Below are positions 1 through 64,000 of a stretch of 64,000 nucleotides of DNA, in pieces. Under the pieces are notes generated by a model that did not search any database, was not told where the DNA came from, and saw only the letters and a program-made list of their open reading frames with translations. Origin of the DNA: an uncultured Pseudomonadota bacterium. GTDB lineage: Bacteria; Oederibacteriota; Muellerivitia; Muellerivitales; Muellerivitaceae. Numbering within the stretch: the first letter of the stretch is position 1; each line of letters opens with the position of its first letter. The position numbers were made by a program, and so were the translations under genes. The stretch spans positions 608,001-672,000 of the forward strand of contig CAVYRH010000004.1 in the NCBI GenBank assembly GCA_963770835.1, written 5' to 3'.

Positions 1-100
1 CTACGGGCTCGGGATTGTCTAAGAGCCGGTATTGGATGGGAAGCTTTACGGGTAAGCGGGACTGTGTCCGTTTTTCGAGGATGCTGGGTTGGAGGTCCAT
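1..100 (-). CDS. N-terminal fragment of a probable PilZ-domain protein (runs off the left edge)
   Basis: ATG at 100 gives MDLQPSILEKRTQSRLPVKLPIQYRLL, an RxxxR motif followed by a PilZ-like first beta strand. Not in the ORF track. Confidence 0.55.
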   Translation of the reverse strand, partial: MDLQPSILEKRTQSRLPVKLPIQYRLLDNPEPV

Positions 101-241
101 GGTTTTTCTTCTGGGTTTAATTTTTAAAAATCAAAAGTGCAACGCCTTTAATTTCCCACAAAAGGAATTGAAGTTAAAGGGGGAGCGCTAAAAAATTACG
201 TAATTTTAATGCGTGTTATTCTTAAAGCGCAAACCGGAAGA

Positions 242-1414
242 CTAATCCTTCTGGAAAACCACCAGTTTTGTAGGTTTTGAAATAATTTGTAGAGCCCAAG
301 GGCGGGTTAAAACCTGGGCGGTAACGGCGCCGGGGGCCGGGGCTTCCACCTTGTAATGAATCACCAATTGGTCCGGTTTTTCCTCCAGGGTTGCCACGTG
401 GATGGAATAACCGGCGGTCAGCCTCTCCTGGTCCATCAAAACCACCACCGCCTGCGTTGTGAAATCCACCGCGGGTGGGGTTTGCCCCGGTTGGAATTCC
501 TGCCAGTATTTCTCGAAGGTTGCAGCGTCTGTCACAAGCTCCTGCGATTCGGTAGTGGAGGGATTGAGACTCCCACCCCAGAACGTGATGGGCGTTGGGG
601 CGGGATTGGCAGGCGCAGAAGCTGGAGGTGCCGCCGCGACAGCCGTTATATTGGGTACCGAGGAACTGGCAATCGCACCGTTGGTAGTTATGCCCATTTC
701 GGATTTCTGGGTGGCCGACCCGCCGAAGGAAGCTCCCAATGCCACTGTTTGGGAAGAAGGCCCCAAGTTGGCGGCCGGAATATTGGCCTCTTTCGGCACA
801 GCCTTGTCCATGGCTAAGTCGATGTCGGCAGCCCTTTGCGAGGACCGCATTTTCTTGGCGGTGCGAAGAGATAATTCATATTGAACCCCCAAGGGTCGTT
901 TGGTTTTATCGGCCTCAAGAAAGGTCCCGTCCTTGTTTTGTGGCTCTGCGGGGGCATAGTTTTGAAAGTAAGCGTTGGTTTGGGGCTTGGCCGTCTTGGG
1001 CAAGAAGGGCGACTGTTGGCCGGGCGTGGCGGCCTGCTGGGCCACCGGCGCTTGGAGGCGTTTGGTGATTTCGAAATTCATCATGCCGGGGTTTTGAACC
1101 AACAGTATGACTGTCACCATGGCGGCCGCCGCCAAGGCCCCGGCGGGCATTACCCAAAAGGGTCGACGGGGGGAAACCGGCATGGGATGGCCCTGAACCT
1201 TGGCCATGATCCGCTGGTGCAAGTCGTGGGGAGGCTTGGGCTCCGGCAGGGCCACCATGACTTCCCGCAATCGGCGCAGCTCCTCCAGCTCCTTGCGGGC
1301 GTCCGGGCAGTCCTTTAAGTGCGCCTCCACCCGGTTTCTTTCGTGAGATGAAAGAAGCTTGTCCAGGTAGTCGGACAGCAATGGATGTATTTTTTTACAG
1401 TCCTTCATAGCCAT
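242..1414 (-). CDS. Anti-sigma factor: zf-HC2-like N-terminus, TM helix, C-terminal PrcB-like domain
   Basis: LSDYLD..LS..ER..VEAHLKDC N-terminus, hydrophobic span, C-terminal PAVDF...AGYSIHV...AQVLTRPW; overlaps the end of the ECF sigma gene. Confidence 0.8.
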   Translation of the reverse strand: MAMKDCKKIHPLLSDYLDKLLSSHERNRVEAHLKDCPDARKELEELRRLREVMVALPEPKPPHDLHQRIMAKVQGHPMPVSPRRPFWVMPAGALAAAAMVTVILLVQNPGMMNFEITKRLQAPVAQQAATPGQQSPFLPKTAKPQTNAYFQNYAPAEPQNKDGTFLEADKTKRPLGVQYELSLRTAKKMRSSQRAADIDLAMDKAVPKEANIPAANLGPSSQTVALGASFGGSATQKSEMGITTNGAIASSSVPNITAVAAAPPASAPANPAPTPITFWGGSLNPSTTESQELVTDAATFEKYWQEFQPGQTPPAVDFTTQAVVVLMDQERLTAGYSIHVATLEEKPDQLVIHYKVEAPAPGAVTAQVLTRPWALQIISKPTKLVVFQKD

Positions 1415-2100
1415 TCCTTCAATTTATCCCTCAGGATCGCGCGTCCCCGGGCGATTCGCGACTTGACGGTGCCAACGCTTGTTTCAAGCACTTTGGCGAT
1501 CTCCTGGTAATCCAGGTCTTCGATGTCCCTCAGGATGACCGCCTCCCGGTAGTCGGGCGGCAGGTCCTGGAGCGACGATTGGATGGCGGCGTTCAAGTCC
1601 CGGCTTTCGGTTTGGCGGTAGGCCAGGCCGCCACGGTTATCCGCAACCTTGTCCCAGAAGGGTGTTTGGTCCTCCCGGTCCTCGGGTGCCAGGACCTGCA
1701 CCTTTGCCCGGTTCTTCCTCGACCGGATGGCGTTGCGCGAGAGGTTGGCGGTGATGGTGTAAATCCAGGTGGAAAGGGCGCTGTCGCCCCTGAATTTTGA
1801 AAGCGAACGGTGCACCCGAATGAAGACTTCCTGCACCACGTCCAAAGCCCCGGGTTCATCGTTCAGGAAACGGAAAGCCACCCGGTACACCATTCGCTCA
1901 TGGGCCTTGACCAGCCTCTCGAAACCCGGGTCGCCGGAGAGGGCTTCCCGCACCATCGTTTGGTCGGCTTCACGGCTGGAGGCATCCGCACCCCGTGCGG
2001 CGACGGAAAAGAAGACTTCCAACTTCTCCCATGGATAAGACACCCAGGACGGGAAAAGGTTCCCTGAGGAAGGAAAAAAGAAGAGAAAGGAGGTGGACAT
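1405..2100 (-). CDS. ECF (sigma-70 family) RNA polymerase sigma factor
   Basis: Region 2 (DVVQEVFIRVHRSL..FRGDSALSTWIYTI) and region 4 (LDYQEIAKVLETSVGTVKSRIARGR). True start probably downstream of 2100. Confidence 0.93.
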   Translation of the reverse strand: MSTSFLFFFPSSGNLFPSWVSYPWEKLEVFFSVAARGADASSREADQTMVREALSGDPGFERLVKAHERMVYRVAFRFLNDEPGALDVVQEVFIRVHRSLSKFRGDSALSTWIYTITANLSRNAIRSRKNRAKVQVLAPEDREDQTPFWDKVADNRGGLAYRQTESRDLNAAIQSSLQDLPPDYREAVILRDIEDLDYQEIAKVLETSVGTVKSRIARGRAILRDKLKEWL

Positions 2101-2123
2101 GAAGGCAGTTTAACATAAAGAGC

Positions 2124-2201
2124 CAGTCGACAGCCGACAGTCCGCAGTCGGCAGCTAAGCGTTCAAAACGTCGAGAGCTGTTGACTGTGGACCGCCGACT
2201 G
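2124..2201. repeat. Inverted heptamer-repeat hairpin (CAGTCGA-type)
   Basis: cagtcga cagccga cagtccg cagtcgg cagct ... agctg ttgactg tggaccg ccgactg. Confidence 0.7.
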
Positions 2202-3236
2202 TTAACTGGTTCTCGATTCTTGTGGGACCACTTTCACCGCTAGCTTCTCCGACTTGCGGATGACCGACAGGCCGGATTCAACGCCTACTTTTTCATCCGT
2301 TAAAAGCCGGTGCAGGTCATCCATGCCCTCGACGGGCTGGCCCTCGAAACCCACGATAACGTCGCCATTCCGCAGGCCCGCCCTTTGGGCCGGGCCGGTT
2401 TCCTCGACTGCCACGATCAGGACGCCCTTCTCCACAGGCAGTTCGAAATAACGGACGATGTTGCGCGGGATGTCGATGTTCTGGCCGCCGATGCCGATGA
2501 AACTGCGGCGCACCCGGCCGTATTTCATGAGCTGCATGGCCACCCGTTTGGCCGTGTCCACGGCGATGGCAAAGCACAAGCCCTGGGCGGCCATGATGGT
2601 GGCGGTATTGACGCCCACTACCTCGCCCCGGGAATTCACCAATGGCCCCCCGGAGTTGCCCGGGTTCAAGGCCGCGTCGGTCTGGATGATGTTGTCGATC
2701 AAGCGGCCCGATTGGGACCGGAGGGACCGACCCAAGGCCGAAACCACGCCGGCCGTGACGGTGGTCTGGAATCCTAGGGGGCTTCCGATGGCGACCACCA
2801 GTTGGCCCACCCGAAGTTGCTGGGAAACACCCAGGCCGGCGGGCTTGAACCCCGAGGCGTCGACGCGGATTACCGCGAGGTCCGAGTCTGGGTCCTCGCC
2901 GATCAGGCGAGCCTTGTGGGACTGGCCGTCCAGGAGAGTCACTTCCATTTCCTTGGCGCTATGTACCACGTGACTGTTGGTCAAAATGAAGCCGTCGGGC
3001 GTGAAGAGAAACCCTGACCCGCTGCCCGCTTTATGAATGGAACTGTCCTGTTCCCTCCAGCGGCGGCCCTTTTGGAAGACGTCAATGTTGACCACCGAGG
3101 GGCTGACCTTCTCGGAGGCGTAAATGACCGCGCTGGAATAGGCGTCCAACAAGCCCTCGTTCTCATACGGAACCAGGTTCCGCGAGGGGGATTCGGCCGG
3201 CAGGTTTTCACTTGAAAGGTATTGAAGAGGATTCAT
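2202..3236 (-). CDS. HtrA/DegP-family serine protease with PDZ domain
   Basis: TNSHVV, DLAVI, QTDAALNPGNSGGPL catalytic motifs; C-terminal PDZ. Confidence 0.95.
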   Translation of the reverse strand: MNPLQYLSSENLPAESPSRNLVPYENEGLLDAYSSAVIYASEKVSPSVVNIDVFQKGRRWREQDSSIHKAGSGSGFLFTPDGFILTNSHVVHSAKEMEVTLLDGQSHKARLIGEDPDSDLAVIRVDASGFKPAGLGVSQQLRVGQLVVAIGSPLGFQTTVTAGVVSALGRSLRSQSGRLIDNIIQTDAALNPGNSGGPLVNSRGEVVGVNTATIMAAQGLCFAIAVDTAKRVAMQLMKYGRVRRSFIGIGGQNIDIPRNIVRYFELPVEKGVLIVAVEETGPAQRAGLRNGDVIVGFEGQPVEGMDDLHRLLTDEKVGVESGLSVIRKSEKLAVKVVPQESRTS

Positions 3237-3307
3237 TTCCGCCTCCTTGTTCCCCTAACAATAGGAAGGATCGATGTTAAATCCAGCGGGCTGCCGCTGA
3301 AGCCAAG

Positions 3308-4165
3308 TTATCCCTTAAAAGCCGGGGCGTAATCCTTTAGAAACTGATCCACCGTGTTGGGTTTCTTCTTGGCCACCTTTTCCACAACATCGGTGGTGGC
3401 GGCTCCATGGCCTGCCGCGAAAACCTCGCCCAGCTTGGCCAGGTCACCCGCCAGCCAATTGGGAACGCCCATGGCGGTCATGGATTGAACCAGTCCCGCG
3501 GAAGGAACGTCCACATAATTCACTTTCTTGCCCGTGACGGCCGAAAGCTTTTCCGCTACCTGGGCATAATCCACCGCCTCGCCGCCCGTGATGACATAAA
3601 CTTTTCCCTCGTGCCCCGGTTCGGTCAGGGCCGCCACGGCCACCGCCGCGATATCCCGCGCATCCACCATGGCCACCTTGCCGTCCTTGAAGTTGCCGTA
3701 AATAGCGCCCTGCGCCTTTACTCCTCCGGCCTGGTTCAAAAGGTTTTGCATAAAGGAGTGGGGTTGGAGGATGGTCCAGGAAAGGCCTGATTTCTTGAGG
3801 TGTTCCTCGCTCCGGGCGTGGTTGCGGGCCAAAGTCAGGGGGGAATCGACGCTTACGCCCACTGCCGAAAGGAGAACGACATGCTGGACTCCGGCCCTTT
3901 TCGCCAAGTCCACGATGGCCATTTCCTGGTCCGCCTGCTGGGGGCTGGCGGGGGTGAGCAGGAAAATTTTTTCCACACCCTTTAAGGCGGGTTCAATGGT
4001 GTTCAGCTTTGTGACGTCCCCTTGGGCCGTTTCAAAGCCCAACTTCTTGACTTCGGCTTCCTTTTGGGCGCTACGGACCAAAACCCGAGCCTTCGCTTTC
4101 TTGTCCGCCAATAATTTCACCACCGCGCCGCCCACCGTTCCCGTACCGCCGATCACCAAAATCAT
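3308..4165 (-). CDS. NmrA-like SDR NAD(P)-binding oxidoreductase
   Basis: MILVIGGTGTVGG Rossmann motif; AAGGAG RBS before ATG 4165; VDARDIA motif. Confidence 0.9.
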   Translation of the reverse strand: MILVIGGTGTVGGAVVKLLADKKAKARVLVRSAQKEAEVKKLGFETAQGDVTKLNTIEPALKGVEKIFLLTPASPQQADQEMAIVDLAKRAGVQHVVLLSAVGVSVDSPLTLARNHARSEEHLKKSGLSWTILQPHSFMQNLLNQAGGVKAQGAIYGNFKDGKVAMVDARDIAAVAVAALTEPGHEGKVYVITGGEAVDYAQVAEKLSAVTGKKVNYVDVPSAGLVQSMTAMGVPNWLAGDLAKLGEVFAAGHGAATTDVVEKVAKKKPNTVDQFLKDYAPAFKG

Positions 4166-4335
4166 TTGCCGCTCCTTGTACCGTTGTAAAAACGCCTTAT
4201 CTTTGGGGTCTTCCCGGCGGATTATCAAGGGAGGGAAGGCCTTTTTTTGAGGGCCTCCTGGTATGAAGAGTCTTCCGGGAAGGCGCCAAAGAAATGTTGC
4301 ATCACCTATCGAAGGCGGTTACCGTATGAATCCTT

Positions 4336-5082
4336 ATGGCAACGGCCTTCCTTTACATGATCTTAAGCGTAGCAGTGGTCAGCCTGCTTTCCCTGATCGG
4401 CATCTCCCTTTTCGCCCTCAGCCACGAATCCTTCCATAAGATCGTCTTCGGCCTGGTGGCCCTGGCCGTGGGCGCCCTTTTTGGCGACGCCTTCCTCCAT
4501 TTGCTGGCTGAAGCCTATGCGGACAGGGCCCATTCCGCCGAAACCTCCCTTTTTGTGATCGCAGGCATTCTCCTCTTTTTCGTCCTGGAGAATTTCCTGC
4601 ACTGGCGCCACCAGCACTCGGATGAACATAACGAAATCCAGCCTTATGGCTACCTGAATATCCTGGCCGATATGACCCACAATTTCATTGATGGGCTGAT
4701 CATCGGGGCTTCCTACCTCGTGAGTGTGAAAATGGGCATCGCCACCTCGCTGGCGGTGATGCTCCACGAAATCCCCCATGAATTCAGCAATTTCGGCATC
4801 CTGGTGAAATCCGGGTTCAGCCGTTGGAGGGCCCTGTTCATTAATTTCCTCACGGGGGTCATGGCGCTCATAGGCGGCCTCATCGCCTGGTGGGTGGGTG
4901 GAAGGCTGGAGGGGTTCATCCAAATCCTCATCCCCCTAACAGCCGGTGGTTTCATTTACATCGCGGGGTCCGACCTGGTGCCGCAACTCCACAAGGACGT
5001 GAAAACTTTCCGCGCTCTTTTCCAGTTCCTTGCCATCCTGGCGGGAGTGGGATTGATGTTGCTGTTGAAAGTCCTGGAATAA
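4336..5082 (+). CDS. ZIP-family metal transporter
   Basis: HNFIDG, HEIPHE motifs, His-rich loop, multiple TM helices. Confidence 0.93.
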   Translation: MATAFLYMILSVAVVSLLSLIGISLFALSHESFHKIVFGLVALAVGALFGDAFLHLLAEAYADRAHSAETSLFVIAGILLFFVLENFLHWRHQHSDEHNEIQPYGYLNILADMTHNFIDGLIIGASYLVSVKMGIATSLAVMLHEIPHEFSNFGILVKSGFSRWRALFINFLTGVMALIGGLIAWWVGGRLEGFIQILIPLTAGGFIYIAGSDLVPQLHKDVKTFRALFQFLAILAGVGLMLLLKVLE

Positions 5083-5401
5083 TTTTCAAATTTACCCTAG
5101 ATGAAATCGAGGCGTGGAAGATGTGTTTCATAGAAGTAACGGATTTTTTCAGGACGCATAAAACAAGCCAAGGTTCCTGGCTCCCGTTTAACCCTGGTGA
5201 TGATTCAGTTTTTTTGATCGTGAATAAATTAGGCCCCCACTCTTAATCGCGATAAAATGACCCCATTCAAATTAGTTTTTCATCGCCTACCGATTTAACC
5301 GGGAAATGTCTTTGCCGGTTATTTAAGAAACAAACCCGTACTTCCCATTTCAGCAAAGCTTCGGCATCTCACCCTTATCTCTTTTTTGGCAGGAGGCGCA
5401 G

Positions 5402-5674
5402 ATGGAGATTGAAAAAAAGGTTAAGATTCTCAACCGCTTGGGGCTTCACTTAAGGGCCGCCGCACAGTTCGTTAAGACATCCTGCAAGTTCAAATGCCGG
5501 GTCCTGGTCAAGAGCCACTTGGGACCCGTGGACGGCAAAAGCCTGCTTAACCTGATGACCCTGGCGGCCAGTTATGGCTCGGAGCTCACCCTCGTTTTCC
5601 AGGGGGAGGATGCCCGGGACGCCAGTTTGGAGATTCAAAACCTCTTTTTGAACAAGTTTGGCGAAAAAGACTAA
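5402..5674 (+). CDS. ptsH: HPr phosphocarrier protein
   Basis: GLHLRAA (His15 site) and DGKSLLNLMTL (Ser46 site). Confidence 0.92.
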   Translation: MEIEKKVKILNRLGLHLRAAAQFVKTSCKFKCRVLVKSHLGPVDGKSLLNLMTLAASYGSELTLVFQGEDARDASLEIQNLFLNKFGEKD

Positions 5675-5705
5675 ACTCCCGGCCGGTTTAATTTCACTGT
5701 TTTCT

Positions 5706-5736
5706 AAACCCTCCCCACCTGGGGAGGGTTTTTTTA
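5706..5736 (+). terminator. Intrinsic terminator
   Basis: aaaccctcccc-acct-ggggagggttt followed by a T-run. Confidence 0.8.
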
Positions 5737-5800
5737 TTTGGGAACCTTTTCCGGCCCCCGGTGTCTTAATGGACAAGACGACTAAAACCGGAGGTGTTTT

Positions 5801-7498
5801 ATGCAAGCCTTATCCAGCCGATTCATCCGCAGGTGCGCCGGAATGGCGGCCTTTATCCTAATCTTGGGAGGCGCTCCCAAGGCACATGGGGAGGAAACCG
5901 TCCTGACCCATCCCCGGGAAGTCACGGTTTTTCCCGACAGCGCCCGGGTGACCCGGGAAGGCGCCCTCCTCCTCAGCGCGGGAAGCCACCAGGTGGTTTT
6001 TCCCGACCTTCCGGCCTCCGTTATTGAATCCTCCCTGCGCCTGACCGTGGAAGGCCCGGAAGGCACCAAACTTTACGGGGTGTCCCTGCGCAAGGACTAC
6101 CGGCCGGAAATCGCCGAGAAGCGCACCCGCCAGCTCAAGGCCCGGCTACAGGGCCTCCAGGACCAGGCCGCCGACCTGGACGACCGGATGGAAGCCCGGA
6201 AAAACGAGATCGAACTTCTCAAGGGCTTGGCCAAGGAAAGCGGCAAAATCGCGGCCTCCCATATGGGCGCTATCCCGGACTTCACCCATTCGGCCGACTC
6301 CGTCGAGGGCCGGATCGGGACGCTCCTGGCCTCCAACCGCAAGGACGAGCGCCGGGAGAGGGGCCTGAAGCTCGAAATTGATGCCTTGAACCGCAAATTG
6401 TCCGAGGGCGGGTCGACCGAGAGGGAAAAACAAACGGCGGAAGCCGATATTGAACTGCCCCAAGAGGGAACGGCAAGTTTTACCCTGACCTACCAGGTTT
6501 CCGACGCTTCCTGGACCCCGATGTACGACCTTCGGCTCTCCACGGAGGGTGTGAAACCCCAAATGGACCTGGCCTTCAACGCCCAAGTGCGGCAGAAGAC
6601 GGGGGAGGATTGGAAGGGAGTAATCCTGACCCTTTCCACCTCGCGGCCCAACGAAGGCACCCAGGTACCCGACCCGACCGATTGGTGGCTGGATTTCATC
6701 ACTGAACAGGCCAAAACCATTACGAGGTCCTTTGGAATGGCCAATTACGCCATGCCGCAAGCCGCTATGGCACGGCTTGGAGCAGTGGATTTATATGCTA
6801 AAAAGAATATCGATAAAGAGGAGGATGCGCCTCCCGCTCCCGCCGAAGTGGTGACCGCCCAAACGCTCCAGGCGCCCTATGCCATGTCCTTCGCCATTCC
6901 CTTGCACCGGGACATTCCCTCGGATGGCACGGATCACCGGGTGGGTGTGGCCCAGGATTCCCAGCCGGTGGACCTTAAACTAGTGGCGGTACCGCGCCTT
7001 TCCCAAGCCGCCTATTTGGAGGCCCATATTACATACAGCGGCGAGCAGGCTCTATTGCCGGGGGCGGCCCAATTGTTCCGGGATGGGGATTTCGTGGGCA
7101 CGGCGGACCTGGAAGCCAAATCTCCCGGGGAAGCTTTTGACCTGGGCTTCGGCCAGGACGACGCCGTCCGGGTAGAGCGAAAGATGGTGGACGAGACCAC
7201 TGGTAAGGGAGGCTTTCTTTCCGGCAATGGCGAACGGCAGTACCACTGGGTGACGACTTTAACCAATTACCACCAGGGCCTTCGCACCGTGGAAGTGCGG
7301 GAACAACTGCCGCGCTCCAGGGAAAAGGAGATAACGGTGGAAGCAACCCAAATCGCCCCGAAACCGCAGCTCGAAGATCCTGAAAAACCCGGCTTGGTTT
7401 GTTGGGAACTCCATTTGAAGCCCAAGGAAAAAACCAAGCTGACTTTTGCTTACAAAGTCGATTTCCCGGAAAAGGACCAAGTGACGGGGTTGGAATAA
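5801..7498 (+). CDS. DUF4140/DUF4139 (MuiA-like) exported protein
   Basis: Signal peptide, VTVFPDSARVTR, coiled coil, ASWTPMYD, QKTGEDW, LGFGQD motifs. Confidence 0.88.
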   Translation: MQALSSRFIRRCAGMAAFILILGGAPKAHGEETVLTHPREVTVFPDSARVTREGALLLSAGSHQVVFPDLPASVIESSLRLTVEGPEGTKLYGVSLRKDYRPEIAEKRTRQLKARLQGLQDQAADLDDRMEARKNEIELLKGLAKESGKIAASHMGAIPDFTHSADSVEGRIGTLLASNRKDERRERGLKLEIDALNRKLSEGGSTEREKQTAEADIELPQEGTASFTLTYQVSDASWTPMYDLRLSTEGVKPQMDLAFNAQVRQKTGEDWKGVILTLSTSRPNEGTQVPDPTDWWLDFITEQAKTITRSFGMANYAMPQAAMARLGAVDLYAKKNIDKEEDAPPAPAEVVTAQTLQAPYAMSFAIPLHRDIPSDGTDHRVGVAQDSQPVDLKLVAVPRLSQAAYLEAHITYSGEQALLPGAAQLFRDGDFVGTADLEAKSPGEAFDLGFGQDDAVRVERKMVDETTGKGGFLSGNGERQYHWVTTLTNYHQGLRTVEVREQLPRSREKEITVEATQIAPKPQLEDPEKPGLVCWELHLKPKEKTKLTFAYKVDFPEKDQVTGLE

Positions 7499-7512
7499 CG
7501 GCAGAAGGCCAC

Positions 7513-7554
7513 AAACGAAAAAGGCCGGGGATTTTTCCCCGGCCTTTTTCGTTT
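7513..7554. terminator. Bidirectional intrinsic terminator
   Basis: aaacgaaaaaggccgggga...tccccggcctttttcgttt between convergent genes. Confidence 0.8.
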
Positions 7555-7568
7555 AAAAGTGAAAAGTC

Positions 7569-7940
7569 TCAAACAACGTCGGGAACGGCGCCCGGCAAGC
7601 CCACCTGGGAAAGCTCGGCCTTTACGAAGTAATAGGCATTCGCCGCCGGGTTGGGGAGACCGCCCGCAGGCGGTGCTTGGGAATCCATGGCGATCTGGGC
7701 CTGCTCCATCATTCCGTCCAGCAAATCCAGTTTTTGCAGGAACTCCTCATTGCTTTGCTGGGCCATTATTTCGGCTTGCGAAAGTCCGGGGTTGGAGGAT
7801 TGGGGAAGGTTCGGGGTCAGCAGGTCATTCATCAGGTCCGCGAAAGAGGCCGCCAAGGGGTCGCCCGAGGCGGAGAGAAGGTCGGCGGTCTGGTCCCCCA
7901 AGGGGGAAGCGGCGCTATTAACGGGTGAAATCGAATCCAC
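7569..7940 (-). CDS. Hypothetical acidic protein
   Basis: GTG-start ORF ending at the shared terminator; no recognisable motif. Confidence 0.5.
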   Translation of the reverse strand: MDSISPVNSAASPLGDQTADLLSASGDPLAASFADLMNDLLTPNLPQSSNPGLSQAEIMAQQSNEEFLQKLDLLDGMMEQAQIAMDSQAPPAGGLPNPAANAYYFVKAELSQVGLPGAVPDVV

Positions 7941-8019
7941 GGCTAAATCCTTTGGTTCGTCCTGGCTTACCTAACGGCCGAATCCAGCAAACCTTTAATG
8001 GCTCCCTTTTTCCGGAATG

Positions 8020-9297
8020 TTAAACCTTGGGCAAATTCAGGTCCGCGCAGAGGATTTGAAAGCCATTTCCCGAAGGGTTGTTGATGCATTTGGCCACCGT
8101 GATACAAAGATGCCCCGAGTTCATCGACAGGTAAGGCTCAGTCACGACGCGGTCCACATCGGGCGCCATGGCATAAAAGTACTCCTTCAAGGAATGGTCC
8201 GAACCGGGGGAAGAGGGCTCAAAGAGGAACCGCTTGCGCTCCGGGATATGGTACTCGCTCAAAGCCACGTTCCCGACCTGGCGGCCCAGGGGGTTCAACC
8301 GGTAAAGGCACTCCAGCGCCGGAACCTGGCGGAAGAGGAAAGGAGCCTTCGATTCCAGGTTCGAAAGGGGTTCCTTGTCGAAGCAGGCGGAAAGAAACTC
8401 GCCGATCCTCTCGCATTTTTTCCGCAGTTCCCTATCCTTTTGGGCCTGGCGGTTCAACCGGCGCCGGAACCGCGCCGAGAGGAACATCATACGGGCCTTG
8501 CGGCCCAGCGTGAGCACCAGGCTCTCCTTGTAGTTCCTCGAGAAATAACTTCCCTGGAGCAGGTCAGCGCCCAATTCCAGGGCGGCCAGGGAATCCTCCT
8601 CGTTGTCCAGGTTTCCCGCCACCACCACAACGCCCAGACCGTGGGCCAGTTTCAAGATCTTCCGGAAATCCGACTGCTTTTCCCGGCTGCGAGCCAGCCC
8701 CTTCACCAGGCTGTCGTCGAGTTTGACCAGGTCGGGGTTGAGTTCCAGGACCGATTTCATCCGGTCGGCCCCGGCATGGATGTCCTTCAGGCAAACCAGC
8801 AGGCGGTTCCGCCGTTGGATTTGGATGAACTTGTCCACCTGCGCCGGATTCCATTTTCCCGAAAGGGGGATCTGGACCACCAACCGCCGGGGCTCCAGAC
8901 CGAACTCCTCGATTTGTTTTACCAGGTGGCCCGAACCCACGATGTTTTCCTCCAGCACCGAGGGTTCGATATCCAGAAAGAGGAGCAAGCGGGGTTTTTG
9001 GGTTTGGAAGGCCGAGAAGGCTTCCAGTCCCTTCTGGCGGAAAAGGCGGTCCAGGCCGAGCTTGAGGTAAAAATCCTCCTCCCCCATGTTGCGGAAAAGA
9101 TCCTGGGGCTCGATCATGTCCAGGTTATCCGGATCCAATGCGCGGCTGACAACCTCGAGGCCCAGGATGCCCCGGCGGTGGACCGAGACGACGGGCTCAA
9201 AGAAAGCCGCAGCGCTGTTTTTCTCCAGGATATAAAAAGGATGGTTGGAATAAAGCGAAGAGACGGACGGCGTTTCCAAAGTGTGAGTGTTGGACAT
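8020..9297 (-). CDS. Degenerate EAL-domain protein with C-terminal Cache/PDC-like domain (YkuI-like architecture)
   Basis: FEPVVS..GLEVVSR, PDLVKLD, LLQGSYF; C-terminal DHSLKEYF..TEPYLS; GGAG RBS before 9297. Confidence 0.8.
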   Translation of the reverse strand: MSNTHTLETPSVSSLYSNHPFYILEKNSAAAFFEPVVSVHRRGILGLEVVSRALDPDNLDMIEPQDLFRNMGEEDFYLKLGLDRLFRQKGLEAFSAFQTQKPRLLLFLDIEPSVLEENIVGSGHLVKQIEEFGLEPRRLVVQIPLSGKWNPAQVDKFIQIQRRNRLLVCLKDIHAGADRMKSVLELNPDLVKLDDSLVKGLARSREKQSDFRKILKLAHGLGVVVVAGNLDNEEDSLAALELGADLLQGSYFSRNYKESLVLTLGRKARMMFLSARFRRRLNRQAQKDRELRKKCERIGEFLSACFDKEPLSNLESKAPFLFRQVPALECLYRLNPLGRQVGNVALSEYHIPERKRFLFEPSSPGSDHSLKEYFYAMAPDVDRVVTEPYLSMNSGHLCITVAKCINNPSGNGFQILCADLNLPKV

Positions 9298-9667
9298 AGC
9301 GTTCTCCTTTTCTTCCCTTTGCTTCTGCAACGGGCGTGCCACCCGGAAAAAGCGGTTTTTCGGGGTTAAGAAACTGATAGTCACACAGTTTTGTAGACGA
9401 AGGGGAAACCGGGAAGATTTCGGAAATTTCACGGGAATGTAATAAAAACGATTGGGGGAAAGCAACTATGACGTCGAAACAAAATTAAAAAATGAATCCC
9501 AAGCGATTGTCGCGGTCATTCCGGCGAAAAACGATTCCACCTCGGGTGCTTTGCCCCCTGGTGGAAATCCACATTTTTGGGAGAGGAATGAATCCTTCGA
9601 TTGGGTCAATTTTTATTCTTTTTTTGAAAAGAAGACGGGTTAGGGGCAGTTTTGGAAAATGTAGAGG

Positions 9668-10450
9668 TTAAGATTTTGAAAGTTTTTTTCTGCTGCTGAC
9701 CGTCTTTTGCACCACGCGGTTGCGTCCCCGGCGCTTGGCCTCGTAAAGGGCCTGGTCGGCCAGGACGATTAAGTTACGGTAATTGGAACCCGCCCGTTTG
9801 TATCCGGTGACGGTCCCGATGCTGACCGTCACCCGGACCTTTTTCTCCCCGTGAAGGAAAGGATAATCCTCCGTGGTTCTCCGGATGCGTTCGGCCACCG
9901 CCAGGGCTTCCTCCGCGCCGCAGTTGGGCAGGATGCAAAGGAATTCCTCCCCCCCATAACGGGTGGCCGTGTCGCCCTCGCGGATGGATTTTTTCACCAG
10001 GCCGGCAAAATGCCTTAGCACGTGGTCCCCAAAGGGATGGCCGTACTTGTCGTTGACCTTCTTGAAACGGTCCAGGTCCATCATGAAACAGGAAAGGGGC
10101 TGCCGCGTTGTGAGATGCTTGCGGAACTCGATCTGGAAAACGTCGTGGAGGTAACGGTGGTTGCCCAAGCCGGTTAAGGGGTCGGTCAGGACTTCGTCGG
10201 AGAGAATAAGGTTTTTGCTGACCAGGGTGTCTTCCTGGCGGCCAATGAAAAACCCGAAAAGGGCGAAAGCCGAGCAGGTACCGAAGAGCATATAGGTGAA
10301 AAAGAAAGGGTAATCCCGCCATTGTTGCACCGCGAAGGAAATCCAGGACGAATTCGTGTTGGAGGATAAACAAGGCCAGAGGAGCGCCCCCAGGGGGGCC
10401 CCTAAACCCAGGAGAAAACCCGACAAGGAGAATAGATAAGACTTCCGCAT
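9668..10450 (-). CDS. Membrane-anchored diguanylate cyclase
   Basis: Two TM helices, DPLTGLGN, DLDRFKKVND.YGH, RYGGEEF. Confidence 0.93.
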   Translation of the reverse strand: MRKSYLFSLSGFLLGLGAPLGALLWPCLSSNTNSSWISFAVQQWRDYPFFFTYMLFGTCSAFALFGFFIGRQEDTLVSKNLILSDEVLTDPLTGLGNHRYLHDVFQIEFRKHLTTRQPLSCFMMDLDRFKKVNDKYGHPFGDHVLRHFAGLVKKSIREGDTATRYGGEEFLCILPNCGAEEALAVAERIRRTTEDYPFLHGEKKVRVTVSIGTVTGYKRAGSNYRNLIVLADQALYEAKRRGRNRVVQKTVSSRKKLSKS

Positions 10451-10494
10451 ATATAACTCCCTCCTTAATTTTACCAAGGAAGGGAGCAACCGTT

Positions 10495-10995
10495 TTATGA
10501 AGTTTCGGTCATTTCATCCAAGGAAAAGGTCAAAAGCCGCAATAATGGGTCCCGGTTTTTGTCCCCGACCACCCGGTCCAATTCGGGATAGAACACCCGG
10601 TCTTCCCGCAGGGTGTGGTGCTCCATGTATTTCTTAAATTGGGCCTCGTCGTCCAGCAGGGCGAGCAGGGCCTTCAAGTCCGGGGCGGGCGAGGACGTGC
10701 GTTCAAGGCGGAGATTAAGGCGGTTGAGCCACTCGGTGATTTTTTTGTGTTCCCCGGCGAAAATGTCCGGGTCCCCCCCGCGGATGGACGAAGCCTGTTC
10801 CCGGTAGAGGGGCATGAGGATCTCATCCTCTTCCCGTATATGGTAATAGAGGGCCTTCTCGAATTTAAAAAGGAGCTTCGCCGCCAAAGCAATATCGTTC
10901 TTCAGGACCGCGACCTGGTGTTGGTAGAAAAGCTGATCGAGCTGCCGGTGGACCTGGTTCAGGTCCGCGAGGGTTTGATGCGTGGTTGGGGGCAT
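10495..10995 (-). CDS. Hemerythrin/HHE-domain protein
   Basis: H, HIREEDEIL, EH, HTLREDRVFYP pattern; AAGGA RBS before 10995. Confidence 0.85.
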   Translation of the reverse strand: MPPTTHQTLADLNQVHRQLDQLFYQHQVAVLKNDIALAAKLLFKFEKALYYHIREEDEILMPLYREQASSIRGGDPDIFAGEHKKITEWLNRLNLRLERTSSPAPDLKALLALLDDEAQFKKYMEHHTLREDRVFYPELDRVVGDKNRDPLLRLLTFSLDEMTETS

Positions 10996-11079
10996 GTATA
11001 TTTCCTTGCCGCCGCGCGGGGAACAGGGAAGTGCGCGGCGGGATACGGAATCATGATAGGTTTCCGCCACGGGGCCGGT

Positions 11080-11095
11080 TATGAGGAAGCTCATA
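11080..11095. promoter_or_regulatory. TATGA-N6-TCATA Crp/Fnr-type site upstream of hemerythrin-GGDEF
   Basis: TATGAggaagcTCATA; minus-strand -10 TATCAT at 11058-11053. Confidence 0.75.
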
Positions 11096-12281
11096 ATTTG
11101 TTTTTACCCTTTCGGGGGATGAAAAATAAAAGAATCGAGGCCATCCCCGCCAAAGCGGCTCCCACCCCGAAGGCCGAGGGGTAGCCCCAGGCTTGTCCCA
11201 CGAAGCCGAATAGGAGGCTCGCTGGAAGGGCAAAGAGTCCTAACACCAGGTTGTAATAGCCAAAAGCCGTTCCCCGCAAAGCCTTGGGCGCCAGGTCCGC
11301 CACGAAGGCTTTTTCCGAGGGCTCGCACAAGCCGTAAAAAACACCGTAAGCGAGGAAGAGGGCGATGAGGCCTTCCTTTTGGCTGACGAGGGCGAAGCCC
11401 AGGTAAATCAAGGCGTAATAGATCCAACCGGAAATGATCAGCGGTTTGCGGCCCAGGCGGTCCGAAAGGGATCCGCTGTAGGGTGAGGAGACCATCCGGA
11501 CCCCCCCATGAAGCCCCCAAAGCAGGAAGACCCAGCCGCCGGGCACACCCGCCTGCGAGAGGCGCAGGATCAGGAAGGCGTCGGAGGAATTGCCTAGGGT
11601 GAAAAGAAGCAGGGCCGCCAGGAGGAACTTGAAATTTCCCCCTAGGCTCTTCCAGTCCTGGAAAAGGGTGAGGCGCTTGGCTTGGGGCGGGGTGGCCTTG
11701 GGCTTTTCCTCCACCTTCCAGACGAACGACCAGGCCAGTACCCCCGGCACGAGGGAAAGCAGGATGATGTTGCGGTAAGAAAGGCCGAGGAAGCCAAGGG
11801 CGGCGGCCAAGAAGGGTCCCAGCAACTGGCCCGCGTCGTCCATGGCGCTGTGGAAACCGTAGGCGGCGCCCCGGTTGGCGGGGGAGGTGACGTCCGCGAT
11901 CAAGGCGTCCTGGGGGGAGGACCGAACCCCCTTTCCCAAGCGGTCCGCGAAACGGAGGAAAAGGACCCAAGGCCAGGTTTGGGCCAAGCCCACGAGGGGG
12001 CGAAGCAGGGTCGACATGGCGAAACCGAGGATGAGGAAAGGCTTCTTTTTCCGGACCCGGTCGGCCCCGATGCCGGAGAAAACCTTGATGAGGGAAGATG
12101 CCGATTCGGCGACTCCTTCCACCCAGCCGACGGCCACCGGGCCCGCGCCCAAAACCTGGGCCAGGAAAAGGGGAACGACGGGGTAGATCATTTCCTTGGC
12201 CAGGTCGTTGAAAAGGCTGACCAAGCCCAGTTGAAAGACCGTTTTAGGGATGGATTTGAGGAACTTCGCCAGCCTAGACAT
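11091..12281 (-). CDS. MFS transporter
   Basis: About 12 TM helices, RFADRLGKGVR and GSLSDRLGRK motifs. Confidence 0.92.
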   Translation of the reverse strand: MSRLAKFLKSIPKTVFQLGLVSLFNDLAKEMIYPVVPLFLAQVLGAGPVAVGWVEGVAESASSLIKVFSGIGADRVRKKKPFLILGFAMSTLLRPLVGLAQTWPWVLFLRFADRLGKGVRSSPQDALIADVTSPANRGAAYGFHSAMDDAGQLLGPFLAAALGFLGLSYRNIILLSLVPGVLAWSFVWKVEEKPKATPPQAKRLTLFQDWKSLGGNFKFLLAALLLFTLGNSSDAFLILRLSQAGVPGGWVFLLWGLHGGVRMVSSPYSGSLSDRLGRKPLIISGWIYYALIYLGFALVSQKEGLIALFLAYGVFYGLCEPSEKAFVADLAPKALRGTAFGYYNLVLGLFALPASLLFGFVGQAWGYPSAFGVGAALAGMASILLFFIPRKGKNKL

Positions 12282-12987
12282 GGCTGATCAGGCGGGCGAT
12301 TCCAAAGGCGGCGCCGGCCGCGGAGATGCCGACAGCCGTCACTGTCAAGGCGCCCTTGATGGGGTCCTGGCCCGTGAAACGGGCCTTGTAGTAGCCGAAA
12401 ACCAGGAGGCATGCGACGGTGATGAGAAAGGAATAAAAAAGGCCGGCCAGGGGTTCCTTGCAGAAGAAGTAAGCCGAGAGGGGCACCAATCCGCCGATGG
12501 CGTAGGAAATGCCGATCCTCAGGGCGCTGAAGAGCGCCTGGCGGGGGTCCGGCTTTTCCAGCCCCAGCTCGAAGCGCATCATGAAATCCACCCACATCTT
12601 GTGGTCTTTTTCCAGGTCCCGGGCGACCCCCTCCCGGACCTCGGCGGAGATGCCGTAATTCTCCAGGATGTTCTTGATCTCGTCCATCTCCTCTTGGGGG
12701 ATCTTTTTTACCTCCAACTCCTCGCGGCGCTGTTCGCCCTCGTAGTGTTCGATTTCCGTCCGGCCTGCCAGGTAGCCGCCCAGGCCCATGGAGATGGTGC
12801 CGGCGATAATCTCGGCCAGGCCCGCCACGATGATGATGGAACTGTTGCTCACCGCCCCGCTCAGGCCCGCGGCCAGGGCAAAGGGCACGGTAAGCCCGTC
12901 GGAGGTTCCCACCACGAAGTCCCGGAGCGCGAGGAGGGAAATGGAATGCCTCTCCCGGTGGTGGTGATGCGGTATATGGACGGGCAT
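12274..12987 (-). CDS. VIT1/CCC1-family iron/manganese transporter
   Basis: RDFVVGTSDGLTVPFAL, GLAEIIAGTISMGLGGYLA. Confidence 0.93.
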   Translation of the reverse strand: MPVHIPHHHHRERHSISLLALRDFVVGTSDGLTVPFALAAGLSGAVSNSSIIIVAGLAEIIAGTISMGLGGYLAGRTEIEHYEGEQRREELEVKKIPQEEMDEIKNILENYGISAEVREGVARDLEKDHKMWVDFMMRFELGLEKPDPRQALFSALRIGISYAIGGLVPLSAYFFCKEPLAGLFYSFLITVACLLVFGYYKARFTGQDPIKGALTVTAVGISAAGAAFGIARLISHV

Positions 12988-13206
12988 GGTTTTTCCCTAT
13001 GGTGGAATGGCACAAAAAAACCGGTTTCCCGGGGGCTTTTGATCTTATTCCAGGGGCTTTAACCGCACAAGGCCTTCGTTATTGCTTATTTCGAGGTGGA
13101 ACCAGTTAAACCAGAACCCATTTCAAATTGTTTTCAGCTTTGATTTTTGGGGGAAGAGAGGCCTAGGGTAAAGGCGTAGGTCCCGAGACTTTGAAGGAGG
13201 AATTAC

Positions 13207-13383
13207 ATGCCTAGGACAAAAGAAAAGGAATCCGTGAAGCCGCATCAGGAAGAAATGCCGCATGAAAGCCTGGAGACGGCCGCCTATTACCACTGGCTGG
13301 AGAGGGGCTGCCCCATAGGCGACGACCTGACCGATTGGGTCGAGGTGGAAAAGAAATACACCGCCACCGCCCGGCACAACTAG
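13207..13383 (+). CDS. DUF2934-family small protein (58 aa, not in ORF track)
   Basis: GAAGGAGG RBS; MPRTKEK...AAYYHWLERGCPIGDDLTDWVEVEK. Confidence 0.85.
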   Translation: MPRTKEKESVKPHQEEMPHESLETAAYYHWLERGCPIGDDLTDWVEVEKKYTATARHN

Positions 13384-13527
13384 CAGGTTGATAGAAGAGA
13401 GTTCTTTTTGGAATTTGTAGCGAAGCTTTCCCCTTTTGAAAAAGCGAGGAAGCTGGGGTCATTTCTGCTCCTTGGGCTTTGAGAGAAATGTCATGGTCAA
13501 AACGTAAGTCAAGAAGATAGGTTTGGT

Positions 13528-14205
13528 TTAGGGTTGGCTAGTTGGCTGGTTGGGGGTTTTAGCGCCGCTGGCTAGCAGGTTCTCCGAGCTTTTTTTTTGA
13601 TCGAGGGCCAATTGTTCCGCCGTCATTTCCTTCTGGACGGACTGCAACAGGTCCCGCACGCTGCCCTGGATGGAATCCCCCACCAAGAAGGCCGGGGCGC
13701 CGAAATGCTCTTCGGCGTCCAGGGTATAAATGATCTCCAGGCTGCCGTCGTCGGCGGGGTTGAGGGTCCAGGTGCCCTGGTAAAAGTCGAAATCCTTGTG
13801 GCTGGTATCCTCAAAGACAATGGATTTTTGGGGCTGTTGGTGGACGCTCAAAAGAAGGTGGATCCTTTGGGTGAAGAAAAGGAAGCCGCCTTCCCCTTCT
13901 TGTTCCAAAACCAGGTCGTCGTTGGTTTGGCTGAGAACCTTGCTGACCTTCATGCTGTTCACGAAATGGGGGATGCGGCCGTAATCGGTGAGAACCGCCC
14001 AGGCCGTGGAGGGGTCCACTTTCACGAAGAAGGAGCCTTCCACCTTGAAGTGGCCCCACTGGTCGTAAAAGGAAAGGGTGGGAGGGGTCAAGTCGGCGGC
14101 CTTTCCCGCGCCGCAGGAGAGCGCGGCGCAGGCGGCCACCATCGTAGCCCTGAGAAGGAGCATACGAAGATTTCGGGTTGGTGCTTGGGTCAACATGGTT
14201 TTCAT
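13528..14205 (-). CDS. Exported SRPBCC/cyclase-dehydrase-fold protein
   Basis: Signal-like N-terminus; AWAVLTDY..IPHFV, FYQGTW motifs. Confidence 0.75.
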   Translation of the reverse strand: MKTMLTQAPTRNLRMLLLRATMVAACAALSCGAGKAADLTPPTLSFYDQWGHFKVEGSFFVKVDPSTAWAVLTDYGRIPHFVNSMKVSKVLSQTNDDLVLEQEGEGGFLFFTQRIHLLLSVHQQPQKSIVFEDTSHKDFDFYQGTWTLNPADDGSLEIIYTLDAEEHFGAPAFLVGDSIQGSVRDLLQSVQKEMTAEQLALDQKKSSENLLASGAKTPNQPTSQP

Positions 14206-14304
14206 TCTCTCCTCATTTTCCCCTAAAGGGGAGCCCCTCCCAAGAGGGGCCCTCCATTAGGGGCCCCGGCTGTTACGCCGGGGCGCCTTTCAACCCAGCC
14301 TTAT

Positions 14305-14444
14305 CAGGATGATGAAAAAGTCCAAAAGGTGGACTTTTTCTTATCTTCGTCGCGAATCACCCCTTGAAAAACAAGGGGTTTTATACGATTCGCTCCAAGC
14401 CCGTGGCTGTAGACAGGGTGTAAAAGCATTTTTTCAGCACCCTG
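14305..14444 (+). mobile_element. MITE-like element, copy 1
   Basis: Ends CAGGATGATGAAAAA...TTTTTCAGCACCCTG; homologous to 24113, 25170 and 36949. Confidence 0.75.
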
Positions 14445-15875
14445 TTAGAACTGCAACTGGAGCTGCATCCTTCCGACCGGCACGAGGCCGATGCGGGTAT
14501 TGGCGGCGTTGATGCCGGAGTTGGCTGATCCGGGCATTTCGGCCACCAGGTACATGCCGTCGTCGCTGTGCACCTCGACCGTGTTGAGCATCCACATAGT
14601 CTCGGCCGTCAGCTTCACGTCGCTGTTGACGTGCAGGGTGATGGACGGGAGGGTGAGGTCATAGATGGGGTCGCTGTTCACGAAGATCGGGGCGTAGAAG
14701 GTGCCCCCGATCGCGATCCCATTGGGATTCCGCTTCGTATAGGTGCCCATCATGTTGATGTCGGGAATGACCACGGCGAAACGGCCGGCCACTTCCCAGG
14801 GGTTGTCACCCACGGAAGCGATCACTTCGCCGCCGCCGATGTTGATGGCTTCCTTCTGCCCAATCGTGACCGCTTGGCCCGCGAGGGCCGTCGTTTGGGT
14901 TTCATACGGCATCGCCTTACCTACGGTCATGTCATAGTGCGCGACCATGGCCTGTCCGGTTAAAGTGAAGGTCGTATCCGCCAGGGGAGACCGGACTTGG
15001 AAGTCCGCCCCATACTGCCAATAGTTGGCCGTCACCGGGCTGGCCCCGGCCGCCCCTAAAAAGGGATTGAACACCGAGGAAATCAATACGTTGCCGTATT
15101 GGCTGTTGGCGTTGAAGGTGGAAAGATAACCGCCACCCAGGGACAAATCGTCGCTATGCCCCGCGTTGCTGTCCGCGGCTAAGTAGCCGGTCAGGTGGGC
15201 GGCCCATTCCAGCTTGTCCGGCTTTACGAAACCGGTTTGTTTGGGATGGAAAGGATCGTCGGCGATCCCCTCGTTTAGCCCAACCCGCAGGAACATGGGT
15301 GTGGGGAAGTTGAGGATTTCCGGCAGGTAGCGCTGGATGACATCCGGCCCACCTTGGACCAAGCCGAACTGGCCGTCCAAGTCGCCCAGGTGGCCATAGA
15401 GCGCGGCGCCCGTGTCATAACCTTGGTTGAAGAACAGGTTGAACATGGGGTCCTTTTCGCTGAAAAGCTGGTTGCCTTCGTAGATGGCGCTTTCCAGGTT
15501 GCCCGGCACCTTGAACTGCCCGACTTTCCCGGTGATCATGTCGGGGATGATCGGGATGTTGACGCTGGCGTCCAGCAGGTTCAACTGGTTGTTGCTGCTG
15601 TTGATGGCTTCCCCGCCGAAGGCCACCTCGAAGTTCCAGGAGTAGCCCTGGTAGGTACCGCTGGTGAAGAGGCGGTCTTCCTCGTCCCAGAGGTAGATAC
15701 GGAAATGCTGGCGGATGTAGTCATCCGTTTCCAATTCCGCGTCGCCCATGACCTGGATACGGCCGCCGAACGACAGGTCCAGATCGTCGTTCTTGAAGAT
15801 TTCGGCCGCTTTCCCGTGGGCGGTGAAGCCCAGCAGGAAGGTGAGTCCTAACAACAACTTCCATAGCTTTTTCAT
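14445..15875 (-). CDS. Outer-membrane porin (OprO/OprP-like)
   Basis: Signal peptide, GQFKVP motif, C-terminal MQLQLQF. Confidence 0.7.
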   Translation of the reverse strand: MKKLWKLLLGLTFLLGFTAHGKAAEIFKNDDLDLSFGGRIQVMGDAELETDDYIRQHFRIYLWDEEDRLFTSGTYQGYSWNFEVAFGGEAINSSNNQLNLLDASVNIPIIPDMITGKVGQFKVPGNLESAIYEGNQLFSEKDPMFNLFFNQGYDTGAALYGHLGDLDGQFGLVQGGPDVIQRYLPEILNFPTPMFLRVGLNEGIADDPFHPKQTGFVKPDKLEWAAHLTGYLAADSNAGHSDDLSLGGGYLSTFNANSQYGNVLISSVFNPFLGAAGASPVTANYWQYGADFQVRSPLADTTFTLTGQAMVAHYDMTVGKAMPYETQTTALAGQAVTIGQKEAINIGGGEVIASVGDNPWEVAGRFAVVIPDINMMGTYTKRNPNGIAIGGTFYAPIFVNSDPIYDLTLPSITLHVNSDVKLTAETMWMLNTVEVHSDDGMYLVAEMPGSANSGINAANTRIGLVPVGRMQLQLQF

Positions 15876-15909
15876 TTCTACTCCTCCTTGTTTTTAACAA
15901 CCCTCAACT

Positions 15910-16686
15910 TTAATTTTTCGCTTCCGAATTGGCTTCACCCACCGGCGCGAAGACAACGTCGTAATAAATATCGATCCCGTCCGAGCAGGTGATCGAAGTC
16001 ACCAGCAGGGAGATCGAAGGGGGCGTGACCTTAAAGTCGGACATCTTCAACTTTTGGTCGCCTTTGAGCTCTACTTGCCCATTCGTGACCGTCGTATCGG
16101 CCGTCAAGGTGACAGGCGCGGTTGTCCCGGCAATGGTCAGGTTTCCCGTGGCGGTCATGACGTAGGAACCGTCTTTCGCGCCAGCGGCCAAAGTTTCTTT
16201 TTCCAGGTCGAACTTGATTTCGGGATTCTGGTCGGACTTCAGGGCCTTATAGGCGTTGTTGTCCAGCCCTGACTCGCGGGATTTGAAATCCTTGACCGGC
16301 ACCGCGAAGGCCATGGAACTTACCTCGCCCGCTTGGAGGGCTTTCAGGGGATCCTTCGAGGCTTTCCCCTTAAGGACCGCCGAGCCCTTCAGGGTGTTCG
16401 CGTGCATCTGGTACTTGTGAAGGGTGGAATCGCCCTCCATGTATAAGAAGCTTCCGGCTTTGAGGGTGAGAAGCGATCCGCCGGTGGCGGTGACGCTGTC
16501 GGCCGCCTGGATGGTTGCGGGTTTCTGGTACCAATGGGTCTCGCTTTGGCTCGTCAATTGGTTCCCCAATTGGTTGCCGCCCCCGTTGGAGGGAGTGGCG
16601 CTATCCGCCAGCACCGTCAAGGCTGAGGCCGCCGTCAGGCCCATCATCGAGATGAGGATCAGCGTAAAGTTTTTCATGTTCGTCAT
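15910..16686 (-). CDS. YceI-family lipid/polyisoprenoid-binding protein
   Basis: GDSTLH, GNLTIAG, KMSDFKVTPP motifs; signal peptide. Confidence 0.88.
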   Translation of the reverse strand: MTNMKNFTLILISMMGLTAASALTVLADSATPSNGGGNQLGNQLTSQSETHWYQKPATIQAADSVTATGGSLLTLKAGSFLYMEGDSTLHKYQMHANTLKGSAVLKGKASKDPLKALQAGEVSSMAFAVPVKDFKSRESGLDNNAYKALKSDQNPEIKFDLEKETLAAGAKDGSYVMTATGNLTIAGTTAPVTLTADTTVTNGQVELKGDQKLKMSDFKVTPPSISLLVTSITCSDGIDIYYDVVFAPVGEANSEAKN

Positions 16687-16721
16687 TTCTCCTTGTTGAA
16701 ATGGACTACATCACCCACTAG

Positions 16722-16737
16722 AGCAACCTGAATGCCA
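16722..16737 (-). promoter_or_regulatory. Sigma-54 promoter for yceI-porin
   Basis: Minus strand TGGCATTCAGGTTGCT has exact -24/-12 spacing. Confidence 0.75.
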
Positions 16738-16807
16738 GCCTTCCCGATCCGGTTGGATAAGGGATTTCAACGGTTTTTCCATTTTTGGACCCCGGGGGAA
16801 GTGGCGT

Positions 16808-16825
16808 TATGGCGTGACCGCCATG
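16808..16825. promoter_or_regulatory. Putative sigma-54 enhancer (UAS) palindrome
   Basis: TATGGCG-tgac-CGCCATG; recurs at 22042 and 56805. Confidence 0.65.
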
Positions 16826-16911
16826 GCACCGCTTACTGAAGCCCCGGTCCGGCAAAAGTAAAATCCACGTTGCTTCCAGGGCGCATCATGCCCCACAGGG
16901 GCGGTTGATTC

Positions 16912-16927
16912 TATGAGCGAGGTCATA
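16912..16927. promoter_or_regulatory. TATGA-N6-TCATA site
   Basis: TATGAgcgaggTCATA. Confidence 0.7.
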
Positions 16928-17056
16928 GATAAATATTTTTTTGGATGGGTTCTCACGGGGTCGGCCAGGGACTCATGATGCATTCCCGAAAGAGTTGAAA
17001 AATAAGGAGAAAATAAAAACGGCGCAGTAATACACCGCCACCTGGGCGGTTGATTT

Positions 17057-17072
17057 TATGACATGCATCATA
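17057..17072. promoter_or_regulatory. TATGA-N6-TCATA site
   Basis: TATGAcatgcaTCATA. Confidence 0.7.
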
Positions 17073-17272
17073 AAGTTGTGTCCTGGGGAATGTTCCATTG
17101 GTTCAGTTGGGGACGTCCGGAACATCTACGGCAAGGGCAAACAAAAATAAAAAGGAAGGCCGCAAAGCAACCGAGGCTTGGTTGCGTTTTGGGGAATTGT
17201 GGAATCCGATTTTAGGTTCCAGCGACCCGTGAATCCTGGACAGGAAGGGGAAAAAAGCGAAAGTGATGGGTC

Positions 17273-17288
17273 TATGATTTTCGTCATA
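17273..17288. promoter_or_regulatory. TATGA-N6-TCATA site upstream of the membrane kinase-like gene
   Basis: TATGAttttcgTCATA. Confidence 0.7.
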
Positions 17289-17372
17289 GGGCGCGAAACG
17301 GATTGCGGGATGATAACGCTTGAGGCCGTATTTTTTGAATTTACCTGTTTGTTAAGAATCTGAGGAGGAGTT

Positions 17373-18731
17373 TTGGCGCACTTCCAGCATGAAATAAGGT
17401 CCGAGAGACTTAGCTGGTTTATCTACCTGCGTTGGGGGGCGGTGGCGGGCGCCTTGGCCATTTTATTGGCGGGGCCCTGGCTGGTGCCAATGGCCATCCA
17501 ATACGGGAAGATCGGCGCCTGCGTTTTGATCCTTGGCGTTTTGAACGCAATCTACCTTATGTATTGGGAAAGGTTGAAGTCCTCACAGCCATCCCCGATG
17601 GATTTCGCGAAGAAAGTTCATTTCTTCCTGCATTTCCAAATGGCCACCGACCTGGCCCTTTTAACCGCCATGCTTTATTTCAGCGGCGGCGCCAAGAACC
17701 CACTGATCCTTTTTTATCTTTTTCACCTGGCCATCAGCGCGATTCTTTTCAACCAGGCCGAAAGCCTTTTCTACGCGGCCCTGGCTTTGCTGCTTCCCTG
17801 GGTTCTTTATTTACTCGAATGGGGAGGTTTCTTGACCGCGGATCCCTGGCCGGGGATATCGGGGGTTTCCGGTGACCACGAGCAATCCATTCTTTGGGCT
17901 TACTCGGTGGCGGTGGCGGGCCTATGGTTCTTCCTTTCCCGCCTGGGGTTGGACGTCGAGACGAAGGAACAAGCGCTACGGGAGACCGGGGAAAAACTTC
18001 AAACCGCCAACGAGGCGCTGAAACAGCTGGACGTCTACAAGAACCAGTTCCTCAAACAAGTAGTCTTCCAATTGAAGAAGCCCGCCATCGAAATGGATTT
18101 CGACCTCTCCGCGGTCGAGAGCGCCATCGACGCGAAAAATGAAAAGGCCTTGGAGGCCGTCCAAACGGCCAAGAAGCGGATTTGGATCCTCCTGGAACTT
18201 ATCGAGGATTTGGTCTGGCTTTCCCGGACGCAGGCCGGCGAAACGCCGCTTAAGAAGTCGTGGGTGAACGTTTATGAAACCCTTCTCAAACGGATCCAAA
18301 CCGTGGAAGAGAAGGCCCACCAGAAAGGAATCACCTTTCAACTCCATGGGGAGCCCCAGACGCGCCTCCTGGCGGACCCGGAGTCGTTCGAAAGGGTCGC
18401 GGACAACCTTTTCTCCAACGCGGTCAAATACACCCCCGTCGGCAAGAGCAGCGTTTTAGTGGCCTTTCACCCTGAGGGGAACTGGCTCGTTTTCACCGTG
18501 GAGGACGAGGGCATCGGCATCCCGCCCAAACAGCAGAAAAAACTGTTCCAGGAATTTTTCCGGGCCACCAACGCCAGGACCATGGAAAAGTTCGGGACTG
18601 GCCTGGGCCTTTCCATCGTCAAGCAGGTCATGGACCTCCATGGGGGCCGGGTGTCGCTGTCCAGCGAAACCAAAAAGGGAACAAAGATCGAGACTTGGTG
18701 GCCTTTTACGGCAACCGGTGCTCCTACCTGA
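17373..18731 (+). CDS. Membrane sensor histidine-kinase-like protein lacking the phospho-acceptor His
   Basis: About 6 TM helices; intact N, D, F and G2 boxes; H-box reads FLKQVVFQLKKP. Confidence 0.85.
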   Translation: MAHFQHEIRSERLSWFIYLRWGAVAGALAILLAGPWLVPMAIQYGKIGACVLILGVLNAIYLMYWERLKSSQPSPMDFAKKVHFFLHFQMATDLALLTAMLYFSGGAKNPLILFYLFHLAISAILFNQAESLFYAALALLLPWVLYLLEWGGFLTADPWPGISGVSGDHEQSILWAYSVAVAGLWFFLSRLGLDVETKEQALRETGEKLQTANEALKQLDVYKNQFLKQVVFQLKKPAIEMDFDLSAVESAIDAKNEKALEAVQTAKKRIWILLELIEDLVWLSRTQAGETPLKKSWVNVYETLLKRIQTVEEKAHQKGITFQLHGEPQTRLLADPESFERVADNLFSNAVKYTPVGKSSVLVAFHPEGNWLVFTVEDEGIGIPPKQQKKLFQEFFRATNARTMEKFGTGLGLSIVKQVMDLHGGRVSLSSETKKGTKIETWWPFTATGAPT

Positions 18732-18923
18732 CAGTTAAGCTTCCCTCCGCTTTCCGCACTTCTTTCGGCATTTATTAATGAACCAAAATGGGATTAACGA
18801 GCAATTTAACGTGTCCGCCTTAACCCTGCTTGGCAAAATTACCCTTTCCAAGCCATAATGGCGCACCTGCCCGGGGAAAACGCCGTTGGCCCCGCTGGTG
18901 AATGACCAACCTAAGGGGAAGAT

Positions 18924-20123
18924 TTGGCCCGCAAGAAAACCACGCGAAAAGTTCAAAAAAAACCGGCTCCTAAGGCCAAAGTTTTGGGCGGGCTCAAGCG
19001 CCTCCTTGACGCGCAAGTCCAATTGAACCGCTTCCGGGGCATCCTGGAGGCAGCTCCCGACTCCATGATCATCGTGGGCAAGGATGGAAAGATAGTCCTC
19101 ATCAACGCCCAAACCGAAATCCTTTTCGGGTACAAACGGGAAGAGTTACTAGGACAACCGATCGAGGTACTGATCCCCGAAAGGTACCGGGCCAACCATC
19201 CCAGCCACCGGGGCGGGTTCTTCGCCTCCCCCAAGACCCGTCCCATGGGGGCGGGCCTCGACCTTTACGCCCTGCGCAAGGACGGAAGCGAGTTTCCGGC
19301 GGAGATTTCCCTCAGCCCCACCGAAACGCCGGAAGGGCATTTCGTCACGGCGGCCATCCGCGACGTGACCGAGCGCAAACGGCAATTGGAAGAGGAAAAC
19401 CGCCGGATGCAGGAGGCTACACGCCTCAAAAGCGAGTTCCTGGCCAACATGTCCCACGAGCTGCGCACCCCCTTGAACGCCATCATCGGGTTCTCCGAGC
19501 TCATGGTGAACGAGAAAGTCGGCCCCCTCTCGGCCGAGCACAAGGAATACCTGGGCGACATCCTGACCTCCGCCCGGCACCTGCTGCAGCTCATCAACGA
19601 CGTGCTGGACCTGACCAAGGTCGAGGCGGGGAAAATGGAATTCCGTCCCGAAATCCTGGACCTTCCCAAGGTGACCACCGAAGTAAAGGACATCCTGAGG
19701 GGCCTGGCGGCGGCCAAACGCATCACCGTGGAAGTCAAAATCGACCCCACCCTCCCGAGGGTCCTGCTGGACGGCGGCAAGTACAAGCAAGTGCTTTACA
19801 ATTTCCTGTCCAACGCCATCAAGTTCACGCCCGAAAACGGCCGGGTTTCCATCAACGCCGTTCCGGAAGAAAACGGGATGTTCCGCCTCTCAGTGAAAGA
19901 CAATGGGATCGGCATCAAGGCCGAGGACAGGCACAAGCTTTTCATCGAATTCACCCAGTTGGACCAGGGTACGGCCAAGAAATACGCAGGCACTGGACTG
20001 GGGTTGGCCCTGACCAAGCGCATCGTAGAAGCCCAGGGTGGACGGGTGGAGGTCCAAAGCCAGGCGGGAGTGGGTAGTACCTTCTCGGCGGTACTACCGT
20101 TGGAAATGGAATCGAAAAAATAA
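18924..20123 (+). CDS. Cytoplasmic PAS-domain histidine kinase
   Basis: PAS ([15 protein letters not shown]), [25 protein letters not shown]. Confidence 0.95.
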
Positions 20124-20140
20124 TCGTTTGAGGTATTTTG

Positions 20141-20527
20141 ATGGCGGGTGAACCGATCCTCATCGTCGACGACAATGTAACCAATCTTAAATTGACCCGG
20201 ATTGTTCTCATTAAGGAAGGTTACGCGATCCAGACGGCGGCTAATGCGGAGGAAGCTATCCGTAAAATGATGGAAGGATTTAAGCCCCGGCTGATCCTGA
20301 TGGACATTCAGCTTCCTGGAATGGATGGCCTCGCGCTGACGCGCCAACTCAAATCGGCCCCTGAAACCAAAGATATTGTCGTAGTGGCCCTGACGGCCTA
20401 TGCCATGAAAGCAGACGAGGAAAGGGCCCGCGCCGCTGGCTGCGATGGCTACATCGCCAAGCCCATCGACACCCAAACCTTTCCTGCGTTGATCGCGGAT
20501 TATCTGAAGAGAGAAAAGGCTTCATGA
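20141..20527 (+). CDS. Single-domain response regulator (DivK-like)
   Basis: ILIVDD, LMDIQLPGMDG, LTAYAM, KP. Confidence 0.93.
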   Translation: MAGEPILIVDDNVTNLKLTRIVLIKEGYAIQTAANAEEAIRKMMEGFKPRLILMDIQLPGMDGLALTRQLKSAPETKDIVVVALTAYAMKADEERARAAGCDGYIAKPIDTQTFPALIADYLKREKAS

Positions 20528-21918
20528 AAAAAATCCTGGTCATCGACGACGACCCCATCGAACGGCGGCTTCTCCAGGCGGTCCTGGGAAAGGCGGGCGG
20601 TTTCGAGGTGATTACGGCGGAAAACGGCCAATTGGGCCTGGAAAGGGCCGTGGATTCGGTCGGCGCCGTCATCCTGGACCTCCAACTGCCCGACATGAGC
20701 GGCATGGACGTCCTGAAAAAGCTCAAGGCGGCCCGGCCCCAGCTTCCGGTCATCATGCTCACCGGCGTCACCGACCTCCAGACGGCGGTGGAGGCCACCC
20801 AGGCCGGCGCCTACAACTACCTCACCAAGCCCTTCGAGAACGACCAGCTGCTCATCACCCTCAAGCGCGCCATGGAGCAAGACGAACTTCTGGCGGAAAT
20901 GGCCCAGCTCCGCCGGCAGGCGGGGAAGGGCCCGGCCTTGACCCGCATCATGGGCCAAGGGGACGCGATCCAAGAGGTGATCCAGCAGATCCAAAAAGTG
21001 GCCGGCTCCACGCTCACGGTCCTCATCCAGGGGGAGACGGGCACGGGCAAGGAACTTGTGGCGCGGGCCCTGCACGAGGAAAGCTCCCGCCGCCAAAAAC
21101 CCTTCGTGGCGGTGGACTGCGGCGCCCTGGCGGAAAACCTGCTGGAATCCGAGCTTTTCGGCCACGAGAAGGGGGCCTTCACGGGGGCTGACCGCAAAAA
21201 GGAAGGCCAACTGGTGCTGGCACAAGGCGGCACGCTCTTCCTGGACGAGGTTGGCAATTTGCCCATGGGCCTCCAGGCCAAGCTCCTGAGGGTCTTGCAG
21301 GAACGCCAGGTGAAGCCCGTGGGTGCCGAGAAATTAATCCCCATCGACGTGCGCTTCATCGCCGCCACCAACGCCCCCCTCGAGGAGGAGGCCAGGGCCG
21401 GCAAGTTCCGCCAGGACCTTTATTACCGCTTGGCCGAATTTACGGTCAATCTCCCCCCCTTGCGAAAGAGGCCAGAGGACCTTTCTTTGCTGGCCAACCG
21501 GTTCCGTGAAGAGGCATCCACTGAATTTCGCAAGCCGGTTGTCACCTTTTCGGGGGAGGCTGTTATGCTGCTTTCGGCCCACGCTTGGCCGGGCAACGTC
21601 CGCGAATTGCGGAATGTGGTGCGCCAAGCCGTTTTATTAACGCCCGATTCCATGGTCAATGAGGAACAGATTCGGGAGTTGTTGGGGAAGAAAGCCACCC
21701 ATGAATCCATCGGGCCGGTCGAAGTGCCCATCCCAGCCGGGCTTTCCCTGAAACAAATCGCCGAGGCCGCCGTGGAAGAGGCGGAAAAACAAGCCATCCG
21801 CAACACTCTCAAAGCCACGGGTGGCAACAAGTCCCAAGCCGCCAAAATCCTCAAGACGGACTACAAGACCCTCCACGTCAAAGTCAAGAAGTACGGCCTC
21901 CAAGCCAAAGAAGACTAA
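20524..21918 (+). CDS. NtrC-family sigma-54-dependent response regulator
   Basis: REC domain, GETGTGKE, GAFTGA, LFLDEV, WPGNVREL, C-terminal HTH. Confidence 0.96.
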   Translation: MKKILVIDDDPIERRLLQAVLGKAGGFEVITAENGQLGLERAVDSVGAVILDLQLPDMSGMDVLKKLKAARPQLPVIMLTGVTDLQTAVEATQAGAYNYLTKPFENDQLLITLKRAMEQDELLAEMAQLRRQAGKGPALTRIMGQGDAIQEVIQQIQKVAGSTLTVLIQGETGTGKELVARALHEESSRRQKPFVAVDCGALAENLLESELFGHEKGAFTGADRKKEGQLVLAQGGTLFLDEVGNLPMGLQAKLLRVLQERQVKPVGAEKLIPIDVRFIAATNAPLEEEARAGKFRQDLYYRLAEFTVNLPPLRKRPEDLSLLANRFREEASTEFRKPVVTFSGEAVMLLSAHAWPGNVRELRNVVRQAVLLTPDSMVNEEQIRELLGKKATHESIGPVEVPIPAGLSLKQIAEAAVEEAEKQAIRNTLKATGGNKSQAAKILKTDYKTLHVKVKKYGLQAKED

Positions 21919-21929
21919 AAATCTTTTTT

Positions 21930-22017
21930 ACCACAGAGGTCACAGAGAACACGGAGTAAGACTTTTTGTTTTCCCAAGAATAATTTTGGCCTCTGTGTAC
22001 TCCGTGCACTCTGTGGT
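21930..22017. repeat. ACCACAGAG nonamer inverted-repeat hairpin
   Basis: accacagaggtcacagagaacacggag ... ctctgtgtactccgtgcactctgtggt. Confidence 0.75.
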
Positions 22018-22041
22018 TCAAGATGTTTATGGTTTTTCGGC

Positions 22042-22059
22042 TATGGCGTTGACGCCATA
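22042..22059. promoter_or_regulatory. Putative sigma-54 enhancer (UAS) palindrome
   Basis: Perfect TATGGCG-ttga-CGCCATA. Confidence 0.7.
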
Positions 22060-22119
22060 ATCCCCTGAAATTCCCGTTTCCGGCTTCGTAAAAACCCTGA
22101 TTTTTCCATCATCCGCGAC

Positions 22120-22135
22120 TGGCATCTCCCTTGCG
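22120..22135 (+). promoter_or_regulatory. Sigma-54 promoter for the RR-Crp/Fnr operon
   Basis: TGGCATCTCCCTTGCG has exact -24/-12 spacing, about 40 bp before ATG 22177. Confidence 0.75.
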
Positions 22136-22176
22136 GTAGAGGCTCCCGAGATTTAAAAAACAAGGGAGCAGTCCCC

Positions 22177-22599
22177 ATGCCGAATGAACCCATCCTCATC
22201 GTTGATGACAACCCCATGAACCTGAAACTGGGAAAACGCGTACTGGAACTGGAGCAATACCAGGTGCTGACCGCCAAGAGCGCCGAGGAAACCCTCAAAG
22301 TTCTGGAATATTTTCATCCCAAATTAATCCTAATGGATTTCCAATTGCCCGACGTGGACGGCGTGGAGCTGACCCAAAAGGTGAAGGCGGACCCCAAAAA
22401 CCGGGACATCGTCATCCTCTTGGCGACTTCCTACGACCAGCAGGGCGACGAGGCCAAAGCGCGGGCGGCGGGGTGCAATGGCTACCTCCAAAAACCCCTC
22501 GACACGCAGGCACTTCCGGTAATCATCGCGGGCTATGTCCGCGAGGGTTCCCATGGCACCGGCCAATCCGGGAAAAACATTGAACCAACAAGACACTAA
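22177..22599 (+). CDS. Single-domain response regulator (paralogue of 20141)
   Basis: ILIVDDN, LMDFQLPDVDG, KP. Confidence 0.92.
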   Translation: MPNEPILIVDDNPMNLKLGKRVLELEQYQVLTAKSAEETLKVLEYFHPKLILMDFQLPDVDGVELTQKVKADPKNRDIVILLATSYDQQGDEAKARAAGCNGYLQKPLDTQALPVIIAGYVREGSHGTGQSGKNIEPTRH

Positions 22600-22630
22600 G
22601 TAAGTTATTTAAAAATCAAGGAGAATAACC

Positions 22631-23329
22631 ATGTTGACCATGAACAGAACCAAGATTACACCGGCCCTGGCGGTGCCCAAAAGTTTTCTAGCCACCATGG
22701 AAATCTTCAAAAGGGTTCCCGTGGAGGCTTTGAAGGAGATCGAAAAAAGAATGGTGGAGAAGAAATACGCCAAGCAGGATTCCATCCTTTTGGAAGGCGA
22801 CCCGGCGGAGTCCGTGTGGTTCGTCAAGGAAGGCCATGTGAAAGCCGTATCCCATGTCGCCAGCGGACGGTGCCAGACCCTTTGCATGGTGGGTCCCCGC
22901 GCTATGTTCGGCACCTGCTGCTGTTTCGGCGGAGGGAAATACCCCTGCCATAGCATGGCCGAGACCGAAGTGACGGTGGTTTCCCTGCCGATGACGGATT
23001 TTTCCGATCTTTTGTCGAGGTTCCCCCAGATCGGCCTGGCCTTGATCGCGCAAATCTCCGACCGCTTGCGCCGGTCCAAGGATACGCAGGCTTTCGACCA
23101 GGAAACGGTGGAAAAACGCATCCTGCACGTGTTGAAGGAGCTGGTGGAGGAATTCGGAACCACCATTCCCTTGACCCGCAGGGAAGTGGCCGAAATGGTG
23201 GGCACCACGGTGGAAACCTCCATCCGTACCTTTTCCCGCTTTGAGGACGAAGGCCTGGTCGCCACAAGCCGGGGACGGATTCTGGTCAAGAACTTGAAGG
23301 ATCTGGCGGATAGGCTGGAAGCGGCTTAA
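22631..23329 (+). CDS. Crp/Fnr-family transcriptional regulator with Cys-rich effector domain
   Basis: cNMP-fold (EGDPAESVWFVKEGHV), HTH LTRREVAEMVGTTVETSIRTFS. Confidence 0.93.
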   Translation: MLTMNRTKITPALAVPKSFLATMEIFKRVPVEALKEIEKRMVEKKYAKQDSILLEGDPAESVWFVKEGHVKAVSHVASGRCQTLCMVGPRAMFGTCCCFGGGKYPCHSMAETEVTVVSLPMTDFSDLLSRFPQIGLALIAQISDRLRRSKDTQAFDQETVEKRILHVLKELVEEFGTTIPLTRREVAEMVGTTVETSIRTFSRFEDEGLVATSRGRILVKNLKDLADRLEAA

Positions 23330-23701
23330 AGGCAGTCCACGGCTCTTAGTCGACAGTCGGCAGCAAAAGCGTAAAAGCAAAACAAAGGATTGTCGGATGA
23401 AGAACTACACGAAAAACACCCGAAAAAAGAACCTTCCTATCGCCCGGCACCAGATCCTCGTATTCAAAGAGGAAATACCTACGGTTTATGCCCGGTGGCT
23501 TTCTATCGACCCTCTCTTCCTCGAGGCGTATGATTATGAGACCTTTCGAGCCAATCCCATCCAGTCCAATTGACAGGGACCAACTGCCCGAATCCAGCGA
23601 TGGGTGGCTGATGCTGATCCTCTCGCAGGATGATTGGGCCGCCTGGATGGCCGAGGAAGTCCGGCGCGACACCTTCCTCTATCCGCCGTCGGAAAACTAA
23701 A

Positions 23702-24112
23702 ATGAGAAGCCAAGAAAAAAAAGTCATCCAATGCTTCAACGAGGGGAACTGGGAAAAACTGGTTCTTCACTCGGAAATACCGGTCTTCGTGGATTTCCTG
23801 TTCCCTGAACGCCCTGCTTCCATCACCGGTTCGCCCGACCTCTTGAGATTGGGCCAGGAATGGGCGGGCGTCGCCGAAGCCGGTTACCTGGACGTCTCCC
23901 GGGACTTATCCCTGGTTTTGAAGTATCCCATCGTGGACCTTCCGACTCTGTCCCTTTTTTACATGGGGAAAATCGTAAAATCCTTCGTTGGCCTCTCCCG
24001 CTTCCGCCAGAATTTCCAAGAGTTGGTTTTCCCGCTTTTCTCCCGGTTTCCATCCGGCGATTCCATGACCTGGATCATAAGTAAACCCACCGAACCTCAT
24101 AAAATTAACTAA
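23702..24112 (+). CDS. Thioredoxin-fold protein lacking CxxC
   Basis: NWEKLVL.SEIPVFVDF...KYPIVDLPTLSLFYMGKIV..FVG. Confidence 0.65.
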   Translation: MRSQEKKVIQCFNEGNWEKLVLHSEIPVFVDFLFPERPASITGSPDLLRLGQEWAGVAEAGYLDVSRDLSLVLKYPIVDLPTLSLFYMGKIVKSFVGLSRFRQNFQELVFPLFSRFPSGDSMTWIISKPTEPHKIN

Positions 24113-24251
24113 CAGGGTGCTGCAAAGTGCCTTTGCGTCCTGTCTACAGCCACGGGTTAGGAGCGAATCGCTTTAAACCCCTTGGTTTTCAAGGGGTGAC
24201 TCGCGACGAAGAAACGAAAAAGTTTGTCTTTTAGACTTTTTCATCATCCTG
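24113..24251 (-). mobile_element. MITE-like element, copy 2 (inverted), flanked by CTAA direct repeats
   Basis: Reverse complement of copy 1; ctaa-CAGGGTGCTG...CATCATCCTG-ctaa. Confidence 0.75.
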
Positions 24252-24421
24252 CTAAAAGAATCTTTAGTGAAGCACGGGAAGCATTTCGGCGGCCGCCCTA
24301 TTCCCTTCGGCCTGTTTTTAGTGCATTAGGGGCCTGGAAAAAGGGGAAAAACCGTTCTTATGATAATGGTCGTATCCGGACTTTCGAGGGGTGCCTAGAG
24401 TGGAAGTGAAAGAAGGATTTT

Positions 24422-24493
24422 ATGAAAAACATGGGAATGTTCGAACGTCGGATTCGGCGCATTTTGCCCCTTTTGGGGGCTGGCCCATGTTGA
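24422..24493 (+). pseudogene. Possible DUF2892/YgaP-like remnant
   Basis: AAGGA RBS; MKNMGMFERRIRRIL then an early stop. Confidence 0.3.
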
Positions 24494-24575
24494 CACGAGG
24501 GAAATCAACACTATTGAGGTGCCGCCGACTTACGTGAAACGCCCGAAATAAACCCGGGCGGGAAAGAGGTGGGTT

Positions 24576-25169
24576 ATGCAATTCGCGTCGAAGGCCGTCC
24601 GTCTCGCGGGGCTGCTGTTCCTGGCAGTCCTTCCCGCCTTTTCCCAGGAACTCAACGAGAACCAAAGATGGATCGAGCAGGCGGACGGGGGGTTCGTGTT
24701 TCCCCTCAGCTCCGCCGTGGCCGCCGGTTACGCCCGGGGTTACGGGGGTGATATCCTGGTGGGATACCGGTTCGACCGGGATTTCAGCCTCTCGGCCGAC
24801 CTGGGCTATTACGAATGCGACCAAACGGCCGCCACCTCCTCCTCGGGGCAATGGATCTACGTGCCCATCATGGCGGTTGCCCGCTACAACTTCGGTCCCG
24901 GCTGGGTGAGGCCCTTCGTCATGCTGGGGGCCGGTGTGGCGGTCAATACCTACACCCTTACCCCGGGGTATACGGGCAAACTGTCCAACCGCGAAACGGA
25001 TCCCTTGCTGGCGCCGGGCGTGGGGGTGATGTTCATCGTGGAGCACGACCTGGCTCTTTACGCCCAGGCGCGGGTTGACTTGAATTATTCCACCGTCGGC
25101 GGCCCCTGGACCGACAATCCCAGCGTCTTCATGCCCCTCAAGGCGGGCATGAGCTTTTACGTCCTTTGA
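24576..25169 (+). CDS. Small outer-membrane beta-barrel protein
   Basis: Signal peptide, alternating beta strands, RPFVMLGAG motif. Confidence 0.75.
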   Translation: MQFASKAVRLAGLLFLAVLPAFSQELNENQRWIEQADGGFVFPLSSAVAAGYARGYGGDILVGYRFDRDFSLSADLGYYECDQTAATSSSGQWIYVPIMAVARYNFGPGWVRPFVMLGAGVAVNTYTLTPGYTGKLSNRETDPLLAPGVGVMFIVEHDLALYAQARVDLNYSTVGGPWTDNPSVFMPLKAGMSFYVL

Positions 25170-25297
25170 CAGGAGGATGAAAAAGTCCTGAGAACGTACT
25201 TTTTCGTATCTGTGTCGCGAATAAAAAGGGATAAAAATTGATTCGCTCCTGCCCCGTGGCTGTCGACAGGATGAAAAGGCAATTTTTTAGCATCCGG
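25170..25297 (+). mobile_element. MITE-like element, copy 3 (degenerate)
   Basis: caggaggatgaaaaagtcc...gtcgcgaat...gattcgctcc..ccgtggctgtcgacagg. Confidence 0.65.
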
Positions 25298-25337
25298 TAA
25301 ACCTAAAAACCATATTATTTCATCTTTGGGGCTTGAT

Positions 25338-25377
25338 TTGTTTATACAGCTGTATAACTATACAGTTGTATAAACAA
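25338..25377. promoter_or_regulatory. Tandem palindromic operator, probably for the adjacent TetR
   Basis: TATACAGCTGTATA (25343-56) and TATACAGTTGTATA (25359-72) just upstream of tetR. Confidence 0.75.
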
Positions 25378-25393
25378 AAACCCGGAGAAGCGG

Positions 25394-26041
25394 ATGCCCC
25401 GTCCTTCCCAAAATACCGACCAGCGGCTGGTTGAAACGGCCTGTGAAATGCTCCAGAAATCCGGCTTGAGCGGCCTGAAACTACGGGAAGTGGCTCAAAA
25501 GGCCGGGATCAACCTGGGCATGTTCCATTACCATTTTAAAACCAAAGAAGCTTTCACCCGCCGGGTACTCCAACACACCTATGAGAAATTTTTCCAGGAA
25601 TTCTCCCTTGAGACTGCCAAGGACGGCAGCCCCTTGGAGAAACTTCGGGCCGCCCTGGTGACCCTGGGAAAATTCGTCCTGAAAAACCGGCGCATGATCG
25701 TGGCCATCGTCCACGACGTGGTGGGCAAGGACCGGGTGGCGCTGGACTTCGTGAAAGGCAACCTCCCCCGGCACGGCCTGGTGATCATCGGGCTGGTGAG
25801 GGAATGCCAAAAAAAAGGGATCATCCGCAAATTGGGCCTTCCGTCGGTGATGCCATTGCTCATGGGGGCGGTGGTCCTGCCGGCCATGGCCTTGGCCATG
25901 CTGGAGCACCTGGAAGTCAAAAGCATCCGCTTCATCCCTGTTGTGCTAATCAAAAGGGAATTGGCCTCGGAAAAGGCTATCGCGGCCCGGGTTGACTTAG
26001 CTTTGGAATCGCTTGAACCCCAAAAAGGAAGAAAAATATGA
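25394..26041 (+). CDS. TetR/AcrR-family regulator
   Basis: LREVAQKAGINLGMFHYHFKTKE HTH. Confidence 0.93.
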   Translation: MPRPSQNTDQRLVETACEMLQKSGLSGLKLREVAQKAGINLGMFHYHFKTKEAFTRRVLQHTYEKFFQEFSLETAKDGSPLEKLRAALVTLGKFVLKNRRMIVAIVHDVVGKDRVALDFVKGNLPRHGLVIIGLVRECQKKGIIRKLGLPSVMPLLMGAVVLPAMALAMLEHLEVKSIRFIPVVLIKRELASEKAIAARVDLALESLEPQKGRKI

Positions 26042-27495
26042 AAAAAAAACTGGGATTCCTGATATTGCTCCTATCGGTCAGGGCTTGGGGCCAAACTGGA
26101 ACCACTTCCGCCGAAATTTCCAAGCCCCCGGCCCCCGTAAGCCGGGTGGGCGCTTTTGCCACCCAGGGCACCCCTAAAGATACCCCGCAACAAGGGCCCG
26201 TGACCCATCTAGCCCTCACGCTTTCCGATTTAATCCAAGAGGCCTTCAAAAATTCCCCCAAACTCCAGTCGGCGAAGCTGGGTTACGAATCGGCCCGAAG
26301 CGAGGCTGGTTCCATGGGCGCCGCCGAGTTTCCCCGGCTGGGCTTGAGCGGCAATTATTTCTATCAGACCTACGTCCCGGAACTTTCCATTTTGCCCCAC
26401 ATGCCCACCGAACCCTTCGGAGAAGCCAACAATTGGGACGCCTGGGCCACCTTAAACTGGAACCTGTGGGACTTCCGTTCCCAGCACAACCTGGCCAACA
26501 GCTCCACGACGGCTTCCCAATCGCAGGAGCAGCAATATTTGGCCGCACAGCAGCAGTTGCGGCTGGCGGTGCGGATGGCTTACTTCCAGGCAAAGATTGA
26601 TTTGGAACAGATTCACCTCTTAGGGGATTCGCTGAAGGTGGCCCAGGCCCAGTACGGGGATATCGTCCACCAAGCCCGTTACGGGACGGCCAGCCGTTTG
26701 GACCAGTTGTCCTCCCACCAGGAAGTTTTGAACTACCAACGGCAGTTCATCCAGGCCCAAGCCAACCTGGCCCAATCCCTCCGGGACCTGTTCGACCTGG
26801 TGGGGGAAAAGGAACCCGTGGATTTTACCCGTCCCCTCGACGTCCCGATGGAAGGGGAACTCCCGGAGGGCGTACCCGCCCCAACGGTTTGGCTTTCCAC
26901 TGATTCGGTCCGGGATTCAAGGGAAGCGCTTGAAAAGGAAGCCCAAGTGCCGCCCGACGACAGCGTACCCCAACTCAAGACCTACGCCTACCTGGCCGAT
27001 TCCACCCGTTTCGCGGCGGACTCGGTGGGCTCCGGACTTCTTCCCAAGCTCACGCTTTCGGCCCAGGCAGGTTATGAAAATCCCGACGGGCCGATCCTTG
27101 AAACCATCCAACAGAATATCGTGTCGCTTTCGCTGACCATGCCCCTTTTCGATTGGGGAGCCATCGTGAAAGATTCAGATTCCAAACGCCAACAATCCGA
27201 AGCCTACCTGGCCGACCTGGACCAGGCCAAATCCGACCTTTGGCGGGACTGGAACAAGGCGGGGGACTCCTTAAGGTCTCTGGAATACCAGCAAACCTTA
27301 AACGAGACCGCCGTGTCCGAGACCCAGGAATTGGCCGGCCTGACCTATGGGGCTTATAAAGCCGGGACGGTCCGTTTCCTGGAAGTCCAGACGGCCAATT
27401 TCCAGGCCCTGGACGCCAAGATCCAGGCCGCCTCCAACGATGTTCAAATATTAATGCAGTTATCCGTTCTTTCATCCCTCGCGGGAAAAGAATAA
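26038..27495 (+). CDS. TolC-family outer-membrane efflux protein
   Basis: Signal peptide, two OEP repeats (FPRLGL, LPKLTL, PLFDWG). Confidence 0.9.
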   Translation: MKKKLGFLILLLSVRAWGQTGTTSAEISKPPAPVSRVGAFATQGTPKDTPQQGPVTHLALTLSDLIQEAFKNSPKLQSAKLGYESARSEAGSMGAAEFPRLGLSGNYFYQTYVPELSILPHMPTEPFGEANNWDAWATLNWNLWDFRSQHNLANSSTTASQSQEQQYLAAQQQLRLAVRMAYFQAKIDLEQIHLLGDSLKVAQAQYGDIVHQARYGTASRLDQLSSHQEVLNYQRQFIQAQANLAQSLRDLFDLVGEKEPVDFTRPLDVPMEGELPEGVPAPTVWLSTDSVRDSREALEKEAQVPPDDSVPQLKTYAYLADSTRFAADSVGSGLLPKLTLSAQAGYENPDGPILETIQQNIVSLSLTMPLFDWGAIVKDSDSKRQQSEAYLADLDQAKSDLWRDWNKAGDSLRSLEYQQTLNETAVSETQELAGLTYGAYKAGTVRFLEVQTANFQALDAKIQAASNDVQILMQLSVLSSLAGKE

Positions 27496-27580
27496 AGGCA
27501 GCAGGTAGCCGTTAGCTGTCGGTTTTTAGTTAACAGCCAATCGCTAAAAGCTAACTACTGGTTTTTAAAAAGGAGAAGAT

Positions 27581-28315
27581 ATGAAGAAACGGCTAAAGAT
27601 CATCATTCCAGTGGCGGTGGTCCTCATCATCGGCGCCATCCTTTGGCATTTCCTGAAGGGGGATAACTTCACTTACGCGGGAACGGTGGAGGCCACGGAG
27701 GTGGACATACCGGCCCAGGTTTCCTCCACCATTTCCCAATTGAACGTGGCCGAGGGCCAGGCGGTCACCCAGGGCCAGCTTTTGGTGACCTTGGACGGCA
27801 CGGACTACAAGTTAACCCAAAGCCAGGCAACCGACGACTACAACCGCGGATTGCAACTTCTCAACAGCGGGTCCATGCCCAAGGAAACCTTCAACCACCT
27901 CCAGTCCCAGAAGCAACTAGCGGATTTAAGGGTTCAATGGTGCTCTATCACCTCGCCCCTTTCGGGAACGGTCCTTACCAAGTACCACGAGCCCGGCGAA
28001 TGGGTGAACCCGGGCACCAAGGTTTTCACCCTGGCGGACTTAAGGCAGGTCTGGTGCCTGATCTTTATCCCCGAACCCAAGTTGGTCCAGGTTTCCTACG
28101 GGGAGGAGCTGAAGGCCACCCTGCCGGAGCTTCCCGGAAAGACCTTCGGGGGGACCATCACCCATATCAACGACCAGGCCGAGTTCACCCCCAAGAACGT
28201 GCAGACCGAAAAGGAACGCACCAACTTGGTTTACGCGGTCAAGGTGACCTTCGACAACCCGGAAGGGCTCCTGAAACCGGGCATGACGCTCGAGGTTTCA
28301 TTACCGAAAAAATAA
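27581..28315 (+). CDS. HlyD-family periplasmic adaptor (YbhG-like)
   Basis: GTVEATEV, AEFTPKNVQT..ER..LVYAVK, LKPGM. Confidence 0.92.
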   Translation: MKKRLKIIIPVAVVLIIGAILWHFLKGDNFTYAGTVEATEVDIPAQVSSTISQLNVAEGQAVTQGQLLVTLDGTDYKLTQSQATDDYNRGLQLLNSGSMPKETFNHLQSQKQLADLRVQWCSITSPLSGTVLTKYHEPGEWVNPGTKVFTLADLRQVWCLIFIPEPKLVQVSYGEELKATLPELPGKTFGGTITHINDQAEFTPKNVQTEKERTNLVYAVKVTFDNPEGLLKPGMTLEVSLPKK

Positions 28316-28323
28316 GGAATTGA

Positions 28324-28473
28324 ACCACAGAGCACCCGGAGGACACAGAGTGAGGCGGAACCCGTTCAGAGAATCGGGATTGAACTTAAATTGTGATTGT
28401 GTCATGAAATTTTAAGGGAACTGAGAAATCCATTGGTTTTAGTCGTCTCTGTGAACTCTGTGTCCTCTGTGGT
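28324..28473. repeat. ACCACAGAG nonamer inverted-repeat hairpin
   Basis: accacagagcacccggaggacacagag ... ctctgtgaactctgtgtcctctgtggt. Confidence 0.75.
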
Positions 28474-28492
28474 GAAAGGTTTTGGTGGTCAG

Positions 28493-29245
28493 ATGAGCAT
28501 CGCCATAAAAGTCGAAAACCTCTTCAAGAACATGGGGCCCAGCCACGCCATCCAGGGCGTGAGCCTTTCCTTAGAACCGGGCCTGTTGCACGGCCTGATC
28601 GGCCCCGAGGGTTCGGGTAAGACCACCCTTTTGCGCCACCTCATCGGCCTCCTGAAAGCCGACCAGGGCAAGGTGATTTATCTGCTAGACGGGAAGCCCG
28701 TCCCCCTCGAGGAGGTCCGGTCCCGCATGGCCTACATGCCCCAATTGCAAAGCCTTTACTCGGACCTTTCCATCGGCGAGCACCTGGATTTCTTCCGGGA
28801 ACTCTACCAGATCCCGCCGAAAATCTACCGGGAGCGGCGCAAGGAGCTCCTCCAGATCACCCGCCTGGGGCCCTTCGTGAACCGGCCCGCGGGGCAGCTT
28901 TCGGGCGGCATGTACAAGAAGCTGGGCCTCATGTGCGCCCTGCTGCAGTCGCCCAACCTGGTGCTGTTGGACGAGCCCACGACCGGGGTCGATCCCATCA
29001 GCCGCCGGGAATTCTGGGAGATGCTCTACCGCCTGAGGGCCGAGGGCATCCTCGTCGTTATCACCACCGCCTACATGGACGAGGCCGAAAGGTGCGACCG
29101 GGTGCACGTGATGGAAAGAGGGAAACTCTTGGCCACTGGGGAACCGAAGGAAATACTAAAGAAGGAAAAGGTAGGGAGCTTCGAGGAACTGTTCCTGAAG
29201 CACGACGCAAAGGGCCCGGCCAAGGAAAAGGCGGCGATCCATTGA
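28493..29245 (+). CDS. ABC exporter ATP-binding subunit (YbhF N-half-like)
   Basis: GPEGSGKTT, LSGGM, LLDEPTTGVD. Confidence 0.93.
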   Translation: MSIAIKVENLFKNMGPSHAIQGVSLSLEPGLLHGLIGPEGSGKTTLLRHLIGLLKADQGKVIYLLDGKPVPLEEVRSRMAYMPQLQSLYSDLSIGEHLDFFRELYQIPPKIYRERRKELLQITRLGPFVNRPAGQLSGGMYKKLGLMCALLQSPNLVLLDEPTTGVDPISRREFWEMLYRLRAEGILVVITTAYMDEAERCDRVHVMERGKLLATGEPKEILKKEKVGSFEELFLKHDAKGPAKEKAAIH

Positions 29246-29257
29246 AAAAAAGATTGA

Positions 29258-29330
29258 ACCACAGAGTAGGGAAGAGGTTTTTTCGGAATAATCAAAGATT
29301 TAACTCTGTGACCTCTGTGTTCTCTGTGGT
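29258..29330. repeat. ACCACAGAG nonamer inverted-repeat hairpin
   Basis: accacagag ... ctctgtgacctctgtgttctctgtggt. Confidence 0.7.
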
Positions 29331-29344
29331 GAAAGAGGTTTTCT

Positions 29345-30259
29345 ATGCTTTCGGTTGAGGTTAAAAACCTGACGGTGAAGTTCGGGGATTTCATGGCGGT
29401 GAATGACATTTCCTTTACCGTGGAAAAGGGAGAAATCTTCGGCTTCCTCGGCGCGAACGGCGCGGGGAAGACCACGACCATCCGGGTACTCTGCGGCCTC
29501 CTGACCCCCACGTCGGGGGAGGTCCGGGTGGCGGGACTGAACCCGGCGGAAGGCCTGGAAGCGGTGAAGGCCAAGGTGGGCTACATGTCCCAGAAATTCA
29601 CCCTCTATACCGACATGACGGTGGACGAGAACCTAGAATTTGCCGCAAACCTCCACAAGATCCCCCGGGCCGTCCAGCACCGCCGCCGCAAGGAAGGGCT
29701 GGAGATCATCGCCTTCAAGGAAAAGACCAGCCGCCTGGTGCGCGAGCTCTCCGGCGGCACCAAGCAGGAAGTTTCCCTGGTGGCGGCGCTCCTGCACGAC
29801 CCGGAGATCCTCTTCCTGGACGAACCCACGGCCGGCGTCTCGCCGGTCTCCCGCAGCCGCTTCTGGTCCATCATCCGGGGCCTCTCCGACAAGGGGAAGA
29901 CCGTCTTCGTCACCACCCATTACATGGACGAGGCCGAGAATTGCGGCCGCATCGCGCTGATGCGCGACGGGAAAATCGTGGCCCTGGACAGCCCCGCCAA
30001 CTTGAAGAAGAGCACCTTCCCCGAACCCCTGGTGGAGTTGACGCCCAAGAAGGGCCACCGGGGCCATTGGGCCCAGGAACTGCGCAAGAGCGGGGCCGTC
30101 GCCTCCCTCAAACCCTACGGCATGCGGTACCACGCCATCGTCAAGGATGGGGCGGCCTGGAAAAGGACGGCCCGGCGGATGGCCGCCGATTTCGAGGCCA
30201 AGGCCATCAAGCCCTCCCTGGAAGACGTCTTTATCCGGGTCGTGGAGGAAGCCAAGTAA
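29345..30259 (+). CDS. ABC exporter ATP-binding subunit (YbhF C-half-like)
   Basis: GANGAGKTT, LSGG, LDEPTAGV, TTHYMDEAE. Confidence 0.94.
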   Translation: MLSVEVKNLTVKFGDFMAVNDISFTVEKGEIFGFLGANGAGKTTTIRVLCGLLTPTSGEVRVAGLNPAEGLEAVKAKVGYMSQKFTLYTDMTVDENLEFAANLHKIPRAVQHRRRKEGLEIIAFKEKTSRLVRELSGGTKQEVSLVAALLHDPEILFLDEPTAGVSPVSRSRFWSIIRGLSDKGKTVFVTTHYMDEAENCGRIALMRDGKIVALDSPANLKKSTFPEPLVELTPKKGHRGHWAQELRKSGAVASLKPYGMRYHAIVKDGAAWKRTARRMAADFEAKAIKPSLEDVFIRVVEEAK

Positions 30260-30265
30260 AGCGAC

Positions 30266-30357
30266 TAGGAATTTGGAATGAGGAGTTGGGAATTAAAAAA
30301 CATTGGGATGAGGATTTTAAGACTTAATTCCTAATTTCTAATTCCTAACTCCCAATT
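30266..30357. repeat. GGAATT heptamer inverted-repeat hairpin
   Basis: taggaat ttggaat gaggagt tgggaat ... attccta atttcta attccta actccca. Confidence 0.7.
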
Positions 30358-30409
30358 TAACGCGGGGTAATTCAACAGCAAAAAGTGGTTTAACCGATTG
30401 GAGCTTTTC

Positions 30410-31531
30410 ATGAAAGATCCGATAAATTTAAAAAGGGCCTATGCCATCGCCTATAAGGAAGTCCGCCACATCTGGAGGGACCCCTTCACCCTTGCCTTGG
30501 CCCTGGGATTGCCCTTGCTGATGGTGATGTTTTTCGGCCTGGCCATGGATTTCAACGTGCACGACATCCACTTGACCGCCTACGACAGCGACCACAGCCG
30601 GGCTTCCCGCCAGCTTTTGGAGACCTTCCAAAGCTCGGGTTATTTCCTCATCCGGCAAAAGCCGCTGGAGGGGGACGTCACCGAGCCGCTTCAGGCCAAC
30701 CAGGCCAAGGCGGTGCTGGTGATCCCGCCCCGGTTCGAGCGTTACCTGGGCTCCCGGGAGGACTCCCCGGTGCAGGTTTTGATCGACGGAACGGACAATT
30801 CCACCGCCGGCGTTATCGGCGGCTACATGGACGGCATCCAGTCCGCGGCCAACCTCAGGCTGGCCGACAGCGTTCCGGCCCCCCTGGTCATCCTCAAGTC
30901 CCGCTATCTTTTTAACCCGGAATTGAACAGCCGGTGGTTTACCGTGCCCGGCTTGTCGGCGGTGGTGCTGGCCATCATCTCTATCCTCCTGACCTCCCTC
31001 ACCGTGGCCCGGGAATGGGAGCACGGGTCCATGGAGCTCCTCCTTTCCACGCCCGTCCACCCGCTGGAAATCATCCTGGGCAAGCTGGCGCCTTACGTGG
31101 GGCTGGGGCTCTTCGCCCAGGGGCTCATCTACTGCCTGGCCCGTTTTTACTTCGGCATCCCCTTCCAGGGCAGCCACATCCTATTCCTCGTGGGGACCTT
31201 TCTTTTCATTTCCTCCTACATGGCCCTGGGGCTCCTGGTTTCGGTGACGACCCGCCAGCAGATCCTGGCCATGCAATTCGCCATGATGATCGGAATGCTG
31301 CCCAACATGCTCCTCTCCGGGTTCATCTTCCCCATCGAGAACATGCCGGTCTTCTTCCAATACCTGACCGCCATCTTCCCGGCCCGCTGGTTCATACTGG
31401 TGATCCGGGGCGTGTTCCTAAAGGGGACGGACCTGTTCCAACTGTTGACACCCCTCTTAGCCATGTTGTTGATGTCGGTCTTTTTCGTGACCCTCGCGGT
31501 GCGGCGGTTCAAGAGGGACGTGGAACCATGA
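30410..31531 (+). CDS. ABC-2 permease (YbhS-like)
   Basis: KEVRHIWRDP, FNPEL.S, AREWEHGSME.LLSTP. Confidence 0.93.
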   Translation: MKDPINLKRAYAIAYKEVRHIWRDPFTLALALGLPLLMVMFFGLAMDFNVHDIHLTAYDSDHSRASRQLLETFQSSGYFLIRQKPLEGDVTEPLQANQAKAVLVIPPRFERYLGSREDSPVQVLIDGTDNSTAGVIGGYMDGIQSAANLRLADSVPAPLVILKSRYLFNPELNSRWFTVPGLSAVVLAIISILLTSLTVAREWEHGSMELLLSTPVHPLEIILGKLAPYVGLGLFAQGLIYCLARFYFGIPFQGSHILFLVGTFLFISSYMALGLLVSVTTRQQILAMQFAMMIGMLPNMLLSGFIFPIENMPVFFQYLTAIFPARWFILVIRGVFLKGTDLFQLLTPLLAMLLMSVFFVTLAVRRFKRDVEP

Positions 31532-31534
31532 AAC

Positions 31535-31626
31535 GGCAGTCCACAGCTGACAGTCCTCAGTCGACAGCCAACTTAAAAGCCTTAAAGTCTTTGCTGCGAA
31601 CTGTCGACTGCCGACTGTCGACTGCC
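31535..31626. repeat. CAGTCGA-type heptamer inverted-repeat hairpin
   Basis: ggcagtccacagctgacagtcctcagtcgacag ... ctgtcgactgccgactgtcgactgcc. Confidence 0.75.
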
Positions 31627-31640
31627 ACCGGAGGTGGCGC

Positions 31641-32750
31641 ATGAAACTCAACCCGACCATCATGGGCTTTTTCAAGAAGGAACTGGTCCAGACCCTGCGG
31701 GATCCCCGCATGCGCATCATGCTTTTCGTGATGCCCGTCATCCAGATGACGATCTTCGGGGTGGCGATCTCCACCGAGACCCGCAACATCAAGCTGGCGG
31801 CGGTCTACGAGCCCAATGATTACCTGATGGAGCGGGTGGCGCAAAGGTGCTACAGCTCCCAATGGTTCGTGCCGGCCAAGGGCCTGACGGGCACCGATCC
31901 CTTCAAGTGGATCCAGTCGGGACAGGCCGACGCGGTGCTGGTGGCCCCCGAAAAGGGGCTGACCCGCAATATCGGGATGGGCGGGTCCTCCCTCCAGCTT
32001 TTGATCGACTCGAGCAACATTACCAAGGGACAGGCCGTCGAGAGCTATACCCAGGCCATCCTGAACCAGGTCATGGGGGAGGCATTCCCCGAGAAAAACC
32101 AGGGCCCGCCGGTGCACTTCGCGGTACGCTACCTCTATAACCCGGAGATGAAGACCGCGGTCTTCATGGTGCCCAGCGTGCTTTGCATGATTCTCCTGAT
32201 GGTCACCTTCATTTTGGCTTCTTCCTCGATTGCCCGGGAAAAGGAGGCGGGCACCATGGAAACGCTCCTTTCCTCACCCGCCACTACCACCGAGATCATG
32301 TTGGGCAAGTCCCTCCCCTATGTGGCCCTGGGGATGGCCGACTTCCCGCTGGTCATCGCGGTGGCCGTCTTCGGGTTCGGCGTGCCCATGCGGGGATCCC
32401 TGATTTTGCTGCTTTTTTGCGCCTTTATTTTCATGTGCAATACGGTGGCCTTGGGGGTCCTGTTTTCCACCTTCGTCAAGAACCTCCAGCAGTCCTCGAT
32501 GGGGGGGTTCCTGTTCATCTTCCCGGCCATTCAGCTCTCCGGCGTGCTCTACCCGGTGGAGAACATGCCCTGGCTCCTCAAATACTGCGCCTACCTGGAC
32601 CCGATCATGTATTTCGTCAACCTCATGCGCAACATCATGCTCAAGGGCGGGGATTTCCAGGTAGTGGCCTTCAACGCGGGCGCCCTGATCGTCATGGGCA
32701 TTTTCGCCATCACCATCGCGGCCAAGCGATTCCACCAAACCTTAAACTAA
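31641..32750 (+). CDS. ABC-2 permease (YbhR-like)
   Basis: KELVQTLRDP, YNPEM, AREKEAGTME. Confidence 0.93.
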   Translation: MKLNPTIMGFFKKELVQTLRDPRMRIMLFVMPVIQMTIFGVAISTETRNIKLAAVYEPNDYLMERVAQRCYSSQWFVPAKGLTGTDPFKWIQSGQADAVLVAPEKGLTRNIGMGGSSLQLLIDSSNITKGQAVESYTQAILNQVMGEAFPEKNQGPPVHFAVRYLYNPEMKTAVFMVPSVLCMILLMVTFILASSSIAREKEAGTMETLLSSPATTTEIMLGKSLPYVALGMADFPLVIAVAVFGFGVPMRGSLILLLFCAFIFMCNTVALGVLFSTFVKNLQQSSMGGFLFIFPAIQLSGVLYPVENMPWLLKYCAYLDPIMYFVNLMRNIMLKGGDFQVVAFNAGALIVMGIFAITIAAKRFHQTLN

Positions 32751-33031
32751 TTTGCCGAAGGCAAATAAGAATTGCTGTCACTGCGAGGAATGTGCCGCGG
32801 TGGCATGCTAACGACGAAGCAACCCCAGTCAAAAAAAATCAGGGATTCCCTTTTTTATTTTTACAACCATGTTAAAAGCTGAGTAGAAAAGGAATTTGGG
32901 TAAAAATGACCCGCCTGCCTTTTCAGATTTCCCAAAAACACCCAAATTCCCTTAGGTGTTTCGAACCAGGATAGCTGGCCTGGATTTTGCAATCTTTTAG
33001 GCCATTCATTTCAATCCCAGGAGAGGCTTTC

Positions 33032-34441
33032 ATGAAGAAACTTCATTTTTCCGACATGCCGTTGAGAAAAAAGATAACCCTCATCACCGTTGTTTCGACC
33101 TCGCTTTCCCTCTTGATCGCCTGCGCCGCCTTCATCCTGGTGGACCGGTTCTGTTTCATGGGGGCCCTGGAGAAAGAACTATCCGGGCTGGCGTCCCGCT
33201 ATGAGCAGAGGCTGTCCGTCACCCTCCAAGCGGGCTTTTCCTTAAGCTCCTTGAACCAGCTTCAATCCCTGGGGGACAACCCCGCCATTGTCCGGGCTTT
33301 CCTTTTCGACGCCGACGGCATGGTCCGCCAGCAATACCATTCGGAACGGGACGATGTTTCCCGGACCTTGCCGGCCCTCCGGCCGGAAGGGGTGGAATTC
33401 AACCAGGGCGGCATGGGCTTTTTCCACAGCTACTTCGCCGGCGGCAAAAGGATTGGAACCCTGTATTTGGAAGCCAACCTGACTGAAATCCGGACCGACG
33501 AAAGGCTGTTCATCTTGTTGACCTTCCTCATCTGGACCGCCTCCCTCATGGCGGCCTTTTTTATCGCCGCCCGGCTTCAAAAAGGGGTGACCGTGCCCTT
33601 AAAACAAGTGGTGGATCGCATGGAACATATCGCCAAGGGCGACGCGAACCTGAAAAGCCGGTTGGAGGTCACGGGAAAGGACGAGATCGGGAAGATGGCC
33701 GAAGCCTTCAATACCTTCGTGGGCAAGCTTCAAGACGTGGAAGAAATGAAGCTGGACATCATTTCGGTGGTCTCCCACCAGCTCAAGACGCCGGTGGCGG
33801 AGATCAACGGCTTTATCGAGAACATGCTGGACGGTGTCACCGGCGAGTTGAATCCCAAACAAAAACGGTACCTGGAGGAAATGCGGATCATCGGGTGGGA
33901 AAATTATAAACTCATTTCCGACCTCCTGAGCGCCAGCAAGATCGAAAGGGGCGTCGTTTCGGTGGCCTTGGAGCCCGTGTCCACCCATGAAGTGGTGACC
34001 CTGGCTATCCGGGATTACGAGAAATACGCCGGGCAAAAGGGATTGAGGATGCGCCTGGAAGGCATCGAGGGGGCCGCCATGCTTTACGCCGACCGCGAAA
34101 AGATGGTGGAAGCCCTGCGCAACCTGATCAACAACGCCATCAAGTGCACCGACCAGGGGTCGGTGACCATCCGGGCCACCACCGAGGGGGACCTGGGCGC
34201 CATCGAGGTATCTGACACCGGCATCGGGATGGACGGGGAAACCATGGGGCGCCTTTTCACCAAGGCCCGGGTTTTGGGGCGGGAAGCCGGCCGTTCGGGG
34301 GCCGGGCTCGGCCTTTACATCTCCAAGAGCTTCATGAAGCTGCAAAACGGCGACATCACGGTGGAATCGGAGCCGGGCAAGGGAAGCCGCTTCAAACTGC
34401 TGGTGCCGCAGTTCAAGGGGCCGGTAGGGGCAGCCCTATGA
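33032..34441 (+). CDS. HAMP-domain sensor histidine kinase
   Basis: Two TM helices with periplasmic sensor, DEIGKMAEAFN, SHQLKTP, NAIK, GAGLGL. Confidence 0.93.
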   Translation: MKKLHFSDMPLRKKITLITVVSTSLSLLIACAAFILVDRFCFMGALEKELSGLASRYEQRLSVTLQAGFSLSSLNQLQSLGDNPAIVRAFLFDADGMVRQQYHSERDDVSRTLPALRPEGVEFNQGGMGFFHSYFAGGKRIGTLYLEANLTEIRTDERLFILLTFLIWTASLMAAFFIAARLQKGVTVPLKQVVDRMEHIAKGDANLKSRLEVTGKDEIGKMAEAFNTFVGKLQDVEEMKLDIISVVSHQLKTPVAEINGFIENMLDGVTGELNPKQKRYLEEMRIIGWENYKLISDLLSASKIERGVVSVALEPVSTHEVVTLAIRDYEKYAGQKGLRMRLEGIEGAAMLYADREKMVEALRNLINNAIKCTDQGSVTIRATTEGDLGAIEVSDTGIGMDGETMGRLFTKARVLGREAGRSGAGLGLYISKSFMKLQNGDITVESEPGKGSRFKLLVPQFKGPVGAAL

Positions 34442-34812
34442 GCGCCAGGACCCGTATCCTCATCATCGAGGACAAGGCAGGTTTCCGCATGATGTACGGG
34501 GACATGCTGGCCGGCGCGGGTTATGAGGTCCTGACCGCGGAGGACGGTTTGAAAGGCTGGGAAATTTCCAAGGCGCGCAAGCCCGACCTGGTCCTGCTGG
34601 ACCTGGGCCTGCCCAAGATGGACGGTTTTGCCGTGCTCAGCCGTATCCGGGGCGACGTTGAAACCCGGTCCATCCCCGTCATCATCAACTCGATCGTGAG
34701 CGAGGAAAAGGAAGTCCGGAAAGCCATCCAATTGGGGGCCAATGATTACACGGTAAAGGGGCTTTTCACGCCCGTCCAAATCCTGGAAAAGATAAAAGCC
34801 CAACTGGCCTGA
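34438..34812 (+). CDS. Single-domain response regulator
   Basis: ILIIED, LLDLGLPKMDG. Confidence 0.9.
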   Translation: MSARTRILIIEDKAGFRMMYGDMLAGAGYEVLTAEDGLKGWEISKARKPDLVLLDLGLPKMDGFAVLSRIRGDVETRSIPVIINSIVSEEKEVRKAIQLGANDYTVKGLFTPVQILEKIKAQLA

Positions 34813-35081
34813 CCCGGGCCCCTTCTTACCGGCTGCCAAGGCCCCGGTCTTGCCGGGGGGGCTTGTCACCCTGGCACCTGCCGGGCACCTCCTTGTCCAG
34901 AGTCTAGACAGTTAGAAGAGACGGCCCTCACCGTGAGGCTGATTGAAATGACTCATTTCAAACCCCTCCCTCTGTGACCCACGTGTATGCACAGTGCATA
35001 AAAATTGGAAGAAAGCATGGGGTCAATTGTTCCGATTCGGAACAATCATCAAAAAACCCTTATTTTTAGTGTCCAGAGTCA

Positions 35082-36067
35082 CATGCCTATCCGCAAAGCG
35101 CATGTTGAAATAAAGGAATACAAGCGTATTCTATCCACTGAAGGAGGTGTTTCATGAACTACCAGCGGATGAAAACGGTTGAGATTTTCAGGGAAATTGA
35201 TACTGAGAAGAAAGCCCTTGAGTGGATCTGGAAGAGTCGTTTTGGGGGAAAAGCTTTTATTTGCCCCCACTGTGAGAACGAAAGCTATTGGCAGCATCAA
35301 AGTCGCCCGGAAATAAAGCAATGTGACTCTTGCTCAAAACAAATCCGGGTGCGGGCAGGAACCATTTTCCAGCATTCCAAGCTTCCCTTGTTCGTTTGGG
35401 TGAGGGCTATCGGTTTTGTCATGCAAGGTAAAAGAGGCATGGCGGCCGAGGAACTTAAACGGCATCTGGGGAGACGTTACGAAACAGTCTGGGGGATGCT
35501 GCAAAAGATGCGGGAAGCTTTGGAACAACGGGAAAAACCCTATCAGCTCAAGGATTTGATCGAATTGGATGGGGCTTTTTTAGGGCGTCGTCGTTATTAC
35601 AATCAAGTCGCATTACTTATTGGGGTTGAAAGTAAGGAATGGGTGGACGAGAAAGGTCGAAAAAAGCCAAAAGCTGGATTTGCCAAAGTGAAAGTGGCCT
35701 CTGAAACCCTCTGGCATGCCAACGAATTCGTCAATCAAGCCATCCAAAAGGACTCGCGGATACGCATGGACGCTAGTTCCCGTTTAAGGAAGCTGGAAAA
35801 CGTAACGGTGGAATACGAGAAAATGGACAGAAACCGTCAAGCTTGTGACCGCTGGTTGCCGTGGGTTCATAAGTTCATTTCCAATGCCAAGACATGGATT
35901 CTTGGAACCCATCATGGGGTAGGAGTCAGATATGTTGGCCGTTACTTGGCCGAATACACCTATCGCTTCAACCGACGGCATGACCCGGATTCCTTATTCC
36001 ACAGAGCTTTAACCGCCTGTGCACTCGCTAAACCCATAACTTTACATGCGCTTTGCGGATAGGCATG
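35082..36067 (+). mobile_element. IS1595-family insertion sequence (986 bp)
   Basis: Perfect 24-bp TIR CATGCCTATCCGCAAAGCGCATGT; 8-bp target duplication CAGAGTCA at 35074-81 and 36068-75. Confidence 0.93.
35154..36062 (+). CDS. IS1595-family transposase
   Basis: Zn ribbon CPHC..CDSC, GTIFQHSKLPL, IELDGA, YLAEYTYRFNRR. Confidence 0.94.
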   Translation: MNYQRMKTVEIFREIDTEKKALEWIWKSRFGGKAFICPHCENESYWQHQSRPEIKQCDSCSKQIRVRAGTIFQHSKLPLFVWVRAIGFVMQGKRGMAAEELKRHLGRRYETVWGMLQKMREALEQREKPYQLKDLIELDGAFLGRRRYYNQVALLIGVESKEWVDEKGRKKPKAGFAKVKVASETLWHANEFVNQAIQKDSRIRMDASSRLRKLENVTVEYEKMDRNRQACDRWLPWVHKFISNAKTWILGTHHGVGVRYVGRYLAEYTYRFNRRHDPDSLFHRALTACALAKPITLHALCG

Positions 36068-36418
36068 CAGAGTCAGGACGCTAAAAATAAGGGTTTTTTG
36101 ATAACCCGGGTCTCTTTTGAGGAATCCTCAAAATAATTGGAAGAATACCGGCCGGGTGGCCAGCGGCTGGCCACCCTTTGGTCGGAGTCCGAACAAAATT
36201 GGAAGAATAGGGGGTCTGTCGGGAGCCAGACGCCCAGAGTCTGAACACTTCTCCCCCGCCGAGGCTTGAATTGTTAGCGACGCTAACAATTAAAATAATG
36301 GAATTTGGCCCTTTTGTACTGACTCGGGACAAAACTTACCTTTCCGGGACCTCGATCGTTGAAAATGCCTATATTTACCGGGAAGATGAAGACCCCAATT
36401 GGGAACGAGGAGTGGAAA

Positions 36419-36892
36419 ATGAAAAAGCCCGCAAGGGAAAAACTGCCGGAATTCGCCGTTTCCAGCGTGGTTTTGGAAGAATTTGGCTTATTGGTGGAGA
36501 AGGGTTTCCGAAGATTGAGTGAGTTCCAAAAAGAAACGCTGAGGCCCCTGGGGCTCACGGGAAAACACCTGGAGATTCTTTTGATTCTTGAGCCTAAAGG
36601 CTCGATCCGCCAGCAAGTGATCGGCCGCCGCCTGCGGATGGACCGGACAACCCTGGCCGGCTTGATGGACGGCCTGGAAAAAGTGGGCATGGTGGAGCGC
36701 CCCAAGGATGCCGCAGGACGTCCTTCCGGCAGGGTTATCCTGACCCAAGAAGGAAGGGGAATCATCGCCCAACGAACGTCCCGGAAGTCCCAACTTAAAA
36801 TTTTATCCGGGCTCAATCCCAAGGAACAAAAAACCCTGATTCATTTGCTCCGGAAACTTGTCCTCGCCCGCTTCGACGCCCAAAAAGAATAA
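36419..36892 (+). CDS. MarR-family regulator
   Basis: LRMDRTTLAGLMDGLEKVGMVER...LTQEGR; GAGGAG RBS. Confidence 0.85.
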   Translation: MKKPAREKLPEFAVSSVVLEEFGLLVEKGFRRLSEFQKETLRPLGLTGKHLEILLILEPKGSIRQQVIGRRLRMDRTTLAGLMDGLEKVGMVERPKDAAGRPSGRVILTQEGRGIIAQRTSRKSQLKILSGLNPKEQKTLIHLLRKLVLARFDAQKE

Positions 36893-36948
36893 TACCTTTT
36901 GAGAGGGCGGGATCCCCGCAAGGAGGCCCATGCGGGGATTCGCTTTGA

Positions 36949-37088
36949 CAGGTTGATGAAAAAGTCCAAACGACGGACTTTTTCATATTTGCGTCGCGAA
37001 TCACCCCTTGAAAAAGAAGGGGTTTAAGACGATTCGCTCCTAGCCCATGGCTGCAGACAGGGTGTAAAAATAATTTTTCAGCACCCTG
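36949..37088 (+). mobile_element. MITE-like element, copy 4
   Basis: CAGGTTGATGAAAAAGTCC...TTTTTCAGCACCCTG, closely matching copy 1. Confidence 0.75.
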
Positions 37089-37107
37089 TTAGAGGGAAAT
37101 TTTGGGG

Positions 37108-37341
37108 CTATTTCGCTGCGGGGGTCGTTGAAGCAACGGGCGTCGTGGAAGCCGCCATCGCCTTCCTTTCCACCTTGGCCTTTACGGCCTTTTTCTTCCC
37201 GGCTTTCTTCACCGGCGTAACGACGGGGGTAACGGCGGCGGTAACCGTGGGGGTCCCGCTCACTTTCGCTGTATCCGCCCCGGCCAATCCGATTCCTCCC
37301 AAAAATGAAACGGCCAACACCGCGACAATGAAACGCTTCAT
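37108..37341 (-). CDS. Small exported Lys/Ala/Thr-rich protein
   Basis: GGAGG RBS, signal peptide MKRFIVAVLAVSFL...AGA. Confidence 0.7.
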   Translation of the reverse strand: MKRFIVAVLAVSFLGGIGLAGADTAKVSGTPTVTAAVTPVVTPVKKAGKKKAVKAKVERKAMAASTTPVASTTPAAK

Positions 37342-37628
37342 GAAATCCTCCCAAGTAAATTTTTAAAAACCGGCGCCCAAAACCAAATTCCGGTCTTTGG
37401 GCCGCATAGCCCGTTGAATTTAGGGGGGAAAGAATAATTGCGGTATGACCGCCCGCATAATGGACCGTCCCGCCGCAAGAAACGATTTCAGAAAAGATTG
37501 TGATTTAGCTTTAAATAGGCCTGTAATTCATTTTTCAAAAATATTTTTTTGCGGGAAGTTTTTCGGGAAATATTGGCTAGGGTGACTCCACCCAAGGCGG
37601 ACGCCGCACTCCACCGCGCGGGCTGGAA

Positions 37629-38204
37629 TTATTGAATGTTGATGTTGATCGTACTGAAAATGTATTGGGTGATCTTGTCGTATTTTTGCTTGGATGAATC
37701 AATAATCAGGACCATCCACATGATGTTCCGTTTGATGAAGATTTCCGTTTGGAATGTCGCTTTTTGGTTGTCAGCCATGAAATCACCCCACAACATCACC
37801 CCGTCCATGTTGAACCGTTGTATCTTTTTTTGGGCGACCCTGAAATTGGTCACCCCGGTTTGGCCCTTCATGTTATCGATCGCGCCCTGCGCGGCCCCGT
37901 CCAAGTCCCCCATGATCCCCTTGTTGTAAATTACGTTGGTCACCAGGCATTGGTACTCATCTGAGTTGGTGTTATCGAGGACGTAGGATTCCATCACGTC
38001 GATTTTCTTGCGGATTTCCTCTGAAAGATCGACGCTGGAAACCATGAACTTGCCGGGAATGGTGACCGTCATGTAGTCGCCCACCTGGGCTTTTTGCCAG
38101 GGCCCGAAAACCGGCTTGGCTGCGTCATCCGCGCAGAGACTACCGGGGGAAAGGATCAAAGTTCCTAGGAAGAGGGCTGGAAGCAGGGATTTCATAACTC
38201 GCAT
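37629..38204 (-). CDS. Exported hypothetical protein
   Basis: Signal peptide after AAGGA RBS; no family recognised. Confidence 0.6.
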   Translation of the reverse strand: MRVMKSLLPALFLGTLILSPGSLCADDAAKPVFGPWQKAQVGDYMTVTIPGKFMVSSVDLSEEIRKKIDVMESYVLDNTNSDEYQCLVTNVIYNKGIMGDLDGAAQGAIDNMKGQTGVTNFRVAQKKIQRFNMDGVMLWGDFMADNQKATFQTEIFIKRNIMWMVLIIDSSKQKYDKITQYIFSTININIQ

Positions 38205-38575
38205 AGAAGGTTCCTTTAAAATAATTTCATTTAACAGAAAAACCACCGTGGATTCGCGGATCATTATAGGAGCCGATCTCGGACCTTCAAAATAAATTTT
38301 CTTAGACTGGAAGTTTCCAGAAATACAAGTAAAGTTTTGGTAACCACCGAATGGACAAGGGATGAAAATCGCCATTCCGTTAAAGCCCAAGATTTGAAAG
38401 CCACCAAACTTAAAATCCTCTGACCACTTTCATACGTTTAATCGTCCGTTGAAGATAAAAAACAGGCCGATTGGGAATTCCTTCCCCCTTTTATTTCGGG
38501 TTGCAGTACCTTTTATTTAAAGCGGGTAAATCCAACGGGAAAATTGGATAATTGCGGCAAAAGGCGGTTCCGCGA

Positions 38576-39184
38576 ATGATTCGAAAAAAGATCATCATTG
38601 TCCTTTTAGCTTCCCTCTTCCTGGCGCGGCCCTTGTTGGCCGATGAAGCGCCCGATCCCAAGGCAAAACCGAAAACCGACCCACCTCCAGCGGCCATGTC
38701 CTTGGAGGATTTGGGCTTCTCATCGGATGACCTGAAAAGCGACCCCCAATTCCAAAAGGACCTCCAAACAAGGTCCGACATGCTGCAAATCCACCAGACC
38801 TTGGGGCTGATTACGGCGGTCCCGATGACCACCGAGTTTGTCCTGGGCATCGTGACCGCCGGGAACGTTGCCAACGGAAGCACGAACACGGGCCTCCACG
38901 AAGGCCTGGGGCTCGCCACCGCCGGGTTATACGTCACCACCGCCATGTTCGCGATTTTGGCCCCGAAGCCCAAGGGCTTGAAACCCAGCGGCAACACGAA
39001 AACCCACGTGGATTTGGTTTGGGTCCATGCGCCTTTGATGGTCGCCGTGCCCATTTTGGGGGAAATCGTCGACGACCGGGTGCAGAACCACCAACCCTTA
39101 GGGGACCTGGGGACGATTCACGGCATCCTGGCGACGGCCCTAGTGGTTTCCTATTTGACATCCTTAACGGTCATTACTTTTTAG
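38576..39184 (+). CDS. Membrane protein with His residues in four hydrophobic segments (possible b-type heme protein)
   Basis: IHQTLGL, LHEGLGL, THVDLVWVH, IHGILAT; directly upstream of a YceI gene. Confidence 0.55.
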   Translation: MIRKKIIIVLLASLFLARPLLADEAPDPKAKPKTDPPPAAMSLEDLGFSSDDLKSDPQFQKDLQTRSDMLQIHQTLGLITAVPMTTEFVLGIVTAGNVANGSTNTGLHEGLGLATAGLYVTTAMFAILAPKPKGLKPSGNTKTHVDLVWVHAPLMVAVPILGEIVDDRVQNHQPLGDLGTIHGILATALVVSYLTSLTVITF

Positions 39185-39192
39185 GGGGGGAC

Positions 39193-39759
39193 ATGAAAAA
39201 AACCTTAGCCTACTCCTTTCTTTTCCTGCTTCCGGCCTTGGCGTTTTCGGCGGATTCCAAAGTGAATTGGAAGCTTGAGAAGTCCGAATTGACCTATACG
39301 GTGACCCATCCCCTCCACGTGGTCCATGGGACCAGCATGGCGGCGCGGGGGGAGGGACTCCGTAACCCGGACGGCACCTGGCAGTTTTTGGTGGCGGTTC
39401 CGGTCCAATCCTTCGACTCCGGGGACAGCAACCGCGACCTCCACATGCAGGAAGTGACCCGGTCCGGCCTTTATCCCTTGATCAAAGTGACCGCGGTCGT
39501 CGCCAAGCTGGCCGAGGGGGAAGCCCCCCAGACCATCACCGCGGACGTTGACATTGAGTTCGCGGGTAAAAAGGCCCACGACCCCGGGCAGGTATTGGAA
39601 GTTTTGGAGTGGAAACCGGGAGAAGTCCACCTCCAAGGCATAATTATCCTGAGCTTGAAAGCCTTTAATATCACGCCGCCCAGCCTGTTGGCGATGCCGG
39701 TCCAGGACGCCGTTCCAGTAAAGCTGGACATGTTTTGGAAGATGGCCGATTTGAAGTGA
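39193..39759 (+). CDS. YceI-family protein
   Basis: YTVTHPLH, SFDSGDSNRDLHM, FNITPPS. Confidence 0.85.
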   Translation: MKKTLAYSFLFLLPALAFSADSKVNWKLEKSELTYTVTHPLHVVHGTSMAARGEGLRNPDGTWQFLVAVPVQSFDSGDSNRDLHMQEVTRSGLYPLIKVTAVVAKLAEGEAPQTITADVDIEFAGKKAHDPGQVLEVLEWKPGEVHLQGIIILSLKAFNITPPSLLAMPVQDAVPVKLDMFWKMADLK

Positions 39760-39808
39760 AATTTTAGGATTGTTCGGTATACGCAGTTGACCGCCAAAGG
39801 GGCTTCAT

Positions 39809-40708
39809 ATGAACGTGGGACTTTGGATTCAAAAACAGCCAAAAATTAATATATTTATCCTCGCCACATTCCTGTTCCTAGCGGATGAATTTATCGACTA
39901 CCGCACCGGGCCGGAACTGAACATGTCGTTCTTTCACCTTGTGCCCCTCTTTTTAATCGTTTGGAACGCGGGGTTCCTTCCCGGGCTCGCCTATTCCTTC
40001 TTTTGCGCCATCGTCATGCTCTTCGTGACGATCCACCCCTTGCTCACCCTCCCGACGGCCGTCCAGGCTTTCAACGTCCTCGCCAACCTCGTCTTCTACC
40101 TCGCCTTCATCGCCGTTTTGGCCCAGCTGAAAAAATACCTGGAAAAGGTGACCTTTATGGCCGAGGTTGACGGCCTCACGAACCTCCTCAACCCGCGCAC
40201 TTTTTTACAGCGCGCGGAGCGGGAAATCCGGGGAGCCGCCAAGGCCTGGGAGCCGGTCACGGTCCTCTTCATCGACGTGGACGACTTCAAAAGGCTGAAC
40301 GATACCTTCGGCCATGGGGCGGGGGACGAAGTCTTGAAATCCATTGGAAAAACCCTGAACGCCCATTTCCGGAAAAGGGACCTGCGCGCCAGGATGGGCG
40401 GGGATGAGTTCGCGGTCCTGTTGCCGGGCTTCCCGGTGGAAGCGGCGAAGGCGGAGATCCCAAGGTTCCACGAAAATTTGAACCGGTCGCTGGCGGGAAC
40501 TAAAGGGGCCCCGACTTGCAGCATCGGGGCGGTTTCATTCCTCAAAACCCCCGCCTCCGCCCAGGCGGCCCTAGCCGAGGCGGACAGCCTGATGTACCAA
40601 GTGAAGTTGAGCGGGAAAAACAGCTGGATCTGGAAGGCAACCCCTTCCCAAGGGTCCGGCCCCGGCGTCTTGTTGGAAAAACCAGTGGCAACCGGCGTCA
40701 CGAAGTAA
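39809..40708 (+). CDS. Membrane diguanylate cyclase
   Basis: TM N-terminus, DVDDFKRLND.FGH, RMGGDEF. Confidence 0.93.
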   Translation: MNVGLWIQKQPKINIFILATFLFLADEFIDYRTGPELNMSFFHLVPLFLIVWNAGFLPGLAYSFFCAIVMLFVTIHPLLTLPTAVQAFNVLANLVFYLAFIAVLAQLKKYLEKVTFMAEVDGLTNLLNPRTFLQRAEREIRGAAKAWEPVTVLFIDVDDFKRLNDTFGHGAGDEVLKSIGKTLNAHFRKRDLRARMGGDEFAVLLPGFPVEAAKAEIPRFHENLNRSLAGTKGAPTCSIGAVSFLKTPASAQAALAEADSLMYQVKLSGKNSWIWKATPSQGSGPGVLLEKPVATGVTK

Positions 40709-40733
40709 ACCATTTAGAAGCGGTGGCCCACCT

Positions 40734-42365
40734 TTATTTCTTTCCCTGCTGGTACAGATAGTTCGCCAAGTCCTGGATTTGCGCGGGAGTCAGCTGGTCC
40801 GTGAAGCCCGACATGGCCGCGTCCTTGTTGAGCGAAAGCGGGTTCTTGATATAAGCCGCGATGTAATCCGCGTCACGGCCCTGCCCGATGTGGGACAGGT
40901 CGGGGCCGATATCCTCGCCTACGCCGTGGAACTTGTGGCAGGAGGCGCAATTGTCCTCATAAAGTTTGGGCGCCTGGGCTGAGAAAGCCCCTCCCCCCAA
41001 ACTGCTCATATAAGCCACCAGGGCCTCCACTTCTCCGTCCAATAGGTTGAAATTGGGCATCTTGGTGCTGGGTGTGACCTTTTTGGGGTCGCGGAAATGG
41101 GCGGCCAACCAGTCCCGGTTGCGCCGCAAACCCACTTCGTCCAAGGCCGGGCCCACGGTTCCGCCGCGCCCGTTGAGGCTATGGCAATACTGGCAATGGA
41201 GGTCCGTGAAAAGCCTTTTCCCTTCCATGATGAGCGGATCTTTCTGGGTAATAGGGTTGGTCAAGGGCGTGCGGGCGCCCTGGACGGTCAAAATGATGAC
41301 CCCCAGGACCGCCATCCATCCCGCGGCCACTAGCCATTTGCGGTCCGCCGGGTGGCGCTTGGGTCCCTTGTCCAAGAAGGGCAGGGCCAGGAGGGCCAGG
41401 ATTACCAGGGTGGGGAGCAGGACGATGGCGAAAGCCTCGGATTTCCCCGGGAAATATTTCAGAAGCTGAAATACGGAAAGGAAATACCATTCGGGCCGGG
41501 GGTTATAGGTGGTATCGGTGGGATTGGCCAAATCCTCAAGTTCGGCGCCCCTCCACAATGCCACAGCCACCACAATGGCGAAGACGATGAAGACGGCAGT
41601 GGTGTCCTTGAAAATGATGTAGGGCCAGAAGGATTTTCCCTGGGCCTTCAGCTCGGCGTAACGGGCCTTGTAGCGGGCCTTCCAATCGGGTTCCTTGCCG
41701 GTCGAGGAAGGATCCCTTTCAGGAGGAGCGGAGATGCCGTGCCAAACCACCAAGAAAAGATGGACGCCGATGAAAAGGATAGCCAGGATCGGAAGAACCA
41801 GCACGTGAATGGCGTAAAACCGGGCCAGGGTGATGGCGCCCAGGTCCTGGCCGCCTTTCATGATCTTGGAAAGGGCGTCCCCAAGAAACGGAACCTGCTC
41901 CACCATGTGGGCCCCCACGGTGGTGGCCCAGTAGGCCTTTTGGTCCCAGGGCAAAAGATAACCGGTGAAACCGAAGCCGATCACCAGGAAGAAAAGGAAC
42001 ACGCCCGTGAACCAGGTGACCTCGCGGGGGTATTTATAGGCGCCCATCATGAAGACGCGTAAAAGGTGCAGGAAGGCGGCCACCACCATGCCGGTGGCGC
42101 CCCATTTATGGAGGCTCCTTAAAAAAGACCCCATGGGGACTTCGTTGGTAATGTACCGGACCGAATCATAGGCGTGGTCGGGCGAGGGGGAGTAATGCAT
42201 GGCTAAGAGCATGCCCGTGACCACCTGGAGGATGAAAAAGAAAAGGGTGATGCTGCCCAGGGTGTAACGCCAGCCGACGCCCTTGGGGATGTGGCGGTCG
42301 AAGATGACTTCCTTGATCTTGCGCCAGCCGGTGCGCTCATCCAGCCAGTCGAGGATTTTTTTCAT
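40734..42365 (-). CDS. Cytochrome b (bc complex) fused to two C-terminal c-type cytochrome domains
   Basis: LHKWGA, LHLLRV, GYLLPWDQ, PEWY; CQYCH and CASCH with distal Met. Confidence 0.93.
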   Translation of the reverse strand: MKKILDWLDERTGWRKIKEVIFDRHIPKGVGWRYTLGSITLFFFILQVVTGMLLAMHYSPSPDHAYDSVRYITNEVPMGSFLRSLHKWGATGMVVAAFLHLLRVFMMGAYKYPREVTWFTGVFLFFLVIGFGFTGYLLPWDQKAYWATTVGAHMVEQVPFLGDALSKIMKGGQDLGAITLARFYAIHVLVLPILAILFIGVHLFLVVWHGISAPPERDPSSTGKEPDWKARYKARYAELKAQGKSFWPYIIFKDTTAVFIVFAIVVAVALWRGAELEDLANPTDTTYNPRPEWYFLSVFQLLKYFPGKSEAFAIVLLPTLVILALLALPFLDKGPKRHPADRKWLVAAGWMAVLGVIILTVQGARTPLTNPITQKDPLIMEGKRLFTDLHCQYCHSLNGRGGTVGPALDEVGLRRNRDWLAAHFRDPKKVTPSTKMPNFNLLDGEVEALVAYMSSLGGGAFSAQAPKLYEDNCASCHKFHGVGEDIGPDLSHIGQGRDADYIAAYIKNPLSLNKDAAMSGFTDQLTPAQIQDLANYLYQQGKK

Positions 42366-42868
42366 CACGCTTCCCCCTGTGGCAGGATAAACAGGTTGCC
42401 GTTTTCTATTTTCACCTGGTAGCGGTTCAGCGGTTTCGGCGGCGGGCCCGAGATGACATGCCCGTCCTTGGCGAAGGTGCCGCCGTGGCAGGGGCAAAGG
42501 AAAGCCTTCTTGGTGGCATCCCAGCGGTAGGGGCAGCCCAGGTGGGTGCAATGGGGGTCATAGGCTACCCAGTCCTCCCCCTGTTTGACCACCCAGACGG
42601 AGCTGCCGCTCTCGATGACCTCCCAGCCGTCCTCCTTGCGGTTGACGTAGTCCACCTTCACCGGGTCCCCGGCCTGCAGGCCGGCCACAGGGCCCACATT
42701 CACCCAGCCTTCCTTTTTGCGGCGCCAAGCGGGGGAAAGAAAATAGGAAACACCCGAACCGCCGAGGACGAAGGCGATCATCGCCCCCATCAACGTGATC
42801 ATGCCGATGAGGAAATTCCGGCGTTTGGGGTTTTCCGGGTCCGGGCGCGGGGCGGGGGATTCTGACAT
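42365..42868 (-). CDS. Rieske [2Fe-2S] subunit
   Basis: Tat motif KRRNFL, TM anchor, CTHLGC and CPCHGG. Confidence 0.95.
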   Translation of the reverse strand: MSESPAPRPDPENPKRRNFLIGMITLMGAMIAFVLGGSGVSYFLSPAWRRKKEGWVNVGPVAGLQAGDPVKVDYVNRKEDGWEVIESGSSVWVVKQGEDWVAYDPHCTHLGCPYRWDATKKAFLCPCHGGTFAKDGHVISGPPPKPLNRYQVKIENGNLFILPQGEA

Positions 42869-42914
42869 AATTCTCTCCTGAGCGAATTGGGGGCTCTAAT
42901 TAAAAGTCGGGTTT

Positions 42915-42946
42915 AAAAAAAGGCCGGGTCCAAAGGGCCCGGCCTT
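42915..42946 (-). terminator. Intrinsic terminator between the cyc2-like and Rieske genes
   Basis: Minus strand aaggccgggccc-ttt-ggacccggcc followed by a T-run. Confidence 0.7.
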
Positions 42947-42968
42947 CGCTACGTTAACTGAGGTTTGG

Positions 42969-44387
42969 TTAAAAAGCGAGCCAGGCCATGGCCATCAAAG
43001 TGTTGTTATCCGAGGCTTTCCGTGCGGTGGCCCCGTCATAACCCAGCTCGGTGGTCGGATCCACATTGTCCCCGCCGCCGTTGAACTTCCAATAGGCGGT
43101 GTACTGCAGGGTGAGCTTGGTGTTAAGCCAGGGCAGGTAATTGATCTCGTAAATCATGCCGTTGGACGTGGGATCACCCGTGGCGCTGCCGCTATAGGGT
43201 GTCGGGGTGTAAATCACGTCATCCGTAGTCCCACCCAGGCCAAAATAAGCCACGGTGAAACCGATGGACCTTTGGTAATAAAAGGTCCCGTTGATCCGGA
43301 AAAGCTCCAACTGGTCGTCCAGGTTGGCTGACCCGGGGGCGGCTTCGTTGAAAGTGGAATTCAGCGTCTGGTATTCCCGGATCCAGGAAACCTGGAGGGA
43401 AGGCTGGATTTCCTTGGTGATGTACTGGGCTTGGGCATCGATGCCGAAATCCGTGAAGTTGTCCGCGGTGAACCCGGCCGGAATGCCGGCCGCCGGGGCC
43501 ACATCCTCGGAAAACACGAAGCCCCCTAATTCGAAGGAGCTGTCGCCCACTTCCTGGTTGAAAGCCACGCGGGCGTAAGGCGCATAGCCCTGAATGGAGG
43601 CCGAACCCACGGCGGCCGGCGCCTGGGGCGCGCTGCGGTAGGCGCTGGCTTCCACGTAAACCAGCTTGTCCAGGTTGAGGTAAGCGCCCAAGCCGCCCAC
43701 GCTACCTCCCAGAGTCGTTATTTGGGGGGCGGCGGTGGGCTGGGGGATGTTGGCGGAGGTGGCGTAGGGGAAGCCCCAGGCCGGAACCGTATTCCAGACG
43801 TCCTGGACGGTCGGGTTGTTGTTGAGGGTCAGGCCGAAGATTGCGTCACGCCCGTCCAGTTGGAAATGGGTGGCGTAGCGCACGTCGGTGTTGTCGGAGT
43901 GGAATACCCCCGAGCCGAAATCATAGGTGGCCTGTATAAAAGCCCCGATATTGGGCGAAATCTCCCCTGCGTAGAAAAGGCTCAATTGCTCGGGGAAAGC
44001 CACGTAGCCCTGCAAGTCGGTGTCGGGGCCTGGAACGGCGGTGGTGGGGTTCTTCACGAAGCTGTCTGAAATCTGCAGCATGGCCGAAAGGGGAGGAGCC
44101 TTGTCGATCTCCATCGACACGTCGCCGGTCTTGTCGTCCTTTTCCGTCACTTTGTCCGATTCACCCGAAACGTAACCGTTCAATTTGAACCAGCGGCCGT
44201 AGGGGGTTAATTCGGGGAAGGCCGTATGACAGGCCATACAAGACATTCCCGTCTGCCGCGAAAAGCTGGGGACGGCCTGGGCCGGGGCGGAAAAAGAACC
44301 CCAAAGGACCGCGGATAAAAGCAGGAAAGACCAGGCGAAGGGGACGCCCATCCCTTTTTTTCTCACGGCCAGGGAATTCTCGCTCAT
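42969..44387 (-). CDS. cyc2: Cyc2-like fused monoheme cytochrome c / outer-membrane porin
   Basis: Signal peptide, then AVPSFSRQTGMSCMACHTAFPELTPYGRWFKLNGY, followed by a beta-barrel ending in WLAF. Confidence 0.8.
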   Translation of the reverse strand: MSENSLAVRKKGMGVPFAWSFLLLSAVLWGSFSAPAQAVPSFSRQTGMSCMACHTAFPELTPYGRWFKLNGYVSGESDKVTEKDDKTGDVSMEIDKAPPLSAMLQISDSFVKNPTTAVPGPDTDLQGYVAFPEQLSLFYAGEISPNIGAFIQATYDFGSGVFHSDNTDVRYATHFQLDGRDAIFGLTLNNNPTVQDVWNTVPAWGFPYATSANIPQPTAAPQITTLGGSVGGLGAYLNLDKLVYVEASAYRSAPQAPAAVGSASIQGYAPYARVAFNQEVGDSSFELGGFVFSEDVAPAAGIPAGFTADNFTDFGIDAQAQYITKEIQPSLQVSWIREYQTLNSTFNEAAPGSANLDDQLELFRINGTFYYQRSIGFTVAYFGLGGTTDDVIYTPTPYSGSATGDPTSNGMIYEINYLPWLNTKLTLQYTAYWKFNGGGDNVDPTTELGYDGATARKASDNNTLMAMAWLAF

Positions 44388-44430
44388 ACAGCCTCCTCAA
44401 ATCAGTTTATTTTTGCGGCTCCGCCCGGTT

Positions 44431-44865
44431 TTATTTTCCGCCCAGGGTGCGGATGTAATTGACCACGTTCCAGCGTTCCTTGTCCGTCAGGTTCTTCGCG
44501 AAGGTGGGCATGGGCTTCTGCCCCTTGGTGATCTTCCAGAAAAGGGCTCCGTCGGTTTCGGCCTTCACTTGGGCGGAGGTCAGGTCGCCCGGTTTTTTCT
44601 TGAGCACCTTGCACATGGGGCCGTCGCCCTTGCCCAGGGTTCCGTGGCAGGAGAGGCACTTGCCGGTGAAGATTTTCTTTCCGGCATCGGTAGAGGTTTT
44701 GTCTGCGGCGATTGGGTTTTGGACCTGCGCGGCATCCGCCGGCACCTGCCAGCCCGTGGCGGCTTCATCGGCCATGGCGCAAGTCAGGGCTAGGCTGAAT
44801 ATCCCCACGGTGGCGAAGAAAGCCAGCAATAGGAAAAAATTTGGGGTGAATCCGATTCGCTTCAT
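44431..44865 (-). CDS. Periplasmic monoheme cytochrome c
   Basis: Signal peptide, CLSCH, MPTF, AAGGAGG RBS. Confidence 0.93.
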   Translation of the reverse strand: MKRIGFTPNFFLLLAFFATVGIFSLALTCAMADEAATGWQVPADAAQVQNPIAADKTSTDAGKKIFTGKCLSCHGTLGKGDGPMCKVLKKKPGDLTSAQVKAETDGALFWKITKGQKPMPTFAKNLTDKERWNVVNYIRTLGGK

Positions 44866-44950
44866 TTGATCCTCCTTGGTTATGACTGACGCGCTAAAGC
44901 TTAAGCACCTTAGCACGAAACCAATACTAGAAGGAGGAGGTGGAGTCATA

Positions 44951-44966
44951 TATGAGCTTCGTCATA
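44951..44966. promoter_or_regulatory. TATGA-N6-TCATA site for the cytochrome c-cyc2 operon
   Basis: TATGAgcttcgTCATA; minus-strand -10 TAGTAT at 44929-44924. Confidence 0.75.
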
Positions 44967-45213
44967 GAGGGCCAGACAGTATTTGGGCGATGGTTTTAGA
45001 AGTTTTTTAAAAGCTTGGGAAAAATTATCTGAGGATTGGGCTGATATGCCTTTTACCTATCATTTTGATAGGTGGTTCCAGTTCCGGTATTTGGTTTACC
45101 TAAACCAAGCGCTTTTAAAAAGAGTCGTGGAATTCGGCCAAACCTTTTTGGGTTTTCCTGGGACAACGGATAGGTTCCGTTAATGTTTTTCAAACGAAGT
45201 CAAGGGCCCGCAT

Positions 45214-45229
45214 TATGACGTTTCTCATA
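45214..45229. promoter_or_regulatory. TATGA-N6-TCATA site for the cNMP protein-diheme cytochrome operon
   Basis: TATGAcgtttcTCATA; candidate -10 CATCCT at 45251-56. Confidence 0.72.
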
Positions 45230-45289
45230 CCCTCCCCTTATAAATAGGATCATCCTAAAGGTGAAATCAGATTCGCAAGGAGGTCCGCC

Positions 45290-45796
45290 ATGGTGTCCGT
45301 TGAAGAAAGGCTTGCCAAGCATCCTTTTTTAAAAGGGATTTCGGGCCCGAATATCCTCATGCTGGCCGAAGACACGGTCCCCATGGTTTTCCAGCCGGGA
45401 GAAATGCTGTTCCACCAAGGGCAGAAGGCCCATTACCTTTTCCTGATTGAAAAGGGGATCGTGGAAGTCGGAATTTTGAAGGGCGACAAATGCGGACCGG
45501 TCACCATCACCCACGTGGGGAAGGGCGGAAGCCTGGGATGGTCCTGGGCCTTCGCGCCCTTCACGTGGAAGTTCGACGCCCGGGCCAAAGAACGGGTGGA
45601 GACCCTGGCCCTGGACGGAAAGCCCGTCATGGCCAAACTGGGGCGCTATCCCATGCTGGGTTACGAGTTCATGCGACAGATGTCCCATTCCCTGTCCGAG
45701 GCGCTGGATGCCACCCGCCACCAGCTGGTGAAGATCCACCACCACGCGCCGGAAATCGAAAGGGAAATCCTCTATTTCCCCTCGCCCATCGTTTAA
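45290..45796 (+). CDS. Stand-alone cyclic-nucleotide-binding-fold protein (no HTH)
   Basis: FQPGEMLFHQG..AHYLFLIEKG, LGWSW..PF.W.FDARA. Confidence 0.85.
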   Translation: MVSVEERLAKHPFLKGISGPNILMLAEDTVPMVFQPGEMLFHQGQKAHYLFLIEKGIVEVGILKGDKCGPVTITHVGKGGSLGWSWAFAPFTWKFDARAKERVETLALDGKPVMAKLGRYPMLGYEFMRQMSHSLSEALDATRHQLVKIHHHAPEIEREILYFPSPIV

Positions 45797-45816
45797 GCTT
45801 TCCCTGGGAGGCGGTC

Positions 45817-46446
45817 ATGGGGAAACTTATGGGGCTTAAAATGCGTACAGGTTTTTTGGTTGTCGTAGTTATCTTGCTCGTCGGAATTACCGCCGATTCC
45901 TCCTGGAAAGAATCGTCCGGTACGGGCCTTCAAGCGGCGGAAAATCCCCTCGTTATCCAAGGCCGCCGGCTTTACACCCAATTTCATTGCGAGTATTGCC
46001 ATCGGCTGAAAGGACGCGGCGGCACCGTGGGCCCGGCCCTGGACAATGTGGGCTTCCGAAGGACGACCGAATGGCTGTCGGACCATTTCCAGAACCCCCA
46101 AAAACTTTCGAAGGGTTCCCAAATGGCCCGCATTCCACTGAAGGACGACCAGGTGAAAGCCTTGACGGCCTTCATGAACAGCCTGGGCGGGCGGACCTTT
46201 ACGCCCGAAGCCCCCACACTCTTCGTGCAATATTGCAGTTCCTGCCACCGGATGAACGACATCGGCGTTCCCACCACGGTCGACCTTTCCAACGAAGGGC
46301 AATTCCGTGACATTGATTTCATACAGAACCGCATCAAGGACCCCCTGCAAATGAAACCTACCACCACCATGCCGAGTTTCGGCCGGGTGCTCACCGACGC
46401 CCAGATCAAGGACCTGGCGGTTTATATCTTCCGTGGGGGGCGTTGA
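45817..46446 (+). CDS. Diheme cytochrome c
   Basis: N-terminal hydrophobic anchor, CEYCH and CSSCH; paralogous to the tail of the cytochrome b fusion. Confidence 0.88.
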   Translation: MGKLMGLKMRTGFLVVVVILLVGITADSSWKESSGTGLQAAENPLVIQGRRLYTQFHCEYCHRLKGRGGTVGPALDNVGFRRTTEWLSDHFQNPQKLSKGSQMARIPLKDDQVKALTAFMNSLGGRTFTPEAPTLFVQYCSSCHRMNDIGVPTTVDLSNEGQFRDIDFIQNRIKDPLQMKPTTTMPSFGRVLTDAQIKDLAVYIFRGGR

Positions 46447-46565
46447 TTCTCAATCTTCCCTCAAAGATAAAATGACCACTTGGTTTCGGATGGGGTCTTG
46501 GGTAAAGATGATTTAAAGCCGCTTCATCCAGTAAAAAAATCTAAAAAGCATCCAGGGAGTCTTTT

Positions 46566-47597
46566 ATGCATTACCGCCGCTTCGGCCGCACCGGCCTTTT
46601 CGTTTCCGAGCTTTGTTTCGGCGCCATGACCTTCGGCGGGAGGGGCTTCTGGACCGCTATCGGAAAATTGGACGCTTCCGAGGCCCAGGCCCTCATCGGC
46701 GCCTCGCTGGACGCAGGGATCAACCTTATCGACACCGCCGACGTTTATTCCGAGGGCGAATCCGAAAGGCTGGTGGGGGAAGCCCTGGCGGCCCTGAACC
46801 GGCCGCGCCACGAGATTTTGGTGGCCACCAAATGCCGGGGAAAGGTCGGGAACACTCCCAACGACATGGGCCTCTCCCGCGGCCACATCCTGCGTTCCAT
46901 CGATGGGAGCCTGAAGCGGCTGAAACTCGACTTCGTGGACCTCTACCAAATTCACGGCTTCGATCCCGAAACGCCGCTGGAGGAAACCATGCGGGCTCTG
47001 GACGACGTGGTGAAATCGGGCAAGGCGCGCTATGTGGGGTTCTGCAATCTTTCCGCCTGGCAGGCCATGAAGGCCCTGGCCTTCGCGGAGGCCAACGGCC
47101 TCAACCGCTTCGTCAGCGCGCAGATTTATTACTCCATCGGGGGCCGGGACATCGAGCGCGAACTGGCGCCCCTATGCCAGGACCAGGGGCTGGCCATCCT
47201 GCCCTGGAGCCCGCTGGCCGGGGGACTTTTCTCCGGCAAGTACGACCTCGAAAATCCGGGGCCCGAGGGCGCGCGCCGCACGACCTTCGACTTCCCGCCC
47301 GTGGACAAGGTCCGGGCCAAGGAAATCCTGAAGGTTTTGAGGGAAGTCTCCCAGACGGTTGGCGCGCCCGTTTCACGGGTGGCCTTGGCCTGGATGCTCA
47401 CCAAGCCCTTCGTCACCAGCATTATCCTGGGGGCCAAGACCCTGGAACAACTGAAGGACAACCTGCTCGCCACCGACCTGGCGCTTTCGCCGGAACAGAC
47501 CGCGAAGCTGGACGCCGTCAGCGCCATGCCCGCCGAATACCCGGGTTGGATGCTCTCCCGCCAGTCCGTGGAACGAGTGCCCAAAACGGCGAGATAA
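46566..47597 (+). CDS. Aldo/keto reductase
   Basis: IDTADVY, DLYQIHG, PWSPLAGG. Confidence 0.95.
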   Translation: MHYRRFGRTGLFVSELCFGAMTFGGRGFWTAIGKLDASEAQALIGASLDAGINLIDTADVYSEGESERLVGEALAALNRPRHEILVATKCRGKVGNTPNDMGLSRGHILRSIDGSLKRLKLDFVDLYQIHGFDPETPLEETMRALDDVVKSGKARYVGFCNLSAWQAMKALAFAEANGLNRFVSAQIYYSIGGRDIERELAPLCQDQGLAILPWSPLAGGLFSGKYDLENPGPEGARRTTFDFPPVDKVRAKEILKVLREVSQTVGAPVSRVALAWMLTKPFVTSIILGAKTLEQLKDNLLATDLALSPEQTAKLDAVSAMPAEYPGWMLSRQSVERVPKTAR

Positions 47598-47665
47598 GAA
47601 TTTATGGAAATTTTATGAAATCAACTGAACGAACCAGAACTTTACTTTTGGTTGAAAGCTTCTTT

Positions 47666-48199
47666 TTAAACTTCGACCGGGCCCGGGTCGCGGCTCGTCT
47701 CAGCGACTAGGTCTTTCGGCAGGGAATGGGCACAAAGGTCCGTGGCGCCGCAAAGCTCGTTCACGAAGAGGTGCTTGGAAACCTGCGCCGTTAGTTCGCG
47801 AAGGAGCATTTTGCTACGGGCCGCCGCGCCGGGGACCCGCCACAAAACCTGTTGGACCAGTTCACGCGCGAAGTCGCTGGCGCCGCGGCACAGCACCTGG
47901 TAGCGCTCGACCGGAACCAAACCCTCGCCTTCCTGGAACCTTTCGGGATTGTGATTGCGCTCCACCGGCTCGCAGGCCTCGTCGCACTGGGCTTGGGCCC
48001 CGCAGAACTCAAAAGCCTTCAAGCGGTTCAAGGCCCCCTGCCGCAAAGCCTTGGAAAGGATAAGGATCCGAACGCCCTTGCTGGGATAAACGACGGGCCA
48101 GTCGTGGTCGGGGATTTGGGGTTCCAATTCCAACGCCAGCTTCCGGATCCAGTCTTTCAGGTTCAGCCCATTCGATAAACGAAGTTGGTATACGGCCAT
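47666..48199 (-). CDS. Cys-containing hypothetical protein
   Basis: AGGAGG RBS; CGAQAQCDEAC, C, CGATDLC. Confidence 0.6.
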   Translation of the reverse strand: MAVYQLRLSNGLNLKDWIRKLALELEPQIPDHDWPVVYPSKGVRILILSKALRQGALNRLKAFEFCGAQAQCDEACEPVERNHNPERFQEGEGLVPVERYQVLCRGASDFARELVQQVLWRVPGAAARSKMLLRELTAQVSKHLFVNELCGATDLCAHSLPKDLVAETSRDPGPVEV

Positions 48200-48514
48200 G
48201 ATGGTCCTCCTAACGCTTCCCGCCGTGGGTTTCAAACGGCGGTTTGGGGCCTTGGGTGTTTCCGACCCCCCGCAACCCATTCAACCCCCGGATGGAGCGG
48301 GCGTCTATGACCGACGTCATCAAGGGGGAGGCCTACCAACCCGGAAAAAGGGCCGGGCCGACCGATGGGACCATGTCCGGTTGGTTTAGGGCTTTTCCTA
48401 AAAAAAAGGGCCAAAATCTTCATTCGCCCTATTGCGTTGCGCAGGTAAGTAGAATTAAGTTTTTCATAAGGATTTTAAAGGGATGACCTTTGGAAGTCCG
48501 GAAAGGGGAAAGCG

Positions 48515-48982
48515 CTGATACTTTCCACCAAACTCCGCCGAAAATTCGAGATATTGCTTGTGGAGGACAATCCGGCCGACGCAAGGCTTGTTTCCCTCGC
48601 CTTGAAAGGGTTCATGATCGACCACGAACTGAGAGTCGTGTCCGATGGGATGGCCGCCATGGATTTCCTCACGAAAAGGAACGCCTACTCGGACGCCCCC
48701 CGGCCGGATGTTGTCTTCCTGGACTGGATGCTGCCCCACAAAAGCGGTGACGAGGTTTTGAGGGAGATGCGGTTTGACCCGAACCTGAAGGACATCCCGG
48801 TGGTGGTGGTGAGCGGGTGCGAATCGACCGAAATGATCCGGGAGGCTTATAACGCCGGAAGCAATTTGTGCATCGTGAAGCCCATCACCTTAGACCGCTT
48901 CCCCTTTATCCTTCGGTTCATGCAGGAAATTTTACAGGAGGAGGGGGATTCCCCGCCGCCTCCCTTCACCTCGATCAATTAA
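48515..48982 (+). CDS. Single-domain response regulator (Rcp1-like); start uncertain
   Basis: EILLVEDNPAD, RPDVVFLD, KP; no in-frame ATG, CTG 48515 follows AAGGGG. Confidence 0.85.
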   Translation: MILSTKLRRKFEILLVEDNPADARLVSLALKGFMIDHELRVVSDGMAAMDFLTKRNAYSDAPRPDVVFLDWMLPHKSGDEVLREMRFDPNLKDIPVVVVSGCESTEMIREAYNAGSNLCIVKPITLDRFPFILRFMQEILQEEGDSPPPPFTSIN

Positions 48983-49047
48983 CCTTTCCGCCTTCGCGGC
49001 CCATTCCGGTTGTCAATTCAAAAAAGAAGACTGCTTCTGGAGATGAC

Positions 49048-50670
49048 TTACTGCCTTTCGCTTGTTTCCTGCAGGAGCGACAGGCGGTGCTGGGACAAAA
49101 CGGAGCGGAACTTCCGGAGGCTTTCGGCCAGGGATTTTTCCGTATTGATCCCCACGGCCTCCCAAGTGGCGGGCGGTTCCTGCCAGCGCTCCGCCATTTG
49201 CTGGTACACGGTGTAGTCGGCGTCCGAGGCGTAACGCTCGGTTTTTTGGAGGCGCTCCCGCACAATCCCCTCGTCCGCCTGGCAAGTGAAGAATAAAAAA
49301 GGCAGGCGTAGTTTTTGTGCCAAGCGGTAAAAGGGCTCCCGCCGGGCCTGTTCCCAAAGGCTGGCGTCGATCAAAACCCTTTGTCCCTTCAGGAGTCCTT
49401 CCTCCGCTTTTTCCAGCAAATAGGAATAAGTCTTGTCGGTCCATTCGGGGGTGTAAAGGCCCTGGTTCCAGCCACTGGAGGGCTGGGAGGAAGGCAGGAA
49501 ACCGGCCAGCTCCTTGCGCACCACATCCGAGGATAAAACCAAAAAGTCCTCGTTCTTTTCCAACGCCCGGGAAAGACTGCTCTTGCCCGTACCAGGAAGG
49601 CCCGACAAAAGCACCAGGCAGGGCCGGCCCTGGGGCAGGGCCAGCTTCGAAAGCGCCATGCGGAAGTGGAGGCGGGCCTTCTCCCGGGCTTTCGCCCTTT
49701 CCTCCGGGGACATGTCGGCTTCTTGGGCCTGCAGGCCGCGCACCAGGCCGCGGACCAGGTGGCGGTAGGCGGTGTAAAAAGAAAGCAAGTCGGCGTCCTC
49801 ATCCCCGCTTTGGGAAACCCACGAATAAGCCAGGAGGTTGGCCTCGTTGGAGAGTCCTTGGGCCTCCAGGTCCATCACCAGGAAGGCGACGTCGGACATG
49901 GGGTCGCCGCAGCGGTAACGGGGGTCGAATTCCACGCAATCGATAAGGAGGATGTCCTGGGGCGGCGCCGCATTAGGGAAGCAATACACGTGTTCCATCC
50001 TCAAATCGCCGTGGCCCTCCCGGGCCCGCCCTATTCGGCCCTCGATCCAAGGCTGGTGCCGGTTCCACTCGTCCTGGAAACTGGATTCCAGTTTCTCCCA
50101 CAATTCGGGCGCGAGGATCTCCGCCGGGAAGTTCCGGGTCTGGCTGAGGATCTGGCTCCAATCCTCCTCCACGGATTCGGGTTCGGCCCAGCGGGAAACC
50201 TCGGGGCCTTGGGCGGCCTGTCCATAAAACCGGACCAGCTTCTCCACCAGGCGGGACCAGAACCCCTCCGGCAGGCGGCCCGATTCCAGGAGCTTGTTCA
50301 GCCGGTTCTCGTCGGGAAGCCGCCGCATCTTGACGGCGTATTCCACGGGATCGCCTTCCCCCTCGAAGGACAGCACATCCCCTTTGCGGAAGACCGGCAC
50401 CACCCCCAGGTAAACGTCCGGAGCCAGGCGGCGGTTCAACTCGATTTCCCGCTCGCAGAAATTCCTGCGCTTTTCCAAGGTGGAATAGTCCACGAAGAGG
50501 AACCGGACGGGTTTTTTGATCTTGTAGGCAAAGTCGCCAGCCAGGAACACGATGGAGATGTGGGTTTGGACGGTCTTGAGTTCGGCCACCGGGTAGGGAA
50601 AAGCGATGTTTTCGGCGGCCAAGTGGGGGGGAAGCATTCCTGGTGCCGGGTTCTTCAGGATTTGTTCCAA
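49048..50670 (-). CDS. Bifunctional aminoglycoside-phosphotransferase-fold / AAA_33 kinase (Rv2004c-like)
   Basis: QTHIS.VFL, HGDLR, IDCVEF, GLPGTGKS, SDVVRK, SDAD. Confidence 0.9.
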   Translation of the reverse strand: MEQILKNPAPGMLPPHLAAENIAFPYPVAELKTVQTHISIVFLAGDFAYKIKKPVRFLFVDYSTLEKRRNFCEREIELNRRLAPDVYLGVVPVFRKGDVLSFEGEGDPVEYAVKMRRLPDENRLNKLLESGRLPEGFWSRLVEKLVRFYGQAAQGPEVSRWAEPESVEEDWSQILSQTRNFPAEILAPELWEKLESSFQDEWNRHQPWIEGRIGRAREGHGDLRMEHVYCFPNAAPPQDILLIDCVEFDPRYRCGDPMSDVAFLVMDLEAQGLSNEANLLAYSWVSQSGDEDADLLSFYTAYRHLVRGLVRGLQAQEADMSPEERAKAREKARLHFRMALSKLALPQGRPCLVLLSGLPGTGKSSLSRALEKNEDFLVLSSDVVRKELAGFLPSSQPSSGWNQGLYTPEWTDKTYSYLLEKAEEGLLKGQRVLIDASLWEQARREPFYRLAQKLRLPFLFFTCQADEGIVRERLQKTERYASDADYTVYQQMAERWQEPPATWEAVGINTEKSLAESLRKFRSVLSQHRLSLLQETSERQ

Positions 50671-50729
50671 GGTTCCGCCTCTTTGGGACGGCTTTTCACC
50701 GTTATTTTAAGCGGCAAGGTTGAGAAACC

Positions 50730-50745
50730 TATGACTCCAGTCATA
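50730..50745. promoter_or_regulatory. TATGA-N6-TCATA site centred between divergent promoters
   Basis: TATGActccagTCATA; -10 TATAGT (+, 50768-73) and TAAAAT (-, 50709-04). Confidence 0.8.
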
Positions 50746-50808
50746 GTCTGGAAGCTGCTGAGGTTCCTATAGTTAAAGAAAAGGCGAAGCGCCTTCCCGG
50801 AGTTCCAA

Positions 50809-51912
50809 ATGAAAAACTCCACTACCATCTTGACCGTTTCGGGCATCCAAATCAAAGTCCATTTCACCTTTCTCCTCCTCCTTCTATATGTGGCCGTCGA
50901 AGGCTGGATGGAGAATGGGGCGTCAGGCGCGGTTTTTGGGTTGGTCTTCACCCTCGCCCTTTTCGCCTGCGTGGTACTGCACGAGTTGGGACACAGCTTT
51001 ACCGCCCAGGGTTTCGGCATCCCGGTTGGCCAGATCCTGCTTTTGCCCATCGGCGGCGTGTCATCCCTTTCCAAAAAACCGAAAAATCCCTTGCAGGAAA
51101 TCCTGATCGCCCTAGCCGGGCCCCTGGTCAGCGTGGCTTTGGCAGTTCTCTTTTACCAGGCGTCCGGCTCGCCAGCCCTGACGGCTAATAGTTTCGCAGG
51201 GGTAGGGGAGAAGATGGATTTCACCCTGCCCACGATCCTGTTCTGGCTCTTCCGGACCAACCTTATCCTGGCGGTCTTCAACCTGATCCCGGCCTTTCCC
51301 ATGGACGGCGGGCGGGTGTTCCGGGCGGTGCTGCGCCTTTTCTTGAGGGAACCCCGGGCCACCGCTTTGGCGGCTTCGGTGGGCAAGGTTTTCGCCGTCA
51401 TCTTTGGCTTGGTGGGGCTCTTGATCGGCAACATGATCCTGGCCCTGGTGGCCTTTTTCCTCTACTTCGCGGGGGCGGGCGAGGTGGCGGGTGAGGCCAC
51501 GGAGGAAATCCTCAGCCACATCCGGGCCGGTGCCGTCTGCGCCCATTTTGGGGCGAGCCTGGAATCCACCGATACCCTGCGCCGGGTGATGGAACTGGTC
51601 TTGGGAAGCGAGCAAAAGAACTTCCCGGTCCTGGAGGGAGATAACTTGGCAGGAGTCTTGGAAAGCCGCGCCTTGAGGGACAGGCATGGGGACCTTCGTC
51701 CGGATACCCCCGTCACGGACCTGATGCGGCGGAATGTCCCGCGGATCCAGGCGGATGAGAACCTGGGACAAGCGTTGGGGGAATTGCGTGAGGCCGGGGC
51801 CCACAGTTGCGCGGTTTTCGAGGGCAGCCGGTTTTTGGGGCTTTTGGACGAGGACCGGATCCGATTGGCCCTGGCCCTTTCGCCGTTTTTGGTAGCCACT
51901 AACCGTAGTTAA
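50809..51912 (+). CDS. Site-2 protease (M50) with CBS domains (Rip3/Rv2625c-like)
   Basis: HELGH, NLIPAFPMDGG, C-terminal CBS pair. Confidence 0.92.
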   Translation: MKNSTTILTVSGIQIKVHFTFLLLLLYVAVEGWMENGASGAVFGLVFTLALFACVVLHELGHSFTAQGFGIPVGQILLLPIGGVSSLSKKPKNPLQEILIALAGPLVSVALAVLFYQASGSPALTANSFAGVGEKMDFTLPTILFWLFRTNLILAVFNLIPAFPMDGGRVFRAVLRLFLREPRATALAASVGKVFAVIFGLVGLLIGNMILALVAFFLYFAGAGEVAGEATEEILSHIRAGAVCAHFGASLESTDTLRRVMELVLGSEQKNFPVLEGDNLAGVLESRALRDRHGDLRPDTPVTDLMRRNVPRIQADENLGQALGELREAGAHSCAVFEGSRFLGLLDEDRIRLALALSPFLVATNRS

Positions 51913-51922
51913 AGGGGGAAGC

Positions 51923-52117
51923 ATGGTTAAGGAAAAGAAAAGATCAATTCCAAAAATCAAGGCGATGACAGGCGGCCAAAAGAAAAACACCATCGAGGAA
52001 GCGGCTTATTTCCGCTGGCTGGCCCGCGACCAGGAGCACGGGAAGGACCTGAACGACTGGCTGGGCGCCGAACAGGAACTGATGGAAAACATCTTTGAGC
52101 GCGACGCGGAGGGTTGA
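51923..52117 (+). CDS. DUF2934-family small protein
   Basis: IEEAAYFRWLAR...DLNDWLGAE. Confidence 0.85.
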   Translation: MVKEKKRSIPKIKAMTGGQKKNTIEEAAYFRWLARDQEHGKDLNDWLGAEQELMENIFERDAEG

Positions 52118-52221
52118 TTTCAAGCCCAGGGGAAGCTAGTCCTGAGCGCCAACCACTTTTTTGTCACGCTTGGCCCGCCCTATCCCGGCATTGACAAACC
52201 TGATGTCGTCCTAATAAAGTT

Positions 52222-52976
52222 ATGAAATTCCCTATGAAAATAACTCGAAACCGGAATTGGATCATTCTACTTGCTTTCCTATGCCTTGAGGGGCAGGCAT
52301 GGGCCGGGAACCCTTTTATGACCGACGACCCGGAGCCCGTGAACCTGGGCCACGGGGAAGTTTTCGTGGCCGGAAGTTATTTCCAAAATTCAGGTGGAAC
52401 CAACGGCACGGGCCAGTTCGAAGTGAATTATGGAGCTTTTCCCGAAACCCAGCTCCATCTCATTATCACCGGTGCTTTCAACGCCCCCAACGGCCAGCCC
52501 GCCTCCTCCGGCGTGGGCGACACGGTGTTGGGTGTTAAGTACCGCTTCTTAAGGGAAAGCCCCGGAGTCCCCCAAATGGGGGTTTATCCCTGGGTCGTAC
52601 TTCCCACCGGCAATGCTTCCCAGGGCCTGGGCACCGGCCAAACGCATGTTTTCCTCCCACTTTGGATCCAAAAAAGCTGGGGGCCCTGGACCACTTACGG
52701 CGGGGGAGGATATTGGATTAATCCTGGGACAGGAAACCAAAACTGGGTTTACTTGGGATGGGAAGCGCAACGGGACCTTTCACCGGTGGTCACCTTGGGG
52801 GGGAACTTTTCTACCAAACCCCGGCCACCGTGGAAGGCCTGGAAACCCTCTCGGGCGATCTCGGCTTGATTGTCAACTTGAATGATCAAAACCATCCCAT
52901 GATCTCGATCGGCCGGGACCTGGTGAACCCTGTCAACACCCTCTTCGGTTACGCCGCTTACTTGTGGACATACTAA
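52222..52976 (+). pseudogene. Outer-membrane beta-barrel/transporter gene frameshifted at a G7 run
   Basis: PFMTDDPEP, GDTVLGVKYR and LPTG motifs in the first frame; barrel continues as ELFYQ...YLWTY in another frame after 52797-52803. Confidence 0.75.
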
Positions 52977-52983
52977 ACCCCGC

Positions 52984-53880
52984 TCACCGGCCCGCGACGG
53001 CCCTATCGTAAAAGACGGCCTGGACGGTGCGGTTGGGGCCCTCTGATCTGGACTTGCGTAGCATTTCTTGGAGGTCACGGACGGCTTTTTGATATTCCTT
53101 CCAGGTTTTTCGTCTGCGGTTTTTCAACTCTCTTATCCAAGACTGGGTTTCGGGGAACAAACCGTTACCGGCTTTGCCTAAAAGGGCTAAGGCGTTGTCC
53201 AGGTCCCGCCAATCCCCCAAAACGGTTTGGGCTTTCTTGCATAGCGTCGCCAGCTCCCGGCCCCCACGGGACAGGAGGAACCCGAACTCCTCCAGGCTGT
53301 AACGCATTCGCTTGGCCTGCACCCGGAGCTTATGAAGAAGAGACCGGCTGGTTTTAGCGGTCTTCGTTTTCTTGAGGAGGTTCTCTAGACGCCGTTTTTC
53401 GTGTTCAAAGGCCTCCATCGCTTCCGAGGTGATTTTTTGGCGGTTGGCCCTTAAGACTAATTTCTTTCCAAGTCTGGAAAATCCGCGGACAAACGGGGGT
53501 GAAACCAAATGATTCCGGATTTCCTTTTCGCGCATTTGCCGAACTTCCTCCTGGATTTTTAACCATGCTTGCAAGCCTGGGGATGGGGAGGGAATGGGAG
53601 GTAGGGATTTTAAAAGGGAGTCGAAAACCTCCTTGTCCCTTAGGACATTGGTTTCCTGGCCGATGCCCTTGAGGAAGCCGAAGACGGCTACGAGGGTCCG
53701 GGGTAAGTAGCAACCCTTCAATAATCGCAGGCAAGTGCGAAGGCGGCGAAGGGAGACTCGGAAATCATGGAGGGCCTCCGGATCCCTCCCTTTCAGGACC
53801 CGAAAACGGTTGCGTTCCAGCCGGGACAGGATCAGGTTCAGGCGCTTGGAAAAAAATTCCTTCTTGGGAAGAGGTTTCAT
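52984..53880 (-). CDS. CHAD-domain (polyphosphate-binding) protein
   Basis: LHDFRVSLRRLR, LRDKEV, LHKLRVQAKRMRY, LGDWRD. Confidence 0.9.
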   Translation of the reverse strand: MKPLPKKEFFSKRLNLILSRLERNRFRVLKGRDPEALHDFRVSLRRLRTCLRLLKGCYLPRTLVAVFGFLKGIGQETNVLRDKEVFDSLLKSLPPIPSPSPGLQAWLKIQEEVRQMREKEIRNHLVSPPFVRGFSRLGKKLVLRANRQKITSEAMEAFEHEKRRLENLLKKTKTAKTSRSLLHKLRVQAKRMRYSLEEFGFLLSRGGRELATLCKKAQTVLGDWRDLDNALALLGKAGNGLFPETQSWIRELKNRRRKTWKEYQKAVRDLQEMLRKSRSEGPNRTVQAVFYDRAVAGR

Positions 53881-53897
53881 TGGATACGCCCTTGGAA

Positions 53898-54713
53898 CTA
53901 TTTTTTCCGTTCGGATTCCATTTGTTTGAGGGATTTTTCCAGTTCCGCCGCTTCCCGGTGGAGGGCTTTTTCCTCCATCCAATCCGAGTGGTGTTTTAGG
54001 CCCGAGGCGACGATTTCCAGAGCGCGGCGCCGGGCATAATGCTTATGGTCTGCCGGGATGAGGTGCCAGGGAGCGGCCTTCGTATGGGTCTTTTCCAGCA
54101 TTTCCTCCGCCGCATCCACGTAGTCGTCCCAGCGCGCGCGGGCCTGGATGTCCTCCGGCGTGATCTTCCACTGCTTATAGGGATCCTTGATCCTGGCCTC
54201 AAACCTTTTCAACTGCTCCTGCGGCGAGATGGCCAGGAAAATCTTGATGAGGTCGATCCCGTCGTCCACCAACATTTTTTCAACCTGGTTGATTTCGTCG
54301 TAGGCCTGGGCCAGGCGGTCCTTGGGCGCGAGTTTTTCCACCTTTTCCACCAGCACTCGGCCGTACCAGGACCGGTCGAAGACGGCCCATTCACCGGGCG
54401 GGGGGAAAGCTTCCCAAAAGCGGTGGAGGTAATGCCGGCCTTGCTCTTCCACCGAGGGAGGGCCGAAGGAATGGACCTTCACGCCCCGGGGGTCCAGCCG
54501 CTCGGTCAAGCGGCGGATGGTGCCGCCCTTCCCGGAGGCGTCGAATCCTTCGAATAGAACCAGCGCCCTCCGCTTGCCGTGCCAAATGCCCTGTTGGATG
54601 CGCACCATCTGGAGTTGTAATTTTTTAACGACCTCGTCGTAATCTTTTGAATCCTCGGAGGGGAAGTCCCCTTCCTTCAGGAGTTTCCTCAAACTCAGCC
54701 GGTCGGATGACAT
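53898..54713 (-). CDS. ppk2: Polyphosphate kinase 2
   Basis: FEGFDASGKGG, FDRSWY, WKIT.ED. Confidence 0.92.
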   Translation of the reverse strand: MSSDRLSLRKLLKEGDFPSEDSKDYDEVVKKLQLQMVRIQQGIWHGKRRALVLFEGFDASGKGGTIRRLTERLDPRGVKVHSFGPPSVEEQGRHYLHRFWEAFPPPGEWAVFDRSWYGRVLVEKVEKLAPKDRLAQAYDEINQVEKMLVDDGIDLIKIFLAISPQEQLKRFEARIKDPYKQWKITPEDIQARARWDDYVDAAEEMLEKTHTKAAPWHLIPADHKHYARRRALEIVASGLKHHSDWMEEKALHREAAELEKSLKQMESERKK

Positions 54714-54915
54714 GGCAGCACCTCCTTACACCATTCTAAAGCCCTGTCCCCCCAGTGGGGACCATGGGATTGAAATTTCTGAAAAACGAAAGGCGAAATA
54801 GGTGCCCCCCAGCTTTCGTTTTTGTTAGGAAAGGTGAAACCTGAGCCGGGTCATATGCATCCGGAAAAATTGGAAATACATTAAATTAAAGCCAAAGTTC
54901 AAGGAGGAAAGAACC

Positions 54916-55095
54916 ATGGTGAAGACAATCGCCAAGCCAAAAACGGCTAAGGCCAAAGAAGCGGTTTCAAGGGAAGAACTGGAAGTGGCCGCTTATTACC
55001 ACTGGCTGAATAGGGGTTGCCCCAACGACGATCCGCTGACCGATTGGGTTGAAGCGGAGGAAAAGTTAAACAAGGACGGTTCGCCGAGAAAATAA
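54916..55095 (+). CDS. DUF2934-family small protein (59 aa, not in ORF track)
   Basis: AAGGAGG RBS; ...LEVAAYYHWLNRGCPNDDPLTDWVEAEEKL. Confidence 0.85.
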   Translation: MVKTIAKPKTAKAKEAVSREELEVAAYYHWLNRGCPNDDPLTDWVEAEEKLNKDGSPRK

Positions 55096-55153
55096 GCGGC
55101 CTGGCGAAGAAAAACAAGGAGGCCGCGAAGCCAAGAAGCGAAGGAGGCGGACC

Positions 55154-55474
55154 ATGGAGACGACTCTCGACGGGTTCGCGCGGCGCATGGCGGGGTGGCT
55201 TTGGGCCCCCCCGCAGGGCATGCCGCTGGAAGAGTTGGAATACGCCGAGTGGATCAAGCCGGAAGGCAGGCCCGTCAAGCATAAGGGATGGAAGCAACCC
55301 CTTGAGGGACGGGGCTCCCGGTCGCCGATTCCCAAGCATATTGAGGAGTTCTACCACCGGGGCGCTTATGAACAACACGAAATTCACACGCGTTCCCCTA
55401 AAAAAGCAGTCCTTCGCTTCCAAGGCAAGGGCTCCAAGATCGAAAGGCGCGAAGGGAAAAGAGTCAAAAAATAA
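55154..55474 (+). CDS. Hypothetical protein
   Basis: AAGGAGG RBS; follows the DUF2934 gene. Confidence 0.6.
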   Translation: METTLDGFARRMAGWLWAPPQGMPLEELEYAEWIKPEGRPVKHKGWKQPLEGRGSRSPIPKHIEEFYHRGAYEQHEIHTRSPKKAVLRFQGKGSKIERREGKRVKK

Positions 55475-55562
55475 AACCTAAGCGGATCTGACGTCCCGCG
55501 AAAAGTCTCTGGCAGTTGAAACCTTTGAAGAATCTGGAAATTGTATTAAGAGGTGGCGATAG

Positions 55563-55593
55563 GCCCCGGGGAATTTCATCTCCGGGGCTTTTT
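55563..55593 (+). terminator. Intrinsic terminator
   Basis: gccccgggga-atttca-tctccggggc followed by a T-run. Confidence 0.7.
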
Positions 55594-55596
55594 ATT

Positions 55597-56691
55597 TTAG
55601 GAAGACGCTGGCTGGTAAATGCAATAAGGATCGGCAGCCATGACGTTGCCGGCCATGGCGTAGGCCCGGGCGCGGGAACCGCCGCAGTAATAGCGATAAT
55701 CGCAACGGCCGCACTTGCCCTGCAGGGAGTCGGCGTCCCGAAGGCGCTGGAACAGCGGGCTGGTTTGGTAGATATCCGCCAAGGGAAGATCCTTAATATT
55801 GCCCCCGGAGACGGGTAGGAAGCCGCTGGGGCAGACTTCGCCGGTGTTGGAGATGAACACGAAGCCCCGGGCGTCGGATACTCCCCGGGCCACCCGGAGA
55901 AGAACCGGGTTGGGGTGGGAGGCCACCACTCCCGGCAATTGATCGGGAGTTACGCCGTAACGCTGCAGGATGATCCTCCGGAAATGGTGGGCCTCGGTCG
56001 TCTTGATGTCAAACCAGCCCAGCTCCAGGAGCTCGAACAACTGGTTCAAAATCTCCTCTGTTTCCACGGCGGTCAGGGCCTGGTCTTGGTGGGCCCGCCC
56101 GGTGGGCACCAGGAAGAAAACCGACCAAAGGTCCACGGAGAAGGATTTGATCAGCCGGGCCATATCCCAAACCTGGTCCCGGTTATGCCGGCCCATGGTG
56201 GTGTTGATCTGAAGGTGGATTCCCAATTGGCGGATCCGCTCCGCGGCCTGGATCAGGCGCTCAAAAGTGCCGGGAACTCCCCGGAAGCTGTCGTGGGTGT
56301 AAGGGTCGGCGCCGTCCAGGGAAAGGGAAATACGGTGGACGCCCGCGTCTCGCAGTTTTTTAAGATTTTCCACCGTCAGCAAGGGTGTGACCGAAGGGGC
56401 TAAGGCGAAATTGAGGCCCTTGCGGGAACACTCCCGGACCAGGGCCATCAAGTCCGCCCGCTTCAAAGGATCCCCCCCCGTCATGACAAAAAGAGGGACC
56501 TTCCAGTCGGCGATCTGGTGGATGAGCCGAAGGGCCTGCTCGGTGTCCAATTCCCCCGGGTTTTGCCCGGCTTGGGCGTCGGCACGGCAATGTACGCAGG
56601 CCAAATCACAGGCGCGGGTGACTTCCCAAATGGCGATATAAGGGCGGTCGGCGTAAAGATTTTTCGGCAGGAGTGGGGAAGCGGAATCCAT
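55597..56691 (-). CDS. Radical SAM/SPASM protein, heme-biosynthesis-related (TIGR04053/AhbD-NirJ-like)
   Basis: WEVTRACDLACVHCRA, TGGDP, FFLVPTGR, CGRC...CGGSRARA..DPYC. Confidence 0.88.
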   Translation of the reverse strand: MDSASPLLPKNLYADRPYIAIWEVTRACDLACVHCRADAQAGQNPGELDTEQALRLIHQIADWKVPLFVMTGGDPLKRADLMALVRECSRKGLNFALAPSVTPLLTVENLKKLRDAGVHRISLSLDGADPYTHDSFRGVPGTFERLIQAAERIRQLGIHLQINTTMGRHNRDQVWDMARLIKSFSVDLWSVFFLVPTGRAHQDQALTAVETEEILNQLFELLELGWFDIKTTEAHHFRRIILQRYGVTPDQLPGVVASHPNPVLLRVARGVSDARGFVFISNTGEVCPSGFLPVSGGNIKDLPLADIYQTSPLFQRLRDADSLQGKCGRCDYRYYCGGSRARAYAMAGNVMAADPYCIYQPASS

Positions 56692-56804
56692 GGTCACACC
56701 TCGCTGGAATTTGTACGAGTCCAACTTACGATGCGGTGCGGGACTCATTTATGACTTAAATCATTAAATTATAATGAGGAAATTCCAGCCGGTTGAAGCG
56801 GCCC

Positions 56805-56822
56805 TATGGCTGTGGCGCCATG
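56805..56822. promoter_or_regulatory. Putative sigma-54 enhancer (UAS) palindrome
   Basis: TATGGCT-gtgg-CGCCATG. Confidence 0.6.
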
Positions 56823-56906
56823 GCTTCACTGCCAGAATTTCCTAAACGCTCCAGGATGACGCGCTAAGACCCTCCCTAAATCCCTTCGATTTCTTCCATC
56901 CATGCC

Positions 56907-56922
56907 GGGCATGCCAATTGCC
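56907..56922 (+). promoter_or_regulatory. Candidate sigma-54 promoter
   Basis: GGGCATGCCAATTGCC has correct GG-N10-GC spacing. Confidence 0.6.
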
Positions 56923-56954
56923 TTAACTCTCAGTGAAGGCGGATCTTTAACTGA

Positions 56955-56970
56955 TATGACCAATGTCATA
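56955..56970. promoter_or_regulatory. TATGA-N6-TCATA site for the erythrin-like pair
   Basis: TATGAccaatgTCATA; -10 TAAAGT at 56991-96. Confidence 0.75.
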
Positions 56971-57035
56971 TTGAATTTGTGGAATTTTAATAAAGTGTCG
57001 CCAAGTTCTGCTCCAGAGGCCTAAAGGAAAAAAAC

Positions 57036-57542
57036 GTGACCCGCAAAATCAGTGAACTTTCACCCAAAGAGGTTCTCGCCTTGGCCATCAGCATTGAACA
57101 GGCCAATGGCCGTTTCCTAAGACAGTTTGCCGATGCCTTTGAGGGCAAGGACCCCCAAGTTTCCCGGCGGTTCCGGGAACTGGCGGAAGAAGAAGCCGTC
57201 CATGAGGAATGGCTGACGGAAAAATTTAAGCGGCGTTTTGAGGGACCGGTCCCGGCCGTCCCCTGGGTGAATGTGCAGGGCTTGGAGGACGCCGTGGAAT
57301 GGGCCCACCCCGGAATCCCGGTTTCCGAAGACCTGGAGGAGGAAGAAGTGTTCATCCTGGCTTTGGCGGCTGAAAAGAGGGCTAGTGAATTCTACCGGCG
57401 CGCGGGGTTGGCAACGATGGATAAGTCCCTCTTCCTACTTTTTCGCCAGCTCGTCGCGATGGAAAAAGGCCACGCGGACTGGCTCAAGGAACAGATTCAA
57501 GGCATGGGCGCGAAAAACGAAGCGGTGGGGGGCAAGTCATGA
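57036..57542 (+). CDS. Ferritin-like/rubrerythrin-family protein (MbfA N-domain-like), copy 1
   Basis: ELSPKEVLALAISIE, EEAVH, AEKRASEFY, EKGH di-iron ligands. Confidence 0.85.
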   Translation: MTRKISELSPKEVLALAISIEQANGRFLRQFADAFEGKDPQVSRRFRELAEEEAVHEEWLTEKFKRRFEGPVPAVPWVNVQGLEDAVEWAHPGIPVSEDLEEEEVFILALAAEKRASEFYRRAGLATMDKSLFLLFRQLVAMEKGHADWLKEQIQGMGAKNEAVGGKS

Positions 57543-58012
57543 CCCGCAAAATCAGCGAACTTTCACCCAAAGAAGTCCTTGCGCTCGCCGTCCGAATTGA
57601 ACAGGCCAACGGCAAACTCATGCGGAATTTCGCCGGAGCCTTCCTAAGTTACGATAAAAACGCGGCCGAGAAATTTCTGGAACTGGCGGAGGAAGAAGAC
57701 CTGCATGAGGCATGGCTGACGGAGAAATTCAAAAGAAGGTTCAAAGGGCTTATCCCCCCGATCAATGAGTTTGACGTCGAGGGCGTGAAGGAAGTCATCG
57801 AATGGGATGAGCCCAAAAGCCTCATCGTCGACGGCGTCGAGGCCGATAAAGTCTACCAATTGGCCTTGGAAGCCGAGAACCGGGCAAGATTGTTCTATCA
57901 GGAAGCGGGCACCGTCGCGGCGGACAAGTCCTTGATGCTGCTTTTCCGGCAGCTCGCCAAGATGGAGAACGACCATGCGGGCTGGCTGGAAGAAAAGATC
58001 CAAACGGCCTAG
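57539..58012 (+). CDS. Ferritin-like/rubrerythrin-family protein, copy 2
   Basis: Tandem paralogue; EEDLH, AENRARLFY, ENDH. Confidence 0.85.
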   Translation: MTRKISELSPKEVLALAVRIEQANGKLMRNFAGAFLSYDKNAAEKFLELAEEEDLHEAWLTEKFKRRFKGLIPPINEFDVEGVKEVIEWDEPKSLIVDGVEADKVYQLALEAENRARLFYQEAGTVAADKSLMLLFRQLAKMENDHAGWLEEKIQTA

Positions 58013-58368
58013 TGGGTGTAATCCTAAAAACTAAATGGATGGAGCTGGCGGCTCCATGGTCCTCACCACTGGCTGTAAAACGCCCGGCTAAAGCCCCCTC
58101 CAAGTTTGTTTAAAAATTGTAAATTGTGCCTTCCGCCAGCCCCTACCCCCAAGAATGCTTAAAAACTTCCTTACAATTGTGTTGTTTCCGCAAGGTTAGG
58201 AAGCCCCTAATGCCATTTTTTTCCTGCACAATCTTTAACTTACGAATAAAGATTGAAGTGAGAAACGGGAAAAATGTAAGATCGTGACAAGTTTTGAGGG
58301 TTCATCCACGCCAACCCAGGAACATTTTTACGCTCTAACTTTTAAGTTTTTTTAAGGAGGCAATACCC

Positions 58369-58602
58369 ATGTCTAAAAAATCGTTTACCGCTGTGGTGGG
58401 GGCTCTCGTAATGGCCCTTCTCCCACTCGCTTCGCACGCCCAATCCACCGGCGGCAACGCTCCCCTGGGAAGCAAACAAAACCCCATCAAACCAACGTCG
58501 ATCAATCCTGCGCCTGCCAACGGGAATTCCTCGGCCAAGGGAAAGCGCGGTTCCAAAACCAATCCCATCGCCGGAAGCGTTCATCCCAGGACAACGAATT
58601 AA
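58369..58602 (+). CDS. Small exported protein
   Basis: AAGGAGG RBS, signal peptide ending ASHA, repeated GSKxNPI. Confidence 0.7.
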   Translation: MSKKSFTAVVGALVMALLPLASHAQSTGGNAPLGSKQNPIKPTSINPAPANGNSSAKGKRGSKTNPIAGSVHPRTTN

Positions 58603-58721
58603 ATCTTCGGCCTCCTATCCAAATAAGGAATAAGAGGCTTCGTCGAAAAGAAAATTTATTTCCGCCTTTGATTTTTTAAAACTCAACCTCGCCTCTTCAA
58701 ATGAAATAAACGTTTGAATCC

Positions 58722-59711
58722 GTGAAGGATGTATCGCAAGTGACCCTAAAATTCGGAGCCCTTCTTTTACTTTTTATATCCACCCTGGGGTGGGTGTCGC
58801 CCGGATGGGGGGACGCGAAAAACCCTGAATCGCATTTTTCCCTTGTCCAGGGTTCAGTGAAGGTGGTCAGCGGCGGCGGTACGGTCCGTAAGGTCGCGGT
58901 CGGCGACACGGTTTATCCCGGGGAGACTGTCCAGGTTGGGAGCAAGTCCCAAGCCCAAGTCACCCTGTTCGACAGCTCCACCCTTGATTTGTCGGCCGAC
59001 ACCAAAATCACCCTTAGCAAACTCCAACAGCCTTCCTCGAACGACAAAGTAATCTCCATGAAACTCGCCTTGGGAAGGGTCTTCGCTCAGGTCAAAAAAC
59101 TGTTTTCCGCCAAGTCCACCTTCGAGATCGAGGCCGGAGGCGTGGTCTGTGGCGTCAGGGGCACGGCCTTTTCCATGGACTTCGATCCGAAGTCGAACAA
59201 GCTGGACCTGAATGTCTTCAATGGAAAAGTGTCCGCCACGAACGGGGGGAATACCCTGTTTTTCGGCGCCGGACAGCACTGCCATTTCTTGAACGGCCAG
59301 GCGACGGGGACCGGCGGCGGATCCAACAACAATGGCACGAAGAACAGCGGGAAGGGTGGAACCAACGGAGGGAATTCCAACGGGACTGGGGGAAATAATT
59401 CTGGATCAAATTCCAACGGTGGCACTTCGAGCTCCAATTCCAACGGCGGGAACGGTACGGGCTCCAATGAAAACAACGGCGGGACAAACGGAAACGGGAA
59501 CAACACCCAGGAAGGGAGCAACTCCGCGGCGGGGAACAATCCTCCCAATCCCGGCAATCCATCTCCCGGTTTGGACACCAACACCTGCCTGGGCGATCTC
59601 AACAACCAGTTCACCCAGGGCATCCTGATCAACGGGGATAACAACCTAAGTTCTGCCCAGCAAACCGTGAACATCCACTTGGTGGTTCCGGCCCGGGAGG
59701 CTGTTCCATGA
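58722..59711 (+). CDS. FecR-domain exported protein with Gly/Asn/Ser-rich linker
   Basis: GDTVYPGETVQVG, VCGVRGTAF, VFNGKV; low-complexity GNN tract. Confidence 0.82.
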   Translation: MKDVSQVTLKFGALLLLFISTLGWVSPGWGDAKNPESHFSLVQGSVKVVSGGGTVRKVAVGDTVYPGETVQVGSKSQAQVTLFDSSTLDLSADTKITLSKLQQPSSNDKVISMKLALGRVFAQVKKLFSAKSTFEIEAGGVVCGVRGTAFSMDFDPKSNKLDLNVFNGKVSATNGGNTLFFGAGQHCHFLNGQATGTGGGSNNNGTKNSGKGGTNGGNSNGTGGNNSGSNSNGGTSSSNSNGGNGTGSNENNGGTNGNGNNTQEGSNSAAGNNPPNPGNPSPGLDTNTCLGDLNNQFTQGILINGDNNLSSAQQTVNIHLVVPAREAVP

Positions 59712-60835
59712 ACCGGGAGCAAAGACCCCTATGTTTCATCGTCATCTTTTTGTCAGCTGTTTCGATGGCTTCGGCCCAAAGTTCCGCACCCACCCCCGTC
59801 GGAAAAATCGACGTAGGAGCCGAATACGTGGGGTGGGGAACGAATAACACCGGTTCCACAGGATCGGAAATCCTGGTGCCCCTGACCCTTTCGGCAATCC
59901 CTTGGGGCGGCGCCAAGATCTACGCCCAAACCGAATTCGCCAACGGTAGTTATAGCGATTCGGTCGTTGCCCCGGAAACCATAAACCTAAGCAACCTTTC
60001 AGATACTGTCCTTGGATTTGAAACCAACTTTAACAGCTTTTCTGTCCCTTCCATTCTGAACGTGGGTCTCAACATTCCCACGGGGGACCCGACTTGGGAA
60101 TTCAAACAGACAAACTCGATCGTTCCCACTTATTTCATCGATAGCGATTACCGGGGAAGGGGATTGGGTTTGAGCTGCCTTTATGGAATTTCCATGTCCG
60201 CTGGCAGCGAGCAGTACGGCCTAGCCGCCGGCTATCTTTACTCGGGAGCCTTCAATCCAGGCTACAGCTCGGCGGAGGCCGAGCAACTGAAACTGGGTGA
60301 TTCGGCCTTTCTTTCCATGAACCGGGTTGCCGACCGCGGCAACGGACAGACGGATGTCATCCGCCTCTCCGTTTTCTATTTCCTGGACACCCAAATTAAC
60401 GGCTCCAACCTGCTGCAAATGGGGCCCAACCTCAACGCCTCCTATGGCTGGCAGAACCCCAAGGCCCTGTCGTTTGAGGTGGGGGGGCAGTATTTCTTTC
60501 CGGCCCAACAGGCCGGCCAGTCGGTGAACCTGCTGGGAAGCCGTTTCTACGCCACCCCCAGTTACGCCTTTGGGGATTTCACCATTACCGGACAGTTTAA
60601 ATACGTCCTGTCCAACGGTTATTCCTCCAGCGATATCGGCCAGTACGTCGGCGGAGGCTGGCTGGCGGGGCTGGAACCTTCCTACAAATTCCAGCTGGAT
60701 AAATCCTCCTCGTTGCGGGTTTCGGCCTCATATGATTACGTCCACGCCACCGGCGGCGGCCTTTTTGACGGGAGCGTAGTGGACGTCGATTACGGGCACT
60801 GGACTTTCGGCACGCATTACGAGGTGAACCTATGA
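59708..60835 (+). CDS. Outer-membrane beta-barrel protein
   Basis: Signal peptide, LNIPTG, alternating strands, C-terminal HYEVNL; ATGA-coupled on both sides. Confidence 0.7.
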   Translation: MNREQRPLCFIVIFLSAVSMASAQSSAPTPVGKIDVGAEYVGWGTNNTGSTGSEILVPLTLSAIPWGGAKIYAQTEFANGSYSDSVVAPETINLSNLSDTVLGFETNFNSFSVPSILNVGLNIPTGDPTWEFKQTNSIVPTYFIDSDYRGRGLGLSCLYGISMSAGSEQYGLAAGYLYSGAFNPGYSSAEAEQLKLGDSAFLSMNRVADRGNGQTDVIRLSVFYFLDTQINGSNLLQMGPNLNASYGWQNPKALSFEVGGQYFFPAQQAGQSVNLLGSRFYATPSYAFGDFTITGQFKYVLSNGYSSSDIGQYVGGGWLAGLEPSYKFQLDKSSSLRVSASYDYVHATGGGLFDGSVVDVDYGHWTFGTHYEVNL

Positions 60836-63800
60836 CATCTCGAAAGGCAGCCGTCAGCCGTCAGTCCTCAGTCCTCATCAAGAACTTAAAACGAAAACTG
60901 CGGACATGGCTGGGACTTATCCCCACGGGGATTGTGTTGGCTGCCGGCACCTTGGCCCTCCTGGCCCACTGGGGATGCCATGGACCCGCCTCCAACCCCA
61001 CCTCACCCGGGGTAACGCCGCTAAGGGGATTTACTCTTAACTTCTCCGTGCCCCTGACCAATGAAATCAAGGCCAGCCTGCTCAACGTCTCCAGCAACGA
61101 GGTCCTCTACAACGTTACCGGCCCCAACATGTCGCCGGTCACGGGCGTGGCCGGTCCCTTTGGCACGAGTTCCAGTGTCGGCGCGGGGGAACTGGATTTT
61201 CCTATTGCTGTTCCCCAAGGTTCCGCCCGCCTGATCGCTTTTGAACTCACCAACGCCGCCAACGGCCAGCCTCTAGCCCTGGGCGCAGTCCAGACCGACA
61301 TCAGCGCCGGAGGCGTTAGCGATATCTGGGTGACAATGGGTTCGGTCATCCGCAACTGCTACGCGGTGGATACTTCGGCTTTCTTCCCCCCGGGGCCCGA
61401 TTCCGGAGCCGTCAGCAATGTTTATTTCACATTCAATAGCGACACCTTGTCCACAACGCCGACGGGAGATATGGCGGTGACCACCGTCCCTGGCGGCTTC
61501 AGCTTCGTGGCCCAATCCCCCAACCAGATCGCCTACATGGGGAACGGCCCCCTGGTCAATTTCACCTCAGCCCCCGGGACCTTCACCGGTTCCGGTCCCA
61601 CCCAGCTTCTCAAGACAGGGGACGTTTATTGTGTCAGCTTGGGGGCGGGTGCGGCAAACGGGTACGCCTGGGTGCAAGTCACAAACGCCAACGAAATCTT
61701 TAATATCAACAACATCACTTCGGTTTATTCCGCGGGACCGAAGTTCCTTTACCGGATCAACCACAGCCTGCCCTATTTCGCCTACGACGAGACTTCGGCG
61801 GACCAGAACTCCACCTGCTCCACGCCGGTTCCTACTTATACTTACATTCCCACCAATACCTTCACACCCACCCCCAGCCCAACCGTTACCAACACGCCCA
61901 CGATCACCGCCACCCCCACCGACACCGCGACGGCCACCATCACCGACACCCCCAGCTCACCCACCGCCACCTTCACCTACACTGTTTCCGACACCCCCAC
62001 CAACACCTCCTCGCCCACCAACTCCCCCGCTGTGGGGTCCCCGACCGCAACCTTTACTCCTTCCCCCACCGTTACCTCAACCTTCACTTTCACGCCCAGC
62101 CCCACCTTTGTGGCGGGCTATTTCGTCACGAGTTCCGCCACACCCCTGATAACGGACCCCAACAACGGGGCTTGGGAGAGTTTTGTTTTGACCATCAACG
62201 CCACTTCCAACGGAAACCCGGCCGTCAGTTACGCCTTGGTGACGGATTCGGCAAACAGCGAATACGCCTGGGTGGGTCCCTGGACCTACACAGGGAGCGG
62301 GACCAACTTCTCGGTGACCCTTACCGGAGGGGATTTCAACCTTTCCAATCCCGTGTCCACCTCCTTCTCGGTGGCCCTTTACAACGCCGCCCAGAACCAG
62401 CTTTTGGCTTCCTGTGTTCCAACGGGCGTCCCCGCCACCCTGGAGGCGCCGGAAGAGTATTTCTATTATGACTACGAGTACGAAAACGGCTATTACAACG
62501 TCATGGGCTGCGCGGCCACAGCGGAGGACGGGAACTGCCAGGGAGTAAGCTTCTATTCCTACCTGGAAGTCCACGGTTCGAACCCGGTGACGAGCTTGAT
62601 CGAGCTCATCGACACCTCCAGCAGCGTGACCGCTTTCCTGGGCCCGGTCACGGCTAGCAGTTACTTTAACGGTAACTGGTATCTTTCCCCGGCGCAGTTC
62701 GGAGTGACGGAAGTGGGGCAGCAGGCCCTGGCCCAGACGATCGTGGCCCAGCTGGTAGACGCTAATACGGACGCGGTTTTGGACGAGAAATCCTTAGGGA
62801 CTTTCAGCCTGGAATCTTCCTCCTCAGCCTATATCGCTTCCAGCGGCATTTCCATCCTGCAAACGGACCCGAACAACGGGGCCTGCCAGAGGTTTGTGTT
62901 GACCATCAACGCCGACGCGCCCACGGGCGTGTTGGAGACCAGCTACGCGGCCGTGACGGACATGGCCAACGGCCAGTACGCCTGGGTGGGCCCTTGGACC
63001 TACACGGGGAACGGCAACAGCTTCACGGTGACGATGACGGGCGGGGATTGGGACATCACCACCCCGACCCTGTCCTCGCTGAAGGTGCTCCTTTACGCCG
63101 ATAACCAGACCCAGTTCCTGGACAGCAATACCCCCGCGGGATCGCCCCTGACGCTGGAGTCACCGGAGGAGTATTTCTACAGTGACGACAGCTACTACGA
63201 GTACAACGCCCTGGGATGTGCGGTTACGGCGGAGGATGGGAACTGCCAGGGAGTCAGTTTTTATTCCTATCTGACAACCCCCAACGACGTACCCGTGACG
63301 AGCCTAATCGAGCTCATTGATACTTCTAACAGCGTGACGGCCTTCCTGGGCCCGGTGACGGGAACAGGCAGCGGCGATACCTGGTACCTTTCGCCGGCCC
63401 AGTTTGGTGTAACAGTAGTGGGGCAGCAGGCCCTGGGCCAGACGATCCTGGCACAGCTGGTGGACGCCAATACCCAGGCGGTCCTGGATGAGAAGCCCCT
63501 GGGAAGCCTGAACCTGGAATATCCTTCCTCGGCCTATATTGCCTCCAGTGCCATTTCCGTCCTGCAGACGGACCCGAACAACGGGGACTGCCAAAGGTTC
63601 GTGCTGACCATCGATGCCGACGCGCCCACAGGCGTGTCGGAGACCAGTTACGCGGCTGTGACAAATACGGCCAGCGGCCAGTACGTATGGGTGGGCCCCT
63701 GGACCTATACGGGGAACGGCAACAGTTTCACAGTGACGATGTCGGGTGGAGATTTGGACATCACCTCCCCGACCGACGTTTCGCTGAAGGTGCTCCTCTA

Positions 63801-64000
63801 CTCCGACAACCAGACCCAGCTCCTGGACAGCAATACGCCCGCGGGATCGCCCCTGACCCTGGAGGCGCCGGAGGAATATTTCTATAACGACGACGAGTAC
63901 GAAAACGGCTATTACAACGTCATGGGCTGCGCGGCCACCGCGGAGGATGGGAACTGCCAGGGGGTGAGTTTCTATTCCTACGTGCTTACCCCCAACGATG
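60832..64000 (+). CDS. Large repeat-containing surface lipoprotein (partial, >1050 aa, not in ORF track)
   Basis: Open frame from ATG 60832 to the window end; lipobox-like LLAHWGC; Thr/Pro linker ~61820-62110; ~236-aa tandem repeats. Confidence 0.85.
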   Translation, partial: MTSRKAAVSRQSSVLIKNLKRKLRTWLGLIPTGIVLAAGTLALLAHWGCHGPASNPTSPGVTPLRGFTLNFSVPLTNEIKASLLNVSSNEVLYNVTGPNMSPVTGVAGPFGTSSSVGAGELDFPIAVPQGSARLIAFELTNAANGQPLALGAVQTDISAGGVSDIWVTMGSVIRNCYAVDTSAFFPPGPDSGAVSNVYFTFNSDTLSTTPTGDMAVTTVPGGFSFVAQSPNQIAYMGNGPLVNFTSAPGTFTGSGPTQLLKTGDVYCVSLGAGAANGYAWVQVTNANEIFNINNITSVYSAGPKFLYRINHSLPYFAYDETSADQNSTCSTPVPTYTYIPTNTFTPTPSPTVTNTPTITATPTDTATATITDTPSSPTATFTYTVSDTPTNTSSPTNSPAVGSPTATFTPSPTVTSTFTFTPSPTFVAGYFVTSSATPLITDPNNGAWESFVLTINATSNGNPAVSYALVTDSANSEYAWVGPWTYTGSGTNFSVTLTGGDFNLSNPVSTSFSVALYNAAQNQLLASCVPTGVPATLEAPEEYFYYDYEYENGYYNVMGCAATAEDGNCQGVSFYSYLEVHGSNPVTSLIELIDTSSSVTAFLGPVTASSYFNGNWYLSPAQFGVTEVGQQALAQTIVAQLVDANTDAVLDEKSLGTFSLESSSSAYIASSGISILQTDPNNGACQRFVLTINADAPTGVLETSYAAVTDMANGQYAWVGPWTYTGNGNSFTVTMTGGDWDITTPTLSSLKVLLYADNQTQFLDSNTPAGSPLTLESPEEYFYSDDSYYEYNALGCAVTAEDGNCQGVSFYSYLTTPNDVPVTSLIELIDTSNSVTAFLGPVTGTGSGDTWYLSPAQFGVTVVGQQALGQTILAQLVDANTQAVLDEKPLGSLNLEYPSSAYIASSAISVLQTDPNNGDCQRFVLTIDADAPTGVSETSYAAVTNTASGQYVWVGPWTYTGNGNSFTVTMSGGDLDITSPTDVSLKVLLYSDNQTQLLDSNTPAGSPLTLEAPEEYFYNDDEYENGYYNVMGCAATAEDGNCQGVSFYSYVLTPND
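62120..64000 (+). repeat. Intragenic tandem repeat, period 711/705 bp
   Basis: TDPNNG codons start at 62152, 62863 and 63568. Confidence 0.9.

Follow-up and report, generated by a model that had tools for sequence, protein, structure and literature searches.

Sites and Neighbouring Genes in the Window

The window (the whole stretch of DNA analysed, 64,000 nucleotides in length) carries eight perfect copies of the palindrome TATGA-N6-TCATA, starting at positions 11080, 16912, 17057, 17273, 44951, 45214, 50730 and 56955. Near-sites with one mismatch start at 24064, 24359, 37444, 38419, 48306 and 56750, and one with two mismatches starts at 54840. All of these eight perfect and seven near-sites, originally noticed in a sequence-only reading of the DNA, were recovered at their positions.

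The perfect site at 11080..11095 (minus strand), followed 21 bp downstream by TATCAT, is the likely promoter of a hemerythrin gene, behind which lie GGDEF and EAL genes. The site overlaps the ATG with which the hemerythrin ORF opens. The second Met codon (ATG at 10996), which has the ribosome-binding site AAGGAAA, is the likely true start; counted from there, the palindrome would be about 91 bp upstream. Two further perfect sites (16912..16927 and 17057..17072, no strand assigned) lie in the intergenic region between divergent YceI-like and histidine kinase genes, and the left flank of the former (GGCGGTTGATT) recurs at the latter as a duplication. A third, at 17273..17288 (plus strand), is found 92 bp upstream of a 6TM PilS-like histidine kinase, and its position is kept (73–82 bp before the kinase) in three related loci (L009, L012 and L013). 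These sites head a signalling operon (17373..21918, plus strand) encoding the 6TM PilS-like kinase, a PAS histidine kinase, a receiver protein and an NtrC-type sigma-54 activator. Beyond it, a candidate sigma-54-type promoter (TGGCAT-N5-TTGC, 22120..22134, plus strand) precedes the gene for a receiver-only response regulator (22177..22599, plus strand), which is located on the same strand directly upstream of that for a Crp/Fnr protein, here termed A (22631..23329, plus strand; 232 aa). Protein A has a cNMP-like barrel and the recognition helix TTVETSIRTFS.

The one-mismatch site at 24064..24079 (plus strand; TAAAAT at 20 bp) is doubtful, being placed in the 3' end of a thioredoxin-like ORF, with the next plus-strand gene about 500 bp away. 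The one at 24359..24374 (plus strand; TAGAGT at 21 bp) lies upstream of an outer-membrane beta-barrel gene (24576–25169), and that at 37444..37459 (minus strand; TAAATT at 21 bp) lies 110 bp upstream of a 77-aa ORF with a signal peptide (37108–37341). Two one-mismatch sites of unassigned strand are uncertain: 38419..38434, between two divergent genes of no known family, and 48306..48321, between a minus-strand gene with no assigned family (47666–48199) and a plus-strand receiver gene (48560–48982).

The perfect site at 44951..44966 (minus strand; TAGTAT at 21 bp) forms the promoter of an operon running from 44865 down to 40734 on the minus strand, with genes for a cytochrome c, a Cyc2-like cytochrome-porin, a Rieske protein and a cytochrome b/c fusion. 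Facing the other way, the site at 45214..45229 (plus strand) lies 68 bp upstream of a gene for a protein consisting of a cNMP domain only (45290–45796), followed by those for a dihaem cytochrome c and an aldo-keto reductase; an orthologous pairing of site and cNMP-only gene is present in L012. The perfect site at 50730..50745 (no strand assigned) serves two divergent promoters, one with TATAGT at 22 bp facing an M50 peptidase-CBS gene (50809–51912) and then a DUF2934 gene, the other with TAAAAT at 20 bp facing the gene for a 540-aa AAA_33 protein (49048–50670). The two-mismatch site at 54840..54855 (plus strand; TACATT at 21 bp) faces a DUF2934 gene (54916–55095) and not PPK2. Finally, a one-mismatch site at 56750..56765 (minus strand; TAAGTT at 21 bp) lies 66 bp upstream of a radical SAM/SPASM gene (TIGR04053 family, AhbD-like), and the perfect site at 56955..56970 (plus strand; TAAAGT at 20 bp) lies 74 bp upstream of two tandem rubrerythrin genes (57036–58012).

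Thus, the earlier statement that the sites lie upstream of genes is true for most of those in the window, with the second-Met start needed at 11080 and doubt at 24064. The proposed targets (hemerythrin, cytochromes, a Cyc2-like protein, a radical SAM enzyme, rubrerythrins and DUF2934 proteins) were likewise found, and as regards the "DosR-like genes" listed with them, no GerE-type response regulator was seen beside a site within the window.

Occurrence and Location of the Motif

The eight perfect sites in the window compare with 0.01 expected, and none of 100 dinucleotide shuffles reached eight. At up to two mismatches, 27 matches were found against 7.2 expected by chance, so that some of the 12 matches beyond the 15 named above are chance occurrences. 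The whole genome contains 23 perfect sites, about ten-fold more than the approximately 2.5 estimated from base composition, and the spacing is specific: the same arms separated by N5 or N7 yield one and two matches, respectively. Fifteen of the 23 are located outside the window, and 12 of the 23 are concentrated in about 75 kb. The regulon proposed for this stretch therefore rests on real sites but is not confined to it.

According to gene calls from our own crude ORF scorer, which also defines the non-coding fraction, the non-coding 17% of the genome holds 20 of the 23 perfect and 43 of the 87 one-mismatch sites, and a start codon lies within 320 bp downstream of 20 of the 23 perfect sites. 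Among all xxTGA-N6-TCAxx words, that with TA at both ends is the top intergenic class (20 intergenic versus 3 coding). Neither the flanks nor the N6 spacer are conserved, save for a C/G beside each arm, and for this reason the palindrome is not a repeat element. TATGA-N6-TCATA is a real, conserved promoter element; this soil bacterium, a member of the uncultured phylum FCPU426, has it at about 20–60 promoters.

Candidate Regulator Proteins A and B

The genome encodes only four full Crp/Fnr proteins (A–D). Paralog B (G000:C4:692643-693302), the gene for which lies about 20.6 kb beyond the window, is 65% identical to A and shares its type of recognition helix (TTVETCIRTFS), ten of the 11 residues being identical and S versus C the one difference; C has an R-E-x-x-x-R helix, and D is aberrant. 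The protein encoded at 22631 had been proposed as the reader of the motif. It stands as a candidate but is not the only one, since B has the same helix type and sites in its own promoter.

Domain searches revealed an N-terminal cNMP-binding barrel in A (PF00027; E-value, 3.4e-17), with the barrel strands present in the AlphaFold2 model (pLDDT 81), and a C-terminal Crp-type HTH (PF13545, 8.6e-14; PF00325, 1.2e-5), the domains being joined by a long dimer helix (residues 132–153). The best structural matches of the model in Foldseek are the CRP of Mycobacterium tuberculosis (MtbCRP) and GlxR (TM 0.83–0.87). None of the named NCBIfam Crp/Fnr equivalogs searched (FixK, CRP, NtcA, FnrL, PtrA, FtrB, Fnr and LdrP) claims A or B, which score 58.5 bits at best against cut-offs of 211–300.

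In the alignment to MtbCRP, V-E-T-S-I-R of A lies opposite R-E-T-V-N-K; A thus retains the Glu and the final basic residue but has lost the first Arg, in agreement with what had been read from the helix alone. The same alignment places cysteines (C96–C98 and C106) in the phosphate-binding cassette, with T95 in place of the Glu and Y104-P105 in place of the Arg-Thr pair. Protein A has cysteines at positions 81, 85, 96, 97, 98 and 106 and none before residue 81. Across 120 homologs (56–100% identity), C85, C96, C97 and C106 are invariant, as are the helix residues V194, E195 and R199, whereas the S/C position of the helix alternates freely (58 versus 61). Among the nearest 118 cluster representatives, the TVETxIR helix is common but the Cys motif occurs in only seven, and the helix alone thus does not tie the palindrome to the Cys-bearing proteins. 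A and B belong to a distinct, undescribed Crp/Fnr subfamily that is the likely reader of TATGA-N6-TCATA.

Spacing to the −10 Hexamer and Promoter Class

At a class II Crp/Fnr promoter, the site is centred near −41.5, which corresponds to 21 bp between a 16-mer and the −10 hexamer. Of 67 gene-facing orientations in the genome, 25 have a TAnnnT hexamer 20–22 bp beyond the site, 16 of them at exactly 21 bp, compared with 6 of 65 other orientations and a background of about 0.7 per offset. In related loci, 13 of 31 sites have the hexamer at the same spacing. The class II interpretation put forward earlier fits this peak, and the eight hexamers named in its favour (TATCAT, TAGTAT, TATAGT, TAAAAT, TAAAGT, TAAGTT, TACATT and TAGAGT) all lie 20–22 bp past a site, as does an additional one, TAAATT at 37444. 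The statement that most sites are so spaced is correct for nine of the 15 in the window, in at least one orientation; it does not apply to the other six (16912, 17057, 17273, 38419, 45214 and 48306), which include all three in front of the operon leading to regulator A. In two related loci (L007 and L008), the site before the B-type gene is also farther from any −10-like hexamer. Activation from the class II position can thus not apply throughout.

These six sites would also suit a regulon that is derepressed rather than activated, with the palindromes acting mainly as repressor operators or roadblocks. In L009 and L012, moreover, the likely YceI leader, downstream of a sigma-54-type promoter, contains a site, and two overlapping sites, 15 bp apart, precede B. 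The sharp hexamer peak at exactly 21 bp speaks against such a reading, and so does the location of the site, which occupies the place of a −35 element, while a repressor would be expected over the −10 or the start. Repression as the main mode of action is thus improbable, and activation is the preferred reading, but some sites may repress.

Promoters of the Two Paralogs

In this genome (G000), three sites precede B, among them the overlapping pair. A perfect site is present 50–190 bp before the B-type gene in five related loci (L007, L008, L009, L011, with two sites, and L012), and sites before the B-type gene also occur in two more (L006:1092 and L010:5281). In the alignment of B-type promoters, the site together with a TAAT/TACC hexamer at 21 bp forms a conserved block in six of eight sequences, and B is predicted to regulate its own gene. 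The gene for A is arranged differently: it is preceded by a sigma-54-type element, which is also found about 490–570 bp before the A-type gene in L006, L010, L014 and L015 (five genomes including this one), and it lies downstream of the NtrC-type activator gene, so that A looks like the second tier of a circuit.

This arrangement raises the question of whether B alone reads the motif as master, A being a target with another job, such as a different site preference or a role as heterodimer partner or antagonist. Own-promoter sites conserved in at least seven B-type loci, the sigma-54-type promoter of A with no TATGA site, and the one differing helix position would all be in keeping with it. That position, however, is the one at which S and C interchange across the homologs, the remaining ten residues being identical. 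Furthermore, two genomes with one A-like match each (G001 and G002) keep six and three sites, respectively, against no control matches, while three others (G006, G023 and G024) each contain a single match, which is B-like; either paralog alone accompanies sites. We therefore regard sole reading by B as unlikely, and both paralogs are retained as candidate readers.

Co-occurrence of Regulator and Motif in Phylum FCPU426

The A/B subfamily is present in 26 of 30 genomes of family f1 and in the single genome of family f2, and was found in none of 67 genomes of the other families of the phylum. With the reversed pattern used as a control, the 28 regulator-bearing genomes contain 341 sites versus 14 control matches, whereas the 67 genomes of the other families contain 219 versus 139. 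One near-complete (97%) f1 genome that lacks the regulator (G019) has no sites, and three f1 genomes with no regulator match, of 84%, 63% and 82% completeness, hold five, five and two sites, respectively. The regulator subfamily and the motif co-occur genome by genome. As this is essentially one clade (f1 plus f2), the pattern amounts to hardly more than a single evolutionary event together with a loss in G019.

Conservation extends to some targets in other genera, namely the divergent YceI/kinase pair, the cNMP-only protein, and AurF-like and acetyl-CoA enzymes. Orthologs of some other targets have no adjoining site: the relatives of the rubrerythrins have none next to them, with a site about 1.4 kb away in two of three loci. 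For the M50-CBS gene, no ortholog was found at E ≤ 1e-40 in the 30 f1 genomes.

The island encodes many regulators, and binding by A and B is a prediction; the motif might accordingly be read by another protein, be it one of the Crp/Fnr proteins C and D or, outside that superfamily, an island-encoded factor of the NtrC, GerE, MarR or TetR type. A 16-bp palindrome with the core TGA-N6-TCA at −41.5 is, however, a Crp/Fnr signature. Protein C has the CRP-type R-E-x-x-x-R helix, which fits a separate set of TGTGA-type sites (TGTGAA-N4-TTCACA; six in the genome, all six intergenic), and the phyletic pattern follows the A/B subfamily. Another reader is therefore very improbable, and the A/B subfamily remains the preferred one.

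Predicted Function and Proposed Circuit

The predicted targets include hemerythrins, rubrerythrins, a RIC-type iron-centre repair protein, di-iron oxygenases, a fatty-acid desaturase, a thioredoxin-reductase-like protein, radical SAM enzymes, cytochromes and the Cyc2-like/Rieske/cytochrome b chain, which points to a response to oxygen, reactive oxygen or NO. The regulon is real, and on the basis of gene content it is predicted to consist of oxygen/redox-related genes that the regulator would switch on, at either low or high oxidant levels.

We consider it likely that TATGA-N6-TCATA is the operator of an undescribed Crp/Fnr subfamily, a predicted activator that would work from a site near −41.5 (class II). 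Its readers would be A and B with their near-identical helices, in which the loss of the CRP-type first Arg would go with a G-to-A exchange at the second position of TGTGA. The circuit probably has two tiers: B would act through the conserved site in its own promoter, and the sites would also drive the kinase/NtrC operon, the activator of which would fire the sigma-54-type promoter ahead of A. Residues C85, C96, C97 and C106 would fill the pocket usual for cAMP-binding residues, and the predicted means of sensing the signal there is a cofactor bound by Cys (an Fe-S cluster as a first guess) or thiol chemistry rather than a cyclic nucleotide. That the four cysteines bind a cofactor at all is something we infer purely.

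A more far-reaching version, to which we give clearly less than even weight, is that a second, independent redox sensor evolved on the Crp/Fnr scaffold. It would hold a four-Cys cofactor, most simply an Fe-S cluster, in the former cAMP pocket. In an uncultured soil phylum without canonical FNR, it would be the master switch for oxygen/NO, using a new operator word with A at the discriminating base. The two paralogs would form a cascade in which one has a site before its own gene and the other depends on sigma-54 and the NtrC-type activator.

Comparison with Known Systems

The earlier view that the operator is of the Crp/Fnr type and yet distinct from the CRP and FNR sites is supported by comparison with both. 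FNR of Escherichia coli ligates its [4Fe-4S] cluster by three Cys near the N-terminus and one central Cys, and its helix reads E-T-I-S-R. The present system resembles FNR and FixK-type regulators in the Crp fold, the TGA-N6-TCA core, a predicted class II placement and a predicted regulon of respiratory and oxygen-related genes; Val replaces the first Arg of CRP, and the Glu and last Arg are kept. It differs in that A has no N-terminal cluster site, its first Cys being residue 81, and has four invariant pocket cysteines instead, in that the helix is E-T-S/C-I-R, and in that the base before TGA is A and not T. The FNR operator TTGAT-N4-ATCAA is not enriched in the genome (eight matches, two of them intergenic). 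CRP, MtbCRP and GlxR are the closest in structure, with the same dimer helix and HTH and a 16-bp palindromic operator. In A, however, the cAMP-contacting Glu and Arg-Thr/Ser are replaced, both A and B have V-E-T-S-I-R-type helices and not R-E-x-x-x-R, and the site is TATGA, not TGTGA.

Another comparison is with HcpR, whose regulon concerns redox and nitrosative stress and in which, in the part of the study considered here, a helix altered at the Arg180 position is paired with a palindrome in which G has become T (Rodionov et al. 2004, PMC545781). The same logic, helix residue versus operator base, is applied here. The HcpR sites given there are TTGTGA-N6-TCACAA or ATTTGACC-NN-GGTCAAAT, not TATGA, and that part of the description contains no four-Cys pocket (PMC545781). 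No hcp gene was seen among the targets in this genome.

A comparable layout is that of the lxa (low-oxygen-activated) locus of Burkholderia cenocepacia, a member of another phylum. As far as the portion of the report considered here goes, the "lxa motif" is a 4-bp inverted repeat with a 6-bp spacer, present at 17 intergenic sites in a 50-gene locus and a few elsewhere, and its regulator, a postulated protein, is taken to be Crp/Fnr-like (PMC3721108). Judged by that description of the motif, the two systems share many copies, as in the 75-kb cluster of perfect sites, and TGA-N6-TCA.

We know of nothing published on gene regulation in FCPU426, and no cultured member was found among the database records examined; the present data provide this phylum with a defined operator, two candidate regulators and a list of targets through which it may respond to oxygen or oxidants. 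Crp/Fnr proteins are very diverse, so to a specialist the subfamily will be useful more than startling. It would add a third discriminating base at a key operator position (G in CRP, T in FNR and A here) and points to the nucleotide pocket as a possible new place of sensing, and the presence of the Cyc2-like/Rieske/cytochrome b chain among the targets hints at iron-linked electron transfer.

Occurrence and Placement of the TATGA-N6-TCATA Sites

In total, eight perfect copies of the 16-bp palindrome TATGA-N6-TCATA are found in the window (named by start coordinate: 11080, 16912, 17057, 17273, 44951, 45214, 50730 and 56955), and the observation made in the sequence-only reading is thus confirmed. 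Its estimate of fewer than one such site by chance in 64 kb also held, since dinucleotide shuffles of the window averaged 0.01 sites and none reached eight. The seven near-sites it listed are all present, six with one mismatch (24064, 24359, 37444, 38419, 48306 and 56750) and one with two (54840); they belong to a set of 27 window matches with up to two mismatches, compared with 7.2 expected.

The whole genome (4.58 Mb in 26 contigs, G+C content of 54.5%) contains 23 perfect sites against about 2.5 expected from base composition, while the same arms separated by five or seven nucleotides occur once and twice, respectively. Twelve of the 23 are clustered within C4:619–694 kb. According to a crude ORF-scoring gene caller (3889 genes, 83% of the genome coding), 20 of the 23 perfect, 43 of the 87 one-mismatch and 267 of the 931 two-mismatch sites in the genome are non-coding. 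For 20 of the perfect sites, a start codon follows within 320 bp, in many cases at 56–115 bp. When the outer bases were left free (xxTGA-N6-TCAxx), the (TA,TA) combination was the commonest intergenic class (20 intergenic vs. 3 coding), and the (TG,TG) class was represented by 6 intergenic and 0 coding matches. Within the spacer, base preference is limited to C/G adjoining each arm. The possibility that the palindrome is part of a repeat element was ruled out because the flanks are not conserved, which argues for an operator.

Site 11080 is one of three perfect sites scored as coding. In the longest hemerythrin ORF (10495–11094, minus strand), the CAT within the TCATA arm supplies the first ATG; as the arms contain ATG/CAT, start-codon calls can be misled. 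The likely hemerythrin start is the second Met, which has a ribosome-binding site and places the palindrome about 91 bp upstream. Elsewhere, at 16890–16927 and 17040–17072, the sites have a duplicated left flank, a short hairpin and then GGCGGTTGATT, suggesting that a promoter unit was duplicated locally.

Crp/Fnr Proteins of the Genome

The genome encodes four full Crp/Fnr proteins, namely, paralogs A (window 22631–23329), B (C4:692643–693302, outside the window, 65% identity to A), C (C3:388223–388891) and D (C2:17347–18003). The helix TTVET(S/C)IRTFS is common to A and B, and that of C reads R-E-V-V-S-R. V-E-T-S-I-R aligns to R-E-T-V-N-K of Mycobacterium tuberculosis CRP, and the first Arg is lost, as had been claimed. 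In CRP, this residue reads the first G of the operator arm TGTGA, and TATGA-N6-TCATA has A at that base. The same sort of helix-to-base link was used for HcpR in the available portion of that report (PMC545781). The sequence-only reading had named gene 22631 (A) as the protein binding the motif; this interpretation is correct as to the type of regulator but covers only part of the assignment, as there are two paralogs and B lies outside the window.

Another Crp-type motif, TGTGAA-N4-TTCACA, distinct from the first, has six matches in the genome, all intergenic and all outside the window (C3:347911, C4:174554, C4:174637, C4:758324, C7:185503 and C11:10727), and fits paralog C as its predicted partner. 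The FNR word TTGAT-N4-ATCAA is not enriched (two of its eight genome matches are intergenic), and an FNR-type N-terminal Cys cluster is absent from all four Crp/Fnr proteins. Upstream of B, at C4:692507–692537 (outside the window), a pair of sites shares one base, the centre-to-centre distance being 15 bp. Paralog B is probably a 232 aa protein as well, given a conserved ATG that lies in frame 13 codons ahead of the called start.

Among 120 homologs with 56–100% identity, C85, C96, C97 and C106 are invariant, while C98 is retained in 82 and C81 in 62. In the alignment to M. tuberculosis CRP, the cysteines occupy the phosphate-binding cassette, where the Glu of CRP is replaced by T95 and its Arg-Thr by Y104-P105. 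These CRP residues hold cAMP. The AlphaFold2 model shows the usual Crp fold (pLDDT, 81; TM, 0.83–0.87 to MtbCRP and GlxR), with lower confidence within the Cys loop. Of the 118 short representatives closest by profile, many share the TVETxIR helix, but only seven have the Cys pattern. No NCBIfam equivalog scored at or above its cut-off, and the ESM Atlas returned generic Crp/Fnr clusters only. Judged from sequence, the four cysteines in the ligand pocket suggest a new sensing module, for which an Fe-S cluster, a metal or a thiol switch are candidates.

Distribution in the Phylum and Related Loci

With E ≤ 1e-40 to A as the threshold, the subfamily was found in 26 of the 30 genomes of the window's family, in the single genome of a sister family, and in none of 67 genomes from 21 other families of the phylum. 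Perfect sites outnumbered matches to a reversed-pattern control by 341 to 14 in 28 regulator-bearing genomes (median, 11 sites), compared with 219 to 139 in the 67 genomes of other families. The four family genomes without a regulator match (84%, 63%, 82% and 97% complete) contain 5, 5, 2 and 0 sites, respectively. As the genomes are kin, this co-occurrence amounts to about one gain and one loss rather than 28 independent cases. Five genomes of other families without the Cys-bearing subfamily (G039, G026, G076, G091 and G092) have 3–8 perfect sites vs. 0–1 for the control, several of these sites reading TATGAC-N4-GTCATA; in such genomes, the word may be recognized by a more distantly related regulator with the TVETxIR helix.

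Twelve related loci of about 8–20 kb each, surrounding regulator homologs, were compared. Those of the ten closer homologs (58–70% identity) contain 1–5 sites with no more than one mismatch, including one or more perfect sites in all but one of the ten; perfect sites are absent from the loci of the two most divergent homologs (51–53% identity). B-type genes are preceded by a perfect site at 50–190 bp in loci L007, L008, L009, L011 (two sites) and L012, and further instances are L006:1092 and L010:5281. In six of eight aligned B promoters, the conserved block consists of the site and a TAAT/TACC hexamer 21 bp on; in L007 and L008 the site is further upstream than in the other six. Targets kept across genera include a YceI/6TM-kinase divergent pair, a cNMP-domain-only protein, an AurF-like protein and acetyl-CoA enzymes. 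The M50-CBS peptidase has no match at the strict E ≤ 1e-40 in the 30 family genomes, so that no promoter footprint was obtained. Rubrerythrin relatives (42–46% identity) occur in three of five genomes, two of the three with a perfect site about 1.35–1.47 kb upstream; none of the three has an adjacent site, the comparison being a weak one.

Promoter Geometry

All eight of the −10-like hexamers named earlier were located 20–22 bp past a site, and an additional one was found at 37444. A TAnnnT hexamer at this distance, in at least one orientation, accompanies 9 of the 15 window sites; there is none in either orientation at 16912, 17057, 17273, 38419, 45214 and 48306. The genome count covered the 23 perfect and 43 intergenic one-mismatch sites, an orientation being gene-facing if a gene starts within 320 bp (n = 67). 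Among gene-facing orientations, TAnnnT occurs 5, 16 and 4 times at 20, 21 and 22 bp past the 16-mer, respectively, compared with about 0.7 at each other offset; the 65 remaining orientations gave 1, 4 and 1. The same spacing was found at 13 of 31 sites of the related loci. With a gap of 21 bp, the centre of the site falls 29.5 bp ahead of the −10 hexamer, i.e., near −41.5, as in the class II promoters of CRP and FNR, and we infer that the sites activate transcription. A −35 element of an alternative sigma factor was ruled out, as the 21-bp gap is too long and the element is palindromic.

Kinase/NtrC Operon and Sigma-54-Type Words

The three sites at 16912–17273 head an operon coding for two kinases, a receiver and an NtrC-type sigma-54 activator. 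Directly after the activator gene, and preceding the receiver gene and A, lies a sigma-54-type word, TGGCAT-N5-TTGC (22120–22134, plus strand). The word TGGCA[CT]-N5-TTGC is kept at this position, directly after an NtrC-type activator gene, in five genomes; in the four other than the window's own, it lies about 490–570 bp before the A-type gene (L006:5697, L010:9491, L014:1042 and L015:5236). Since the pattern is not enriched across the window (4 matches vs. 4.2 expected), the argument for a sigma-54 promoter rests on this conserved position. A and B probably form a cascade, a circuit that we infer as a whole: it would begin with B, with sites in its own promoter; the TATGA sites would switch on the kinase/NtrC operon, and NtrC and sigma-54 would then switch on A.

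Other sigma-54-type words lie on the minus strand, at 16723–16737, about 40 bp before the YceI-like gene, and at 9327–9341, about 30 bp before an EAL gene. In L009 (6852) and L012 (5416), such a word is upstream of the TATGA site, an order which suggests putative tandem promoters before YceI.

Regulon Content and Comparison with Known Systems

The targets proposed for the window (hemerythrin, cytochromes, Cyc2-like protein, radical SAM, rubrerythrins and DUF2934) were borne out; as to the DosR-like genes also proposed, no GerE-type response regulator adjoins a site in the window. The hemerythrin gene is followed by GGDEF and EAL genes. The operon at 40734–44865 (minus strand) encodes cytochrome c, a Cyc2-like protein, a Rieske protein and cytochrome b fused to dihaem cytochrome c. 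The Cyc2-like protein (472 aa) has a signal peptide, one CxxCH and a porin-like C-terminus with terminal Phe, and no Pfam or NCBIfam match; the operon could encode an iron-oxidation or extracellular electron-transfer chain. The remaining window targets are a cNMP-only protein with dihaem cytochrome c and aldo-keto reductase, divergently transcribed M50-CBS peptidase and AAA_33 protein, DUF2934 proteins, a radical SAM/SPASM enzyme of family TIGR04053, two rubrerythrins, an outer-membrane barrel protein and a small secreted protein.

Outside the window, the targets comprise two further hemerythrin-domain proteins (one of RIC type), an NMO-like protein, a B12 radical SAM enzyme, an AurF-like di-iron protein, a fatty-acid desaturase, a thioredoxin-reductase-like protein with FMN reductase, HypC, an acetyl-CoA synthetase/GNAT protein, isocitrate dehydrogenase and acyl-CoA dehydrogenases. 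As di-iron and oxygen-handling proteins are prominent in the set, its natural reading is a response to oxygen, oxidants or NO, in either direction.

Among published systems, the lxa locus of Burkholderia cenocepacia (PMC3721108) is the nearest in function, compared here by repeat geometry and the TGA-N6-TCA core. As described in the accessible text, the lxa motif consists of 4-bp inverted arms around a 6-bp spacer, has TGA-N6-TCA in common with the present site, and recurs at 17 intergenic positions in a low-oxygen locus of 50 genes; within the literature searched, the term "lxa motif" is confined to this paper. The strings ATGA-N6-TCAT, ATGAN6TCAT, ATGANNNNNNTCAT and "ATGA N6 TCAT" are absent from the same literature, and TATGA/TCATA with Fnr/Crp gave nothing relevant among the best 25 of 921 matches. 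No motif of this kind and no Cys pocket is reported in the available sections of Matsui 2013 (PMC3590769) or of the RedB paper (PMC9603854); the latter states that many Crp/Fnr subgroups are unstudied. What is new here is the operator word and the candidate sensing pocket, the Crp/Fnr regulon type being already known. Literature on the phylum, FCPU426, consists of community surveys among the matches listed, as far as their available text indicates. Sequencing runs matching positions 44300–52300 of the window number 12 among the matches listed; all are DNA, mostly from soil metagenomes.
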